Shown: positions 1 to 63,082, counted from the first letter of the whole stretch. The stretch: DNA of 63,082 nt, filler included, from 10 parts of 10 records of this genome joined end to end with filler, not necessarily neighbours in it; one strand, 5' to 3'. Translations and numbers: made by a program. Notes: a model not told the origin generated them from the letters alone.

Positions 1-42
1 TTGTATTCCTGTGTTTGGGACAGCCCTTAGGATTGACCTCGA

Positions 43-951
43 CTAATGCTCTAGGTATGATAGCTGGTCTTCTAAAAAGTCAAATCTCGTCAGCGCGGAT
101 GCAGTTGGCCGCTTGGATGGGTCTTGTTCAAAGATCGCTGCTAAAAGCGTTGTGCCGGCCTCCGGCAATCCACAGCTGTCGATGTCTGGCTTCTCATTCG
201 AGTGGCGCCAATCTTATACATGACAGCAAATGCGTTTGACAAATGCCCCCAGGGCGGGCTGCCAGTGCACATCTCGATGATCGTGCATCCGCACGACCAA
301 ATGTCAGCTGGTCTACCATAGCCTTCACCTCTGACCACCTCTGGAGCCATCGGGGTCGACGACTGAGTCCTGCGTGAGCACAACGAGCACAAGCGAGGCA
401 TGCGCGATGGCTACTGCAGCTGCATCTCTGTCGGAGTCAGCCTGGCTGATCCGGACCGCCCCGAGCTCTGCGATCGCACACCTCAGCTCGTTGGCAACTG
501 CAGCGTCGGACGTGCTGGAACTGATGCACACAACTGCTTCTTCTGTGTTGGCCTTTTGCTGTGCCCGTGACTGCCACGCGCTCTCCAGCCACCGCAGTCT
601 CCGCAGGGGATCGTTGAACAGCCTCGCGACCTCGGGACAGCCACCAGCGATGCTTGCGCCCGCCTCAGCGTCCAGCAGCGCCGGCCCTGTGATCTCCAGC
701 TGCCTGACTCGAGCCACCGCTTCGGCCTCTGTCCCCGCCTTTGCGAGCACAGCCCGCAGGTATTCGCTCACAACTGGGGCAGTCCAGCGGGAGGGCGGCT
801 CGGCCGAGAAGCGGCCCACCACTGATGGATCGAGCTCGAGTCCGGCGAAGGTGTAATTGATCACCACCGCCTCCTGCAGTCCGGCGGCTGGGCTGCGAAA
901 CGCCCGTCGGACCTTCGACCAGGTGTCGCCACCTCCACTCCGTCGCTTCAT
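43..951 (-). pseudogene. Disrupted SAM + TIR-like + Ser/Thr kinase (MAP3K-like) gene
   Basis: ORF 325..957 has a SAM-like segment (WTAPVVSEYL...EITGPALL) and a TIR-like start (CISSSTSD...ASLVLVVLTQD). It switches out of frame into kinase subdomains VIII-X (MAPEV..YGRPADIWSCGCTIIEM.TGSPPW). A second frameshift near 200 leads into subdomain XI (DPSKRPTA), with the stop at 43-45. Subdomains I-VII are absent. Confidence 0.6.
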
Positions 952-1241
952 TATCACCGTACCCAGACCCAGACAGGTCGCCGGGGCCCCGTCGTCTAGC
1001 TAACGGCGGATCACTGACGCGAGAGCCGATTGTCTAGGCTGCATTAATCTTGTGTAATTTAAATACGCAGCTTTATTCAGGAGCACGCAAATCCTCTTAG
1101 GCGTGCTCCTCGCATGGCCCCGAGAGGCGGGGATACCCAACAGAAGCCTTTAGAACTAAAGCCTCAAGACGCCCTACACAAGCACTTCAAGTAGTCGGTT
1201 TAGAGCTCTTCGTATGGTCACCCAAGGCGAGCCGTCTGAAT

Positions 1242-2794
1242 CTACTCGGCTTCCTTCTTGGTGGCCGCCTTGGCCTTCTTAGCGGGCTTCTTCTTGTCGG
1301 CCTTGGGCTTGGGCTGCTCGGCCGGCTGCGCCGCGGGCGGGCTGGGTGCGGTCACAGTCTCGAGCTGCGGAGCGATATGCTTTTGAGTCTGCACCCTGCG
1401 GACTGTCTGGGCCTTGGTCAGCGTGAACATGAACACAGTCGACGAGCCGAGCCGGGCGATCCGGGAGGACCAGGCCAGGAACACCTCCCACCGGCGGTAG
1501 GAGCGCACACCATACTTGGCCACGATCGAGTCCCGAGCCAAGTGCCATTCCTCAAGCCACTGCGCGAGCGTGCGGCTGTAGTGCGTGCCCAGGTTGTTCA
1601 CGCGCTGGATCTCGAACCCGGCCCGTTCCAGGTGAGTCGACACCCATCCGAGCGGGCACGAGGCGTCTGCGCCAGGGAACACGTGCTCGCCCATGAAGAG
1701 CCCCCAGACCAGGTCCTCCCACGCCCAGTGCCTCCGGAGCCCAGCCACCTGGAAATAGAACACGCCGTCGTCCTTGAGCATGGCGTGCACCTGCCGCCCG
1801 CTCGCCGGCTGGCCGGGCAGGGCCGGTGCCTTGGTGAGGAACTCATTGTACCGGCGGATCCCGACGTGTTCTGCCATCTCGAGCGACGTGATCTTGTCGA
1901 ACTGAGCTGGAAGGTCGGTCCGTTCGTCCATCTTCATCGCGTCCTGCAGCAGCACTTGCCCTTCGTTGTGCTTGTTCAACTCGTCCGCGAACTTCTTCTG
2001 CTCGCTCGACAGAGTGAGCCCCGTCACCTTGGCACCTGCGCACGACTCGGCCGCCGGCCCACACGCTCGATCACCGTACTTATCCGAAAAGTGCTGGACC
2101 AACCGGCCCCAGCCGCACCCGATGTCCAGCACGGTCTCGCCCCGCTTCAGCTCGATGGCGTCGGCCACGTAATCCAGTTTGTACTCTTGCGCCTGGCCCG
2201 CTGTGTGAGCTCACGACGCAGCCTGGGCACGACGGGCCTGCTTGAGGGTCTCATTGCCGGTCTTGTAGATGCCCGAGGTGTACACCATCGGCTCGCCCAG
2301 GGTGGCCCGGAACCAGTCGTTCCCCTTGTTGTACGCCACAGGGATATTCCCGGCGTTGTGCGCATCAAGATGGAGCAGCGTGTGGGTCATCAAGTCCTTC
2401 ATCAGATAGGCCAGCTCGTGCTTGCCGAACGTGGGCGCGTTCTTCTCGCTCTCCAGGATCTGGTTCAGGTCCGAGGAACCGTGCTCGATATAGTCCTCAA
2501 GCGCCTCCCGGAGTGACGGGGTGGCCGGGTCAAACCCTCGCAGCGCGGCGTCCTCGTGCGAGCCGAGGTAAGTGCCGGCGATCATCACCGTCAGCATGCC
2601 CGGCACGAAGAGCGCCACCCACAGCCTGAACCTGCCGCCCGGGGCTGGCACGATGCGGGGGCTGGAGCCGGGTGCCTGGGTTTCACCAGGCAGGCGATTA
2701 CGATGTTGAATGCGACGATCTCGGGGAGCCGCTCGACCAGGAAGAGCACCAGCTCGGTGAAGTCGAACCCGGGGATTGCTGGGAAACCGAACAT
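1242..2794 (-). CDS. Sphingolipid C9-methyltransferase / cyclopropane-fatty-acyl synthase family SAM methyltransferase (5 exons)
   Basis: Motifs YNKGNDWF..LGEPMVYTSG, VLDIGCGWG, ITSLEMAEHVG and AGLRRHWAWEDLVWGLFMGEHVFPGADAS, plus N-terminal hydrophobic helices. Introns 2632-2675 (GC-AG), 2193-2237 (GC-AG), 2036-2074 (GT-AG) and 1791-1829 (GC-AG) give a continuous frame. Confidence 0.85.
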
Positions 2795-2936
2795 CTCGCC
2801 TGCCACCCGCAGTCAGACGCCGCGTCCAAACACATGCGACCGTGTGTCTCGAGCGTGTGAATGAAAAGTTAACGGAAGTGACCTCCCACAGAAGTCGCAG
2901 ACTGCGGGTCCCGTCCGCCGTCAGAGAAGCGGCTGA

Positions 2937-3653
2937 ATGGCGGCGGGCACGCTGATCTCGCACACCTGGATGCGCTCGCCGCTGCTGCCCCGCATCCCGC
3001 TCCGGGCGGCGGTGGGGGCCCAGCGGCTGGCCCTGGGCCGACCCCGGCTGCCGGCGAAGGTGCTCGGCGGATCCACCATGGCCGTGCAGGATGTGGGCGG
3101 GGCCTCGCTCCGGCTGGAGCTGGCCGAGCCGATAGACGACGGGGGGTACCTGCTGCTGCTCTCGTCTGGCCCGCACGGCTGGGTGCCCGCCATCGCTGGG
3201 GTGCCCGGAGCGCGCTATGGCCCGGCGCGGGAGAGGCTGGCCGAGGCGATGGTGCTGGCCCGGCCGCTGGACTGCCCGGCCGGCCAGCCGGCGGAGCTGA
3301 CCTTCCTGCCCGAGCACAACCTGGCCGAGCTGTTCTCGCCAGGCCGGGCGCTCAAGGTGGTGCTAGTGCACCGTTGCACCTCTTTCTTCCTAGGACTCAA
3401 CGCCGGCCGCTGGCTCCAAATCCGAATGAACGAGATCGCCGAGGCCGCCGGCCAGTTTGTGGCCGAGCAGGGCCCGGTCGAGGAGAGCCCTGACGCGCTG
3501 TGGGCCGAGTTTGGGGAGCGGAGCGGGCTTGGGGGCCGGTATGTGGCCGAGGTGGAGCCGCCGCCAGAGGATGCGAGCCATCTGTTTGAGCATTACGGTA
3601 TGAGTAACAACAGCGCGCTGCCCCCCGAGGCGAGGCTGCTGCACAAGCTATGA
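2937..3653 (+). CDS. Hypothetical protein (238 aa)
   Basis: ATG-initiated ORF with G/C-ending codon bias, followed by an AT-rich spacer. No family recognised. Confidence 0.6.
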   Translation: MAAGTLISHTWMRSPLLPRIPLRAAVGAQRLALGRPRLPAKVLGGSTMAVQDVGGASLRLELAEPIDDGGYLLLLSSGPHGWVPAIAGVPGARYGPARERLAEAMVLARPLDCPAGQPAELTFLPEHNLAELFSPGRALKVVLVHRCTSFFLGLNAGRWLQIRMNEIAEAAGQFVAEQGPVEESPDALWAEFGERSGLGGRYVAEVEPPPEDASHLFEHYGMSNNSALPPEARLLHKL

Positions 3654-3759
3654 TCCTTAGTTTGAATATCTTGATCAATGAATGATGTAAATCTGCTCAT
3701 CGTGCTGCCAGCTGGCATTATTTTAACGGTCTGACGCTCGGGTGACCACTCGACTCGTC

Positions 3760-5684
3760 ATGGCACCGGTGAGGATCGGGTGCTACTCGGCGGCCTGGGG
3801 CGACTCGCAGATGAGCACTCCGCAGCTGCTCAAGGGGGGCCGGCTGCACTACCTAGTGGGCGACCTGCTGGCCGAGGTGACCATGGCCATCCTGGCGCGC
3901 AAGAAGGCCCGCGATCCGTCCAAAGGGTACGCTACCGATTTCGTGTTCATGATGAAGCAGAACATGGCCGAGATCAAGCGCCAGAAGATCAAAGTGGTCG
4001 TCAACGCCGGCGGCATCAACCCGCTCGCCTGCCGGGACGCGTTGATGGCCGAGGCGCGGCCGAGGCTCGGGTTGGGATGACCGGGCTGGGCAGGCGGCCA
4101 AGCAAGGCGTGAGCCTCAAGGTGGGCGTGGTGCTCGGGGACGACCTGATGGCCTCCTCCGAGGAGTACCGCACCCAGGGGATCACCGACATGTTCTCGGG
4201 TAACAGCTTCCCGTCCAAGAAGGCGCTGATGAGCTGCAACGCCTACCTCGGCGCGTTCCCGATCGCCGAGGCGCTCCGGCAGGGCTGCGAGGTGGTGATC
4301 ACCGGGCGGGTGGTGGACTCGGCCTGCGTGCTCGGACCGCTGATCTACGAGTTTGGATGGGGCACAGCTGAGTACGACAAGCTGGCCGCGGGCACGCTCG
4401 CAGGCCACCTCGTTGAATGCGGCCCACAGTGCTGCGGCGGGCTGTTCACGGACTACGAGGCGGTGGAGTCGTGGGTCAACATTGGGTACCCGATCGTCGA
4501 GGTCGAGCAGAGCGGAGAGTTCACGGTGCAAAAACCGCCAAAGACAGACGGCCTGATTTCAATCGGCACTGTCTGTGAGCAAATGCTGTACGAGATCGGC
4601 GACCCTGGAGCGTATCACGTGCCGGACGTGGCGTGCGACTTCACGCAGGTCCAATTCGAGCAGGTTGGGCATGACGTGGTCCGCGTGACGCACGTGAGAG
4701 GCAACCCTCCGACTGACACCTACAAGGTGGTTGCGACCCATCGGAACGGGTTCACCGCTCACTTGCCGTTCACGATCGTTGGGCACGACGCCGGGGCCAA
4801 GGCTCGTCGGGTGGCCAGCACCCTGCTCACCCGATGGCGCCGGATGCTCAAAATGGCTGGGCTGCCTGACTTTGCCGAGGTCCGACTCGAGACCACGGGC
4901 GCAGGCCAGTATTTCCGGCAGCAGGCTGGAAGCCGCGAGGTGTGGATGCGACTCGGAGTGCGCCACGCCAGCAAGGCGGCCATCGGGCTGGTATCTCGTG
5001 AATGGGGCTGTGCTGGCACCTCGTTCGCGCAAGGTCTCTGTGGCGGAGGCGGCGTGTTCAGCATGAGCGAAACAGTCTCCGCGTTCCTCTTCCTTGTGCC
5101 CAAACGCGGGATCGGCAACGTGGTGGTAGTGGAGAACACAGAGAGCCAGTTCCCTGTGCCAGTGGATGGCGGATTTGTGCAGAGCGCTTCAGTCACAGTT
5201 CAGCCGACCGCGGCCCAGGCTCCGTCCGGCCTGACCACCCAGGTGTGTGCTCTCGACGGCCGGGTGCTCACGTGCCGTGCAGATCCCGCTGCTCGACCTG
5301 TGCTGGGCCCGGAGTGGCGACAAGGTGCGTGCTCGTGCCGCCAGCAGTGCTGAGATGATGCTGTAGGGGAACTATGCCAACATTGGGCTGATTGCGCGCC
5401 GGCCGGAATATTTGCCAGTGCTGCGGGCCCAGGTGACCGAGCAGCGGGTGGCCGAGTATTTTCGGCACAATCTCAAGGGCAGCTGCACCCGGTTCGACCT
5501 GCCCGGCAGCAACAGCATGAACTTCCTTCTGACTGACACGCTTGGCGGCGGCGGCACTTCGTCGCTGCACAGCGATGGGCTTGCCAAGACGTACGGACAA
5601 GTGCTGCTCGGGATGGAGATCGAAGCGCCGGTTGAGTGGGCCAACAGATCCCGGTTGGCTATCGCGCGACCCTCCAAGCTGTGA
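3760..5684 (+). CDS. Acyclic terpene utilisation AtuA-like protein (DUF1446 plus C-terminal domain), 4 exons
   Basis: RIGCYSAAWGDS, LLAEVTMAILA, NAGGINP, NAYLGAFPIAEAL..G..VVITGRVVDSA, GHLVECG and QMLYEIGDP, with C-terminal ARSGDKGN..NIG and LGGGGTSSL..DGLAK. Introns 4054-4093 (GC-AG), 5243-5282 and 5325-5366. Confidence 0.85.
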
Positions 5685-6009
5685 GCGCGATCCATCTAGT
5701 GGATCCATGTCAACACGATCCACGATGAGAAGTACTTGGATGCTCGTATTGTACGTACGGTAGATGCTACTCGTACGAGTAGTGAGCACTATGCCACTCT
5801 ATACAATATTAGAATCTAAACAATTACTCGAATTCAAATTGTATATGTACAATCTATCAGTTTTAACCAATCCCACGCGTCAATGAAGTATCAATTAAGA
5901 TTGCGAAGTGCACAATGTGTCGTGCAAGTAGGTGATCAATAGTATCAAGACCCTCTTGCTGCGAGCTTGAGTGTGTACACTTAGGCTTGCGACCCACCTG
6001 CTATCATGC

Positions 6010-6660
6010 TTAAGCTTGCGATGCCCCTGGCTGTCCACCTGGAGCCTGCACAGCTGCCTGAGCATGCTGGTTCTCGAGGTTGGCCTGGTTGTCATCCCAA
6101 TCCGAAGGATCGTTGTAGTACTCCTTCATGACCGGGCAGCACCCGAACTTGGGGCAGCACATGAGTCCCAAGTACCCGCAGGTGTACGAGGGGACGGTAT
6201 CCACGCACGGGAACGCGCAGTCTCCAGCGCAGCAGAGACAGTAGGCGAGCTCGGTGGCGCAGCAAGTCCGCGGGCTCAAGCAGTAGTAGCTGTAGCCGCA
6301 GATGCCAGCGCAGCACCCGCAGCACACGAAGTATTCCGCCTTGGGCCCGTAGATGGCGATCTTCTCCGCCGCGGTGTCAGCCTTGCCGTCGCCGTCGCCG
6401 TCAACGTACAGTTCCTTGAGGGTGGTGCAGCAGGCGAACTTGGGGTACAGGAAGCAGCACGGCAAGCAGGAGCAGGTCTTGCCCGGGATCGCGTTAAACC
6501 GGTCGTCGCATGTGATGCAGAACCCGTCATAGCCGCAGCAACAGCACTCCGAGAACTCGTTGGCGCAGCAGGCAAGCGGCTTGGCGCAGTAGTTGTTCTG
6601 GCAGCAGCATCCGGCGCAGATGGCGAGCTCCTTCTTGCTTGATCGAAGCTTGAGAGGCAT
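6010..6660 (-). CDS. Cysteine-rich protein with two internal repeats
   Basis: Intronless ORF from MPLKLR with many CC/CCC clusters in two homologous halves, separated by DGDGDGK. Confidence 0.75.
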   Translation of the reverse strand: MPLKLRSSKKELAICAGCCCQNNYCAKPLACCANEFSECCCCGYDGFCITCDDRFNAIPGKTCSCLPCCFLYPKFACCTTLKELYVDGDGDGKADTAAEKIAIYGPKAEYFVCCGCCAGICGYSYYCLSPRTCCATELAYCLCCAGDCAFPCVDTVPSYTCGYLGLMCCPKFGCCPVMKEYYNDPSDWDDNQANLENQHAQAAVQAPGGQPGASQA

Positions 6661-7109
6661 GGTAGAGATGTGAAACGGCGGACGAGACGAGCGAATTACG
6701 CAAACAGACAACTCAAACAGAATACCGTTGGTTGGATCAACGGCAATGCCAACGGCATGCGATGGGATTCAGGGCATCCCAACCAGAAGACTGGCGCTGC
6801 CCAGAATGTGGAGCCCCCAAGGATGCGTACTACGGGGTGGGAGCCCGGCCCGGCTGCAGAGCGAGGCAGCGACCTTTTTGAGTCCAACAGGTTTACCAGC
6901 TCGACGGGCGAACGCTCCACAGCCGATTGCGGCCCAGCTCCAATCCCACGGCAAGGGCAAGCCACCCAGTAGTGCAGCTCGCCGGCAGGACCCTTGCCGG
7001 TTGCCGCGGGCTGTGCAAAGCACGGTGAGGGTGCTGCGTCTGCTCGGGCCATCCTGCCGGGCCGGCCGGGCGGCTGTGCCCGAGGTCGAGGCGGCGCTAC
7101 CTTCGATCG

Positions 7110-7664
7110 ATGCAGCGCGACGTCGACGATTCGGGCCCGATGTTAGGACTCTCGAGCTCGGGAATGCTGGGAGAGCTCCGGAGGGGGCGCGTGCGGGTGC
7201 CGGCGAGTCTACTCGGATGCCGGGGCAACGGAGCAACAGACCAGGACGATGATGTTCTCAACCGGTCGCCAAGGTCCTCGACAAGACGACGGCGAAGCCG
7301 GAGCCATTTGCCACCACATGAGTGCTATTGCGGGGGTATTTGTGAGCAGTGCAACGGCGCCACAGAGGTCGAGTACTTGGATGTTTGGGTCACTCGACCA
7401 GTGCTTGACAAACACCAAGCTAAGGAATGGACAATCCGCGGCAAGCAGCCCAACAACAGGCTCGAGCGATTGATCGGGATCAGATGTGGCTACCTGATTA
7501 TCAACGTCAGTGTCCCAGCCGGCCAGTTGGGTACCAAGGGGTGCCTCTGCACTGGTTTGAATGAACGTTCTGCAATCTGCATCAATATGTCAAACTCGTG
7601 TATGCTTCAACGTGCTTCAGTCTTGCTCCGTACGCTGTACATGGCCAGCTACTGGCGACCCTGA
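7110..7664 (+). other. Possible hypothetical or degenerate CDS
   Basis: 184-aa ORF with a Cys/His cluster (HECYCGGICEQC) and weak codon bias. Gene structure is unresolved across 6760-7664. Confidence 0.25.
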
Positions 7665-7952
7665 GATTTACCTGAGATTGATTAATTGTACGTTCGAGAA
7701 CTCATACGTACTTACATAAATTTAATGTTCAGAGGGCTCGATCGCGCTCCAATGATGCACGGGTTCGCTTCGTTTGCGTTCAGTAAGAATACCACCGATT
7801 TATTAGTGTACATGTGATTCATCAGTCATCGTTCAAGAATGATTTATTACTCATGCGCTCAAATCATGTACAATTAGGATCAATAACGACTCGTCATGAC
7901 GTACATGTCTTGAATCCATCTTGAATCGATGATTAATTAATGATCAAATTTC

Positions 7953-8029
7953 TCAAGTAACCAGACCGTCAACCCCTGTTGCGCCCTTGTCGGACTCCGC
8001 GGCCTTCTTCTTCTTCTTCTTCTTCTTCT
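7953..8029 (-). CDS. C-terminal fragment of a gene truncated by the contig end (poly-Lys tail)
   Basis: The (CTT)n run reads KKKKKKK-AAESDKGATGVDGLVT-stop on the minus strand. Confidence 0.45.
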
Positions 8030-8129
8030 NNNNNNNNNNNNNNNNNNNNNNNNNNNNNNNNNNNNNNNNNNNNTTAATTAATTAANNNNNNNNNNNNNNN
8101 NNNNNNNNNNNNNNNNNNNNNNNNNNNNN
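8030..8129. other. Artificial contig linker
   Basis: N-run + TTAATTAATTAA (stops in all six frames) + N-run, 100 bp. Confidence 0.98.
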
Positions 8130-8387
8130 GATATATTCCACCTTTCTAGTACAAGGCTCGCCGGAGCAGCAAAGTATTTATTCAAACAGGCCACCAACAA
8201 CTGTAGAGTCTACTTACGTATGCCCGGCACAACAGAATCTCGACCTCGAGCTCTGCGAATACTCTTTCGTATGATTGTACATGAAATCTTAAATTCTATC
8301 AAGTAAAAGCTTTAAGCTGACATATAAAGATTTTTAGTTTACAACGAGCAACTGACGATTTGCTCATGATTCGCGCGTTCTTCGTGA

Positions 8388-10157
8388 TCATCGCGAGGCG
8401 GCCACCCACGGGTATTGCTCCTGGTGCGCGTAAGCCACCTCGGGGCCTTTGGGGTCGGAATCGTAGCACGCGCCGCCCGGGATGTTGCACGGGGCCATGT
8501 AGTCGCCGCCCTTGACGATGGCGTCCACCTTGGCTTGTATCGTGGCCACCATTCCGCTGTAGCTCCCGAGCGAGCTCAGGATCAAGTTGTGCTGCTCGTA
8601 CGGGTCGGCGCTGATGTTGAACAGGGCCAGCCCGCTGGTCGAGCTGGTGCACGAGACCGCCGCCACTCGCGCTTCGGGGGCCACAGTGCAGCTCTTTGAG
8701 ATCGTGCCCCAGTGGTCCGACACGCACGTCGCGCAGTCTGCGGCCGAGCCGCACGCCTTCTTGACCGCGGCCGTGCACGCCGGCGCGAGCCCTGCCGAGC
8801 TGTTTGCGGCGTAGTGCTGCTCGGGCCACCAGACGGCCCCGTGCAAGTCAGTCTGGGCAGTCGAGCGCTCGAGCTGCTCTGAGCTCGGGACCGGATACCA
8901 GGTGTCCGCAGCCACCCCGGAGGTCAGCTTCATGTCGCCCATCCGGTATGCCCACTCCTGGCCGGCGCAGGCCCCGTGTCCGGAGCAGGGATCATAGTTG
9001 TGAAGCAGCTCTGTCCGGGGCGAGACGCCATTCGAGGTGATGGCGGGCCACATGTCCAGACCATCCAGCGGCCCCTTCCCGGGCAGCGAGGCCCCGCCCA
9101 GGCTGGCGAACGTGGCGTGCCAGTCGGTCACGTGCATCATGCCGCTGTAGCTCTGGCCGCGCAGCTTGGCCGGGAGCAGGCTGCCAAACACGAGCGCGTT
9201 GTTCCTGACCCCGCCTTCCCACAGCTCGGCTTTGTGCCCCCGGAGTGGCCAGTTGTTCCCGGCCGAGTTGGGCATCCCGCCGTTGTCCCCGGAGATCACC
9301 ACCAGGTAATCGTCTCCTTCGAATTGTTGCTTGATCAGCCTCGTCAGGTTTCCAATCGCCTCGTCCGCAATCGCAGCCATCGCGCAGAACGTCTTCCGGT
9401 CGGCGTTGGGCACCTTGCTGCACGCCTGCTCGTACTTGCCGCCGGGCGATTCGAGCGGGGCGTGCACGTTCTGGAGCGGCAGGTAGAAGAAGCCTGGAGT
9501 GCCGGCTGGGTGGGTCCGCTTGTGGTTCAGGATGGCCTGGCTCATCTCTTGCCCAAACAAATCGGTCGAGTAGACCCCGCTCTCGTTCCGGACCGCCATG
9601 TACGTGCCGTTGTTGAGCAGCCCGGCCGGGTTGGTCTGGTTCCACTGGCGATGCAGGTCGAGGTACCCGCCCAGCTCGTGTGTCAGGTAGTCGCTCGCCC
9701 CGTTGTAGTACCCGAGGTAACTGTCAAAACCGCGGAAGGTGGGCGTGCTCGCCATGTTGTAGCTGCCCAGGTGCCACTTGCCCACCGCGTGCGTGGCGTA
9801 CCCGGCCGCCTTGAGCTTGTCGGCCAGTGTGGTCTCGTCCAGCGGGAGCCCGTAGTCCTGGAAGCCGCCGATCACACCGTGCTGCAGCCCGAGCCGCGCG
9901 GGGTAGCGGCCGGTCATGAAGGCCCCCCGGGTGGGCGAGCACAGCTGCTGGGTGTAGTAGTGCTCCAGCTTGAGGCCCTCGGGCACCAGCTTGTTGACGT
10001 TGGGCCAGGCGATCTGGCCGAGGTCGCTCGAAGAATGAAAGTCGTTGAACCCCATGTCATCCACCAGAATGAAGATCAGATGCGGCTTGGCGCTGGTCGT
10101 CGGCAGACCCGAGCAGCTCGCAGCAAGCCCAGCCGCCAGCAGGAAGAGCTTCAGCAT
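8388..10157 (-). CDS. Secreted arylsulfatase B-like sulfatase (formylglycine-dependent, S1)
   Basis: Signal peptide; PHLIFILVDDMG, LCSPTRGAFMTGRYP (CxPxR), VGKWHLG, ISGDNGG, NWPLRGHK..LWEGGVR, HVTDW and LFNISADPYEQHNL. Intronless. Confidence 0.93.
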   Translation of the reverse strand: MLKLFLLAAGLAASCSGLPTTSAKPHLIFILVDDMGFNDFHSSSDLGQIAWPNVNKLVPEGLKLEHYYTQQLCSPTRGAFMTGRYPARLGLQHGVIGGFQDYGLPLDETTLADKLKAAGYATHAVGKWHLGSYNMASTPTFRGFDSYLGYYNGASDYLTHELGGYLDLHRQWNQTNPAGLLNNGTYMAVRNESGVYSTDLFGQEMSQAILNHKRTHPAGTPGFFYLPLQNVHAPLESPGGKYEQACSKVPNADRKTFCAMAAIADEAIGNLTRLIKQQFEGDDYLVVISGDNGGMPNSAGNNWPLRGHKAELWEGGVRNNALVFGSLLPAKLRGQSYSGMMHVTDWHATFASLGGASLPGKGPLDGLDMWPAITSNGVSPRTELLHNYDPCSGHGACAGQEWAYRMGDMKLTSGVAADTWYPVPSSEQLERSTAQTDLHGAVWWPEQHYAANSSAGLAPACTAAVKKACGSAADCATCVSDHWGTISKSCTVAPEARVAAVSCTSSTSGLALFNISADPYEQHNLILSSLGSYSGMVATIQAKVDAIVKGGDYMAPCNIPGGACYDSDPKGPEVAYAHQEQYPWVAASR

Positions 10158-10367
10158 GTTTGCGCGAGTTTTTCGGCAGATCGCACCGGTGGCGGGCTGG
10201 TTACAGTTGTTAACGTCCGTTAGTTTTCGATTTCGCCAGATTTATGCAGTGGTCTACCTGAGCCATCCTGTTGGAAAAAATGGGGTTTCAAGTTTTATAG
10301 ACTATACAAGCATCTCGGCCCCTATCTAATCATCGGCTATTGTGCCTCGCGCACGCTGTGGAACAGA

Positions 10368-11675
10368 TTAGATCGGGATGCAGTAGCATTGTTGTTGCTC
10401 TTGGACGACCACGTGCACCCCGGTCGGCCTGCTCAGCTGGCCCGGCTCGGCACCCCAGCTGCCCAGGGTGCGCTTGTGCCGGCCTTGGCTGTCCAGCACC
10501 TGCAGTCGGTTGTTCCACTCGTCTGCCACCACCAACTCGCCCAGCTGAGGCTCGACCGACACCCCGACAGGCCCGTGGAACTGCCCCAGCCCGCTCCCCT
10601 TGCTCCCGATGGTGCGCAGGTGCTCGCCGTCGCTCAGCCGCCACACCTGCAGCCGCTGGTTGCTCTTGTCTACCACCAGCAGGTTGCCCTTCCCGTCCAA
10701 AGCCACCCCCGCTGGCCTGTGCAGCTGGCCTGGGCCACTCCCACGCCGCCCGATCGTCATCAGCTGGCTACCGTCTTGCACCCGAATCAGCTGCACCCGG
10801 TTGTTCCCCGAGTCGGCCACCACCAGCCGCCCAGTCCCTGAATCCAGCTCCAGCCTGTCAGGGCACGCAAACTGGCCCGGCAGCCTGCCCTCGCTCCCTA
10901 TGCTCCTCACAAACTGGCCGCCATCCAGCCGGAGGATTTGCACTCGGTGGTTCCCGGAGTCGGACACGGCCACCAGCCCCTGCCGGTCCACAGCCACGTC
11001 CGTTGGCCGGTCAAACTGGCCTGGGCCTGACCCGTGCGCGCCTATGCTCCTGACAGGCCTGCCATCCTCGAGCCTGAGCACTTGCACTCGGTGGTTGAGC
11101 GTGTCGGCCACCAACAGGTTCCCGGACCAGTCCACAGTCACCCCCTCCGGCCCCTCGAACTCGCCCAGCGCCGACCCGAGCCGGCCGATCACCCGGACGG
11201 GGCTCCCGTCGTCCGCCCTGAGCACTTGCACCCGATTGTTCCGGGTGTCGCTCACCACCAGCAACGGAATCCGCTCCACCACCGCCCGCACCGCTGCTCC
11301 GTCCACCACCCCCTGCCGCTCCCACGGCTGGTGGTCATCCAGCCGCAGCCCGCCCAGCCACACCCCAGTGACAAGGTGCCAGGTCGGGGGCAGCGCCAGG
11401 TCCAAAGAGCCCAGCACCGGCTCCCACGGCTGGACCCACACCCGGGTGTCCGGCAGCCCGGCCCGCTCCACGGTCAGCCCGAGCGGGGGGCTGGCCGCCC
11501 GGCGAGCCGCTTCTTCGGACCGGCTGGCCTGCTCCTGCTCGGCCAGCTCGGCCCGCCGGCGCCTGTCCTGGTCTCGCTGGCGGGAGATACGGTCGATGTC
11601 GGCCTGGAGCATATCCTCCAGCGGCGCCCCCTTGGCTCCGGTCAGCTCGCCACAGCCCTGCAGGCAGGCCCCCAT
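10368..11675 (-). CDS. NHL-repeat beta-propeller protein with a probable ubiquitin-like segment
   Basis: Six repeats of G..G...GQF..P.GV.VD..G.L.V.D..N.R.QV. Likely start MGACLQGCG at 11675. Confidence 0.85.
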   Translation of the reverse strand: MGACLQGCGELTGAKGAPLEDMLQADIDRISRQRDQDRRRRAELAEQEQASRSEEAARRAASPPLGLTVERAGLPDTRVWVQPWEPVLGSLDLALPPTWHLVTGVWLGGLRLDDHQPWERQGVVDGAAVRAVVERIPLLVVSDTRNNRVQVLRADDGSPVRVIGRLGSALGEFEGPEGVTVDWSGNLLVADTLNHRVQVLRLEDGRPVRSIGAHGSGPGQFDRPTDVAVDRQGLVAVSDSGNHRVQILRLDGGQFVRSIGSEGRLPGQFACPDRLELDSGTGRLVVADSGNNRVQLIRVQDGSQLMTIGRRGSGPGQLHRPAGVALDGKGNLLVVDKSNQRLQVWRLSDGEHLRTIGSKGSGLGQFHGPVGVSVEPQLGELVVADEWNNRLQVLDSQGRHKRTLGSWGAEPGQLSRPTGVHVVVQEQQQCYCIPI

Positions 11676-11793
11676 TGAGCGTTGCAGGGGCGAGCGGCTC
11701 GATCGATGGACGAAGCGAAGCCGTTCAGGACTGTCTGCGGCTGCAGCAACTGCGTGTGTGGACGGCCTACTACACACGAATCACGGAACGACG

Positions 11794-11893
11794 NNNNNNN
11801 NNNNNNNNNNNNNNNNNNNNNNNNNNNNNNNNNNNNNTTAATTAATTAANNNNNNNNNNNNNNNNNNNNNNNNNNNNNNNNNNNNNNNNNNNN
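11794..11893. other. Artificial contig linker
   Basis: N-run + TTAATTAATTAA + N-run. Confidence 0.98.
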
Positions 11894-12925
11894 GGTGCCT
11901 TGTCCGTCCGCACCTGTGGGCATGCGGAGCAGCCACGAGGCGCCGCCGCCGCTGCTACCACCGCTGCTGCCCACCTCACGCAGAGCGGCGGCCTTCTCGG
12001 TGGCGTTGGACAGGTCGAACGACCGTGGCGCCAGTCGCGCAGCGCCCGCGTGAGTCAGCGCCCGGTGCAGGAGCCTCTTGTCGTCGAGGTGCCGCCCCAG
12101 CGCTCCGCAGCTCGACGCGACGCGGAACCAGCTCGACGCAAGCGCAATCGCGTTGCCATCGTTGTCCGCAATTTCGCCTGCCGCCGAAAACATCTCCAGT
12201 TTGGCGGCCGCAGCCGCGCGGGTCTCGGCGGTGGCTCCAGGTGCCGCCAGGTCGAGCTTCACAACTGCAGGCCACACAATCTCAAGGGGGAGTGACCTGA
12301 GCTCGCCTAGCACCCGGTCGCCCTCCGGGGTGCCGTGCGCGGCTGTGGGGTACCGGCGCAGCAATGCCACAGCGAGATCGCTTGCGATGCTTGCATGCGT
12401 TTCAGTGATTGTCTGCCTCGGCTGCCCGGACATTTCGAGGGCGAGGGCGCGCCGCAGGCAGACAATCGCCTCCTCGTGACGGTACAGCTCGGTCATGAGG
12501 ATGCTTCCCCACCGAGCGAAGGTGTCCACTTGTTCAGGGTCGAGCTGGGCAGATCGCTCGAATGCGGCCACAGCTTGGGCTGGCCGTCGAGCCTGGGCGA
12601 GGGTGGTGCCGAGGTTTCTGAGCGCGTGGGCCAGGTTCACCTCGATCTCTGGGAAGTGCGGCATCAGTGCACGCACGCCCTCGAAGGCCGTCACGGCCCC
12701 CGCGTGCCGCTTGAAACGGTTGGTGAGCAGGGCGCCGCGGTAGTAGAGCGCAAAGACGTCCGTCGGGGCGGTGGCTATTTGCCGCTTGGCGATTGTGAGG
12801 GCTCCGACGTAGTCGCCCTGCTGCTCGCTTTCTCTCGCGGCGGTGTACCAGGGAGGCGGCGGTTCTCGGCCCACGTCCCAGGCTGTCGCGAGGACGAAGG
12901 ACAACAGGAAGGGGAGCACTGTCAT
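11894..12925 (-). CDS. Signal-peptide TPR protein, 3'-truncated; possible start of a TTL/ATP-grasp-like domain
   Basis: Hydrophobic N-terminus and TPR-like helices (AVAAFERSAQLDPE, EAIVCLRRALAL). The C-terminal DDKRLLHRAL..APRSFDL..WLLRMP...GQG weakly resembles tubulin-tyrosine-ligase-like ATP-grasp. Confidence 0.65.
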
Positions 12926-14289
12926 TGTGCCAACCGAACGCCTGCTTCGAAGTCCAGCTCACCGAGAGGGAGCGATTCTGTCGCAATTGCCAGCTCCTGA
13001 ATGTGCTCGATCTGCTCGCGGGAAGCGAGGGCGCCGACCTGGCCCGCCCCCCGCTTCCAGCGAGCCCGGCGATCGAGCTGGCGAGCTGCAGCTCGCTCCA
13101 GCTTCGGCTGCTCAACAAGAGCCGGGAGGCGGCTCGATCAGCGCTCCAGTCACTTGGGCTGGACCTTGCCCTCGAGGGCGGCCAGCTCGTGCTCAAGCAA
13201 ATTGCCACAGACGCACTTAGCCCAGCTGCAGCGGTGGCGCACACTGAGGCTGCGCTCGAGCTGCAGCCCGCGGCAGCAGCTGAGCTGTTGGAGGGGTGCG
13301 CTCAGGCGGCGCTGCGGTGCTGCTGCGAGGTGGCAGCTGAGAGTGGGGCGATCAAGGGGCACGAACTGTGCCGGCTCGGTGGATTCGCGATGGCCCCAGT
13401 GATCGAGTTTGACGCTGCTATATACGGCGGGTCGGTGGCCGAGATCCTCGGGGAGACCGGATTGGCCGCGATGACTGGCTTCCAGACAATGGCGAGCGAG
13501 GGGACGATCACAATGCCGAACTTCCGACAGTGGACGGAACAGAGCGAATTCGTGGCGCACAAGCAGCGGCATTGTGAGCCGGGTCTGCCAAAGCCGATGG
13601 GCAGGCTATGGCGCCACATGATGCATATGTGCACACTGGCACCTTGCCACGAGGTGATCCATCTGCTGCAGGGCCTCACTGGCCAAGCGATGAACGGGCA
13701 GCTCGCTGAGCACGACGGGTACTATTCTACCATGATCCTGGGAGCCGCTTCCATGACACGAGACCCTTCAGTGGGCTACGCGGGGATGGTTGAGTACAAG
13801 CTGCTAGGGGATGTCGCCAGAATCAAAAGTATGCTAGCTGCTCGGCCGCCAGGCTGGGACACTGAGACATACACTGCATGGCGTGACTCATTCGGGGCGG
13901 CCAAAGGCTTGTGGAACGATCGGAACTTCGATGGCCCAGACGGTCTGGGGACCGAATTCTTATGCGGCTCCACACTGTCGTTTGAGGCGGCGTGTTGCGA
14001 CGGAGAGTGCGTGGATGAGGCCGATCCTGGCAAGATTGACCAGACAGTGCAGGACATGCTGCGAACGATGTTTGAAAATAGGACTTCGTGTGACCCAGGT
14101 GCAGAGTTTGACGAGCAACAGAAGCGGCTTTTGTTTGATTGCAACGGCAAGGCGGTGAACATTCTGCCGATGGTGGACTTATCAAAGATGAGTCTCGAGG
14201 ATCGCTTAGTGAAAGCAAGCGTACCTGCTAGCTCTGAAGAGCTCGCAGCCTTTGTAGAGATGTGGGATTGTACGAGTAACATCACGTAA
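12925..14289 (+). CDS. Hypothetical protein with HExxH motif (start uncertain)
   Basis: 454-codon open frame containing HEVIH followed by EHD. The first in-frame ATG is only at about 13390. Confidence 0.55.
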   Translation: MCQPNACFEVQLTERERFCRNCQLLNVLDLLAGSEGADLARPPLPASPAIELASCSSLQLRLLNKSREAARSALQSLGLDLALEGGQLVLKQIATDALSPAAAVAHTEAALELQPAAAAELLEGCAQAALRCCCEVAAESGAIKGHELCRLGGFAMAPVIEFDAAIYGGSVAEILGETGLAAMTGFQTMASEGTITMPNFRQWTEQSEFVAHKQRHCEPGLPKPMGRLWRHMMHMCTLAPCHEVIHLLQGLTGQAMNGQLAEHDGYYSTMILGAASMTRDPSVGYAGMVEYKLLGDVARIKSMLAARPPGWDTETYTAWRDSFGAAKGLWNDRNFDGPDGLGTEFLCGSTLSFEAACCDGECVDEADPGKIDQTVQDMLRTMFENRTSCDPGAEFDEQQKRLLFDCNGKAVNILPMVDLSKMSLEDRLVKASVPASSEELAAFVEMWDCTSNIT

Positions 14290-14538
14290 CCTTAAATCTA
14301 TAATAATTATTACAATCATGATTGTACGCACGCTAGGATATTAAGGTTATGTAGTTCGTCCCGACTTTCCAATAAACGGCTTATCATTACAATCATGTGT
14401 ACATGTATCAGCAACTCACAAGTAGAAGAGCTATTGGCGCTAGTAATGTATTAGTAATGCGTTCCGGACGCCGGTTCCGGTGCCACAAATCGATTTACAG
14501 ACGCTCTTTTAGCACTATTTTGTTACAAAGGTCCGCGT

Positions 14539-17500
14539 CTAAAACTCGAGCTCTTTGTCCTCCATTGGCTGACTCGTGTCCTTTTCTCCGTGCTCTTCTC
14601 TATGCGCTTCCGGTTCACCCCCACTGTCGATCGGCTGCTCGAGCTCTTGCTCCTCTGCGACAAGTTGTGCGACCTCAGCTTGCAGCTTCGCCATCTGTGA
14701 GCGCTTCCCGCCCACCCCCTTTGCCGACTTGGCGTTTTTGTGCTTTTGCCGCCATGGTGGCAACCCTGGCAAACACGAGTTTGGTTAGTCTCCGCGCAGG
14801 TGCCATTGCATCAGGAATACCTTTTTTCCTATAGATGGCAGCAATGTCGATCGTTGAAGCGGAGTCTAGAGCTCGGACACCAGGATGCAGATAGGATGGA
14901 GCAGATGCTGCCAGCTTGGCTTTGGCTGCCTTCTCGGAGAACTCATGAGGCTCAGCAGATCCAACGTTGAAGCTCCCAAGCTGCGCTGTAGTACCCAACG
15001 CCCTCTGTATAATCTCCCTCCCTTCGGATCGCTCCATGAGGCTGAACATCATTGCGAGCTTGCCGGCCGCTTGGCTCGGGGTAGTGGCTTCTTCCACCCC
15101 CTCGACTTCCCAGTCGATTGCGCACCGCACCAGCACATCCACAAACTCTTCAAAGCTGAGATGATGCAAGTTATCATCCGCCGACACGCCCACTGTATTA
15201 GCTGCCCTGAACAGTCTCGCCAGCCGTTGCCTGGCACCCAGTCAGCCACGCCCACATGATGGAACTGCTCACCGTGACACAACTTCGTCTTTGAGATCGA
15301 ACTCGCAGGCACACTTCCACATCTCTTGAAAGTTGATCATGTTCAACTCATCCACCATTTCCTTATGACTTAGCGGCTTGTGCCCATCATCCTCCTGAGC
15401 CTGCACTCACACTCAACACAAGTACCACTGTGGCAGGGTGCTCACCCTGTTGTAATGGTTGAAAAGAGTCCGCAGTAGGGCTAGCCCGCGCTCAACGACA
15501 TCTTGCACTTCAGTGGAGTCAATCAGCTCCACATGTGATGGCAGTGGGGCCAGCCGTTGGGCATAGGGTAATATCCAGTCCTGCAGCAAGCTTTGGATCG
15601 CAACGGATGGGTCTTCTGCGTCCTGGAATTTGATCGCACCCACCATCCGGACTGCCTCAAATAGCTGGGAGAGTGTCATCCGCGCCTTGCGCTTTGCAAA
15701 GGTGGCTTGCTGGAAGATGAGGTCGATCCGCGCATGGTTGAGCCTGTTCTCGTCCACTAGATAGCAGTCACGCATCAACTTGAAGAACTGACTGTTGTTC
15801 ATCGTCTCCTGCAGATCCTGCTCGGCATAGTTACAGTAGAATTCGAATATCTCGGCCATGGCCTCGTGATTCTCAGACATTTCAAGCGCCTCCATGAAAG
15901 TCATGGATCGCTCCACCAGGCTTTGCTCCTCTCGCACGATCTCCTTGATCACCTCCGCCGCTTGAACCTCGGTGAACTGCTTTGCAAACGTCTCGGCTGC
16001 AAGCACCGCACCACACACTCCAGTGTCCATTTGAATGCTCATCAGAACTTTGTTCCGGCTCAATTTGAGCAGCAAGTATTCAATTTTCAGGAAAGCAGTC
16101 GGAAATTGGTCAGCAAATGGAGCGCTATTCATTCCAAACAGAGCGGCCAGCCCGAGCCACTGCACGAACCCATCATAGGTGAGCGATTCGACATGCTGGT
16201 GCTTATTCTCGCCGCTCCCCATCCGCTGCACCGCGTATGCTAGCTGCGACACCTGGAACTTGGATAGCAAGTCAGGCACCAGGTCGAAATCGTCACACAG
16301 CCGGTTCAGCTCGACGACAGATAGCTTCTTGTGCTCTAATGCAATCTCTGGCCACTCTAAGTTGGGCTGATCTAAGTAGCCCACACCAAGCTTGCTATAG
16401 TAATCAAAAATAAACTGCACAAGGACACTCTATCAGTCGGCTAGCGTGGGGTACGGATCACCACAAGGAATTCGCTGCAACGCTCAAATAGCCCCGCGAT
16501 CTCCATGTCGCCATTCAGCAGCTTAACAAACAAGTCCGACTGCTTCATGTGCTCGGGGTGCTCTTGCACCAAGCTCATGATATTGCGCTCGATTATGAGA
16601 TCCAGAGCCTGGTAAGCATCCATCTCAGGCTCCTTCTTGGAGACCACCATGCATAGCGCCAGCAGAAAGTGCTGGAAACTCAGCTTGGACTGACTGTTGG
16701 CCAGTCTCCCAGCAGCTTGTACGAACACCACGTCTATGATCGCCTTGCTCAGCGGCGGGTTGCTCAGCCCGGCATCACGCATGCACTGCTGGAAACGCAC
16801 CCTGGCCATTGCTGCGCCTACCCGCATGTCTCCGCAGTGCCAGTGCATGCAGTAGCGCTTGAATACCGCCTCCAGGTCATCCAGCCTAGGATGAGCAAGC
16901 AAATGAGCCACTAGTGGGTCAGCCTGCTCTGGGCTTGGCGCTGCAACCGGCAACGATCTCGTTGGATTGAAGCCAGGGTTGGAGATCGATCGCCGGCGCC
17001 ACGGGGGTGAGCCAGACCGCGGGACCAGGCTGGATTGTGAGAGCTGCCGTGATTGCTGTACAGAGAGGCAGCGGGCGCCTGGAGACAGCTCAGCACACAG
17101 CAGCCCAGCTGGCGCACCTGCGGAGGCATACCGGCGCGTGGTGACTGGCTGATGCAGCACAATCTCACGCTGGGGCTCAGGAACCTTGAAGGACATGTAC
17201 CTGTTGGCAGCTCAGACCTGCCAGGGCGCAGGCACACCTCCAGAGGCAAGACTGGCAGCGCACATGGTCGGCGCCTTCGGAGCCCTCTATCACCTCCAGC
17301 ATCTTGGTTAGCTCATGTGCGGCCGCCTCGGGAGTCAGCTCGCGCTCTGGGCCTCTGATTGCACTCGCGATGCCGCTTGTTTCAAGAACCAGCCCGAGTT
17401 CCCGCCGAGTGCCCTCGCCTGTATTATGCGAGTTGATTGCCAAGTGCACCAGCACATCCTTGAACTCGGCAAAGCACATCAGATGGGCGTTCCCGTCGCC

Positions 17501-19580
17501 CTTCTCATTCACCATGTGGAAGATCCTCGCAAAGTCCTGCCGAGTGCCCACATGAGCCATCAAGTTGAACCGAACCCCAAAGTTCCACAGCTCCTGCAGT
17601 GTCATCACCCGTTCTATCAACCCACTGGGTCCGCTGTCCTTCAGACTGCCGTATGTTTCGAAGATAGCTTGGAGCTGCGGCTCGACTGCTTCGAGCACTT
17701 CTTGCACCTCATCCGAGTCTATCAAGTCAAAATGGTCGTCAAAAGGAACCGGCTGCATCCCATACTGGAATATCTTCTCCTCTGTCAGCCTGACCATGGC
17801 CGCCACCGTGTCCTCCCCAGGGCAGAGCAGCTCTGTCACCATCGAGAGTGCATGGACGAAGTTTTTGAACTGCATCCGCGTGGCACGGCTCTTCCCCACA
17901 GCCTCAGACCCAAGAGCCGCAATAAAGATCAAATCGGCCCGAGCCTTGGTGAGTCCGAGGTGCTCGTCCATCATGTGGCAGTCCTTCACCAGCTTGAAGA
18001 ATTGGGCGCTCGTCATCGTGTCCCTCACCTCTTGCTCCCCGTAAGAGCAGTAAAGCTCAAACACTTGTCCGAGCTGATCTGAATGGCTGCTCATATCGAG
18101 CTGGAGGCAGAACCGGTTGATAACCCCAGCCTGCTGGCTCCGGACAATGTCCTTGAGCCCGGATGCTGCGTCGAGTATCTACCCATCCCTGAGAGCAGGC
18201 CTGGCTCCAAGTTACCTGCAGGGCCCGCTCCCTGCCTTTTAATGAAAAATGATGCCTGTGGGCGACCGCTCTAACAATCTGCCGCCCGGGCGTGAGCCAG
18301 CCACCAGCCAGTCCCGAGCTACCTCGATCATCATAGGGCACTCATCGATAATACCTGGGCCAAAGCCTCAGCTCGACTAGCCACCACAAGCCCTATACCG
18401 ATCATGGCAGCGACCCGCGACTCGGCGGTTGGGAAACGCTCCTTCTGATTCGGCCGCCCCAGGCCCTCGATCGCAACAACCCCCATAAAAGACACAAAGT
18501 CTTCCAGGCTGCCACCCTATGAGCGCCTGATCGGCCCAAGGGCTGACCTCAGCTCCGCGCGGCCAAGGCTGGAGACGCTGCCTCTTGCCTGAGCAAACAC
18601 GTGCATGTCCTTGACCAGCTTGACCTGACTGGTGATTTTGGGCACGATCGTGAGCTGTTCAGCCATCTTGATCATCTCCTTGGTGTTGAGTGTCGTCTGT
18701 TGCGAAATGCGCTCCTCCCACTCGATGCTCTTGTGGTGAAGCACCCCAACGTCCACGCAGTCCATCCTGGTGTAGTACTGGAACACATAAGAGAGCTCCT
18801 CGCTGTAGTCGTCCAGCACCTGCCACTGATGAGATCTCTCTAGGCCGAGCTCCCCACCGCAATCGCTGCTGGATCGAGCTCAGCTAGACCAGAAGACTGG
18901 TCGGGCTCGGGAGCCAACGGCAGGAAGTGCCTGTCCAGGCACAGCTGCACCGCCTGCTCCGGCTGGCTGGTCGGGAATTTCTTCACTGCGAGCATTGCGA
19001 GTGCCACCAGAAACTGCGGGTACAGCAGCTGATTTGGTACGTTCCCCGCATACCCCGTGTGCTTCCCGAAAGGGGTGCCCGTGTGCTCTGTCACGGGCGG
19101 CTCCGGCACCGGCACTTTGGCCGCCTGCCGCATCACGACGTCCACCACCCCCGTAGTCACCCTCCGGTCCGCCACCCCGGTGTCGCGGGCCAGCCTGGCC
19201 AGCTGCCGTCCGCTCATGTAGTCCCTCGGAGCTGTCTCCCCGCAGGCGCAGTATTTGACGTAGAGCGCCGTGAGCGGCCCAGCGTGCTGCTCTAGCTCCA
19301 GGATCTGCACCAGCGGGTCTGCCGGCAGCTGGGAGATGCCCCTGGGGGACTGCTGCGGCGTCTTCCGAAACTTGGCTGGGATCGGGCTGGGCAGCGATAC
19401 GTTGGACGGGACCGACCGGGTCCGCCGCCGCCGCACCGGGCTCTGGGCCGGTGAGGGGCTCATCATGGACTTGATACTCGGCTTGGGCGGGCGCTGGTTG
19501 GCGAGTACCGTGGTGGGCGCAGTGGCCAGATTCTCGTTGGCAGAGGCCCGGAGGGTGGAATGCCATTGCCGAGCCGCCAT
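14539..19580 (-). CDS. Large multi-exon protein with four p25alpha/TPPP-like domains alternating with EF-hand-like helical modules
   Basis: Four units like L..VF..YC..G....TM...QF.KL.KDC......T.A..DLIF. Ten GT-AG introns of 37-55 nt join ORFs 18840..19580, 18517..18819, 17177..18094, 16441..17196, 15413..16420, 14675..15193 and 14539..14772 into one frame. Confidence 0.7.
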
Positions 19581-19719
19581 CCTCGCGTGGACTCGGTGTG
19601 CCGGTGCTGCGGTCTCACATCCGTCAGGCCGCGCTGCTGTGCGCCCGGTCGCCGGTCTGGCCGCTGCTCAAATCAGAATTTCCACAACGGCATCGCCCCG
19701 GCAGTGCGAGTCTGCGCGC

Positions 19720-20730
19720 ATGAGCCAGGAGATGGTGAAGCTCGTCGTCTTTGTTGCCGTGTTCGTCGCTCTGGCGTCCGCAGCCTCGGTCGACGTCGTG
19801 GGGACCCGATACGCCGCTTTTGCCGGCCCGGCCATCGATGTGGATGCTTCGGAGCTGGCGAACGTCGGGAAGACGGCCCCGCTGGGACGCTTGGCCCGAG
19901 GGGAGATCCCTGCGATTATTCTCCGAGGCATGTTGCCGGTCAAGGATTGCCAGGAGGTCTTGCAGCAGTGCTATGAGGCCAACCAGTTCCCGGAGTCCTT
20001 CCTACCCTTCATTCCTTCAGTTCACGCTGCAACGGCGCCTGCAGGGGAAGCCGGGCTTGGCGGACACGGCGCGCCTCGAATTCCTGAAGCAGGCGAAGCA
20101 GGCGAAGCGGCGGCCCAGCATGCGGTATACGGCGTGGCTGAAATCCAAGAAGCAGGCGATATTGTGTTTGCGTCGATGGAGAATGCGTCCGTGGCAGTGG
20201 AAGCGCAGCCGCAGGCCACGCGCTCGGACATTGGCTACTCCCTCGCCGGCGGGGGGAACGAGCCGGAGACCTACTTCCCGACCTGCGTGAAGGTCAACGA
20301 GTTCTACGCCAAGCTACTCGCCCCGTTGCCCCCGCACCGGAATCCGATGCACCTGATGTATGAGGCGCTGGAGGTGTTGGGCAACCGGACACGGCAGGCA
20401 GTCACGGCGAACGAGCCGCGGGGGAAGTATGGCCCGGCAGTCATTCGGACCCACAAGCCAGGCTTCTGGGACCCCCACGCGCGCAAGTACACGGCCGGCC
20501 ACCCGTACGTGCCCCACTACGACTCGGTGAAGTTGCGGGAGCGCCGCTCGGATTTCGAGGTCTTCAGATTCGACCACCAGCTCGCCGCCATCCTCGTGCT
20601 GCAGGCTCCGGAGCGCATCGCCCAACGCGGCGCCGGCAGCGGGGACGTGTACCACGACTCCATCCTGTACAACATGCCGGCGAAGGACCTGCCGGAATGG
20701 AACCTCACGCAGGCTGTACAGTCATGGTAG
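19720..20730 (+). CDS. Secreted hypothetical protein, possible 2OG-Fe(II) oxygenase-like, possibly truncated
   Basis: Signal peptide (VKLVVFVAVFVALASA) and an HxD motif in PYVPHYDS followed by QLAAILVLQAP. The ORF ends before any obvious distal His. Confidence 0.55.
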   Translation: MSQEMVKLVVFVAVFVALASAASVDVVGTRYAAFAGPAIDVDASELANVGKTAPLGRLARGEIPAIILRGMLPVKDCQEVLQQCYEANQFPESFLPFIPSVHAATAPAGEAGLGGHGAPRIPEAGEAGEAAAQHAVYGVAEIQEAGDIVFASMENASVAVEAQPQATRSDIGYSLAGGGNEPETYFPTCVKVNEFYAKLLAPLPPHRNPMHLMYEALEVLGNRTRQAVTANEPRGKYGPAVIRTHKPGFWDPHARKYTAGHPYVPHYDSVKLRERRSDFEVFRFDHQLAAILVLQAPERIAQRGAGSGDVYHDSILYNMPAKDLPEWNLTQAVQSW

Positions 20731-21046
20731 CGGTGCAAGATTGCAAGATTGAAGAAAAAGCCTCGAGTCCTCATGCTCGTTTAGCGCTCGGAGTTCATTT
20801 CTTGCAACACGATTCAGAGTTGAAAAACAGGGGGGTCTCCTCGAGGCCAGCACTTAGAGCCATTATGGACGAGTGAAAAACGAGTGAGCTAATCAAAAAC
20901 AAAGATAACAAAGACCGTCAATACGTCAATAACACTAGCCTCACACGGCCTAAAAGCAATTATCCCGGGTCTACCCGGTCGACGTGTGGACGTGAACTTG
21001 GCGAGTTGCACTGATGTAATATCGGGATATAAATGCTAGCTATATG

Positions 21047-22108
21047 CTAGCCGGCGGCGGCGCTACCGCTCGGATCCCGCGCCAGCTCATAGTGCGCCAG
21101 CTCCGGCACTGTGCCCGAGCCGGGCACCTCCACCCGCTGCACCACCCCTCGCTTCCTCGCCCTAGCAAACAGCTCGGCCGCGCCGGTCGGGTCCTGCCCA
21201 CCGCCCCGCCCGGCCTCGAGCATCGCGCCCAAGTTGAACATTGCCCCCGACTCCTCCTGGTCAACTGCCTGCTCATACCAGTATCGTGCCTGCTTCAGCC
21301 TCTGCGGCCCGCCGGTCCCGCGCTCCATCGCCAGCGCCAGATTGAACTGTGCCTGCGCCAACCCGGCCATCGCTGCTTCCTCCCAAAGCTTCATTGCCTC
21401 GACCGGGTCAGACTTGACAACCCGAACCGCCTTGTCGTTCTGGGAGGCCGGGTCACCTTGCTTGGCCGCCTGCCCGCAGCTGCCACCCCGCTGGGCGCCG
21501 GCCAGGCGCACCTCCTCCACGCATCGCTCCTGCGCCGCTCCGCGGTCCAGGCAGCGGCACCAGTGCGCCAACGCTGTCGCTGAGTGACCTCGCGCTGCCA
21601 AAGCCTCATCCAGCCACAGGCCAGGCTCAGCACCTCGCTCCAGCCACCCGCAGGCCTCGGTCTTGTTCGCCGGCTCGAGCATCTGGCCCAGCGCGTACTG
21701 AGCGTCCGAATTGCCCGCCTGGGCTGCTTGCTCGAACCAGCCCACCGCTTGCTCCGGCCTGCTTTGCCCTAGTAGGAGCGCCCCAAGGTCTACCATGGCG
21801 GGCTGATACCCCCGGCCCGCTGACAGCCTATCCGGCGGTCAGCCCGGGAGCGGGGGCGGGGCCGACCTGAACCAGCGCTGAGCCTTGGATGGGTCCTTGT
21901 CGACACCCCAACCGTGCTTATAGCACAGCCCTATATTGAACGCAGCTATCGGATGCCCGAGCGCAGAAGCTCGGCGGTACCACTCGATGGCCTTGTGCAG
22001 GCTCTGAGGGACGCCCTTGCCCAGATGGTAGCAGTAGCCTATCATGTAGACGGCCTTGGGCAGCTGCCGGCTTGCCGCCTGCCGATACAGTTCCAGCGCC
22101 TGCTGCAG
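21047..22108 (-). CDS. Sel1-repeat protein, 5'-truncated
   Basis: Repeated A..W...AA..G...A.FNLG..Y..G.GV..D. Three GT-AG introns of about 39-42 nt, near 21830-21868, 21595-21633 and 21470-21511. Confidence 0.85.
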
Positions 22109-22208
22109 NNNNNNNNNNNNNNNNNNNNNNNNNNNNNNNNNNNNNNNNNNNNTTAATTAATTAANNNNNNNNNNNNNNNNNNNNNNNNNNNNNNNNNNNN
22201 NNNNNNNN
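22109..22208. other. Artificial contig linker
   Basis: N-run + TTAATTAATTAA + N-run. Confidence 0.98.
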
Positions 22209-22390
22209 AGACCGGCGCAGTTGATCACACCCACGGCGCCCTGCCGGGCCAGGGCAGGTCCGAGCTGATCCAGCTGGGTGTGCGCCAGCCCGAACACTCG
22301 GAGCCGCTCACGCCGGAGCGCCTGCACCGCCGCCCGCCCGATGAACCCGTGGTGGCCCAGCACGATCCAGGCCTCCGGGGTGGCTGCCAT
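22209..22390 (-). CDS. NAD-dependent epimerase/reductase (extended SDR, RmlD-like), N-terminal fragment
   Basis: Rossmann motif IVLGHHGFIG and VINCAG. Truncated by the contig end. Confidence 0.65.
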
Positions 22391-22417
22391 CTCAACGGAA
22401 GTCGTCGGGTTGCTTTA

Positions 22418-23905
22418 ATGGAGGTGAGCTCTCAGCAGAGCCACATGTGGAGCGTGATTGCCGACGGGAGTGCCGGGGACCTGCTGCTGATCATCCTCGA
22501 GTGGCTGGAGCCGGCCGTGCTCTCCCGGTCCGCGGCCACCTGCCGGCTCTGGCGGGCCCAGCTACTAGCCCACCACGGCCTCCTATGGCGGCGGCAGCTC
22601 GCAGCACAGGCAGCTTCCGCCCGGGCCTGGCTTCTGACCGGACGGCGCAGTGGAACCGGCAGCACCCGCACTGGGCCATTGACGAGGGCGTGCACCATGC
22701 GGCCAGCCAGCCGGCGGCGGCGCTGGTGCAGCTGATTCGGCTACTGCAGCCTCTACCTTCCGAGCTCGACCCGAGTACCGTCCACCCGGCCGGTTCGCAT
22801 CGCCCGCCGAGCCGGCCTGACCGGGCGCCTCACAGCCAACATCAGCCTGGCCTCGCCCACCCGCTGTGAGCTCGAGCCCGGCGCAGCGCTCGGGCGCAAC
22901 CGGGTGGTCCGGTCGTTTGCGCCGTTCCCGAGCACCCCAAAGGAGCTCAAGGAGCTGCCCATCCCCAACCTGTTCACCAAGCTCTACGCGCACGGTGCCC
23001 GGCCAGCCGGGCCGCTCCGAGTGCAGCCAGGTGGCAAGAAGGTGAGCTGCGCAGCCGGGAGCACTGGCTATTTCGAAGTGTCTATCGGGGAAGAGGTGGC
23101 CGGTTCGCCGGCGGTGGACCAGCTAGTCTCGATCGGGCTGGTGCCGCAGCAGATGCGCTCGACAGGCTCGCAGCCCGGCTGGGTCCCGCACTCGTTCGGG
23201 TACCACAGCGACGACGGGCACGTGTTCACGGGGAGTGGGCGCGGGCAGGAGTTTGGCCCGCAGTTTGGGGCGGGAGATACGGTCGGGTGCGGGGTAGACT
23301 TTGTGCACAACATCGTGTTTTTCACGCTCAACGGCTCGCAGCTCGAGCCGCACCTCGAGTTGAAGGTCCCTTGCGTACCGCTCTTTCCTTGCATAGGCGT
23401 CGACTGCCTGTGGACGCTGGAAGTCAACTTTGGGCAACAGCCATTCGCGTTCGACATACAGGCGTACGACCGGCAGCTGAGCGCGGACACCGCAGAACAC
23501 TGGCAGTCCGGGCTGACTGCGGCTCTAGAGTGCAGCGGGAGGGGGTCGCCAGAGCACCGAGAGACCCATCGGTGCCTGCCTCAGTCAGTGGGCTCTCTGC
23601 AGCAGTGCCTGGCCCAGTGCCTGCAGCAGAGCGCCCAGAACGGGCAGCAGGCCATAGTCGGGATCGAACAGCTTCTGTCACACCTGCAGCAGCTGGCGGT
23701 CGAGCTCGATGACAACCCAGACCAGCAGGAGGCTCTGGGAGAGTATCACAGCGCCGAAGAGAGCTCGGAGATGAGTCTGGGCTTCTCGGACGGGGACGAG
23801 TTCGAGGAGGACGATCTGGATCACGAGCTTGCGGAGGCTCTTTTAGCGGGCGAGCAGGACTCGGATGACGACCCTGTGGCGGAGATCGTGCCTGACGAGG
23901 ACTAG
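22418..23905 (+). CDS. F-box + SPRY domain protein (3 exons)
   Basis: F-box-like DLLLIILEWLEPAVLSRSAATCRLW; SPRY motifs YFEV, PGW..HSFGYHSDDG, FGPQFGAGDTVGCGVDF, FFTLNG and VNFGQQPFAFD; acidic tail. Introns 22610-22650 (GC-AG) and about 22793-22835. Confidence 0.85.
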
Positions 23906-24270
23906 TAGCCAGCGGGGCCGAGGATGCCGGCGAGGCCCGAGAGGGGTACCGTGCATGAGCTATGGTTGTCAAAGCACTGATCGGGCTGAGACGCCTTGCA
24001 ACATCCGTCCGTACGTACAATCTATCCAGATAATCGATGATATGACCACACCGTCAATGCCCACACGCATCGTAACATTATATAACATCAAAACCTATCG
24101 CGTAAAAAAGATCATTTTAAATAAAAGCTGAGCATTGGCGCTGCGCTGCCCTTCCGGGCACTACTAGCCTATTATTTGATCCTAAAGTCAAGCCCTTATC
24201 GTGCGAGAACCGCGATCCTCGGAGCGACTCGAGGGGTCGGATGATCCGCCGGGCAGTAGCCAGCGCGGGG

Positions 24271-24681
24271 CTATTGGCCTTGCGGGGCCTGGAACAGAGC
24301 GAGGCAGCCGTCCTGATTCTTGGACACGGTGACTTGCCTGCCCGCCGCCTCAGGCGCCGGCCTGCTCTGACTCTGGCGCCTGCTCTTAGAGGAGATCACG
24401 ACCACAGGCGGTGGGGCGTCCGGCTGGAGGGCGGTGGCTCGACTGATCAGCGCCTGCACGGCTCCGGCAGCAGAGGCCGGCACGGTCCCGGTGGCTGCAG
24501 CCCCCCGGTCCGGCAATGGGCGGCGCGGGGCGCACCAGCGATGCAGAGTCCCTGGTTGTCGGTCAGGATGGCGGCGGGATCGGGGCCAGCCAGCTCCTGG
24601 GTGCTGCCCGCCCGGGCTCGCCCAGGTCGCCCGGGAGCGGCCGTACAGCTTCTGCAGGTTGGACTGGAGCGGTTCGTCCAT
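24271..24681 (-). CDS. LAMTOR5: Ragulator subunit LAMTOR5/HBXIP-like roadblock protein (4 exons)
   Basis: Splicing three introns of 41-43 nt (the last GC-AG, 24338-24379) gives MDEPLQSNLQKLTQELAGPDPAAILTDNQGLCIAATGTVPASAAGAVQALISRATALQPDAPPPVVVISSKSRQVTVSKNQDGCLALFQAPQGQ. This matches the LAMTOR5 pattern (TD.QGL...GT.....AG....L...A..L....PVV). It is not visible as a single ORF. Confidence 0.75.
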   Translation of the reverse strand: MDEPLQSNLQKLYGRSRATWASPGGQHPGAGWPRSRRHPDRQPGTLHRWCAPRRPLPDRGAAATGTVPASAAGAVQALISRATALQPDAPPPVVVISSKSRRQSQSRPAPEAAGRQVTVSKNQDGCLALFQAPQGQ

Positions 24682-24762
24682 CTTCAGCGCATGGTCCCGG
24701 AGGCTCGTCAACGGACATAAAATAACGGAACGGAATAACTCTACGGTAGGAAGGAGGCGAAG

Positions 24763-27234
24763 ATGGAGGCTGTTGCCAACCGGAACCGGGCCATCCCGAC
24801 CACCCGGGCCGAGCTGCACCGGATGTACCCGGAGGCCGGAGCGGAGGAGGCGCTGCCGCACTACAGCAAAGTCGAGCTGATGGCCCAGCTCCAGTCGGCC
24901 AATCAGGACATTCTGGAAACTCAGATTTGCGTGCTCAGGCTAAAACAGCAGGTGCTGGCCGGTGAGTCCTGGCTCCGACTGGGGGCTGCAGGCTAGGCAC
25001 GCCCAGTCGCCGGCTGCCGGGTCGGAGCCGGTCCAGGCCAGCCCTGGGCTCCTGCAGCTGGTGCGTGGGCTGCTGGCACTGACCGCTGAGGGTGCCTGCA
25101 GGCGGAACTGGAGAAGCAAGGCGAGCTACTCACTGCTAGCATAGACGATTTGGAGCACGAGGAATGCCTGTCGCCTTTATCGAAGCGCGAGCTGGTCTCC
25201 AAGCTGGAGAGCCAGAACCAGCAGCTCGCTGAGGCCCAGCGGGAGATGATCGAAGGCCGGTCCAAAGCCTCAAAGGACCGGCGGCAGAAGGCGCAGGAAA
25301 TCAAAAAAGCAACTGACAAGATTCATACTCTGCAAGAGGAGCTGGGCCAGCAAAGGAACCGTGCGAGTGAGAGCAGCCATAATGAGCGTCAGCAGCTGCA
25401 AAGAATCGAGGCGTTAGAGCAGGCAGCTGGCCCTCCTTGTGCTAATGCATGACACACCATTGCTGTGCCCAGGAACTGCTCCAAGCGCAGCTGCAGAAGC
25501 TCGAGCTGGCGAGTCAGGTCACTGCTACGCAAGCAGAAAACACAGCAGTTGCTGAAGAAATAAAAAGTGCCCATGCAAAGTTGAGTGAAAGCCAGAAAGA
25601 GCTTAAGAAGATGGAGGAGGTGTGCTTGAGCTTAATAAGTCATGCCTGACGGGTTTGACAAGGTGTGTGAGGAGAGTTGCTCCGTTGCTCGCAAACTGAA
25701 GGAGCATGTTAAATTTACCTTAGCAGCCAGCGATGACTGTAGCCCCGACGAGGTGGCTACCTGGCTTGAGCAAGCCAACTCTGAGATTTATGATGTACAA
25801 AGTGAGTTGCTGAGCTCCCCAAAAAGTGACAAGCACATGAATTCTCTTAGAAAAGCTAGAATGGAGGCTCTGGACGAGCTTGTGCAGCACAATAGGCACC
25901 GACTCGACAATGTGAGATCTTCAGGAGAAGACAAGGAAGAGGTCAAGCAGGCTGCTGCCATGTCTGAGCTTCTACAGAACAAGGACGCTGAGTTAGCTCA
26001 GCTGAAAGAAAGACTAGCCTCTCAATCTGACGGTGGTGCGAAAGCAGCTAAACCCACAAGAACTAAGCTCAGTGTGGATACTGCCAAAACGGGCACATCT
26101 GCGAGGGGGGATCAGGAGGTCCGATGGTTGCAACAAGCAGTACGTGAGAAAGACCTCGCCCTAACTGCCATGTCAAAAGCCAAAAAGCAAGCTGTAGATG
26201 AAGCTGCTTTGAGAGAACAGAAGCTGAAGATGGCGCTGATGGTACAGAACAGCAGCAATGCGCCTTACAGCAGGAAAGCAAATGCAAATACAGGACATAG
26301 CGCACCTGCGAGGGACCGCCACGTACTCGAAAAGCAAGTTGCGGACATGAAAAGGCTAGTGAAAGAGAAGGAGGCATCTCTAGAAAAGATGAGTCAGGAA
26401 AAGACTAGGAAGCTGAACGAGGCGGCTGCACGCGAGAGGGCTTTGCTTCAGAAGGCACACCAGTCCCAAGCAGGAGCAAGATCTCATGGGAATGGTGATG
26501 CTGTCACCCGAAGATTGCGACGAGAGGCAGCACTGAGCAAAGGGCAACTCCAGACGTTGAGTCACGAGAATGAGCAACTTCAGCAAAAAAGTGACCAGAT
26601 GTCAAAATTAATCAGGGAGAAGGAATCTGCCCTCGCAGAGCTCGCAGAAAAAATGCAGCAGACTGTGCACAACGCAGCAGTGAAAGAGGAGATGCTCAAA
26701 TTGGCATTGGAGACTCGGTCAAAAGTTGATCCGCCGCCCTCCAAGGCTATTGATATAGTAGGGGATATGACACTGCAGAGTATTATTCAAGAGGGTGGGG
26801 CTATGCGACGAACGAAGCGACAGGAACGGGAGTCTTCAAGGCGAATAGAGCGCGAAAAGGGCATATCGGGGAAGCAGGCATCCAGAAAGCGGCCAGGCTC
26901 TTTGAGGCACACCTTAAAGCCGACTTCTTTACTGACAGTAGGTGCGAAAGCGAGATCGAAACAAGTGGAGCAGGACGCCTACCGCGAGAAAAAGTTTCAA
27001 GACGCCCTAAGAGACCAGATGAGAAAAGAACAAGCTGATGCAGCAATGCGTGAAGAGCAAGGCCTATATGACGACGGTGTGGCATACCATGAGTTTATAT
27101 CAGATCCCAACAGCAAGCGTTATAGGTCAAGTCCGAATAAGAACCTGGCATACAAAAGCCTAGCTAAAGCTCAACAACGTTGGGCAAGTGTGCAAGCAAA
27201 ACCGAGGTCTAGCGAGTGTATAGTAACTTTATGA
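24763..27234 (+). CDS. Coiled-coil protein (5 exons)
   Basis: E/K/Q-rich heptads with internal repeats (..REK.LAL..M..........A.RE..LK.AL). Four introns of 40-50 nt, including GC-AG 25423-25472. Confidence 0.7.
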
Positions 27235-27432
27235 TATTCAGCGGTGCTGTTCTAAGTCTTCTAACAGTACAAGTAAAGCTCTAGTCTGCTGCGTACTAAG
27301 GTCAATGTCTAGTGTGCGTGAACACCATGAATAAACGAGATGTGTAACATCTGTGCACACAATTGACTACAATTAGACTAAAACGGCACTAGATCAACAT
27401 GGATCACCTAAATACATGTACATGGTCTGTTT

Positions 27433-28848
27433 TTAATACTCCTCGTCGCTAGCATAGATATTGCCAGGATAACTACTCATGATGATTCTAGCAAAGATGT
27501 GGTCAGGTAAGTCGAACATCTGTTCAATAAATACACTCGTAGATGCTCGGTCAAGTAGACAGAGTTGTCGCATCTTGGCCCATTCGACTCTCTGTGGGAT
27601 CCCGAGGAATACTGTGGCAAAATGCAACCAGCAGCCATTCCTGCGAGCCTCGTCCTCGGCCGACCATCCTTTAATATTGCACAAGTCAAGATCAGGCTGC
27701 AAGTGTGCCAACGACTCCAGCACATGAAACCTTCTGTTCCGCACTGCAAGATGTACTGCTGTGTCACCGACGGTGAAATACGCGCACTGGCTGGAGTAGT
27801 CCCGCTCCTCGCTGCAATCCATTTCGCCATCCTCCCAGTGAACATGCCTGGGGCCTGTCTTCCACTCGCTGCAGGCAACCCGCTCTGTCCAGCGCAATTG
27901 CAGCTGTTGGATTGGGCCAGAGCAACCGAACCCAGATCTATCGGCGTGCCCAGGCAGCTGCCCCTCATCAGCGACGAACGTATTCCGGCGCCCAATACTT
28001 GCCAGCTTGAGCCGCCCAAAGCACGGCTCGGTACCAGGAATCGGTGCAGTTGGTGGGAAGTGCTGCACATCAATTTGGCAATCGACTTCGATCGGTCCCT
28101 CGCATTTGCTGTCCAGATCCGAGGCGTCGCGCCACACCGCATTCAGTAACACAAACTCCCAACTTCTGCGTTCAAACGAATCCAACGGGGCCATCACGAC
28201 TGGTTCCTGAATAGGCAGGCCCTGGTACAGTGCGGTCGGGTCGGGAGGCGCCCGCTGCAACCAGCTCAGCAAATCCGAGTCGCTCAGCATTGCGAGCTCA
28301 CGGTACTGACGCTCGAGTGCCGCACCGTCGCTCGCCAGCCCTGGCATCGTCTCGTGCGTCATGGCGCCAATCGCGTGCTGGCCGCATCTAGCGATTGCCG
28401 ACTCCGCCGCCATCTGGCTGGACGAGCCATCTCGCAGGTGCCCGGCCTCTCTCATCTGCTCCTGAAGACACCCAGGGTCACCGGAAACAGCAGTCGCGGG
28501 GCTGGGCTCCTCCACCTCGGCTGGGCCTCGACTGCCGCGCCGTCTACGCATCTTCACATTTCCCTTCCGATGGTGCCGCAGCCGGCGGCGTTCCAGGACA
28601 GGTGCGTGCTCGGCCTGCGCGGGCTGGCTGGACGGACGGCGGACCAGCAGCGTGATGAACCCGCCCGGGGGCAGCGCGGGCAGCGGGTCGGCTAGCTGGA
28701 GCCGCCGACCGTTGTGGATCAGCTGGAGCCGTTCGAGAGGGAGGTCGTGCTGCGCGCTGAGGACCTGGGCCACCTGGCCGACTGTGCTGAAGCAGTCGGC
28801 CTCCACCTCCAGCCGAGTCCGGTCGATCGTCTTGACGCAGACCTTCAT
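27433..28848 (-). CDS. Ubiquitin-like domain + ankyrin-repeat protein
   Basis: N-terminal MKVCVKTID...LQLIHNGRRL (Ubl) and C-terminal GDTAVHLAVRN..NIKGWSA (ankyrin). Intronless. Confidence 0.75.
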   Translation of the reverse strand: MKVCVKTIDRTRLEVEADCFSTVGQVAQVLSAQHDLPLERLQLIHNGRRLQLADPLPALPPGGFITLLVRRPSSQPAQAEHAPVLERRRLRHHRKGNVKMRRRRGSRGPAEVEEPSPATAVSGDPGCLQEQMREAGHLRDGSSSQMAAESAIARCGQHAIGAMTHETMPGLASDGAALERQYRELAMLSDSDLLSWLQRAPPDPTALYQGLPIQEPVVMAPLDSFERRSWEFVLLNAVWRDASDLDSKCEGPIEVDCQIDVQHFPPTAPIPGTEPCFGRLKLASIGRRNTFVADEGQLPGHADRSGFGCSGPIQQLQLRWTERVACSEWKTGPRHVHWEDGEMDCSEERDYSSQCAYFTVGDTAVHLAVRNRRFHVLESLAHLQPDLDLCNIKGWSAEDEARRNGCWLHFATVFLGIPQRVEWAKMRQLCLLDRASTSVFIEQMFDLPDHIFARIIMSSYPGNIYASDEEY

Positions 28849-28929
28849 CTTCAGGGATGGCGGTGCCGCGGTGGCCGGAGATTTCCGTTAATCTCCGCCT
28901 GTTTCCCAGCATGCCCACCTTCTCCCAGC

Positions 28930-29041
28930 ATGCCCGACCTTCTCAATCAGCTGGACGACCACGTGCTCAGGCTGTGCGTCGACCGGCTGCCGGTGCACCC
29001 GAGGCTCTTCACTACTACCGCCCGGGCCGGCAAGCGGCTGC
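28930..29041 (+). CDS. Gene start fragment, possibly F-box-like
   Basis: MPDLLNQLDDHVLRLCVDRLP... runs into the contig end. Confidence 0.35.
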
Positions 29042-29141
29042 NNNNNNNNNNNNNNNNNNNNNNNNNNNNNNNNNNNNNNNNNNNNTTAATTAATTAANNN
29101 NNNNNNNNNNNNNNNNNNNNNNNNNNNNNNNNNNNNNNNNN
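29042..29141. other. Artificial contig linker
   Basis: N-run + TTAATTAATTAA + N-run. Confidence 0.98.
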
Positions 29142-29239
29142 GAACTTGGAGAGTCTGAGTTTCATCGTGTACATGTACAGCAAGCTTAAACTCAATAAAC
29201 TGTCTCCGCGTACGTTTGAATCTCCACCGACCGGACACA

Positions 29240-30117
29240 ATGGTGCCTTTCAAAGCGCTTGCATTGCCACTCCCCGTCGCGAGCCTTGCCGGGCGGGGAC
29301 TTGCTCCTAGCCCTGAGCTGGCCAAGCTGACCGGGTTTGTGGCCCCAGGTAGCAGACGCCGCAGCCCCCGCGACCCCATCGCCGAGCAGCTTTGACTTCA
29401 ACGCGTCGCATTTGGAGAACGTGTTCATCGGGATCTCCGGGCTGATCGGCGCAGGCAAAACCACCCTGGCCGAGGCGCTGGCGGCCAAGCTGGGGCTGCC
29501 GATGCACTACGAGCCGGTGATTGACAACGTGTACCTGGAGGACTTCTACAAGGACATGTCCAAATACGCGTTCCCGCTACAGATCTTCCTGCTGAACAAG
29601 CGGTTCAAGCAGCAGCAGCAGATCGTGTGGGAGGGCCGGGGCGGGGTACAGGACCGCACTATATACGAGGACTCGGTCTTCGCCCGCATGTTGAGGGACT
29701 CGGGCGCGATGGACGCGAGGGATTACAACACGTACTGCGAGCTTTTCCAGAACATGAGCAACTTCATGAAGAAGCCCAACATCATCGTGCACCTGGACGT
29801 CTCCCCGGAGGAGGCTATGGACCGGATCAAGACGCGGGCCCGGTCCCGGCCAGCGTCGGGTGGGGCTGAGCGGGCGGGCAGTGGGTGCGAGGTGGGGATC
29901 ACTCTCAAGTACCTGCAGGACCTGCACAAGGCGTACGAGCTGTTCATCGAGGAGATCGCGGTGGGCCATGAGCGCCACCCGGCTGACTGGCGGGCAGCGG
30001 GTGATCCCGGTGATCAAGATAGACTATTCTGAGTTCAGGAGCTCCGAGCAGATGGCGGAGAAGATCGCGGCCGAGTATAGCAGAATCGCCAACATCAAGA
30101 ACGTCACCTGGGAATAA
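29240..30117 (+). CDS. Deoxynucleoside kinase (dNK family)
   Basis: P-loop ISGLIGAGKTT, YEPV, QDRTIYEDSVFARML, RIKTRARGCE and YLQDLHKAYE. Introns at about 29843-29881 and 29961-29997. The 5' exon structure is uncertain. Confidence 0.88.
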
Positions 30118-30173
30118 GCAATAGCTATAGTACTTCAACGATATCATCAGACTTTAATATACCGATTACACTG

Positions 30174-31202
30174 TCAAATCTGATTCACGGGCTCGTCCTT
30201 CTGGCTGGTCGCGTCGGGCACGGCTTTGGACTCTTCTTTGAGGCCTGCAGCAATCTCCTCCCAACACAGCTCAGCGATCTCGGCGCTGAACTTGTGGGCG
30301 AACCCGTGCGGCATCCCGAGTTGGTCCACCCGCACCCTTGCCCCGGGCACCCTCCGCTTGATCTCGTCGCAGTGCTCCAGAGGCGCCCAATCGTCCGTCG
30401 TCCCAAAGTAAATCAAAACCCTGCTCGCCCAACGCTCGAGTGTCTGCACGTCCAGCTCGGTGATCTGGAGCGCCTCGTCCTTGTACATGTGGATGGCGTT
30501 GTTGACCGAGTTGAAGGTGACAAACCCTGCAGCGACCTGCACGTCCTTCTCTGACAGGTGCGGCTCCCGGCTGCTGATGATCCGCCGCTTGAGCCGATCG
30601 GGCAGACAAGCCAGGCAGCCCGCAAACCCGGCGTAGCACCAGCGGCACCACACGCTGCGCATCTGGGCCCGGCCGTTGGGAGTCTGGCCGATCTGGATGA
30701 TGGTCGGGAACAGCAGCACCGCCCGGGGCACCCGGCCGGCCTCTGAAGGGCTCAGCCCCCGGAGCATCTGGAGCACCAGCCAGGCGCCCACCGAGTGCCC
30801 CACCAGCACCACCCGGAGCCCGGGCTCGCTCTCGAGCCGCCGCCGGAGGTAGCCCGCGTGCCAGCCCAGCTGCTGATCCAGCCCGTACAGCGCGCCTCCG
30901 TTCAGCCGGCCCAGCCCGTCGTGCCCCAGGTGGCCGTTGCAGCGCACCTCCCACCGCCGTTGGCTCCGGGCGAACAGCTGGCCGGCCAGCTCGGCGTAGA
31001 ACATCGGCTGGCACGGGTTCCCGCCCACCAGGAGCGCCAGCCCCTCCCGGTCAGGCCCCTCGAACACCACCCCCTCCACCCGCTGCCCATGCACCGCCTC
31101 GACGCACTCGCGCCCCTCAAACACCTCGCCCCCCACCCGCACCTCCACCGGCCGCCCCGCTTCGCCGCTCATCGGCTCCCGGTCCATCACTGCCGTGCGC
31201 AT
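30174..31202 (-). CDS. Lipid droplet-associated hydrolase-like alpha/beta hydrolase
   Basis: GNPC..MFY, LVGHSVGAW nucleophile elbow, LLFPTI..I..TPNG, YFGTTDDWAP and PHGF. The start is one of three nearby ATGs. Confidence 0.82.
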   Translation of the reverse strand: MRTAVMDREPMSGEAGRPVEVRVGGEVFEGRECVEAVHGQRVEGVVFEGPDREGLALLVGGNPCQPMFYAELAGQLFARSQRRWEVRCNGHLGHDGLGRLNGGALYGLDQQLGWHAGYLRRRLESEPGLRVVLVGHSVGAWLVLQMLRGLSPSEAGRVPRAVLLFPTIIQIGQTPNGRAQMRSVWCRWCYAGFAGCLACLPDRLKRRIISSREPHLSEKDVQVAAGFVTFNSVNNAIHMYKDEALQITELDVQTLERWASRVLIYFGTTDDWAPLEHCDEIKRRVPGARVRVDQLGMPHGFAHKFSAEIAELCWEEIAAGLKEESKAVPDATSQKDEPVNQI

Positions 31203-31222
31203 CCGGCCGCGCGTCACTTCGA

Positions 31223-34200
31223 ATGGCTTCAGCTGGGGCCGGTGAAGAGTCGCTGGGGCAGGGCGATCTGGTCTGGGCCCGGATGAGCGGGTGCGGCTGG
31301 TGGCCGGCCCGGATAGATGAGCTCGACGTCTCCGAGCCCGGCAAGCCGACCAAGCACGAGGTGCCCCGCCCGGGCCCGCTCGGCCAGCGCCCCGGGCCAG
31401 GTCAACTTCGCGTTCCCGGCGACGGCCAACCACGGCAACATGGAGCTCGGGCCCAAGCAGATCCAGCCGTTCGCCGGCAGCAAGTGCGCCAGGAATGTCC
31501 AGGCCGCCAAGGAGTCCGACGTGCAAGAGGCGGTTGCGGCGGTGCGCACCACTCGGCCGGCCGCGGGCCGAGGATCGTCGGCAGGCGATGCTGGCGTTCA
31601 AAGCGGCGGAGGAGCTGTCCGGGCACGAGCAGCTGTGTGCCCGGCTGGGACTGGACCCGGAGCTGTTCCAAAGCCGGTACCAGCCGCTCCTGGTCCAGCT
31701 GGGCTGGCCCGGCCAGCGCTGGACCGAGCCAGCTCCCAACAAGAAGCCAAGCAAGCCGCAGGGGCAGAAGCGGCCAGCCCAGGCCTCGACGTCGCCAGCC
31801 AAGCGGCCAAAGGCGACCGCCGTCCCACAGCCCGCCGTACCGCAGCCCGCCGCCCCAGCCGCCACGACCGTGCAACACGTCGAAACCGAGACCGGGCTCG
31901 CATGCCCGACAGCTCGAGGGGGGTTCAGCCGGTTTGGAGCGGACCAGTGCGTCGAGGTCCAGCTGCCGGCACCCTGGGCGTTCATGACTCGCCACCATGA
32001 CAGCTGCCGGTGCTCAGAGTGCACTGCCAAGCCCAAGCGGTCCAAGGGCAAGGTGCCCGGCGCCGGGCTGGCCTACCCGTGCCTGCCGGGCGGGGTGGCG
32101 GCCGCGGTGGACAAGCTGCCGGCCGGGCTGCGCGGGCGGTTCCCTGTTGGGCTGCTGGAGGAGGAGCTGGCGCGGCTGAAGAGCACGCCCAAGCACGAGA
32201 GGCAGGAAGGCTTTGAGCTGCTCTACCGTAGCGAGCGGCGGGGCGAGCTGACCGACCTGCTCTGGGAACTGGAGGAGCGCACCCTGGCCGGGGTGCTCAC
32301 TAACGGGGCACACCGGGCGAGCAAGCAGCCCGGCGGGAAGCCAATCGACTGGCGGGACCACGCTATGCTCAGCCAGAGCCGGCGGAAGGTGGGCAGCACC
32401 GAGGAGCCGGAGGGCTCGCCGCTGTTCGCGCGGCACGGGAACGAGCTCGAGTCGGTGCTCGGGGTCGAGCCGGTCGAGGGGCAGGCCGGCCAGATCCGGA
32501 TCTGCCCACAGGCGGTGGGCGGGCCGGAGCAGATCGAGCTGGTGGAGCAGGCCAAGCGCCGGTGGGAGGCCATGCGGCTGGTGCTCAAGCCGATGGAGGA
32601 CGACCGGAGGGAAAAGTCGCGGAACAAGCCGGGCAAGCCGGCCGCCTCGCGAGCCGACCTCAAGGCGTCGCGGGTGCTCGAGGCCGAGTATCGGTTCGGG
32701 CTATCCAAGAGCCTCAAGGACCGGCCGGCGCTCCAGCCAGTGCCCGACAACCTGCAGCCGGTGGAGCAGCTAGCGGCTGACTTGTACGACAAGCTGGAGG
32801 AGGGCGATGCCAAGCTCAAGAAGCTGGTGCCGGTCGGGGCGCTGCCTGGGGTGCAAGTAGGGTGCGAGTTCAACTCCAAGGCCCAGATGGCCCACATCGG
32901 GGTGCACAACAACCCGATGGCCGGGATGAGCCCCGCCAGGGTGCTCTCTGGCCGGAAGTCTGTCCCGGTGATTGGGGCGCTGGTCATGTCGGGCGGCTAC
33001 TTGGACGACATTGACTTTGGCGAGGCGTGCATGTACACTGGGTGCGGCGAGAACGACAACTTGCACACCAAGATGCAGATCGGGGACCAGAGCTTCACCC
33101 AGAGCCACAACAAGGCGCTGGCAGCCAACTGCGACCTGCTGGTCCCGGTCAGGGTGATCAGGAAGCGCGAGGCCACCTTGCACGAGAGCTTCGTGGGCGA
33201 GGTGCGATCCGAGCCGGCTGGGCGCTGATCCTCTGCTGGCAGGTTTACACGTACGACGGGCTTTACGCGGTGACCACTTACTTTCTTGAGGTGGGCACCA
33301 GCGGGTACAAGGTGTGCAAGTTCCGGCTCGAGCGGCTGCACGGCCAGCCTAAGCTCACCTCGCAGTGCGTGCTGGCCGCCAAGCAGGACCTGCACCAGAG
33401 GGCCGGCCTGCTCCGCGGCCCGGACGGCAAGCCGCTAGACCTGTCGATGGGGCTCGAGCGCCGCCCGATTTACGTGTTTGACGCCCGGCCCAACTCAAGC
33501 TCCGGCCCGAGCGCTGTCAAGCCGTCGGACGGGCAGCTGGAGTCGATTCAGCAGGCGATCAGCCAGCTGGCCCCCGGGGCGTTCATCTACACCCCGCGGG
33601 TGCTCCGGGAGCAGAACGTGCCGCAGCCGTGCGCCGCGTGCGTGGAGAGCAAGGAGGAGCTGGCCGAGCTGAATCTGGCCGGGATAGGGCTCAAGCAGCT
33701 GCCGTACGACCACTACTCCAAGCTGTACAACGCCGGGGCACTGGTGTACGAGGACCTGGCGAGCAGCGACAAGCAGTGCTCGCGGGTGGCCGAGGGGGTG
33801 GGCGCGCTGCTCGAGGTGTTCATGACCGAGGACAAGGGCTGGGGGGTCCGCTGCCTGCACACGCTGGCCCCGGGCGAGTTTGTGTGCGAGTTCACCGGGC
33901 TGATCGCCCGGCACACCGAGCAGTACTCGGACCAGATGAGCAAGCAGCAGCGCAAGGCGGCCGAGGAGTACTGCTTCGACCTGCAGGTGAGCGGCGAGTG
34001 GCCCGCCGAGCTGCTCGACCAGAGCGAGCAGCAAGCCGACGACGAGATGAAGCGCGACCTGCCCTCGAGGGAGCGGACCGAGCAGATGATCCGACACGCC
34101 GGGCTAGACCCGACCCAGCCCGGCTGGGACCAGCGGTACACGCTGGACGCGCGGCACTGCGGGAACGTGGCGCGGTTCATCAACCACAGCAGCAGCCCGA

Positions 34201-34346
34201 ACCTGTTCGTGCAGATGGTGTGCAGCGAGAGCCACGACCTCAGGCAGCCGCACCTGTGCCTGTTCGCGAGCGCCAGGATCCCACAATTCACAGAGCTCTG
34301 CTACGACTACGGCGAAGAGTACGAGTCGGCCTGGCTGAAAAACTAG
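31223..34346 (+). CDS. PWWP + SRA/YDG + SET domain SUVH-like histone H3K9 methyltransferase (4 exons)
   Basis: PWWP GDLVWARMSGCGWWPARI; SRA VGALPGVQVG..IGVH..MAG..SGGYLDDID..YTG..VPVRVIR..YTYDGLY; SET LEVFMTEDKGWGVRC..GEFVCEFTG..GNVARFINHS..PNL..ELCYDYG. Introns 31361-31400, about 31542-31584 and about 33202-33242. Confidence 0.85.
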
Positions 34347-34469
34347 ACAATCGAACTAGGATACTATAGGATACAATTCATGCTTATGATTAGCTTATGA
34401 TACTGCACGTGCACGCATCCTTGGACAATAGCTTGACGAGTGATGTCCAATTATTAATTAACAAACGGT

Positions 34470-35822
34470 TCAATATCTAAAGCTTTGGTCAATGGCTTTG
34501 GTTTGCAGCGGCTGGGATATGGTGAACGCTCGCTGCCCGTCGTGTGCTCCGTTGAACATGTGCGTAGGTGCCCCATCCGGTCCAAAGAGTAGCTTTGGCC
34601 GCTCGGCTCCTGCTCAACCGGCATCAGTCAGCTCGGGAGGCCCGTAGGAGGCCCGCACCGTAGCTGACCGAGCCGCCGCCTTGCAGGGGCCGAGCCTCGC
34701 CGTACGCTGCGCTGACGTTGGACCAGCGAATCCCGTCCATTGAGAAGGCGTGCCCGCCCGGCCCGCCCGGGTGCATGTAGTGAAATAAGGCGTGCCAGTG
34801 GCCTCTCGCGTCCATCCACATGAACGGGCTGCAACCGACTCAGCCTCGCCACAAGGGCACCCACTCACTCCTCGCTCCCGCAGGTGCTCCCGCCCCAGCT
34901 GGCCATCGTGTCCGAGGCCACTAGCCGGTACGGCCCGCGCCATGAGTCGGCGGCGATAATCGCCTCGCCGCAGCTGAACTTGTGCCAGGGCGACGGCTTG
35001 GGCGAGGTGTGCACCATCAGGTAGACTGACCGGTTGGTCGGGTGCACCATCGGGGCCGGGTTCCAGTTGCCATGCGCGCCGTAGTCCCAGCCGGCCGGCC
35101 AGTCCAGGATGGTGGCCACGTGCTTCGAGTACGGGCCCCTGGCTGATTCGGCCCAGTGGATCGTGAAGTTGGCAGAGATTGTCCCGCGAGCCGATCGAGG
35201 CTCAGTGGGGGCTAGGCCGGCGGTGCCAGGCTCCGTGGGGGCTAGGCCGGCGGTGCCGTTGCAGTTGGCCGCGGGGCCGTTGGGGAGGCCGTCGCCCAGG
35301 GTGTACAGCGCGAAGACCCAGCCGGTGGCCGAGCTAGGGTCGGGCACCCTGATGGCCTGGGGGTTGTGCGCCCACGGCCCGACCAGCTGCCTGACCCGCT
35401 CGAACGGTCCCTCGGGGCTCTGAGCCACCGCCAGCGCCACGGCCGAGTTGGTCCGCCAGCTGCCCAGCCCGCAGTGGTTGAGCATCTCCGCCACCCACAT
35501 GAAGTAACGGCGCTCCTCCGGCGACCAGAGGACCGACCCACCCCACGAGGTGCTGTTCGGGTCGGGCCCGTGGTAGGCGCACAGCGGCCGGCCGGCCACA
35601 CCCTGGGCCAGCCCGGGCCGGAAGCTAAGCCTCTCGCAGCCTGGCCGCAGACTGTGAGCGCCCAGCGGCCGGCGCACCGGGTCCGGTCCAGGCGGGATCG
35701 CACACGCAGCCGCCGGAGAGACACTGGCCGTTGAGCGAGCAGTCCCACGAGCTGTTGCACCCGGCTGCTGGAGCCAGTCCCGAAGCCAGCAGCCCCAGCT
35801 GCAGCAGCACCCCAGCCACCAT
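34470..35822 (-). CDS. Secreted EGF-like + five-bladed beta-propeller glycoside hydrolase-like protein (4 exons)
   Basis: Signal peptide; DCSLNGQC..G.CVCDPAWTG.GC; SSWGGS, WAHNP, NWNPAP, EDPFMW.D.RGHWHALFH and ERPKL. Three GT-AG introns. Confidence 0.75.
35199..35257. repeat. 30-bp tandem duplication encoding GTAGLAPTEP x2
   Basis: ggctcagtgggggctaggccggcggtgcc followed by ggctccgtgggggctaggccggcggtgcc. Confidence 0.8.
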
Positions 35823-35845
35823 CACACAGTGTCACTCGGCGAAAC

Positions 35846-38173
35846 ATGGCTATCCGATTGCTGAAGGGACTCCTGCTGCTCCTGGCCCCGCTGTCCGAGG
35901 CGGCCCAGCCGAGCACCAACGGGAGCGCGGTGGCCGGGGCGTCCTCGGTCAGTTGGTCCGACCCGGACTGGGCCTCGGACGGGACTGGCGCGATGCCGCT
36001 TGGGAACGGCGATCTGGCGGCCTCGGTCTGGGTGGACAAGCTCTCGGGCGACCTGCGGCTGCTGCTCAGCAAGTCGGACGTGTTCGACGAGAACAGCCAG
36101 CCGGTCAAGACTGGCGCACTCCGACTCTCGTTCGACCCGCCGCTCTGGCAGCCCGGCCAGAAGGACTGGGCCATGAGGCTGGATCTGGCGGCCGGCCAAG
36201 TCATCGTCAGCACCCCGCAGATTCAGGTGCGCGTGTTCGCCGAGCTCGTGGCCAAGCAGCAGCCAATCGGCGTGCTCCATGTGACGGCCAGCGGGCGCAA
36301 CTTCTCGCTGACGGCCGCGGTGGAGCCGTACCGGCGGGCTGGGGTGCCCACCTCGCTAGGGCGGGGGTTCTGCTTCCCTCGGTGGGAGCAGGCCGACACG
36401 CTGGTGCCGGACGATCAGAGCGTGATCTGGTACCACTGGAACCACTTGAACACGACATACTTCAACGACACGATGCGCGGGCAGGGGATCGAGCACCCAG
36501 CTGAGCTCGGCCTGACCGACATGTTCACCGGCCGGGCATGGGGCGGCAGCCTGGTCGCCGACGGGATGCACCCAACCAGCTCGCACACCGCGCTGGAAGG
36601 GCACGGGCTAGACTCCATCGACCTGCGGGTCACGCTGCTCACGCTGGCCAGTGTGAATGATCCGGCCGAGTGGCTCGCCGCCATCCGGCGCCCGGCCAGC
36701 CCCGGGCCGGGCCCGTCCTGGGAGCGAATCCTGGACCGATCGTACGTCGAGCTGAGCGGCGCCAGCCCGGAGCACCAGGCGAGCGCCAAGCAGATTACAG
36801 ACCACGTCAACTGGGACCGATACCTCAGCCTGATCCAGGGCCGCGCCGGGTTTGCGCCGATCAAGTTCAACGGGCAAGCTTTCAACTGCAACGACACCGG
36901 CAAGGGCTGGGACACCCGCGGCTGGGGCGCCGACTACTGGTGGCAGAACGAGCGCCAGCCATACTACAACGCGATCGCCCAGGGCGACTTGGACACGATG
37001 CGGAGCTTTCTGGAGTTCTATCTGAGGATGCTCCCGTACGTGCAGGCCAGGACCGCGGCGCAGTTCGCCAGCTCGCCCACCCCGATCAGCGCGGGGGCGC
37101 TCTACCCCGAGACTAGCACCCAGTTTGGGCTGTACAATGAAGGCGACTGGGGCTGCACCAACAAGCCACCCAACCAGGACGGGGCCTCAAGCAACACGTT
37201 CATCCGGTTCCACTGGACTGGCAGCCTGGAGCTAGCCCTGATGATCCTTGACTACTGGGACGCCACCGCCGACCTAAACCAGCTCGGCAGGTACCTGCCT
37301 ATCGCCACCAACGTGGTCGAGGCTTACAGGCAGCGATTCCCAAACAGGGACGCTCAGGGCAAGATCGACATGTTTCCAGCCCAGGCGCTCGAGACGTACC
37401 AGTGCCCGGGCCCGCGCTCGCGAGACAGCTGCAACACCAACCCGTCCACAGATATCGCCGGGCTGACTGCTGTGCTCAGCAGGCTGATCTCGCTGCCCAA
37501 CAGCACCGGGGTGACCAGCAGCCAGCGAGCTAGCTGGCAGGCGCACCTGGCCGCTCTCCCGCCGCTCCCTACCGACCCAGCCAAGCCGGGCGGGGTGTCG
37601 GCCAGCAAGATCGCGCCAGTCGGCTCCGGGCCGTGGAAGCGGCAGGGGCGGCACAACTCGGAGAACACCGAGCTGTATGTGGCGCACCCGTTCAGGCTGT
37701 TCGGTGTGGGCAAGAGCGATCCGACAGCGCTGGCTCTGGCCCAGCAGACCTACGCTGAGCGGATGTCGCCGTGCAACAACGGCTGGTGCCAGGACATCAT
37801 CCAAGCCGCAATGCTCAACCTGACCGACCAGGCTGCCGACCAGCTGGCACAGCGGGCCGCGGCCTCGGACCACGGCGGGTTCCGGTTCGAAGGGTTCGCC
37901 GGGCATTACCAGGACTACGAGCCTTCGCTCGACCACTACGGGTTCATGCGGACCGGACTGAACTACATGCTGATGGCCCCGGTGGATGACCCGGCCCGCT
38001 CGATGGTGCTCTTCCCGAGCTGGCCGGTCGACCGGTGGAATGTGAGATTCAAGCTACATGCGCCCCTGAACACCACCATCGAGGCCTCGTGCCAAGCGGG
38101 CAAGCTCGAATACCTGATCGTCACTCCGGAGCAGCGGCGCGCTGACATCAAAGTGCTCAACTGCCGGACGTGA
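35846..38173 (+). CDS. Secreted DUF5703 / GH95-like (alpha/alpha)6 glycoside hydrolase
   Basis: Signal peptide; MPLGNGD.AASVW, PIKFNG, R.WG.DYWWQNER.PY, PAQALET, N.EN.ELY..HPFRL and W.V.FKLHAP..T.IE. Intronless, 775 aa. Confidence 0.8.
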   Translation: MAIRLLKGLLLLLAPLSEAAQPSTNGSAVAGASSVSWSDPDWASDGTGAMPLGNGDLAASVWVDKLSGDLRLLLSKSDVFDENSQPVKTGALRLSFDPPLWQPGQKDWAMRLDLAAGQVIVSTPQIQVRVFAELVAKQQPIGVLHVTASGRNFSLTAAVEPYRRAGVPTSLGRGFCFPRWEQADTLVPDDQSVIWYHWNHLNTTYFNDTMRGQGIEHPAELGLTDMFTGRAWGGSLVADGMHPTSSHTALEGHGLDSIDLRVTLLTLASVNDPAEWLAAIRRPASPGPGPSWERILDRSYVELSGASPEHQASAKQITDHVNWDRYLSLIQGRAGFAPIKFNGQAFNCNDTGKGWDTRGWGADYWWQNERQPYYNAIAQGDLDTMRSFLEFYLRMLPYVQARTAAQFASSPTPISAGALYPETSTQFGLYNEGDWGCTNKPPNQDGASSNTFIRFHWTGSLELALMILDYWDATADLNQLGRYLPIATNVVEAYRQRFPNRDAQGKIDMFPAQALETYQCPGPRSRDSCNTNPSTDIAGLTAVLSRLISLPNSTGVTSSQRASWQAHLAALPPLPTDPAKPGGVSASKIAPVGSGPWKRQGRHNSENTELYVAHPFRLFGVGKSDPTALALAQQTYAERMSPCNNGWCQDIIQAAMLNLTDQAADQLAQRAAASDHGGFRFEGFAGHYQDYEPSLDHYGFMRTGLNYMLMAPVDDPARSMVLFPSWPVDRWNVRFKLHAPLNTTIEASCQAGKLEYLIVTPEQRRADIKVLNCRT

Positions 38174-38371
38174 TCAATTCGATCGAGGTAGTGCGCAAGT
38201 GCTACGTACGAGTGCACGATTGTGTACAGCTGCAGTCAAGTCTAGCTCCAAGTATTCTAGGAGTGCCGATTAAAATCAAACGCGTTACAAATGAATGTTG
38301 TGGTATTATTATGATAATTATACCACGGGTAATACCACGGGTAGGTACATTTATTAGAAAGTCGGGGCCCT

Positions 38372-38471
38372 NNNNNNNNNNNNNNNNNNNNNNNNNNNNN
38401 NNNNNNNNNNNNNNNTTAATTAATTAANNNNNNNNNNNNNNNNNNNNNNNNNNNNNNNNNNNNNNNNNNNN
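38372..38471. other. Artificial contig linker
   Basis: N-run + TTAATTAATTAA + N-run. Confidence 0.98.
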
Positions 38472-41400
38472 CGACAAGATCCGGCTAGTGGCGTTCGAGG
38501 TGCGCCCACCCGCCGCCGCGCCCGAGCGGCCGGGCAGAGCGGGGCCGAGCGACTCGGCTCTGAGAGGCTCCGCAAGCTGCACCAGATCCTCGAGTCAGCC
38601 GAGGCGGCGTGCTCGCCGGACCGGTCAGCCGAGGCCCAGGATGGCTCGTTTTCGGCTGCCCGGCGGCAGCTTGCGGAGCTGCTCTCAGCGGAGGAGAAAG
38701 CCAATGCGGAGCTCACGAGGGAGCGAAACATGCTCCGAGACATGCTCCTAGGATTGCAGGCCAGCCCCGACCCCGCCCTGGGCTCACTCGATTTGCAGGA
38801 CCCACCGACGGCAGCCGAGTCCGGAGCGGGCCAGCTGCAGCAGCAGGTGCCTCGGCTTTGGCCGGTCGCTGAGCTTTTGTGGCAGCTCGACTCGGCCCTG
38901 GAGGAGCTGGAGAGGCTCAAGGCCCCGCCGCGCAACCTGAGCTTCGGCGGGCTGAGCGCGGCCGATTCGGAGCTGGAGAGGCAGATCCGGGAGCTAGAGG
39001 AAGAGCTAGAGGACGGGAGGGTCGCGACGGAGCAACTAGAAGCGTCGCTCGAGTCGTCGCGGGCCGAGGCCAGCCGGCTGGCCCAGGAGCTGGCCGACAG
39101 CCGACGGGTGGAGTCATCGCTCCGTAGCACTCTGGAGGCGCAGGGCGAGCTGCTCGGTGTGACCCGGGACGGGGAGGATGCGATGCTGGAGGAGGCAGTC
39201 TATTGGCAGGCACAGCTCGGGGCGGCCGCCATAGTCCAGTGGGCCGGGCGCAGCATGGAGTGGGCGATGCGCCGGTGGCGGTCGGGCATGCGCGGCGGGC
39301 GGTCGCCGCCCAAGACGACTCTGGTGAAGCGGATGGAGCAAGAGCTTCGGGTTCAGCGGGAGGATGCGCAGCGGGTGGAGAACTCTCTCAAGGTGAAGCT
39401 GGAGGCGCAGGCCGACCTGTTGGGCGTGATGCGCGACCGGGAAGACGCCATGCTTGATGAGATCGAGCACCTGCGCGACCAGGAGGTCCGTCCAAACAGG
39501 CAGGAGGATTGTGCGGACGCGCTGGCCAGGCAGAGACAGCTGCGGTGCAAGCAGTGGGGTGTGGCCGGCTGGCGGTGCGCAATGCTGGAGAAGCAGCTGA
39601 GTGGGCAGGCTGAGTTGCTGGCGGTGCTGAGGGCGCACGAGGATGCCGGGGAGCATCAGATGGCGGGAGTGGGGTACTCAGTGCTGGTCCAGTGGGCTGC
39701 TAGAATCAAACAATGGGCCATCGGGCAGTGGCGGTGTGCGCTGATCGAGCGGTTAGCCACGTCGGCCAGCATGAACGTATCTCCGCTGCTCTCGGGCTCG
39801 CGGTGCGGGGGCGACTGGCTGGGTCGAGTTGAGCAGCTCGAGAAGCAGCTAGCTGATCAACAGGAGGTGGCCAAGCGGGTGGAGGCCACACTCAGAGAAA
39901 AGCTGGAGGCGCAGGGCGAGCTGCTCCGGGCGGTGCAGGAGGGCCGGCCTGAGCTGCTCGGTAGCGGGGGCTGCAGCGAGGACAGCGTGGTGTCGCTGAC
40001 CGAGGAGTCGATGCAAATCGTGTTTGAATTGCAGAAATTCCCGCAGCGAGTCGCCCGACAGCTGGCATACGACGAGGTGTGCGAGCGGGTGGAGGCCAGG
40101 CTGATCGAGCTAGAGACTCAGAGCAGCATCCGTCAGGACCCGGACAAGGAGCACGCCCGGCTGCAGGAGAAGCTGGGCAGGCTGGAGCAGACGCTGCTGG
40201 CTGCGCAGGCGGAAGCGGCCGAGAAGGAGCAGGAGTGCGCGCAGGGGAGGGCGACGCTGGAGGCGAGTCAGGTCCAGGTCCGGTCGTTGGAGCTGCACGT
40301 TACAGAGCTGAGTGCCTCTAGTCAGCAGATGTCTGAGGCTGCTAAGAGCAAAGAGCACGAGCTGAGTGCGTTGGCCTGTGAGAAGTCGACGGAGCAGCAA
40401 GCCAGGGAAGCGGCCGAGCTGGACTATAAGCAGGCAAGCGATCGGCTGGCCGCGCTCCAATCGGACTATCAGAGCTTACAAGCAGAGTATGCGGACAAAG
40501 TAGCAAATAATGCGGCGCTCAAAGAGAGTTTGGAGACGGCACAGGCTGAGCTGGATGCATCGCAGAACGAACAGTTGAAGCAAGCGTGGAGTGAGCTGGA
40601 AGCCGAGCAAGCAACCTGCAAGGATCTGACCGAGCGGTGCACCGTGCTCCAAGAAGCGCTTGAAGAGTCGTCCGAAGTGCACCAAGCCGAGATCGACGAG
40701 AAGCAGGCTCAGTGGCTAGCTGAGCGGAGTCGGCTAGAGCAGCGGCTCGAGCAGCAGCAGCAGCAAGCGCAGGAGGCCCGAGCCATCCAGGCGGAGCTTG
40801 AGTCGCAGCTAGAGCTTCTCGGTCAGCAGACCACCGATGAGCAAGCCTGGTCAGATCGTGTTGAACAGCTCAAGCAGCAGCTGGGCGAGCAGCAGGAGGC
40901 AGCCACGCTGGAGGCAGCCGCACTGGAGCAGAAAGTGGAGGCGCAGGCCCGGACCATTCAGCTCCTCCGGGCGGTGCAGGGGGAACAGCCATGCCCAGAG
41001 CAAGATGTGTGCGCGATGGAGGAGATCGACTTGCAGAGTGAGAAGATCGAGCAGTTGCAGGAGCAGCTGACTGAGCAAGAGCTGGCCTCCCGCCAGACCG
41101 AGGGGCTGCTCCAGAGCCAGCTCGATGCGCAGCTCGACGCCTCGCTTGGGCTCAAGCGGCAGCCCGTGGCGCTCGAGCTGCGCAGGTCGGTCACAATTGC
41201 CAGGATCCTGCTGGCGCGTCGGTCGGAGCCGGGCTCGACTGTGCTGGCCTTGCTGCTCGACACCTGGCGGGCACAGATGGTTGCCAGCTGGATGCGAACC
41301 GAGGCCAGCCAGCTGGCCGATCCGGAGGCTGCCAGTGGGCTGACTGTCTCACCGCTGCTCTCCGGGTTGCGCTGCGGCGGGGCCTGGCTGGGCCGGGTGG

Positions 41401-42316
41401 AGCAGCTTGAGAAAGAGCTGCAGGAGAGCGAGGCTGCAAGGCGGAGTCTGGCGGAGGTCGAGCACGAGCTGCGGGAGCAGGTGGAGAACCTGCGAGCCGA
41501 CTCGGAGGTGGCTTCTATCCTGGACTTCTCACCAGCAAAGCGGGCGGCTGGCGATGGCCAGCCTGAAGGGTTGAGCGAGGAGCTTGAGGTGCATAAGAAC
41601 AAGTTGTCCGCGGCCGAGGACGTTCTGATGGAGATGTCGAGGCAGCTCGAGGATCAGACCCGACTGAGGACGGAGGCAGAAGCCAAGGAGCGCTCTTTGC
41701 AAGCGGAGCTGTCACAGCAGAAAGGAGAGGCTTCGGCGCTGGAGATTGAGCACAGGGGTGTGCTTGCTGCGATGGAAGAGGAGGCCAACGCACTGAAAGT
41801 CCAAATGAAAGAGCACAGAGAGCAAGCCCAGCAGATGGGTGCTGCTGAAACGGAACTGAACCGGCTAAGAGAGGCGCTCGCCCAAAGTAGAGGATTGGTC
41901 GAGTCTGGAGCACGGGAGCTCCAGGAGCAGAGAGCCCTGGCAGCGTCCAAGAAGAAGCACATCGAGGACCTGCAGCACCAGTTTGAGGAACAAAAGCTCC
42001 TGGTGGGTGCGGCGCAGGTGTCACAAGCCGACGGCGAGCTCCAGGGCAAGCTGGAGCTGGCCGAGCAGCGCAACCAGGAGCTCGAGCGCAGGCTGGTCGA
42101 GCAGCGGGCGTTGACAGCTGCGGCCGAGGCGGCGGGGCTCGGTCAGGTGGAGCTGGAGAAGCAGACGCTCACTGCAGAGATCGAGTCGCTCAAGCTTAAG
42201 CTTATTGAAAACAAGCAGCGCGCAACGGCGGCCGAGCAAGAGTCTCGGTGCCTGGCAGATGAACTGCTCGCGAGCAAGAGCTTGAACAAGTCAGTCGGGT
42301 CGGAGCCGAGCCAAGC
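38472..42316 (+). CDS. Very long coiled-coil protein, truncated at both contig ends
   Basis: More than 1200 codons of E/Q/L/A-rich heptads, with an internal duplicated motif VSPLLSG.RCGG.WLGRVEQLEK. One intron near 38500-38537. Confidence 0.8.
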
Positions 42317-42416
42317 NNNNNNNNNNNNNNNNNNNNNNNNNNNNNNNNNNNNNNNNNNNNTTAATTAATTAANNNNNNNNNNNNNNNNNNNNNNNNNNNN
42401 NNNNNNNNNNNNNNNN
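42317..42416. other. Artificial contig linker
   Basis: N-run + TTAATTAATTAA + N-run. Confidence 0.98.
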
Positions 42417-42489
42417 CTTGGAATCGGCCCCTGTAGGAGCCCTATGAGACGTACAGACGTTCAAAACAGGGCCAACGACATCTGACACG

Positions 42490-43797
42490 ATGACGCGCGT
42501 CACGGTGGTGATGCCGGTGCACAACGGCGGGCGGTTCCTGGCGGAGGCGGTGGCGTCGGTCCAGGCCCAGAGTTTCAGCCGCTGGCACCTGCTGGTCCCC
42601 CTCCCTCCACCCGCGGCCAGCCCGGCCAGATCGTGGAGGACGGCTCGACCGACGACTCGCTCGAAATCGCCCGGGCGCTCGCGGCCGAGGATCCGCGGCT
42701 GAGCGTCTACGCCTGCCCGGTCAACCGACGCTGGGCCTCCCTCAATGAAGCGCTGGCCGCCACGCCGCTCGGTGCGCCGGGGAACGGCAGTGGGCCAGCC
42801 GGGGGGCAGCCGAGTTCGTGGCCCGGCTCGACTGCGACGACCTGTGCGCCCCGGACCGGCTGGCGCTGCAGGTGGCGGCGCTGGACGGCCGGCCGGAGCT
42901 CGAGGCGGTGGGCGGGTCGGTGGAGCTATTCGGCGCGGCTGGGCCTGGCCGAGTTGTCCGACACCCGAGCCGGCCGGCCGAGCTGCTGTGGGCCATGCTG
43001 TTCGGGTGCGCGATCGCCCACTCCAGCTCGATGGTGCCTGCCCGGCCGGTCACACGGAGGAGCCCCGGCAGATGCGCCGCAGCCTCGTCGAGCGGCTCAC
43101 GCGGGACGGCGAGCTGTACAGGTGCGAACAGCGGGGGGGGTCTGACACCGAGGCAGCGTACGGCACCTTGTAGCCGAGGACTACGATCTTTGGCTGCGGG
43201 CGCTCCCGGAGGCCAGGCTGGCCAATCTAGACGAGGCCGCCTTTGGCTGCCTACCAGCGAGCCCAGCTGCAGGTACTAGTCCGATACAGACGGCACGCAG
43301 ACAACATCTCAACACAGCCAGGCGCGAGCGAGCTCGCCGGGCAGCTCGCCAGCCAGAGCGTGCACCAGACCGTCGAGCGGCTCCTCTCACGGCGGGGCCC
43401 AGCCGGAGCCCGCTGAGCCGTGCCCAGGGGAGTCCCTGTCGACGATTTGCGTGCAGTTCGCGACCCTGCGGGGGTGCAGGCCGTGGGCGAGGCGGAGGCC
43501 GGCTCTCGGCTGCTGCTGGAGCTGGCGTGTAGGGCTGGTGGGCTGGGGGTGACGGCAGGAGGGCAGGAGAAAGCGGTGGTTGGGCTGGAGTGGGTGGGCG
43601 AGGAGGAGCGGGTTGCGATTCGGAAGGATGCGACCGCACGGCTGGGTGCGGCCGGCTGGAGATCTGGGCGAGCTAGGGTAGGCGAGCTCGCTGCCCGGGC
43701 GTCGGCGATCGATTCCGGGGCGGCGCAAGGGCTGATGGTGGGCTGGATGCAGCGCGGGCAAGGTGAGGGCGGTAGGGGCGGTCTGAGCGGTGGGTAG
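42490..43797 (+). CDS. Glycosyltransferase family 2 (7 exons)
   Basis: VTVVMPVHNGGRFL.EAV.SV..Q, IVEDGSTD, ARLDCDD...PDRL, AEDYDLWLR and NLDEVLVRYRRH. Six introns of 35-38 nt, including GC-AG 43236-43272 and 43392-43427. Confidence 0.85.
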
Positions 43798-44090
43798 ATG
43801 CCAAGGCGCTGCTTTCTAGCTTGATCGGAGCGCGGATGCCGGGCTGATTTCGCATGTCTTGCGACACTATAGTTCATTTGATATAAATGATTTTAATCGT
43901 GAACTGGGTTCATGACGGGGTCAATGTTAGCGATGGCCCGTTGTTGCGTTGCCGGAGCTTGGGGTGTCCGGGTGTCAGGCGGACGTAGTTTTGCCTTTTG
44001 GGGGATCCATCACTTAATTAATCACTGTGATGCGGGTGATGGACAAGTGCCAGTGTGGTGCTGGCGCTGCAACAACAACAGAAGGCAAAC

Positions 44091-45008
44091 ATGGCGATAC
44101 GCGGCCATACTTGTGAGCAGTGTATGAGGGGGGAGATGGGATGGGACAACACCAAGGCTAGGAACACCATGACGACGTACACTCTCGACTCCCGGGCCCC
44201 CAGCTGCAGCATCGCGCTGCTGCTCAGGCACGACCCAGAAGCGTTGAAGACCCTCTACACGCTTCTTCAACCGAAGTATCGCCACTTGGAGTACCACCAA
44301 AAGTTGGCCGAGGCTGCGGATGCGCAGCCACGCACCTAGACGACCGGGGTACCTCATTCCTTGTAGATGGGAAATCTAAAGAAGCTCGAGGTCTCCTCGC
44401 TCAGCCGCCATCACTGCTGCAATCCAGACGTTGAGGCCAACGTCCAGCTGCCGAAGTACCGGTACCAGGAGGAGAAGGCCAGGATTGCGTTTGAGGCCAA
44501 CCCCAAGCCAACCGACGATAAAGTACCGTTTCGTTCCTCCCTAGTTCCTCTGAATACGTATACACCTCCCTGTTCGCTGGATAACTGGGCAGGAGACACC
44601 TGGAGGGCGGTCGCGACAATCCTCAAGCACAGGCCAGATATCAGAGCTGTGATTGTGCCTGCAGGGCCCACAGGGATCGTAGTGCTAGCCGGGATGGTGA
44701 ATAGCTCGGAGGCCGCGATAGAGCTGAGGTCGCACGTGCACAAGTCTGGCCTGTCGGACCAGATAGTGAGTGAGCTGGCTAGGTGGACGTACGACACGGT
44801 TGTGGACCCAGCACTCAAACTGGTGCTAAATACAAGCTCAGATGCGTGCAGAGAGGAGCCGCTCCAACGCTGTCAACGGGAGGCACCACTGGCTTCAGAT
44901 TCGGCCGGATCGTTCAGGGTGCCACAATTCAGCTTTAGACAATACTTAGTCCGGAATGAGGAGCGTAGTGTGCTCGAGATGCTACCCGAGCGGCTCAAGG
45001 GCTCGTAG
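44091..45008 (+). other. Degenerate class I SAM methyltransferase-like gene (Methyltransf_24-like C-terminus) or pseudogene
   Basis: HCCNP...WAGDTWRAV..ILKHRPD..GPTGIVV resembles the family C-terminus. The SAM-binding motifs are not recognisable. A possible GC-AG intron ends at 44366. Confidence 0.35.
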
Positions 45009-45145
45009 CCACATGTGGCTGATTAAATAAATGTTTTTTACGTATAGCTAACACCACGTTGCTAGCTAAATGGTGAGCTGCACCGCACCGCACCCCCCTC
45101 CCCCTTCTTCCAGCGCATTATCCCAGACGGTGAATGCTCCGCCCT

Positions 45146-46090
45146 TCAGTTGCGGCGCTTCTTGTCGGCGGCCTCCGTCGCTTGTTGGATTTGCATCAGT
45201 TGGCTCGCCACCCAGGTAGCCCGCTCCAGGTAGGTCGCCGGAGTGCAAGGCAGCTCGTCCGGCGGGCTGTCGATGAGCTTGCACGGGTCATCTATCAGCC
45301 TAGGGCTGTCTGGGGCAGGGCCCTCTGGCGCAGCCGCAGGGCTCGAGGCTCCACGGCTGCAGAGGTACTGGAGGCTTAATCTGACGCACTCGCATAGCAG
45401 TCTGGCGCGGAGAGGGATCAGGAAGAGGCAGGTCCTTAGCACAAAGTAACTAAAGAAGATGGGGCACCAGAGCACCCAGATCCAGGGCAGGTGGATCCAG
45501 ACGAGCAGTACAAGCCCGATCATAAACGGCAGCCCAGTGCAGGCCAGCAAAATGGTTAGCTTCAGGTAGGCGAAGCAGGCGAAGAATAGCCCGGCGAACA
45601 GCTCGGGCAGTATCGGCAGCGGGAGCAGGATCAGCGAGAAGGCCACCGCGTGATCCAGCAACGGGCGGCCTCGGAGCTTGGGCAGCACCCAGCCGTGCAG
45701 CGTCGGGTCCGGGTTGTGCGGAAAGTTCAACGCGCCGCAGACCCGTCGCAGCGAGAACATATCGGTGCAGGGCATATCAAAGAGCGCCCCTGCCGTGTCT
45801 GGCACGAACGACATCCTCCTAAAGCGGCTGAGCGTGCAGCACCGCAAGACTATGGGAATGCGTTGCGGGTTGGCGAGACCTTGTTGTCCAGCAGCTTGCC
45901 TCGAGCTGAGCAGGGTGGTCTTGACGCTCTTGGACTTGTCTCGGTGCCCACCACCAGCCAGCCGATGCCCAGCCCCCTCGAGGCCGGAAACGGTGAGTAT
46001 TGGAGTATCACCAATCTATGCATGTATCGTAATGTATGAGTGTGACTAGCACGCGCACAGTCACAGTCCACCACTGCTGCCATCATATCA
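45146..46090 (-). CDS. Hypothetical multi-pass membrane protein, 5' end uncertain or truncated
   Basis: Frame open from about 46015 with several long hydrophobic segments. Confidence 0.55.
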
Positions 46091-46190
46091 NNNNNNNNNN
46101 NNNNNNNNNNNNNNNNNNNNNNNNNNNNNNNNNNTTAATTAATTAANNNNNNNNNNNNNNNNNNNNNNNNNNNNNNNNNNNNNNNNNNNN
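46091..46190. other. Artificial contig linker
   Basis: N-run + TTAATTAATTAA + N-run. Confidence 0.98.
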
Positions 46191-46569
46191 CGGCCACTAC
46201 GGCTGGGTTGGACTGTAACCTGATGATAACTCTTTCTCAAGGTGTGTAGCTTGCCTGAGGCCAATGCCTGATACCTGCCTGCCAGAGGATAGGAGGTTCC
46301 ACCGCTTGTCAGGCACAAACCACTCGATCAACATGAAGCTTTTCAAGTTAAAGGACCAAAGCTCGGACGCGCCGATGACTCGCAGCTCGGATGGCGAGCC
46401 GATTGCAGACGCTGGTACCTACCTGAATTCGCGAGACAGGTCCATGCTAGTTGGGAAGTTGCCTCCAGGCAAGTACATTCTGATTGCAAGCACGTTTGAG
46501 CCGTCCAAAGAAAGCAAGTTCACCCTGACTTTCTGGTGCGGTTACGAGTGTCAAATTCGCCAGTTCTGA
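46191..46569 (+). CDS. Calpain domain III (C2-like) C-terminal fragment
   Basis: After one intron: LMITLSQEDRR...TYLNSRD...LPPGKYILIASTFEP..ESKFTL. Confidence 0.75.
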
Positions 46570-46728
46570 ATGAGAAAGCTAGAATTCAAATGAAGAGATC
46601 TGTACTCGTACGACGTGTGCGCTTTTCAACTGAATACACACTAGTAACATCGTAACACACTAGTCTAACACTAGTCGACTAGTCGTCGCTTAATTAGTGT
46701 AGGTACCGGTAGACAGGCCTGCAGCTGG

Positions 46729-47640
46729 CTACGCAACTTTTGTTTCCAATCTCATCTCATGGGGCCCCGGCGGAGCCTGGAGCTTCACTTTGGGCTGGCG
46801 CGGACGGCGTTTAGCACCCGGGTTGACCCAGACCGGCCGGACCAGCTGACCGAGCTGCTCCACCAGCTGCTGGCCGAACAGAGCTGGGGGCACGTCGAGC
46901 CCTCCGGCCAGTGGCGCTGGAATGGCGAGCCGCCCTCCCGCAGCACCATGGATGACGAAGCGCTCTCCTACATCGAGGCACCGGCCCGGCCGCCGGCCCA
47001 GCCCAGCGGCTGTTGGGCAGTGGGCCTCGGAGCGGTACGCTGGGCGCGAGCTCCGGCGGCGGCCTATTCGATATCGTGATGGCTCTCCAAGAGGCGACGG
47101 AGCCAGCTCTTTTTGGACCGCCGCCAGTGCCTGCTCTCGGGTCGGGTGGGTGTCCGTTGCAGCGGGCTGTCCGGGCGGGCCCAGAGTGTACTCGGTCTCG
47201 CACACGGGGAAGCGGAGCACCGCGCAAACCCCGGTGAATTGGCTCAGGCGGCCAGATTCGACCGAACCAGCCGCGAAGCAGTCGACCCGCCCGCCCGCTC
47301 TAGTCACCGCACCAGCCAACGACGGCTCCGCCGGCCCGGCCACCAGCAACCGAGCCACCGCCCCGTACTCGGCGGCCCGGCGCACGTGCTCCGGCCCGTA
47401 GGTGACCGTCTCCGGGGCCGTGGCCAGCCGCTTAATAAAATCGTCGCACAGGTGTGCCGAGCTGTCAGGAAGGCCACGCGTGGGGCTTACTCGCGAGGTT
47501 GATGGGGACCGGTCCCAAGGCCGGTCGATGGGTGGGTTCGCTCCGCGCTTTGCGCTGCGCTTTCTTCGCTCCTCTCGGCATGCTGCCTCTGCTCTTCTTG
47601 GGTCGGGTTCACACAGCGAACCGCGCTCTTCAACTGAATC
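46729..47640 (-). CDS. Stand-alone pelota/eRF1 domain 3-containing protein (start and C-terminus uncertain)
   Basis: DDFIKRL...PETVTYGPEHVRRAAEYGAV.RLLV...GGRV..F......G.LSQFTGVCAVLRFP matches the pelota C-terminal domain. Domains 1-2 are absent. Confidence 0.65.
   Translation of the reverse strand, partial: DSVEERGSLCEPDPRRAEAACREERRKRSAKRGANPPIDRPWDRSPSTSRVSPTRGLPDSSAHLCDDFIKRLATAPETVTYGPEHVRRAAEYGAVARLLVAGPAEPSLAGAVTRAGGRVDCFAAGSVESGRLSQFTGVCAVLRFPVCETEYTLGPPGQPAATDTHPTREQALAAVQKELAPSPLGEPSRYRIGRRRSSRPAYRSEAHCPTAAGLGRRPGRCLDVGERFVIHGAAGGRLAIPAPLAGGLDVPPALFGQQLVEQLGQLVRPVWVNPGAKRRPRQPKVKLQAPPGPHEMRLETKVA
46759..47401 (+). CDS. Hypothetical gene, 3' part doubtful (overlaps the antisense gene)
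   Basis: ATG ORF with typical codon bias, followed by a typical GC-AG intron at 46978-47020. Coding signal is lost after about 47070. Confidence 0.4.
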
Positions 47641-47704
47641 CTGAAGTTACCCTATTCGACGGTCCGACGGTCCATAGATCGGTGCTCAAGATATTTTTCC
47701 AGCC

Positions 47705-48661
47705 ATGCCGCGACCGGGCCTGATGCTTGCGCTGGCTCTCGGGCTGGCCAAAGCAGCAGTGCCCGAGGACATTCTGGTGCCGGAGAGCGCCCCGGTCTAC
47801 CCGGCAACGGTCCAGCAAGAGCTTCCCCTCGGACAGGACTGGCTCGAGGGCCTCTCGTTCGTGCAGTCCGACCTGCTCCTGGACAGCACCGGCCCTCCCG
47901 AGGGCTCGGGCAATTACGGCCAGGCCCGATTGCGCCGATTCCCGTCGGGCGATGTAGTTTCAGCCGTTACCGTCCCGGGTGCCTACGGCGAGGGCTCGGT
48001 ATTGCTCGGAGACAAGGCAAACGGCCGGGGTGGGGTGCTCTAAGCGGGGGGCAGGTCTACATGCTATCGTATAAAGAGAAACAGGTTCACGTCCTGCCGT
48101 ACGCGAAAGAAGAAGGCAAGCTCTCCGAGCCGGTGGCCGTGCTGGCACTGCCGGACCGGCCGTGGTGCGGGCGTCCTGGCCAAAGCGGGTGTGAGGGATG
48201 GGGGCTGACCACCGACGGCAGCCGGCTGCTCATGTCGGACGGGAGCTCCTACCTGAGCTGGCTCGAGCCGACCGCGGACGGGCTCAAGCTTGCGGACAGC
48301 TTTCAGGTAGCCGACGCTGGTCAGCCGGTGAGTTTGCTCAATGAGCTTGAATGGGTGGATGGCAAGATCTTGGCAAACCGATGGATTAACTCAGACAAGG
48401 ATGACCAACGGATGGTGGTGATTCAGCCGGGGCAAGGCAGCGTGCTTGGGTGGGTGGATCTGGGGCCGCTCGCACTCAAGAACACGCATTACAACTACGG
48501 GCAAGCTGCGTTCTTCACAAACGGGTTGGCATTGCAGCCACGACAAGACAGCTGCTCTGGGGGGGGGGATCTGCTGCAGTGAGCCGGCCGGCTGCCTTTG
48601 GGTGACGGGGAAGGACTGGAAGAATATGTATCAGATCGCGATGCCGCCCGAGCTCAGTTGA
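47705..48661 (+). CDS. Glutaminyl-peptide cyclotransferase (plant/bacterial beta-propeller type)
   Basis: Signal peptide; EGL, STG..YGQ, YGEG, EGWGLTTDGSRLLMSDGSS, LNELEWVDGKILAN, NGLA and LWVTGK.W. GC-AG intron 48017-48054, with a frame change near 48534-48579. Confidence 0.85.
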
Positions 48662-49003
48662 GTCTGTCCACCGGGCAGCCAATAAAGTGGGTACAAGTTG
48701 CCCATACGTACTACTCGTACTTGAGCATAATTATGCAACTTTGAAAGGCAAATACATGTACTTATATATAATTTAAATGCTTGTAGTAGCAGTAACAAGG
48801 CATGCACTAGAGTGGATCGACTGAGAAACCACCATAGTGGATCATCGATACGTACCTAGATTGCACTATAGTGCCGTGAATACTGTTACATGTAGTTAAT
48901 TGTGAATAGTTCATTAATTACTGTAACTGAACCGGCGTGATTGTCAAATGGTCTGACAGCGACCAGGATTAAGTCTTGAATTGATTACATGTATGTCGAG
49001 CTC

Positions 49004-49960
49004 TCACTTGTCACACAACTCTGCCACCAGCACCCCGGTGGCCACCTTGTCGAACGGGTCATGCGCGCTGAGCGTAAAAGTCAGCACGCCCCCCTCGATC
49101 GAACTAAGCTCTGCGGTGGCAGTGATTACAAATCCTACTGGAGTCGGGCTCAGGTGGTCTACTCTGTGGCTCCGGGTCTTGAGCACCTGATCCTCCGGCA
49201 AGAAGCCTTCCACCGCCGACGCTACCGCACCCTCCATGAACCCCACGATGCTGGCTGTTCCGGCACAGTTTGCCACGGGGCCGTCAGGGTCCGCCACATT
49301 ATTATGCCCGCCCAGGTGCCTTTGCTGCACCAAGCTGTCGCTGTGGCCCATCAGCCCGACTTTGAGCTGCCGCTTGTCCAGTTTGGCCGCCACCTTGCCG
49401 CTCATCGCCTCCCAAGGTATGTACGACCGCAGGTGGGTCCCTCTAGCGTACACCAGCTCTGGGCTACTCAAGTCGCGCGCCTCCACGTTGAACGTCACTT
49501 GCCGGGACAGGCCGGTCACCAGCTCCGCGGTGATGAGCAGCTCGGTCCCCAGCCGGATCGGCCGCTCGTGCGCGATCTGCAGGCTAAACCCGACCCCGCA
49601 CACTTCCTCCCACACCCGCTCGCCGGCCGTATTTGAAGCCACCGCGCACTCGAGACAAGCGCTCTCCATCCAGACGCTGAGCGCCTCGTCTGCAAGGCAC
49701 CCGGCGTTCGGGCCGTTCACGGCCAGATCCGGCTCTTCGACCATCTTGGTCAGCCCGAGTTGGGAGCCGCGGCGCATTGGTGGCCGGTGCTCCTCAAAGC
49801 TGCAGCTGCCGCTATGACGGCCGCTGGCCCGGTCCGCCATATCGACCGACGAGCTCCGGTGCACCGTGATAGGTTCGACCTCCTCCCCGAAGCTCGAGCG
49901 CGGCTCGGCGCTCCGCGACTGCATGTAGGCCGAGTATCCTTGTGGGGCCTCCGAGGACAT
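49004..49960 (-). CDS. Tandem FlK-like (fluoroacetyl-CoA thioesterase-like) double hot-dog protein
   Basis: Two units: WMESAC..HERP..LG..L.ITAEL..VTFNVEARD..ARGTH.R and FMEGA..HLSPTPVG..ITATAEL..LTF.LSAHD. Confidence 0.7.
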   Translation of the reverse strand: MSSEAPQGYSAYMQSRSAEPRSSFGEEVEPITVHRSSSVDMADRASGRHSGSCSFEEHRPPMRRGSQLGLTKMVEEPDLAVNGPNAGCLADEALSVWMESACLECAVASNTAGERVWEEVCGVGFSLQIAHERPIRLGTELLITAELVTGLSRQVTFNVEARDLSSPELVYARGTHLRSYIPWEAMSGKVAAKLDKRQLKVGLMGHSDSLVQQRHLGGHNNVADPDGPVANCAGTASIVGFMEGAVASAVEGFLPEDQVLKTRSHRVDHLSPTPVGFVITATAELSSIEGGVLTFTLSAHDPFDKVATGVLVAELCDK

Positions 49961-50076
49961 TTCCAGGGAGCGTCAGCTAGCTGATAATTTTAATTACCAG
50001 TTCCTACTACTAAAGTACCGGTAAAGACAGTCCGGACGGGAGACAGAGAAGAGGCTCCGGCGGCAGCTCTCACAAA

Positions 50077-51111
50077 ATGGTCAGGTCGGGCATCATGCTC
50101 ATCGAGTTGGTGCTGGCGCTGGGCACCGCGGTCCTGGCGGCTCCCCCGGCGGGCTGGAGCACATGCGGCGGCCTCGCAGACGCGTACAACCACACCGCAT
50201 GCCCGGCAAGCCAGAGCTGCGCCAGGCAATCGTGGGAGCCGGCAACTGGCAACTGGGGCTGCTGCCCGTTCCCGGAGGGCGTGAGCTGCTCCCCGTACAC
50301 CTGCTGCCCCAAGGGAACCGAGTGCGTCAACCACGGCACCGGCTGGAGCGTCGTCTCCACCTGCGTCGCGCCTGCCCATCCGCGCCCGCGCCCGCCGTCG
50401 TTTCCGTTCGTGGTGGGCAGCCTCACCGGCGACCAAGTGTGCAAGACAGGCCCACCTCTGCCGTACAGCCCGACTCTCAAGAACGTGCTCATAGTCGGCG
50501 ACAGCGTCTCCATAGGATACACCCCGTTCGTGTCCGAGGTGATGTCCGAGACGGCGTTGGTGCAGCATTCGCCCTGGGGCGGCGACGGCGGGGCCGAAGA
50601 GACGTTGTACGGTGCCCGGTGCATCGACAACCTGGTCCGGGCCCCGGACGGCACTCTGCTCTCGCCGGACGTGCTCATGTTCAACTGGGGCCTCCACAAT
50701 TCTCTTGGGGGCAACTGCACCGCTCCGTGTGTACCCGGGCAGTCCGGCCCCCCAGCAGAGTATGCGCCCAACCTCAAGAAGATCGTGTCGGCGCTCAAAG
50801 GCTCCCCGGCGCTCAAACGGACCAAGCTGCTGTTTGCGATTACGAGCCCAGACCTGTGCAACAAGCCGTTGAACGACATCCAGGTGCTTCTTAATGAGCA
50901 AGCCGAGGCTGTTATGGCGGAGGCTGGAATACCCACAGTGGACCTATACGCCGCAATCACAGGTAAGTGCGGGGCTGTCCCGCAGAACGAGTGCTTTGGG
51001 AGCAAAGGCTGCTTCTGCCCGCATTGTCCTGCCAACGGGGGCTTGGGGTACTCATGGCTTGCAAACACAACGATTGTTCCGGCAATCCGCAAGCAGTTAG
51101 CTAGAGTATAG
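50077..51111 (+). CDS. Secreted granulin-like + SGNH hydrolase protein
   Basis: Signal peptide; CP..QSC....WGCCPFP.GV.C....CCPKGT.C; VLIVGDSVSIGY, FNWGLH, VDLY and CPH. Confidence 0.75.
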   Translation: MVRSGIMLIELVLALGTAVLAAPPAGWSTCGGLADAYNHTACPASQSCARQSWEPATGNWGCCPFPEGVSCSPYTCCPKGTECVNHGTGWSVVSTCVAPAHPRPRPPSFPFVVGSLTGDQVCKTGPPLPYSPTLKNVLIVGDSVSIGYTPFVSEVMSETALVQHSPWGGDGGAEETLYGARCIDNLVRAPDGTLLSPDVLMFNWGLHNSLGGNCTAPCVPGQSGPPAEYAPNLKKIVSALKGSPALKRTKLLFAITSPDLCNKPLNDIQVLLNEQAEAVMAEAGIPTVDLYAAITGKCGAVPQNECFGSKGCFCPHCPANGGLGYSWLANTTIVPAIRKQLARV

Positions 51112-51209
51112 ACTGGTCTCCTCCAGTGGTACGTATTGATTGGGCTATCATCTAGTCCAGCTTAGAAAGTAAAGCGCAGTAAAATTTGCAATCGCCTTAG
51201 TAACTCTTG

Positions 51210-52323
51210 CTACTCCAGCCCTAATACTTGGCGGTAGCGATCGCCGTGCCCGAGCTGCACTAGTAGGGCCTCAATATCTGTGAGCGCGACGCTAACTAGA
51301 CCCCGCTTGCTCGGATCCAGCGCTCCGCCGAACAAGTCCAGCCCCGGCAACTCGGCCGGCGCCACCTGGATCAGGTGGCTCCAGCTCTGCCGGCCCCGCT
51401 TGCCGGCTCTGGCACACGCCCGCAAATACTCGTCGGCTTGGTCGGGCGCGGCTTGGATCAGCAGCAGCCCCGGGGTGCCATAGTACACGCACCCGCGCAG
51501 CCCCATCGCCTTGGCCTCGCCCATCATTTCAATCTCCTTCTTGTGCTCCTTCCCAGCCAGCAGGTGGTTGAAAACGAGGCTAAACACTCCCACAGACGCC
51601 CCGGCAGGCACAGCCGGCCCCGGCCTCTCCGGCTCTGGCGCCAACCCATCAGCCCAGACCTGCCGGCCCCGGTCAGTTGGCCACAGTGCACCGCCCACCA
51701 AGTAGCTCGGCGTGAGGCTGTGCTCGGAGAAAAACCTGCACCAGATCGGCAGCCGGGCGGCAGCCGACCGACCGGACTACTATCATCCCCTGGTCCGGGT
51801 CGCCGGACTGGCCCACGAACAGCTCGCTCTCCTTGAACTTCCGTAGCACCAACTCTACCAGCTGCTCGGCCTGCCCGCCTGGGCTGCCCAGTCAGGCCAG
51901 CCCACCCAGCGCGCCTACCGAACCGCTTGGCCCGGTCCGGTTCGCTCTCCTGCCCAGCCTCGCCGCCGGGGTTAGCGGCCAGGGCCACCCGGAGCCGGGC
52001 GCGCAGCCTCTTAACGTACAGCCTGACCTTGGCCATGTACTCGCGCTTAGACAGGGCCACTGGCACCAACCCGGCCGTGTACGACGGATCAAACGGCTGC
52101 CCCGCGCGCTCGCCGCGGGCTGCCGGCCGCCTACCTCGGCTTCCCCGGGGTAGCTGATCTGGATCCCAGCCCCGTCGGCCAGCCGCTCGAGCTCGCAGCC
52201 CTGCGAGAGCCGGCAGAGCGGGTCGCCGCTCATGACGTCCAGCTGGAGCCGGCCGGCCGCCCGGGCGTACTCCGGGTCGCCGGCACACTGCTGTGCCACG
52301 TCGAACGGGTCGCGGTACGACAT
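51210..52323 (-). CDS. TCTP-like domain fused to a DUF1115/RWDD2-like C-terminal domain (5 exons)
   Basis: After four 37-40 nt GT-AG introns: LSKREYMAKVRLYVKRLR..PDRAKRF..LVLRKFKESELFVGQSGDPDQGMIVVRFFSEHSLTPSYLVWADGL (TCTP-like), then FNHLL..HKKE..AKAMGLRG...GTPGLLLIQ (DUF1115-like). A 5' extension to about 52490 is possible. Confidence 0.62.
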
Positions 52324-52853
52324 GCGCGGCCGCCGCGTGGAGCCACAGTGCCAGCCCGCCGCACTTTAGTCTATCGAGCTCTCTCATCAACTCTTGCGTT
52401 GAAAGCAGCTGCAGCCAGCTGTTTCTGCCTGGTCCAGACTGGACACCGGGCCCCGCCGAGATATCCCAGGCTACGGGTGGCAAGGCATCTGGGGCAGGCT
52501 CACTCGTGCTTCTAGGTCAACAAACCATCTCGTAGTACGGCCGTCGGTACGAGTACTCGTTGTTGGATCTGCACTTCGAGCGATGCGCAGATAATGAATA
52601 CATAGATGGACAATTCGAGCAAACCTTATTCGAATGATAAACTATCTAGAAGCGAGGGCCGATCTATAAATTAGTGAACTAACTATGGTTAGGGTTTGGG
52701 GCAAAGGGAGTCGGTCACTCCCGCACTCCTTCCGGGTGCGGCGGCTACGACACGCCCACAGCAGCTGGCCAGCCTCAGTGCCTACCTATCTGGCTGCATA
52801 TCCTGGCTGGCGCATCGCTAGCTGAATCAGCCGGCACCTGCACCGGTCAGCCC

Positions 52854-52953
52854 NNNNNNNNNNNNNNNNNNNNNNNNNNNNNNNNNNNNNNNNNNNNTTA
52901 ATTAATTAANNNNNNNNNNNNNNNNNNNNNNNNNNNNNNNNNNNNNNNNNNNN
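52854..52953. other. Artificial contig linker
   Basis: N-run + TTAATTAATTAA + N-run. Confidence 0.98.
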
Positions 52954-53235
52954 GAGCCGGAGTACATGGAGCTGCTTCGGAGCTCGCTCGGCCCAAGTTG
53001 CAACATAGATACGATAAGGGACCCTAATCTAGAAGGATGACATTAATAATAGTACAGATATAAAGAAGCACTCCATGCACATTTTCAACACTCTAGAACC
53101 CAAATCGTAGCTTCATCCGCCATCTGCACATCTACTCGCCGCAACTGGCAGAGGCCATAATTATATACGTATTATCATGAAATATGGAGCGCCAAGGAGA
53201 AAGATAGCGATGGAGGGCGCCTCAAAACAATAGCT

Positions 53236-54639
53236 TCAATTGTCGCCACGACCTAAAATTTTAGCCTTCATCCGACGTAAGCCAGTGTAGACTGTAGCTA
53301 CTACAATGGGCACACATAGTCCGAGCGCTATGTCCGGATGTACTGGGAGAGCCCCGAGGCTGAACGCACTCTTGCAAACATACCCAATTACTCCTGTGGA
53401 ATAATACGTGATCGCAACAACAGAGAGGCCCTCTACGCTTTCTTGCAGGAGCACTTGTGTGCTCGCCGTATCTTTGATTTGCTTCAAATGTTGTGAGTGG
53501 ACTGCCTGGTGTTGTGCAGTAATTGAGGTCCGCAGCAGGTCTGATGCTAGCTGCGACGACGCTGCCGTCGACTGGAGCCGCTCAGAAATGGATTTACAGG
53601 TCCGCTCTGCCGGGTCAAGAGCCCGCTGCAAGAATGTCGTCATCGACGGGAGTCCATCACAGCGCTGCATTTGCAAAAAGTTCACTCTATCGTTCACAAT
53701 CTGACTATATGCAGACGAGGCCCCGAACCGGAAGGCGGATGATGAGCTCAACTTGAGGCTTTCGGCAGTCAGTTCGCACAACCGCTGAAGCAGCCTCTGC
53801 TGCTTATGCAGCTGATCGGGATCAGTGGAAGCCTGTCCAACGGGGCTGGCTGCTCGACCAACTTCATCAATCACCAGCTGTACCTCTTTATCCAGCCTAT
53901 CGAGCTCCGGTGCCAGCTCCAGCGCGTACGGCTGTCCGAGCAGAGCTAGTGCCCTGTACTTGTCCAGCTCAATCAGCCGTTGTACCACCTTGCCAGCCGC
54001 TGTGCGCCGATTCGGGCCGGTGTCATTCGCCACCACCAGGATCCGGCTGAAATCATCAGCGTGGGTGAGCCAATCGGAGAAGGCGAAGAACCTGCCTTGG
54101 TTGCACGCCTGGGCAGTGATGAACCCACTCCGGCAGAAATGTTCGGCCAGCCAGGCAACATCGGGCCGGTCAAAGAACTTGGCCTTTGGGGCTTGGTCGA
54201 CCACCGCCAGATGCACCGCTGTGAGCACTTGGGGCAGTCGCTCGAGCCAGCCCCGGGGCAGCACGCTGGTCACCACGTGCTCGGGCGCAAACGGTTGCAC
54301 AATTTCATTGGGGGCGGCCGGCCGGGTGAACGAGAAGGATTGAGCCTCCACGTGCCGCTCCCAGCGCACCCTGCACAGCCCGGCTAGATCGGCCGTGAAG
54401 AAGGAGCTCCCTGGGCCGGGCGGCATCACGTGGAAGTGCTCGCATAGCTCCGCCAGCAGCGAGAGGCCAGGAGTAACTGGGTCGGCCGGCCGCTCAACGG
54501 CGCAGGTGATGCTGGATGCGAACGACGGGACGGACAGCCTTTCGAACGGTCGCTGGTGCAGCAGGGCGTTCACCTGGGTCCGCAGCGGGTGGCTGGCCAT
54601 GTGCCGCGCCAACGTCCGTCCGGCGAATCGCGAGCCCAT
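53236..54639 (-). CDS. DUF3422 family membrane-anchored protein
   Basis: HPLR..V...LHQRPF, VRWERH.E, GKVVQRLIELDKYR.LALL, FRFGAS.AY..IV..R and LQESVEGLSVVAITYY, plus two C-terminal transmembrane helices. Intronless. Confidence 0.85.
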   Translation of the reverse strand: MGSRFAGRTLARHMASHPLRTQVNALLHQRPFERLSVPSFASSITCAVERPADPVTPGLSLLAELCEHFHVMPPGPGSSFFTADLAGLCRVRWERHVEAQSFSFTRPAAPNEIVQPFAPEHVVTSVLPRGWLERLPQVLTAVHLAVVDQAPKAKFFDRPDVAWLAEHFCRSGFITAQACNQGRFFAFSDWLTHADDFSRILVVANDTGPNRRTAAGKVVQRLIELDKYRALALLGQPYALELAPELDRLDKEVQLVIDEVGRAASPVGQASTDPDQLHKQQRLLQRLCELTAESLKLSSSSAFRFGASSAYSQIVNDRVNFLQMQRCDGLPSMTTFLQRALDPAERTCKSISERLQSTAASSQLASDLLRTSITAQHQAVHSQHLKQIKDTASTQVLLQESVEGLSVVAITYYSTGVIGYVCKSAFSLGALPVHPDIALGLCVPIVVATVYTGLRRMKAKILGRGDN

Positions 54640-54846
54640 CGCGTGCTCCGCGATACCGCCAACAGCAGGGCGTGTCTCAGGAGCGAGAGGAGAGCGTGCT
54701 ATGTGTGCAGAGGAGCCACCAGTTCAGTTCGGAGATCGTTGACGTTTGACCCGGCAAACGGCAAATAACGGCAAACGGCTTGTCGCGGCGGTACCCGTCG
54801 CAGGAGCTCCGGGCTGGGCTAAAAGCGGGCAGGGCGCAGCCACACG

Positions 54847-56007
54847 ATGGCGGCCCCCGGGGAGCTCGCGGAGGACTGGGGGCACATGTCGGGCGGGCCT
54901 GAGCTGGTGCGCCAGCTGGAAGCGCTCGGAATGTCCCCGGGGATCATTCAGGCCGGACTGGAGGCCGTCAGCAGTCTGTTCGGCGGCGGGCAGGCCCCGG
55001 GGCTGGACCGCATGCTCAAGTGGTGCGTCCGGAACGAGGAACCGCACCGGCTGCTCGGAGTCAAGCAGTCGGCCACCGACGCCGAGGTGGTCAAGGCCTA
55101 CCGCAGGGCGGCCCTGGCCTGGCACCCCGACCGATGCTCGCAGCCGGGCTGGCAGGCGGAGCATCCGGGCTGGACCGCCGAGTGGGCCGAGGAACGGTTC
55201 AAGGCGCTCAGGGCGGCCCAGGACAAGATGCTGGCGATGGCTCGGATTCGTTTCAACCCGCGCGTGCTCACTCAAGCCAGTCCGCTCCACGAGGCCGCCA
55301 AGGTCGGCGACTGCCGCCGGGTGGCCAGCCTGGCCGAGCAACGCCCGGAGTGGCTGTACGCAGTGGACGCGCTCGGGCTAGATCCACTCGGGTGGGCGGC
55401 CAGGAACGGGCACGACCAGGCGGTCGGGCTGCTGCTCGAGCTGCGGGCGAAGATGGCACCGACAGCGGAGCAGCAAAACCAGCTGGCGCCAAGCACGGCG
55501 AACCCGCTGATTCAGGCGGCGGGCCGGGGGCGTACTGGGGCGATGCGAAAGCTGATTGAGAGTGGGGCGGATATACATGCCAAGGAGGCGATCCTGGGGC
55601 ACTCGTCGCTGATGACTGCGGCGAATAGGGGGCAGCTGCAGGCAGTGGAGATGCTTCTCTCACGCAAAGCGGAGGTGGACGCCAGGGACGGTAAAGGGTA
55701 CTCGCCGCTGTGTGTGGCGTCGTTCTGTGGGCATGTGCCGGTGGTCGTTGCGCTGCTGGCCGCAGGCGCGGATGCGAACATTCTGGTGGAGGACGAGCAC
55801 GTGGGCAAGAGCTATACTCCACTGGCACTAGCAGCACGCAAGTCTCGTGAACAGATCGTGGGACTTCTGCTGGATGCCGGGGCCAAAGTTGACTCGGAGG
55901 CTTGGCGATACGCTGAGGAGAGGGAAGACAAGCCGATGCTAGAGCTCATGCAACGATTTGCCAGGTCAACATCCAACGGCAGAAGAAAATTGCCATCTCC
56001 TCGATAG
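54847..56007 (+). CDS. DnaJ (J-domain) + ankyrin-repeat protein
   Basis: LLGV..SAT..EV.KAYRRAAL.WHPDR and multiple ankyrin repeats (SPLHEAA, G.SPLC.AS..GH, TPLALAA). Confidence 0.88.
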   Translation: MAAPGELAEDWGHMSGGPELVRQLEALGMSPGIIQAGLEAVSSLFGGGQAPGLDRMLKWCVRNEEPHRLLGVKQSATDAEVVKAYRRAALAWHPDRCSQPGWQAEHPGWTAEWAEERFKALRAAQDKMLAMARIRFNPRVLTQASPLHEAAKVGDCRRVASLAEQRPEWLYAVDALGLDPLGWAARNGHDQAVGLLLELRAKMAPTAEQQNQLAPSTANPLIQAAGRGRTGAMRKLIESGADIHAKEAILGHSSLMTAANRGQLQAVEMLLSRKAEVDARDGKGYSPLCVASFCGHVPVVVALLAAGADANILVEDEHVGKSYTPLALAARKSREQIVGLLLDAGAKVDSEAWRYAEEREDKPMLELMQRFARSTSNGRRKLPSPR

Positions 56008-56084
56008 CAATGAGGGGAAACTAAGCTAGGCTTCATGAAATTTATTGATTCTGCATTAAACTGAGACATCCAACCAACTCAGCT

Positions 56085-56184
56085 NNNNNNNNNNNNNNNN
56101 NNNNNNNNNNNNNNNNNNNNNNNNNNNNTTAATTAATTAANNNNNNNNNNNNNNNNNNNNNNNNNNNNNNNNNNNNNNNNNNNN
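56085..56184. other. Artificial contig linker
   Basis: N-run + TTAATTAATTAA + N-run. Confidence 0.98.
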
Positions 56185-59100
56185 TGTGCCCGGAGAGCGC
56201 TTTGCCAGAGCCAGCTGGAACTTTTCGAGCTCGGTTGCCAGATGGTTGTGTTCATGAATCTGCCCACTATTGCTCAGCCTCTGCAGTGCGTCCATCCTGT
56301 CCTTCATGTGAGAGCTGTGTGGCAGCCTCTGGGCCCTTATCCTTTGTCGCAGCTTCCACACCATTGCAGCAAGAGCAGGTGTGCTGAGATCATGAGCAGT
56401 CTCCGGCTCCTTGCCGCTCAGAACATCCAACTTTGCGCTGAGTAACCTTTCCGCAGTTTCCCTCTCGGGCCCCGCTGGCATCGCGTCGACTGAGTTTTGC
56501 TCCTGCCTCAAGTCCCTCGTCTCCTTACGGACTTTGAGTGCATCCTGTGCAGCTTTGCGGTCTGGGCCTTCAGGCAAGCTGGCTAGTCTCTCTTCCTCGG
56601 CCCTCACAGCAGCACTTTCTCGCTTCTCGACGAGCGACTCCATCGCCTTATCCTTTTCGGGCCCTGCAGGCATACAGCCAATCCGCAGGAGCTCGTTTTC
56701 GAAGGCCAGTGCCCTGAACTTGGCGGCCAGCGCCCGTTCTGCAGCCTCGCGGGCTGGGCCAGGTGCCATCCTAGATATCCTGTGCTTCTCCTGCTCCAGC
56801 GCTTTGGCTTCGATCCTGACTGCCAATGCTTTCTCAGCTGCTTCGCGCTCTGGTCCGGATGGCAGCATGGCAATCCTCTCCTTCTCCCGCTTGACTATGT
56901 TCATCTCTATCTTCTCCGCCAGAGCCTTCTCAGCTGCATCCCTATCCCTCCCCGAAGGCATATTTGCTATCCTGGCTCTCTCGCGTTGCACGTCCAGCCC
57001 CTGAATCTTGGTTTCGAGTGCCTTCTGGGCCTCTTCCTTCTCATGCCCCGCAGGCATCCGCGCTATCCTATCTCTATCCTGCTGAATCTCGAGCTCGTCC
57101 ACTCTCAACGCTAATGCCTTCTCGGCTGCCTCTCGCTCCGGCCCTGGAGGCAGCTTTGCTATTCTCTCACCCTCTTCCCGCACGACAAGCGATTCGACTT
57201 TCTGTTCGAGAGCATGCTCTGCAGCGTCCCTCTCTGGCCCGGGAGGCATCTCTGCCACTCTGTCTGTCTCCTCCTGGACTGCCATGGTTTCGAGCCTCAA
57301 GTTCAGCATTCTTTCGGCTGCGTCACGCTCAGCCCCTGGAGGAAGGCATGCCACCCGCTCACTCTCTTCCTGGGCAGCTGCAGCTTCAAGATGAGCGTCG
57401 AGAGCTTTTTGAGCTGCATCCTTCTCCGGCCCAGGAGGCATCGTGGCTACTCTATCCTTTTCCTCGTGCAAACGCAACTTCTCCGCTCTTATATCCAATG
57501 CCCTCTGTGCTGCATCTCGCGTAGGGCCAGGAGGTAGCTCTGAAATCCTATCCTGTTCATCTTGGACTGCTCTGGCCTCCAATTTGCCAACCAAGGCTTT
57601 CTCAGCTGCCTCCCTGGCCAGACCTGGTTTCATCTTGGCAACGCGGGCCCGCTCCTGCTGCATTGCCTGCACTTCGATCTTAGAAGCCAGCGCCTGCTGA
57701 GCCTTATCCTTTGCTGGCCCTGGCAGCATGCTGGCCACTCTGCCCTTCTCCTCCTCCAGCGCCAAAGCACTCATCCGAGCAGCCAGGTCCTTCTCTGCAG
57801 CAGCTCTCTGGGGCCCTGGCGGCATCTTGGCAATCTGCTCGGATTCCTGTCGCACAGCAGCTGCCTCGAGCTTGTTTCCATGCAACCTCATTGCTGCTTC
57901 ACGGTCCGATCCAGCCGGCAATCGCGAGATCCTCTCTTCCTCCATTGCCTTGATCGAGTCAGCCAACCGCTGTGCTACCGCCCTTTCGTCAGCCTCTCGC
58001 TGCGGCCCAGGCGGCATCCGGGCGATTCTATCAGTCTCCTCTTGTATCGCCTTAGCCTCAAGCTTGGCAGAAAGGGCCCTCATCGCAGCCTGCTTCTCCG
58101 GGCCTTCAGCCATCTGCTGAATCCTGTCTTGCTCGACTGCAAGCATCTTAGTCTCCAGCTTCTTAGCAAACTCCTTGCGAGCGGCTTCGCGAACTGGGCC
58201 CTGTGGCATCTGCTCAATGCTGGCCGCATCTCTGGCCAGCTCTCTAGCTTCCATTCTCTGCGCTAAGGCCTTCTCTGCGGCGTCTCGCTCCGGGCCAAAC
58301 GGCATCGCTTCGATTCTCTCTCTTTCTTCATTATTTGTTTGGGCATCCAGCTTCTCGGACAAGGCCTTTTCTGCAGCCTCGCGCTCCGGTCCAGGTGGCA
58401 GCTGCGATATGATTTCTTTCTGCCTCTTGATTGTGTTAGTTTCCATCCTTGCAGCCAGTGCCTTTTCTGCAGCCTCGCGTGCAGGCCCATATGGCATTGC
58501 AGCCACCCTATCCTTCTCCTTCTGCACTTCCACTTCTTCGACTCTGGCTGCTAATGCCTTCTCTGCCGCTTGTCGCTCCGGTCCGGGAGGCATCTTCCTC
58601 ACCCGATCTTGCTCTTCTTTGACGGCGGCAGCCCCAATTCGCTTAAGCACTGCTCGTTCTGCCGCGTCCCTAGCTGGCCCTGGCGCAAGCCTCGATATCC
58701 TCTCCTGCTCCTGTTTGAGCGCCTTGGCCTCGACCCTTGCCGCCAGCTCCTGCTCCGCGGCATCCCTCTCCGGACCCAGCGGCAGCTTGCCAATCCGCCT
58801 CTTCTCTTTTTCGATCGCATTCGTCGCGATCCTGTCAACCAGCGCCTTCTTTGCGGCGTCCTTGTTCGACCCATCGAGCATCGCGTCGATCTTAGCCTGT
58901 TGCTCCTGCTCGGCCCTGGCCTGCAGCTTGGTCGCGAGCGCCTCCTCGGCCGCGTCCTTCTCCGGCCCGTCTGGCATCGCAGCGATTCTGTCCCGCTCGC
59001 TCTGCACCTCTTTCGCGTGGATGTTAGCCTCCATCGCCCGCTGAGCCGCCTCCTTCTCCGGACCGGTGACCATGGCCGCGATCCGAGCCTTCTCCTCCCG

Positions 59101-60318
59101 CACCGCCTTGGCTGCTAGCTTGCTCCCCAGCACTCTCTCGGCATAGTCCCGCTCTGGCCCCGGCGGCATCGCACTCACCGACTCCTGCTCCCGCCTCAGC
59201 TCATCAGCCTGCGCCCGCGCATCAAGCGCCCGCTGCGCAGCCTGCCTCTCCGGCCCGGGAGGCATCCGCGCTATCCGATTCGCCTCCTGCTGAATCGAAT
59301 GAGTCTCCAGCTTCCCAACCAGCGCTTTCTCTGCCAGCTCCCTCTCCGGACTGCCCGGAGCCAGCCGGGCGATCCGGTCCCGGTCCTCCTGCACCGCCAG
59401 CGCCTCCAGCTTTGACCGGAGCGACGCCTCGGCTGCCTCGCGCTCCGGGCCGGGAGGCATGTTAGCAATCCGCTCCTTCTCTTGCTGCACGTTGACTGCC
59501 TCAATCTTGGCCCGGAGCGCCTGCTTGGCTGCCTCCTGTTCCGGACCGGGCGGCATCCGTGTGATCCGCTCCGTGTCCTCGCGCACCGCCATCGCCTCTA
59601 TCCTGGCCACGAGAGCCCGATTGGCCAGGTCTCTTTCGGGACCCGGCGGCAGCCTGGCAATGCGGTCCTTCTCATCGCGGATAGACTTGGCCTCCTCCCG
59701 GACCGCGAGCGACTTCTCGGCCGCGTCCTTCTCCGGCCCGGCCAGCATGCCCGCCACTCGCGCCTTCTCGTCTGCCAGCGCCTGACTCTCCAATCTATCA
59801 GCCTTGCCCGCCGGACTGGGATCGCCCGTGGCGTCACACAGCTCGCCAATCAGCATCAGATTGCTCCGGGCCTTACTGGTCGGCACCGCGTAGTACTCAT
59901 GCCCATCGAACCCGTACTCCTGCTCCGGGCTCGGCGCTCGCCACTGTCCCTGGCTGGGCGCGTTGCTGACCAGCCCCAGCCGGAGCGCAGTTGGGTACTG
60001 AAAGGCCGACGGGGCCCGCGGCTGCTCGGGCGGCGGGCCCCGGTGCGGCTCCTGCTGCTGGACGGTGTTTTTGTCCCATACCCCTTCGAGCCGGGTGCCG
60101 TCTTGCCGGGTGTACGTCCCTCGCCCGTGGCGCAGGTTGGCCCACCAGTCGCCCTGGTACATGTCCCCGTTGTTGTACCAGTAGGTTCCGCTGCCCTGCT
60201 TGCGCCCGTCCACCCAGTCGCCGTCGTAGACGTCCCCGTTGTCCAGTCGGAGCACCCCCCGGCCGGTCCGCCTGCCGGCCTCGTCGTACTGGCCGTCATA
60301 GTGGCCGCTGATGGTCAT
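56185..60318 (-). CDS. MORN-repeat protein with about 35 tandem 32-aa helical repeats, 3'-truncated
   Basis: N-terminal MORN repeats (GDVYDGDWVDGRKQGSG, GDMYQGDW..NLRHGRG), then a repeated MPPGPEREAAEKAL..R.E...VQEE..RIA. unit. Confidence 0.88.
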
Positions 60319-60529
60319 GGCCCGGCCCACACCCCGATCAGCTGGTCACCTGCCCCAGCCCGCTGCTGTGAGAAGTGCTCGGCGCAGCGGCGCGCACCTC
60401 GTCAGCGGGTTGGGGGCCCAACCTCTCCACCCTGTGCACCATCTGGAAATCGCTGAAACCGCCCACTGAGCACTGGCACACTCATCATTCTCGGTCAATT
60501 TTGACCACAGATTCATCCACGATCTGTCG

Positions 60530-61999
60530 ATGGCGACTCGCCTGCTCGCGCTGTTCGCTGCGGCGCTGCTGGTGCCGAGCCATGCCAAGGTGGTCAACTT
60601 CGCGACCGACTGCGGGGTGGCTCGCCGGCGGGAGGGACGCCTGAGCCGCGGGGCAGGCCAAAGCCAACGACGACGCGTGGGACGTGGCGCTCAAGAACGG
60701 AGCCCAGCTCAACGCCACGCTCAACCAACTCCAGCCGGGCGACGTGTTCGTGGTGCCGGCCGGGCAGACCTTCTACCTGATGGGCGGGATCATCGCCTCC
60801 AACCTGGTCTCGGTGGTCTTGCAGATCGATGGGACCCTCGAATTCGCTTCGACCACCCTAGACATGGAAAAATACATCCGGGAGTGGCCCCGATCCGGGC
60901 CGGGCTCGTCCGACTCGGCCCCGGTGCTCGAGTGTCTCCAGTTCAACCAGCTGCAGAACGTGACCTTCACCAGCTCCGGCGAGGGGCAGATCAACGGTGC
61001 CGGGGCCAAGTGGTGGGGCATCCCGGGCGTAGGGTACACACACGCTGCGAAGGCCTTGTTCACGTCGGTGGGCTTGCAGGTACCTCACGCGCAAGGAGAA
61101 CCGACCGCGGCTGCTGCATATCAGAAGCTCGCGTGACGTGACGATCGAGAAGCTGTATCTCAAGGATTCGCCGTACTGGACGTTCCTTGGCGACGGAATT
61201 GCAAACCTGGTTGTGCGGTACTCGCGGATAGAAGTCCGGCGGACCAAGGACGACGGGCACTCGGTGGTGGACCTTTCGGCGTTCAACACCGACGGGTTCG
61301 ACCTTGGCAGCTGCAACGGTGTGCATATCCACGACAGCAGCGTCTGGAACCAGGACGATTGCTTTGACGTCAAGGACAACACCCAGAACGTGCTGATCGA
61401 GCGTGTGAATGCCTCCGGATTGGGCCTCACGATCGGCTCGATCGGGGGCTCCAACGTGAACAACATCACCTTCAGGGATGCGTACAGTGAGTCGGGCTCG
61501 GCTGCAGCGTCTCTGATTGTGCTGTGCAGTGCACCACACAGTCAAGGGCATCTACATGAAGTTTAGAGGCAACGGAAATGTGTCCAACGTGCTGTACGAG
61601 AACGTGGTTATGGATGCCCCGGAGCAGTTTGGCGTCTGGATCGGGCCCGCCCAGCAGTGCGACGGATGCAGTGCTACAGACATCTGCAGCCCCCACCCCT
61701 GTAGCATTTGCTGGCCAGAGGTGCCTGGGACCGAGTGTAACGCGCCAGCAAGCTCGTTTTACACCAACATCACGCTGCGCAACATCACGATCAACAACCC
61801 GAAGAAGAGCGCAGGCGTGCTGATTGCCAACGAATCCTCGCCGATGCTGAATGTGGTGTTTGACAATGTGGTGGTGAACAATCCGGCAGACAAGCCGTGG
61901 GGGAACGATGGTTACTACTGCAAGAACGTGCAAGGGGTGGCCATTGGGTCCACCAACCCTGTCCCGCCTTGCTTCAAGAATTCCACGGGCACTCATTGA
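60530..61999 (+). CDS. Glycoside hydrolase family 28 (polygalacturonase-like), 4 exons
   Basis: Signal peptide; INGAGAKWW, RPRLL, DSPYW, FNTDGFD, NQDDC and GLTIGS. Three GT-AG introns of 40-46 nt. Confidence 0.88.
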
Positions 62000-62115
62000 G
62001 CGGGGGTGTCTGCACCGTGCATGCCAGTTGCTACTCGTACTCTCACCGAATCCATCGAACCAGTTAGGATGTTAGGCGTACGTGATCAAATAAAGGTCAA
62101 AATTACATGACATTG

Positions 62116-62152
62116 TAGCCCTAGTCTAGCCCTAGTCTAGCCCTAGTCTAGC
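62116..62152. repeat. 11-bp tandem repeat (TAGCCCTAGTC) x3
   Basis: tagccctagtc tagccctagtc tagccctagtc tagc, seen directly. Confidence 0.9.
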
Positions 62153-62413
62153 GCGGCCTAAAATTCTTGACAAAAAGGCGCGGGCTCGAGGCCTCTCCGA
62201 TGAGAGTTTTACTTGCGTGTTTTGTCCAACATTCAAATGTTTGGGACCATACCAGTACATTGACTCAAGGCGAACTCTATACTAACTCAAGGCTATGAAA
62301 GAAGTTCATCATGCTCTAATCATGCTCAACGCTACGAGATGGAGAAGGATGCTAATCATGCGATGGCCCTAGATGGCAATAAGATGGCAGAGTAGTGCTC
62401 TTGAGGCATGGTG

Positions 62414-62686
62414 CTAGGTCGCGATATCCGACTGGCCGAGCAGGACACGAGCCAGCGCAGTGCCTGCAGACTGCCCCCCTTCGAACGTCTCAACAATCGC
62501 AGGGAACGTCTTGGCCAGATTGTCGATGGACATTGGGTTGCCATGTACCAGCACAGCAATGCTGGCAGGGTTGGCAGCCACCATTGTCAGCGAGTGCACC
62601 ACTGCAGCGTCCAGCGCTGTCGTCGGTAACTCCCCTGAAGCCACAGCGGCAGCGCCACCTGTACTGTACGTATTGCCGCAGTCCAT
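62414..62686 (-). pseudogene. GH3 beta-glucosidase/xylosidase C-terminal-domain fragment
   Basis: ANP.SIAVLVHGNPMSI....PAIVE.FEGGQSAGTALARVLLG ends in a premature stop. No catalytic N-terminal barrel lies upstream. Confidence 0.55.
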
Positions 62687-62772
62687 GTCACATCCCGCGA
62701 TGATGCCCTTGGCAGCTGCATCGGAGGCATTGGCGGCGTATCCATGGTCTTCCGGTCGCCACGCAGTTTGGG

Positions 62773-63064
62773 GTGTGTGTACCTGGCGGGGTAGAGCACG
62801 TCGCTACCGTCAATGCGGCTGGCTTCGTCTTTGGTCGGCGCAGCGTCAAGTGGCACCTGGCACAAGCTCCTCTACTTCATGCTCGACACATGCGCCATCA
62901 ACTCGTACATCATCTACCGGCAATACTACCCCGACAAGTACAAGGAACGGGCCGATTTCATGGAGGACCTTATCCTTGGCTTGGCCGGCATTATGCATAG
63001 GCTTAGAACCGACCAGCTGCAGCTACAGCAGCAGTGCTGCCCGTCTCCGTCGCGACAACATTGA
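62773..63064 (+). mobile_element. piggyBac-like transposase (DDE_Tnp_1_7) C-terminal remnant, frameshifted
   Basis: GGVE.......F.RRSVKW then WHKLLYFMLDTCAINSYIIY...F.EDL..GL. The frameshift comes from the TGGCAC-C-TGGCAC duplication at 62851-62863. Confidence 0.7.
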
Positions 63065-63082
63065 GAATTCATTAAGAAAAAC

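Follow-up and report, generated by a model that had tools for sequence, protein, structure and literature searches.

The 63,082-nt stretch of DNA analyzed here, referred to as the window, raises the question of whether its reading frames are interrupted by tiny introns of which about 20% begin with GC, as a preliminary description had proposed, or whether the GC donors are products of the way in which the frames were parsed by hand. The window is a string of short assembled contigs from an environmental assembly of an uncultured marine protist with a GC-rich, compact genome, and its source contigs may stem from more than one organism. Genes are densely packed on both strands and contain up to six introns each. 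The G+C content is 50-68% in the window, 74% in the introns and about 0.8-0.9 at coding third positions. The eleven GC-starting segments singled out in the preliminary description all start with GC and end in CAG where they had been placed, each in one orientation, and ten of them are preceded by an exonic AG, a feature that it had attributed to most. A set of 47 introns was curated over the whole window; 34 of them are based on frames, motifs and an intron model, whose support is partly circular because the model was trained on 26 of the same 47. Donor usage in this set is 36 GT versus 11 GC, so that the GC share (23%) agrees with the one first estimated.

Hand parsing could have produced such a share if the GC donors were miscalled, the true events being nearby GT donors or the segments being coding. 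The window contains 20213 GC..AG segments of 35-55 nt versus 8630 GT..AG segments, and the bare GC..AG pattern shows no excess over chance in it. Because such segments are very common by chance, frame logic alone overcalls GC..AG introns, and between 21 and 334 other solutions fit the frame at a given junction. When all donors carried the same cost, gene models wrongly called GC introns at 42764-42798, 42527-42564 and 42585-42620; false GC introns within conserved coding sequence came from untrained and trained models alike, 42527-42564 being an example. The doubtful call at 46978-47020 resembles such a miscall. The GC donors were examined against two kinds of evidence that go beyond frames: assembled RNA and protein-family profiles.

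Logan contigs from four RNA runs of four studies (X1, X2, X4 and X5) were compared with window positions 1-8029; being assembled, they are blind to retention levels and rare isoforms. Two GC-AG introns in a sphingolipid C9-methyltransferase-like gene on the minus strand are excised in them. The first (1791-1829, 39 nt, in-frame and stop-free) corresponds to the RNA joint 1789>1829, with 39 nt skipped, in X1, X2 and X4 (three studies), and coincides with an exact 13-aa gap relative to five homologs. The second (2193-2237, 45 nt, with an in-frame stop inside) corresponds to the joint 2190>2236, with 45 nt skipped, in X1, X2 and X5 (three studies). Within the positional ambiguity of both joints, the sole AG-ending reading is a minus-strand GC-AG intron; a GT-AG reading is impossible for either. 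A predicted 33-nt GT alternative at 2201-2233 is excluded by the 45-nt joint. Two GT-AG introns on the minus strand are excised in the same contigs, GT-AG being again the sole AG-ending reading: 2036-2074 (39 nt) of the methyltransferase-like gene, by the joint 2032>2072 in X2 (one run), and 5998-6038 (41 nt) of an orphan gene, which has the deepest contig cover, by the joint 5993>6035 in X4 and X5.

For the profile scan, family HMMs were used to score all stop-free excisions between 20 and 130 nt long, whatever their end dinucleotides. Eleven of the 13 junctions scanned were resolved, six as GC-AG and five as GT-AG, and two were ambiguous. Three of the introns seen in RNA scored well also by this approach: 1791-1829 was the best G[TC]-AG of 2354 excisions (its retention costs 18 bits), 2193-2237 the best G[TC]-AG of 1798 and 2036-2074 the best of 2282. 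Exact excision is implied by protein-family fit for four more GC-AG and four more GT-AG introns. On the minus strand, the frame-shifting GC-AG intron 2632-2675 (44 nt) is the best G[TC]-AG of 2372 excisions (753.9 bits; the runner-up, a 20-nt GT excision, has 747.9), and the frame change is visible by tblastn. In an AtuA-family gene on the plus strand, the Pfam AtuA profile runs from 1 to 94 and stops at nt 4050, and position 96 begins at nt 4094, which points to the GC-AG intron 4054-4093 (40 nt); its excision is the best G[TC]-AG of 2228 (987.5 bits, 0.3 bits below the top; best GT alternative, 974.7). No spanning joint or contig piece was found for 2632-2675 or 4054-4093 among the RNA joints and pieces listed. 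The same AtuA gene has two predicted GT-AG introns, 5243-5282 (40 nt; best G[TC]-AG of 1204), at which an X1 contig piece terminates at 5242, and 5325-5366 (42 nt; best of 1512), after which the AtuA_ferredoxin profile begins at position 15 at nt 5367.

A plus-strand GT2 glycosyltransferase gene shows a similar mixture of donors. Its GC-AG intron 43236-43272 (37 nt) is predicted by the best of 3649 excisions (283.2 bits; next G[TC]-AG, 276.4), and the six top-scoring G[TC]-AG excisions listed include no GT alternative. The GT-AG introns 42595-42629 (35 nt; best of 3301) and 43034-43071 (38 nt; best of 1761) are likewise supported by profile fit. Two further introns of this gene are probably GT-AG with ambiguous boundaries: 42772-42809 (38 nt; motif GTGCGC..GGGCAG) lies within 3.2 bits of GC alternatives, and 43122-43156 (35 nt), the best G[TC]-AG of 1971, has a margin of only 0.7 bits over a GC alternative. 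In a glutaminyl cyclase gene on the plus strand, the GC-AG intron 48017-48054 (38 nt) is the best of 5147 excisions, with 141.5 bits versus 130.0 and 128.9 for the best GT alternatives. In spite of the abundance of chance GC..AG segments, hand parsing is therefore refuted as the source of six of the GC donors: two are excised in RNA contigs, in three runs of three studies each, with no possible GT reading, one of them against a GT alternative that the 45-nt joint contradicts, and four are the best G[TC]-AG of 2228-5147 excisions. As an account of the GC donors in general we regard it as very improbable.

Of the eleven listed segments, then, six were confirmed independently, whereas four are plausible as GC-AG introns and one is doubtful. 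Among the plausible ones, 24338-24379 (minus strand, 42 nt, in-frame) is a probable intron of a LAMTOR5-like gene, where the LAMTOR5 match stops at the donor; this match has 20 bits, under the Pfam cut-off of 27, and a PDB search with this gene gave no match. The other three candidates are based on frame only and lie on the plus strand. The candidate 43392-43427 (36 nt) skips an in-frame TGA; there are 21 G[TC]-AG solutions, with GC donors in all 12 listed, and its intron-model score of 3.6 is in the top 1.3% of GC..AG segments. For 22610-22650 (41 nt), in an F-box/SPRY gene, there are 55 alternative G[TC]-AG frame solutions; its score of -1.9 places it among the best-scoring 8% of GC..AG segments, and it has a CTGAC near its 3' end. 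At 25423-25472 (50 nt), in a coiled-coil gene, the upstream frame meets a stop inside the segment; the model score is poor (-9.8), and the sole GT donor among the 12 listed of 34 G[TC]-AG solutions gives a 98-nt intron. The doubtful segment, 46978-47020 (plus strand), was not picked by the gene models. Its spliced frame would cross an ORF with an eRF1_3 domain (nt 47203-47454) in antisense, and without splicing the frame meets a stop at 47079. Outside the region covered by the preliminary description, a gene model called a candidate GC-AG intron at 60620-60656 (plus strand, 37 nt) in a GH28-like gene, with an intron-model score of 8.3 (top 0.16% of GC..AG segments).

The remaining introns are GT-AG. 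Pfam profile coordinates imply exact excision of one further intron, 33202-33242 (plus strand, 41 nt), in an SRA-SET gene: the SAD_SRA profile covers positions 2-108 upstream and 113-148 from nt 33243. Two others in an SRA-SET gene, 31361-31400 and 31542-31584 (plus strand), are predicted by the gene model with scores of 10.9 and 13.4. The LAMTOR5-like gene has putative minus-strand introns at 24495-24535 (41 nt; frame change and GTGCGC donor), the LAMTOR5 match beginning at the exon after it, and at 24604-24646 (43 nt; frame change). A frame change, a motif and the gene model suggest 29961-29997 (plus strand, 37 nt) in a deoxynucleoside kinase gene, whose downstream exon had no Pfam match when searched alone. 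On the minus strand, four introns are predicted from frame changes and motifs (52097-52134, 51879-51918, 51736-51772 and 51660-51698) and four by the gene model in a p25-alpha gene (18509-18547, 18355-18398, 18279-18322 and 18179-18215). The gene model also called two plus-strand introns in the GH28-like gene, 61034-61079 and 61487-61529; a Pfam GH28 match (profile 81-209) at about nt 61075-61482 lies near the exon between them (61080-61486).

The anatomy of the 47 introns matches most of what had been described. They measure 35-50 nt (mean 40.0 nt, sd 2.8, in 26 of them). Their 3' ends are G-rich, positions -12 to -3 being 46% G, 33% C, 14% T and 7% A, with an acceptor consensus (G/T)GCAG|G; no pyrimidine or T tract is present and the longest T run is at most 2 in 45 of the 47. 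The branch-like motif TGA[CGT] occurs in 24 of 47 versus 7.1 expected, its A being mostly 11-14 nt from the 3' end. GT introns have a clear donor consensus, G|GTGCGY, and GC donors the context AG|GC. An exonic AG precedes the donor in 9 of 11 GC introns versus 17 of 36 GT introns (p = 0.08, uncorrected), and a G follows the 3' AG in 10 of 11 versus 18 of 36 (p = 0.03, uncorrected), so that flank compensation at GC donors is statistically weak. GC..AG segments are 2.3 times commoner than GT..AG in the window, yet GT donors are used more. The retained GT consensus, the preference for GT and the tendency of GC donors to have stricter flanks speak against a fully relaxed donor.

Three other origins of the GC donors were weighed. 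If the assembly consensus had C at +2 where the spliced alleles have T, the donors would really be GT. The window does derive from an environmental assembly, the RNA contigs differ from it at many single bases (26 rows) and spliced RNA is uninformative on the intron's own bases. However, a T-to-C error or a minor allele would have to recur exactly at +2 in at least six introns on four contigs, and we give this origin very little credence. Mobile introns of the introner type deserve slightly more weight but are still very unlikely. In Micromonas pusilla, D-IE1 introners, which are repeated elements, hold 79% of the GC donors, regular introns having 9.7% GC donors (PMC4815162), and at the RNA joints here 3-7 bases can be assigned to either side, which makes a direct repeat of the intron ends. 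Yet AG|G..AG|G consensus flanks alone yield such end repeats, and no repeated introner copies were found among the 47 introns by k-mer sharing: 8-, 9-, 10- and 11-mers are shared by 80, 24, 9 and 3 of 1081 pairs versus 64.7, 20.1, 6.4 and 2.0 in shuffles. Least probable of all is an excision that is non-spliceosomal or defined by structure, of the kind known for non-canonical introns in Amoebophrya or euglenids. In the AtuA gene tree, the window protein falls into a clade whose sole named members are dinoflagellates, and Amoebophrya strains have more than 60% non-canonical introns with hairpins (PMC7789003). Against this, a G[TC]-AG reading was obtained at all 11 profile-resolved junctions and all four clean RNA joints, with no GA donor needed at any resolved junction; the branch-like motif occurs in excess and at a fixed distance, and in folding the 13 introns with the strongest support do not surpass their shuffles (z -1.19 to +0.94).

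The tiny GC-AG introns are confirmed as an observation, and we consider it probable that the introns of this compact, G+C-rich genome belong to the ordinary major (U2) type of spliceosomal introns, with a length of about 40 nt and GC donors in about a quarter. The preliminary interpretation is as a whole partly borne out: tiny size, GC share, lack of a T tract and branch-like motif are supported, and the introns may, as it proposed, be defined by length with relaxed U1/U2AF requirements. Their size would have been reduced to a narrow minimum of about 40 nt, and each is probably recognised as a single unit (intron definition). With the acceptor only about 10 nt from the branch, the first AG past the branch probably serves as the 3' site, with help from the GCAG|G context; involvement of a U2AF65-bound tract seems unlikely. 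GC donors would be tolerated variants of GT donors, probably arisen by T-to-C changes at +2 under strong GC pressure, and the weaker donor may be partly offset by exon flanks that are stricter (an AG upstream, a G downstream). No snRNA match was found within the window.

Several known systems share parts of this splicing style. Perkinsus marinus also has very short introns (median 49 bp), but with 99.3% GT-AG and 0.7% GC|GA-AG (PMC7789003; columns assigned from a flattened table) versus about 23% GC-AG here. Ostreococcus (Irimia and Roy 2008, PMC2483917) prefers CGCAG as the 3' end of its introns and has an atypical GTGCGTG donor and an ACTGAC branch consensus, the latter two resembling the GTGCG donors and CTGAC motifs of the window; however, its branch-to-AG distance is about 20-35 bp versus 11-14 nt here, the text available from that paper reports no GC-donor excess, and no close Ostreococcus proteins were found among our protein matches. 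Micromonas pusilla CCMP1545, also a marine picoeukaryote, has 25.6% GC splice donors, overlooked by GT-only gene predictors and recovered with RNA-seq (van Baren et al. 2016, PMC4815162), but its introns average 180 nt and include introner repeats, whereas no repeat families were found among the 47 introns here; no close Micromonas relative appeared among the top matches listed for two genes. The pelagophytes Aureococcus anophagefferens and Pelagomonas calceolata, likewise GC-rich marine protists with frequent GC-AG introns (14-17% predicted, which the authors credit to high genomic GC), have sparse introns, averaging 103-177 bp and 0.19-0.92 per gene (10.1101/2024.10.30.620910), whereas here they are about 40 nt and up to six per gene. 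Emiliania huxleyi, a GC-rich marine alga, has a very high share of GC donors, quoted as 50% in PMC4815162, and no haptophytes were found among the named matches looked up. In Symbiodiniaceae, GC|GA-AG introns make up 25-74% (PMC7789003, PMC11453091), and dinoflagellate median intron lengths are 208-501 bp (PMC7789003 table). Dinoflagellates resemble the present case in their frequent GC donors, and the AtuA protein groups with their sequences; in contrast, the window required no GA donor at any resolved junction and has introns of about 40 nt and tightly packed genes on both strands. A G after the 3' AG is also a dinoflagellate intron trait, matching 28 of the 47 introns here. The elevation of GC-AG introns in Emiliania and dinoflagellates, which the preliminary description had mentioned, agrees with the figures in PMC4815162, PMC7789003 and PMC11453091. 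The splicing style of the window is real and has precedents: GC-donor shares comparable to the present one are on record for Micromonas pusilla, Emiliania, pelagophytes and dinoflagellates.

RNA contigs of four metatranscriptome runs from four studies (X1, X2, X4 and X5) were aligned to positions 1-8029, the first contig of the window, and four clean joints were found at which an intron is absent from the mature RNA. Two of these introns are GC-AG and two are GT-AG, and all lie on the minus strand. The GC-AG introns are 1791-1829, over which the RNA jumps from 1789 to 1829 and skips 39 nt (X1, X2 and X4), and 2193-2237, jumped from 2190 to 2236 with 45 nt skipped (X1, X2 and X5). The GT-AG introns are 2036-2074 (joint from 2032 to 2072, 39 nt, X2) and 5998-6038 (joint from 5993 to 6035, 41 nt, X4 and X5). 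Within the ambiguity of the joints at 1791-1829 and 2193-2237, the sole reading that ends in AG is GC-AG, and a GT-AG option is absent. A 33-nt GT-AG alternative at 2201-2233, preferred by our first gene models, is excluded by the 45-nt joint. Three of the four clean joints occur on a single 884-nt contig with 8 differences in total, which places it in the same population or one very close to it. Two longer skips, from 1715 to 1839 (123 nt) and from 1952 to 2249 (296 nt), were set aside as splicing of this gene since each occurs in one divergent contig, with 4-5 differences per about 50 bases; these contigs are probably relatives or chimeras. None of the listed joints or pieces crosses 2632-2675 or 4054-4093, and the stretches 2681-3752, 4289-4556, 6701-8029 and others lack RNA contig cover and are therefore uninformative. 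Assembled contigs of this kind demonstrate excision but cannot give retention levels.

Pieces of this first contig are present in 20 RNA runs, marine or aquatic in origin, from 9 studies, which identifies the source as an environmental marine eukaryote. Between 1265 and 6132 there are 26 single-base differences between the window and the RNA contigs, and some of them (e.g. at 1509 and 1899) recur in three or four runs, which points to one organism represented in different samples by population variants. No other part of the contig approaches the RNA contig depth of an orphan gene without Pfam match at 5844-6660 (minus strand), where the word depth is 17.6-38 for three of the four runs. Its poly(A) site may lie at 5844, where a T run forms a loose end. 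The 63,082 bases as a whole consist of ten short contigs of 3-10 kb each, joined by nine identical spacers (44 N, TTAATTAATTAA and 44 N) at 8030-8129, 11794-11893, 22109-22208, 29042-29141, 38372-38471, 42317-42416, 46091-46190, 52854-52953 and 56085-56184. Order, orientation and linkage across the spacers are therefore artificial, and features that span them are not real. Genes are tightly packed on both strands, G+C per 2 kb is 50-68% and third-position G+C in the coding frames is about 0.8-0.9. Rfam and tRNA scans of the window gave no match to an RNA gene.

The preliminary description had proposed about 50 tiny introns, eleven of them GC-AG, and indeed GC..CAG stands at all eleven of these segments in one orientation. 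The bare pattern is abundant by chance (at 35-55 nt, the window has 20213 segments of the form GC..AG and 8630 of the form GT..AG), and enumeration on reading frame only yielded tens to hundreds of intron solutions per junction, too many to decide among. Simple gene models with equal cost for GT and GC were noisy, overcalled GC and called GC introns within stretches of conserved coding sequence; false GC calls persisted when a trained intron model was added. A comparison of high-scoring segments by donor dinucleotide with the reversed sequence was dominated by shifted copies of true introns and by overlap with the training set. Given this chance abundance, the many frame solutions and the miscalls of the models, each intron call needs independent evidence.

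Such evidence came from profiles built from the relatives of four genes, which encode a sphingolipid C9-methyltransferase-like protein, AtuA, a GT2 glycosyltransferase and a glutaminyl cyclase. Around each junction all stop-free excisions of 20-130 nt were scored, with end dinucleotides unrestricted. For the methyltransferase, GC-AG introns were the top excisions of GT-AG or GC-AG type at 2632-2675 (among 2372), at 2193-2237 (among 1798) and at 1791-1829 (among 2354, retention costing 18 bits), and the GT intron 2036-2074 was the top of all 2282; at 2193-2237 the margin over a GT option was 2.7 bits, and that option is excluded by the RNA joint. For AtuA, the GC intron 4054-4093 led its type among 2228 excisions, the best GT option falling 12.8 bits lower, while the GT introns 5243-5282 and 5325-5366 came out as top of type among 1204 and as top of all 1512, respectively. 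The glycosyltransferase gave two GT introns, 42595-42629 (top of 3301) and 43034-43071 (top of 1761), and the GC intron 43236-43272 (top of 3649); the boundaries of 42772-42809 and 43122-43156 were ambiguous in the scan. The GC intron 48017-48054 of the glutaminyl cyclase was the top of 5147, with GT options 11.5-12.6 bits below. Several scans also gave equal scores, or scores up to 0.8 bits higher, to excisions displaced by a few bases without change in length, whose product is the same or nearly so. Pfam coordinates concur at 4054-4093 (profile positions 94 and 96 on its two sides) and at 33202-33242. The 13 scanned junctions comprise six GC-AG, five GT-AG and two ambiguous cases, a 6:5 ratio that is not a rate because these genes were picked for holding GC candidates, and no GA donor was needed at any of the 13. 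A GT-AG or GC-AG reading was found at all four RNA joints and at all 11 of the 13 junctions resolved by the profiles.

Six of the eleven proposed GC-AG introns are hence verified by RNA or profile evidence. Frame and motif support the candidates starting at 22610, 25423 and 43392, which scored -1.9, -9.8 and 3.6 in the intron model; at 43392 the donor is GC in all 12 listed of 21 solutions, and at 25423 there are 34 solutions, of whose 12 listed ones a single one has a GT donor, with a length of 98 nt. In the small LAMTOR5-like gene, a match under the Pfam cut-off ends at the donor of 24338-24379, the last exon (21 amino acids, too short to score) had no Pfam match, and a phmmer search of the PDB with this gene returned no LAMTOR5. 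The exon downstream in the deoxynucleoside kinase gene had no Pfam match either, and the GH28 match is too divergent to assess the further candidate 60620-60656. The segment 46978-47020 is doubtful as an intron: spliced, its plus-strand frame would run antisense through an ORF with an eRF1_3 domain, and unspliced the frame stops at 47079. That ORF, at 47104-47466 (minus strand), matches eRF1 domain 3 with an E value of 1.5e-11. Domains 1 and 2 of a Pelota/eRF1-type protein seemingly cannot be accommodated upstream of it, since the glutaminyl cyclase gene begins on the plus strand at 47705, and at its 3' end it runs into an ORF of the plus strand (46759-47079).

A curated set of 47 introns was assembled over the whole window, 13 with independent evidence and 34 on frames, motifs and the model, the latter being partly circular. 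As had been described, the introns are tiny, 35-50 nt throughout (the 26 in the training set of the model average 40.0 +/- 2.8 nt), and about a fifth have GC donors: 11 of 47, or 23%, with a binomial range that we estimate at roughly 12-38% and a floor of 13% when the count of GC introns is limited to the six verified ones. Per available segment GT is preferred about 7.7-fold (36 of 8630 versus 11 of 20213). The GT donors follow the consensus G|GTGCGY, the GC donors have AG|GC, after which little consensus is left, and the acceptor consensus is (G/T)GCAG|G. The introns have 74% G+C and 41% G. The preliminary description, which gave little or no polypyrimidine tract, was also right on this point: no such tract was found at positions -12 to -3, which consist of G (46%), C (33%), T (14%) and A (7%), and the longest T run is at most 2 in 45 of the 47 introns. 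Such tracts are also absent in some other short-intron lineages. G-rich 3' ends and a branch-like motif close to them, both proposed earlier, recur in the curated set, where TGA[CGT] occurs in 24 of 47 introns against 7.1 expected from shuffles, its A mostly 11-14 nt from the 3' end, and CTRAY in 11 against 1.7. From this enrichment the branch site is predicted to lie shortly ahead of the 3' splice site. An exonic AG precedes the donor in 10 of the 11 GC segments as first described, and in 9 of the 11 curated GC introns versus 17 of 36 GT introns (p = 0.08, uncorrected); G follows the acceptor in 10 of 11 versus 18 of 36 (p = 0.03, uncorrected). The flanks thus tend to be stricter in GC than in GT introns.

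Several known kinds of unusual intron were considered. U12-type introns have a conserved 5' end, [AG]TATCCTT, and a branch site TCCTTRAY; none of the 47 listed donors starts with [AG]TATCC, which argues against minor introns. Introner copies of the Micromonas or Aureococcus type found no support in shared k-mers, which were no more frequent than in shuffles (47 introns, a small sample from one window). Introns defined by structure, as in euglenids or Amoebophrya, do not agree with the fold z values of -1.19 to +0.94 (13 introns, no better than shuffles) and the uniform end dinucleotides. Dinoflagellate-type introns would bring GA as well as GC donors and a dinoflagellate host; the scanned junctions called for no GA donor, one gene tree groups with dinoflagellates, and the named matches looked up for another gene lie with diatoms and a cercozoan. 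Most likely these are major-type (U2-type) spliceosomal introns of minimal length. The whole intron would be recognised as one unit, with the acceptor set by the first AG that follows the branch, some 12 nt away; the gap between branch and acceptor would offer neither room nor sequence for a tract bound by U2AF65. The GC donors are probably tolerated T-to-C variants fixed by GC pressure, for which the exon flanks could give partial compensation. What the preliminary description saw holds up, and its interpretation is supported in part; the relaxed need for U1 and U2AF that it also put forward is a hypothesis. A more radical reading, which we regard as unlikely, is a stripped-down code in which introns are measured by a molecular ruler (about 40 nt) and marked by a GCAG|G acceptor and a branch at -11 to -14, with position +2 weakly read and tract binding of the U2AF65 type lost or repurposed. 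If true, it would entail a U1 with a changed 5' end, loss or divergence of U2AF65, and splicing of GC introns as good as that of GT introns.

The genes themselves give mixed signals of the taxon. The best matches of the methyltransferase are 70-72% identical, and those with names that were looked up, at 60-65%, come from diatoms and a cercozoan. The nearest named matches of AtuA are dinoflagellates (65-72%) and diplonemids (66-67%), and a quick tree placed it in a clade with dinoflagellates as the only named members (SH-aLRT 98). The SRA-SET gene at 31223-34346 (plus strand), with SAD/SRA and SET domains, has its nearest atlas features in plant-type SUVH clusters (score 0.94); an atlas look-up of an orphan protein gave nothing usable. 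A search for genomic relatives gave as its closest four loci records of about 2 kb at 68-71% identity with uninterrupted matches, and no relative with these introns was among them. Five families are better known from bacteria: AtuA (3760-5684), a sulfatase (8388-10157), DUF5703 (35846-38173), glutaminyl cyclase type 2 (47705-48582) and DUF3422 (53239-54723). Among the matches listed for the glutaminyl cyclase, 33-54% identical, the named ones are all bacterial. At 15269-19667 (minus strand), four adjoining ORFs on one strand with weak to moderate matches to p25-alpha (TPPP) look like a tandem paralog array.

Gene predictors restricted to GT would break about one in four introns in this organism, often within conserved enzymes, and predictors that allow GC without evidence would overcall it. 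Both types of error were met in this analysis, and they bear on the annotation of environmental eukaryotic genomes. This apparently uncultured lineage adds a further case of strong GC pressure alongside many GC donors, here in regular introns, not introners, that are minimal in length and have no pyrimidine tract, and offers a natural test of the minimum signal that a spliceosome requires. Full-text searches, outside whose reach most subscription journals fall, turned up no report of introns some 40 nt long of which close to a quarter have GC donors. Micromonas pusilla has 25.6% GC donors, most of which belong to introners, the share among its regular introns being 9.7% (PMC4815162), and Emiliania, as cited there, has 50%. 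Pelagophytes have 14-17% GC donors in introns of 103-177 bp (preprint 10.1101/2024.10.30.620910), and Symbiodiniaceae 25-74% GC|GA-AG (PMC7789003; PMC11453091). Perkinsus, by our reading of the column assignment, has a median intron of 49 bp and 99.3% GT-AG (PMC7789003), and Ostreococcus shows GTGCGTG donors and ACTGAC branches (PMC2483917). Few GC-AG introns are given for diplonemids (PMC10161547), and a diplonemid-type host, which was also considered, had nothing in its support. Each feature of these introns has precedent, and their combination was not found in the searches made; the lineage is new, and its splicing peculiarity is of a known kind.
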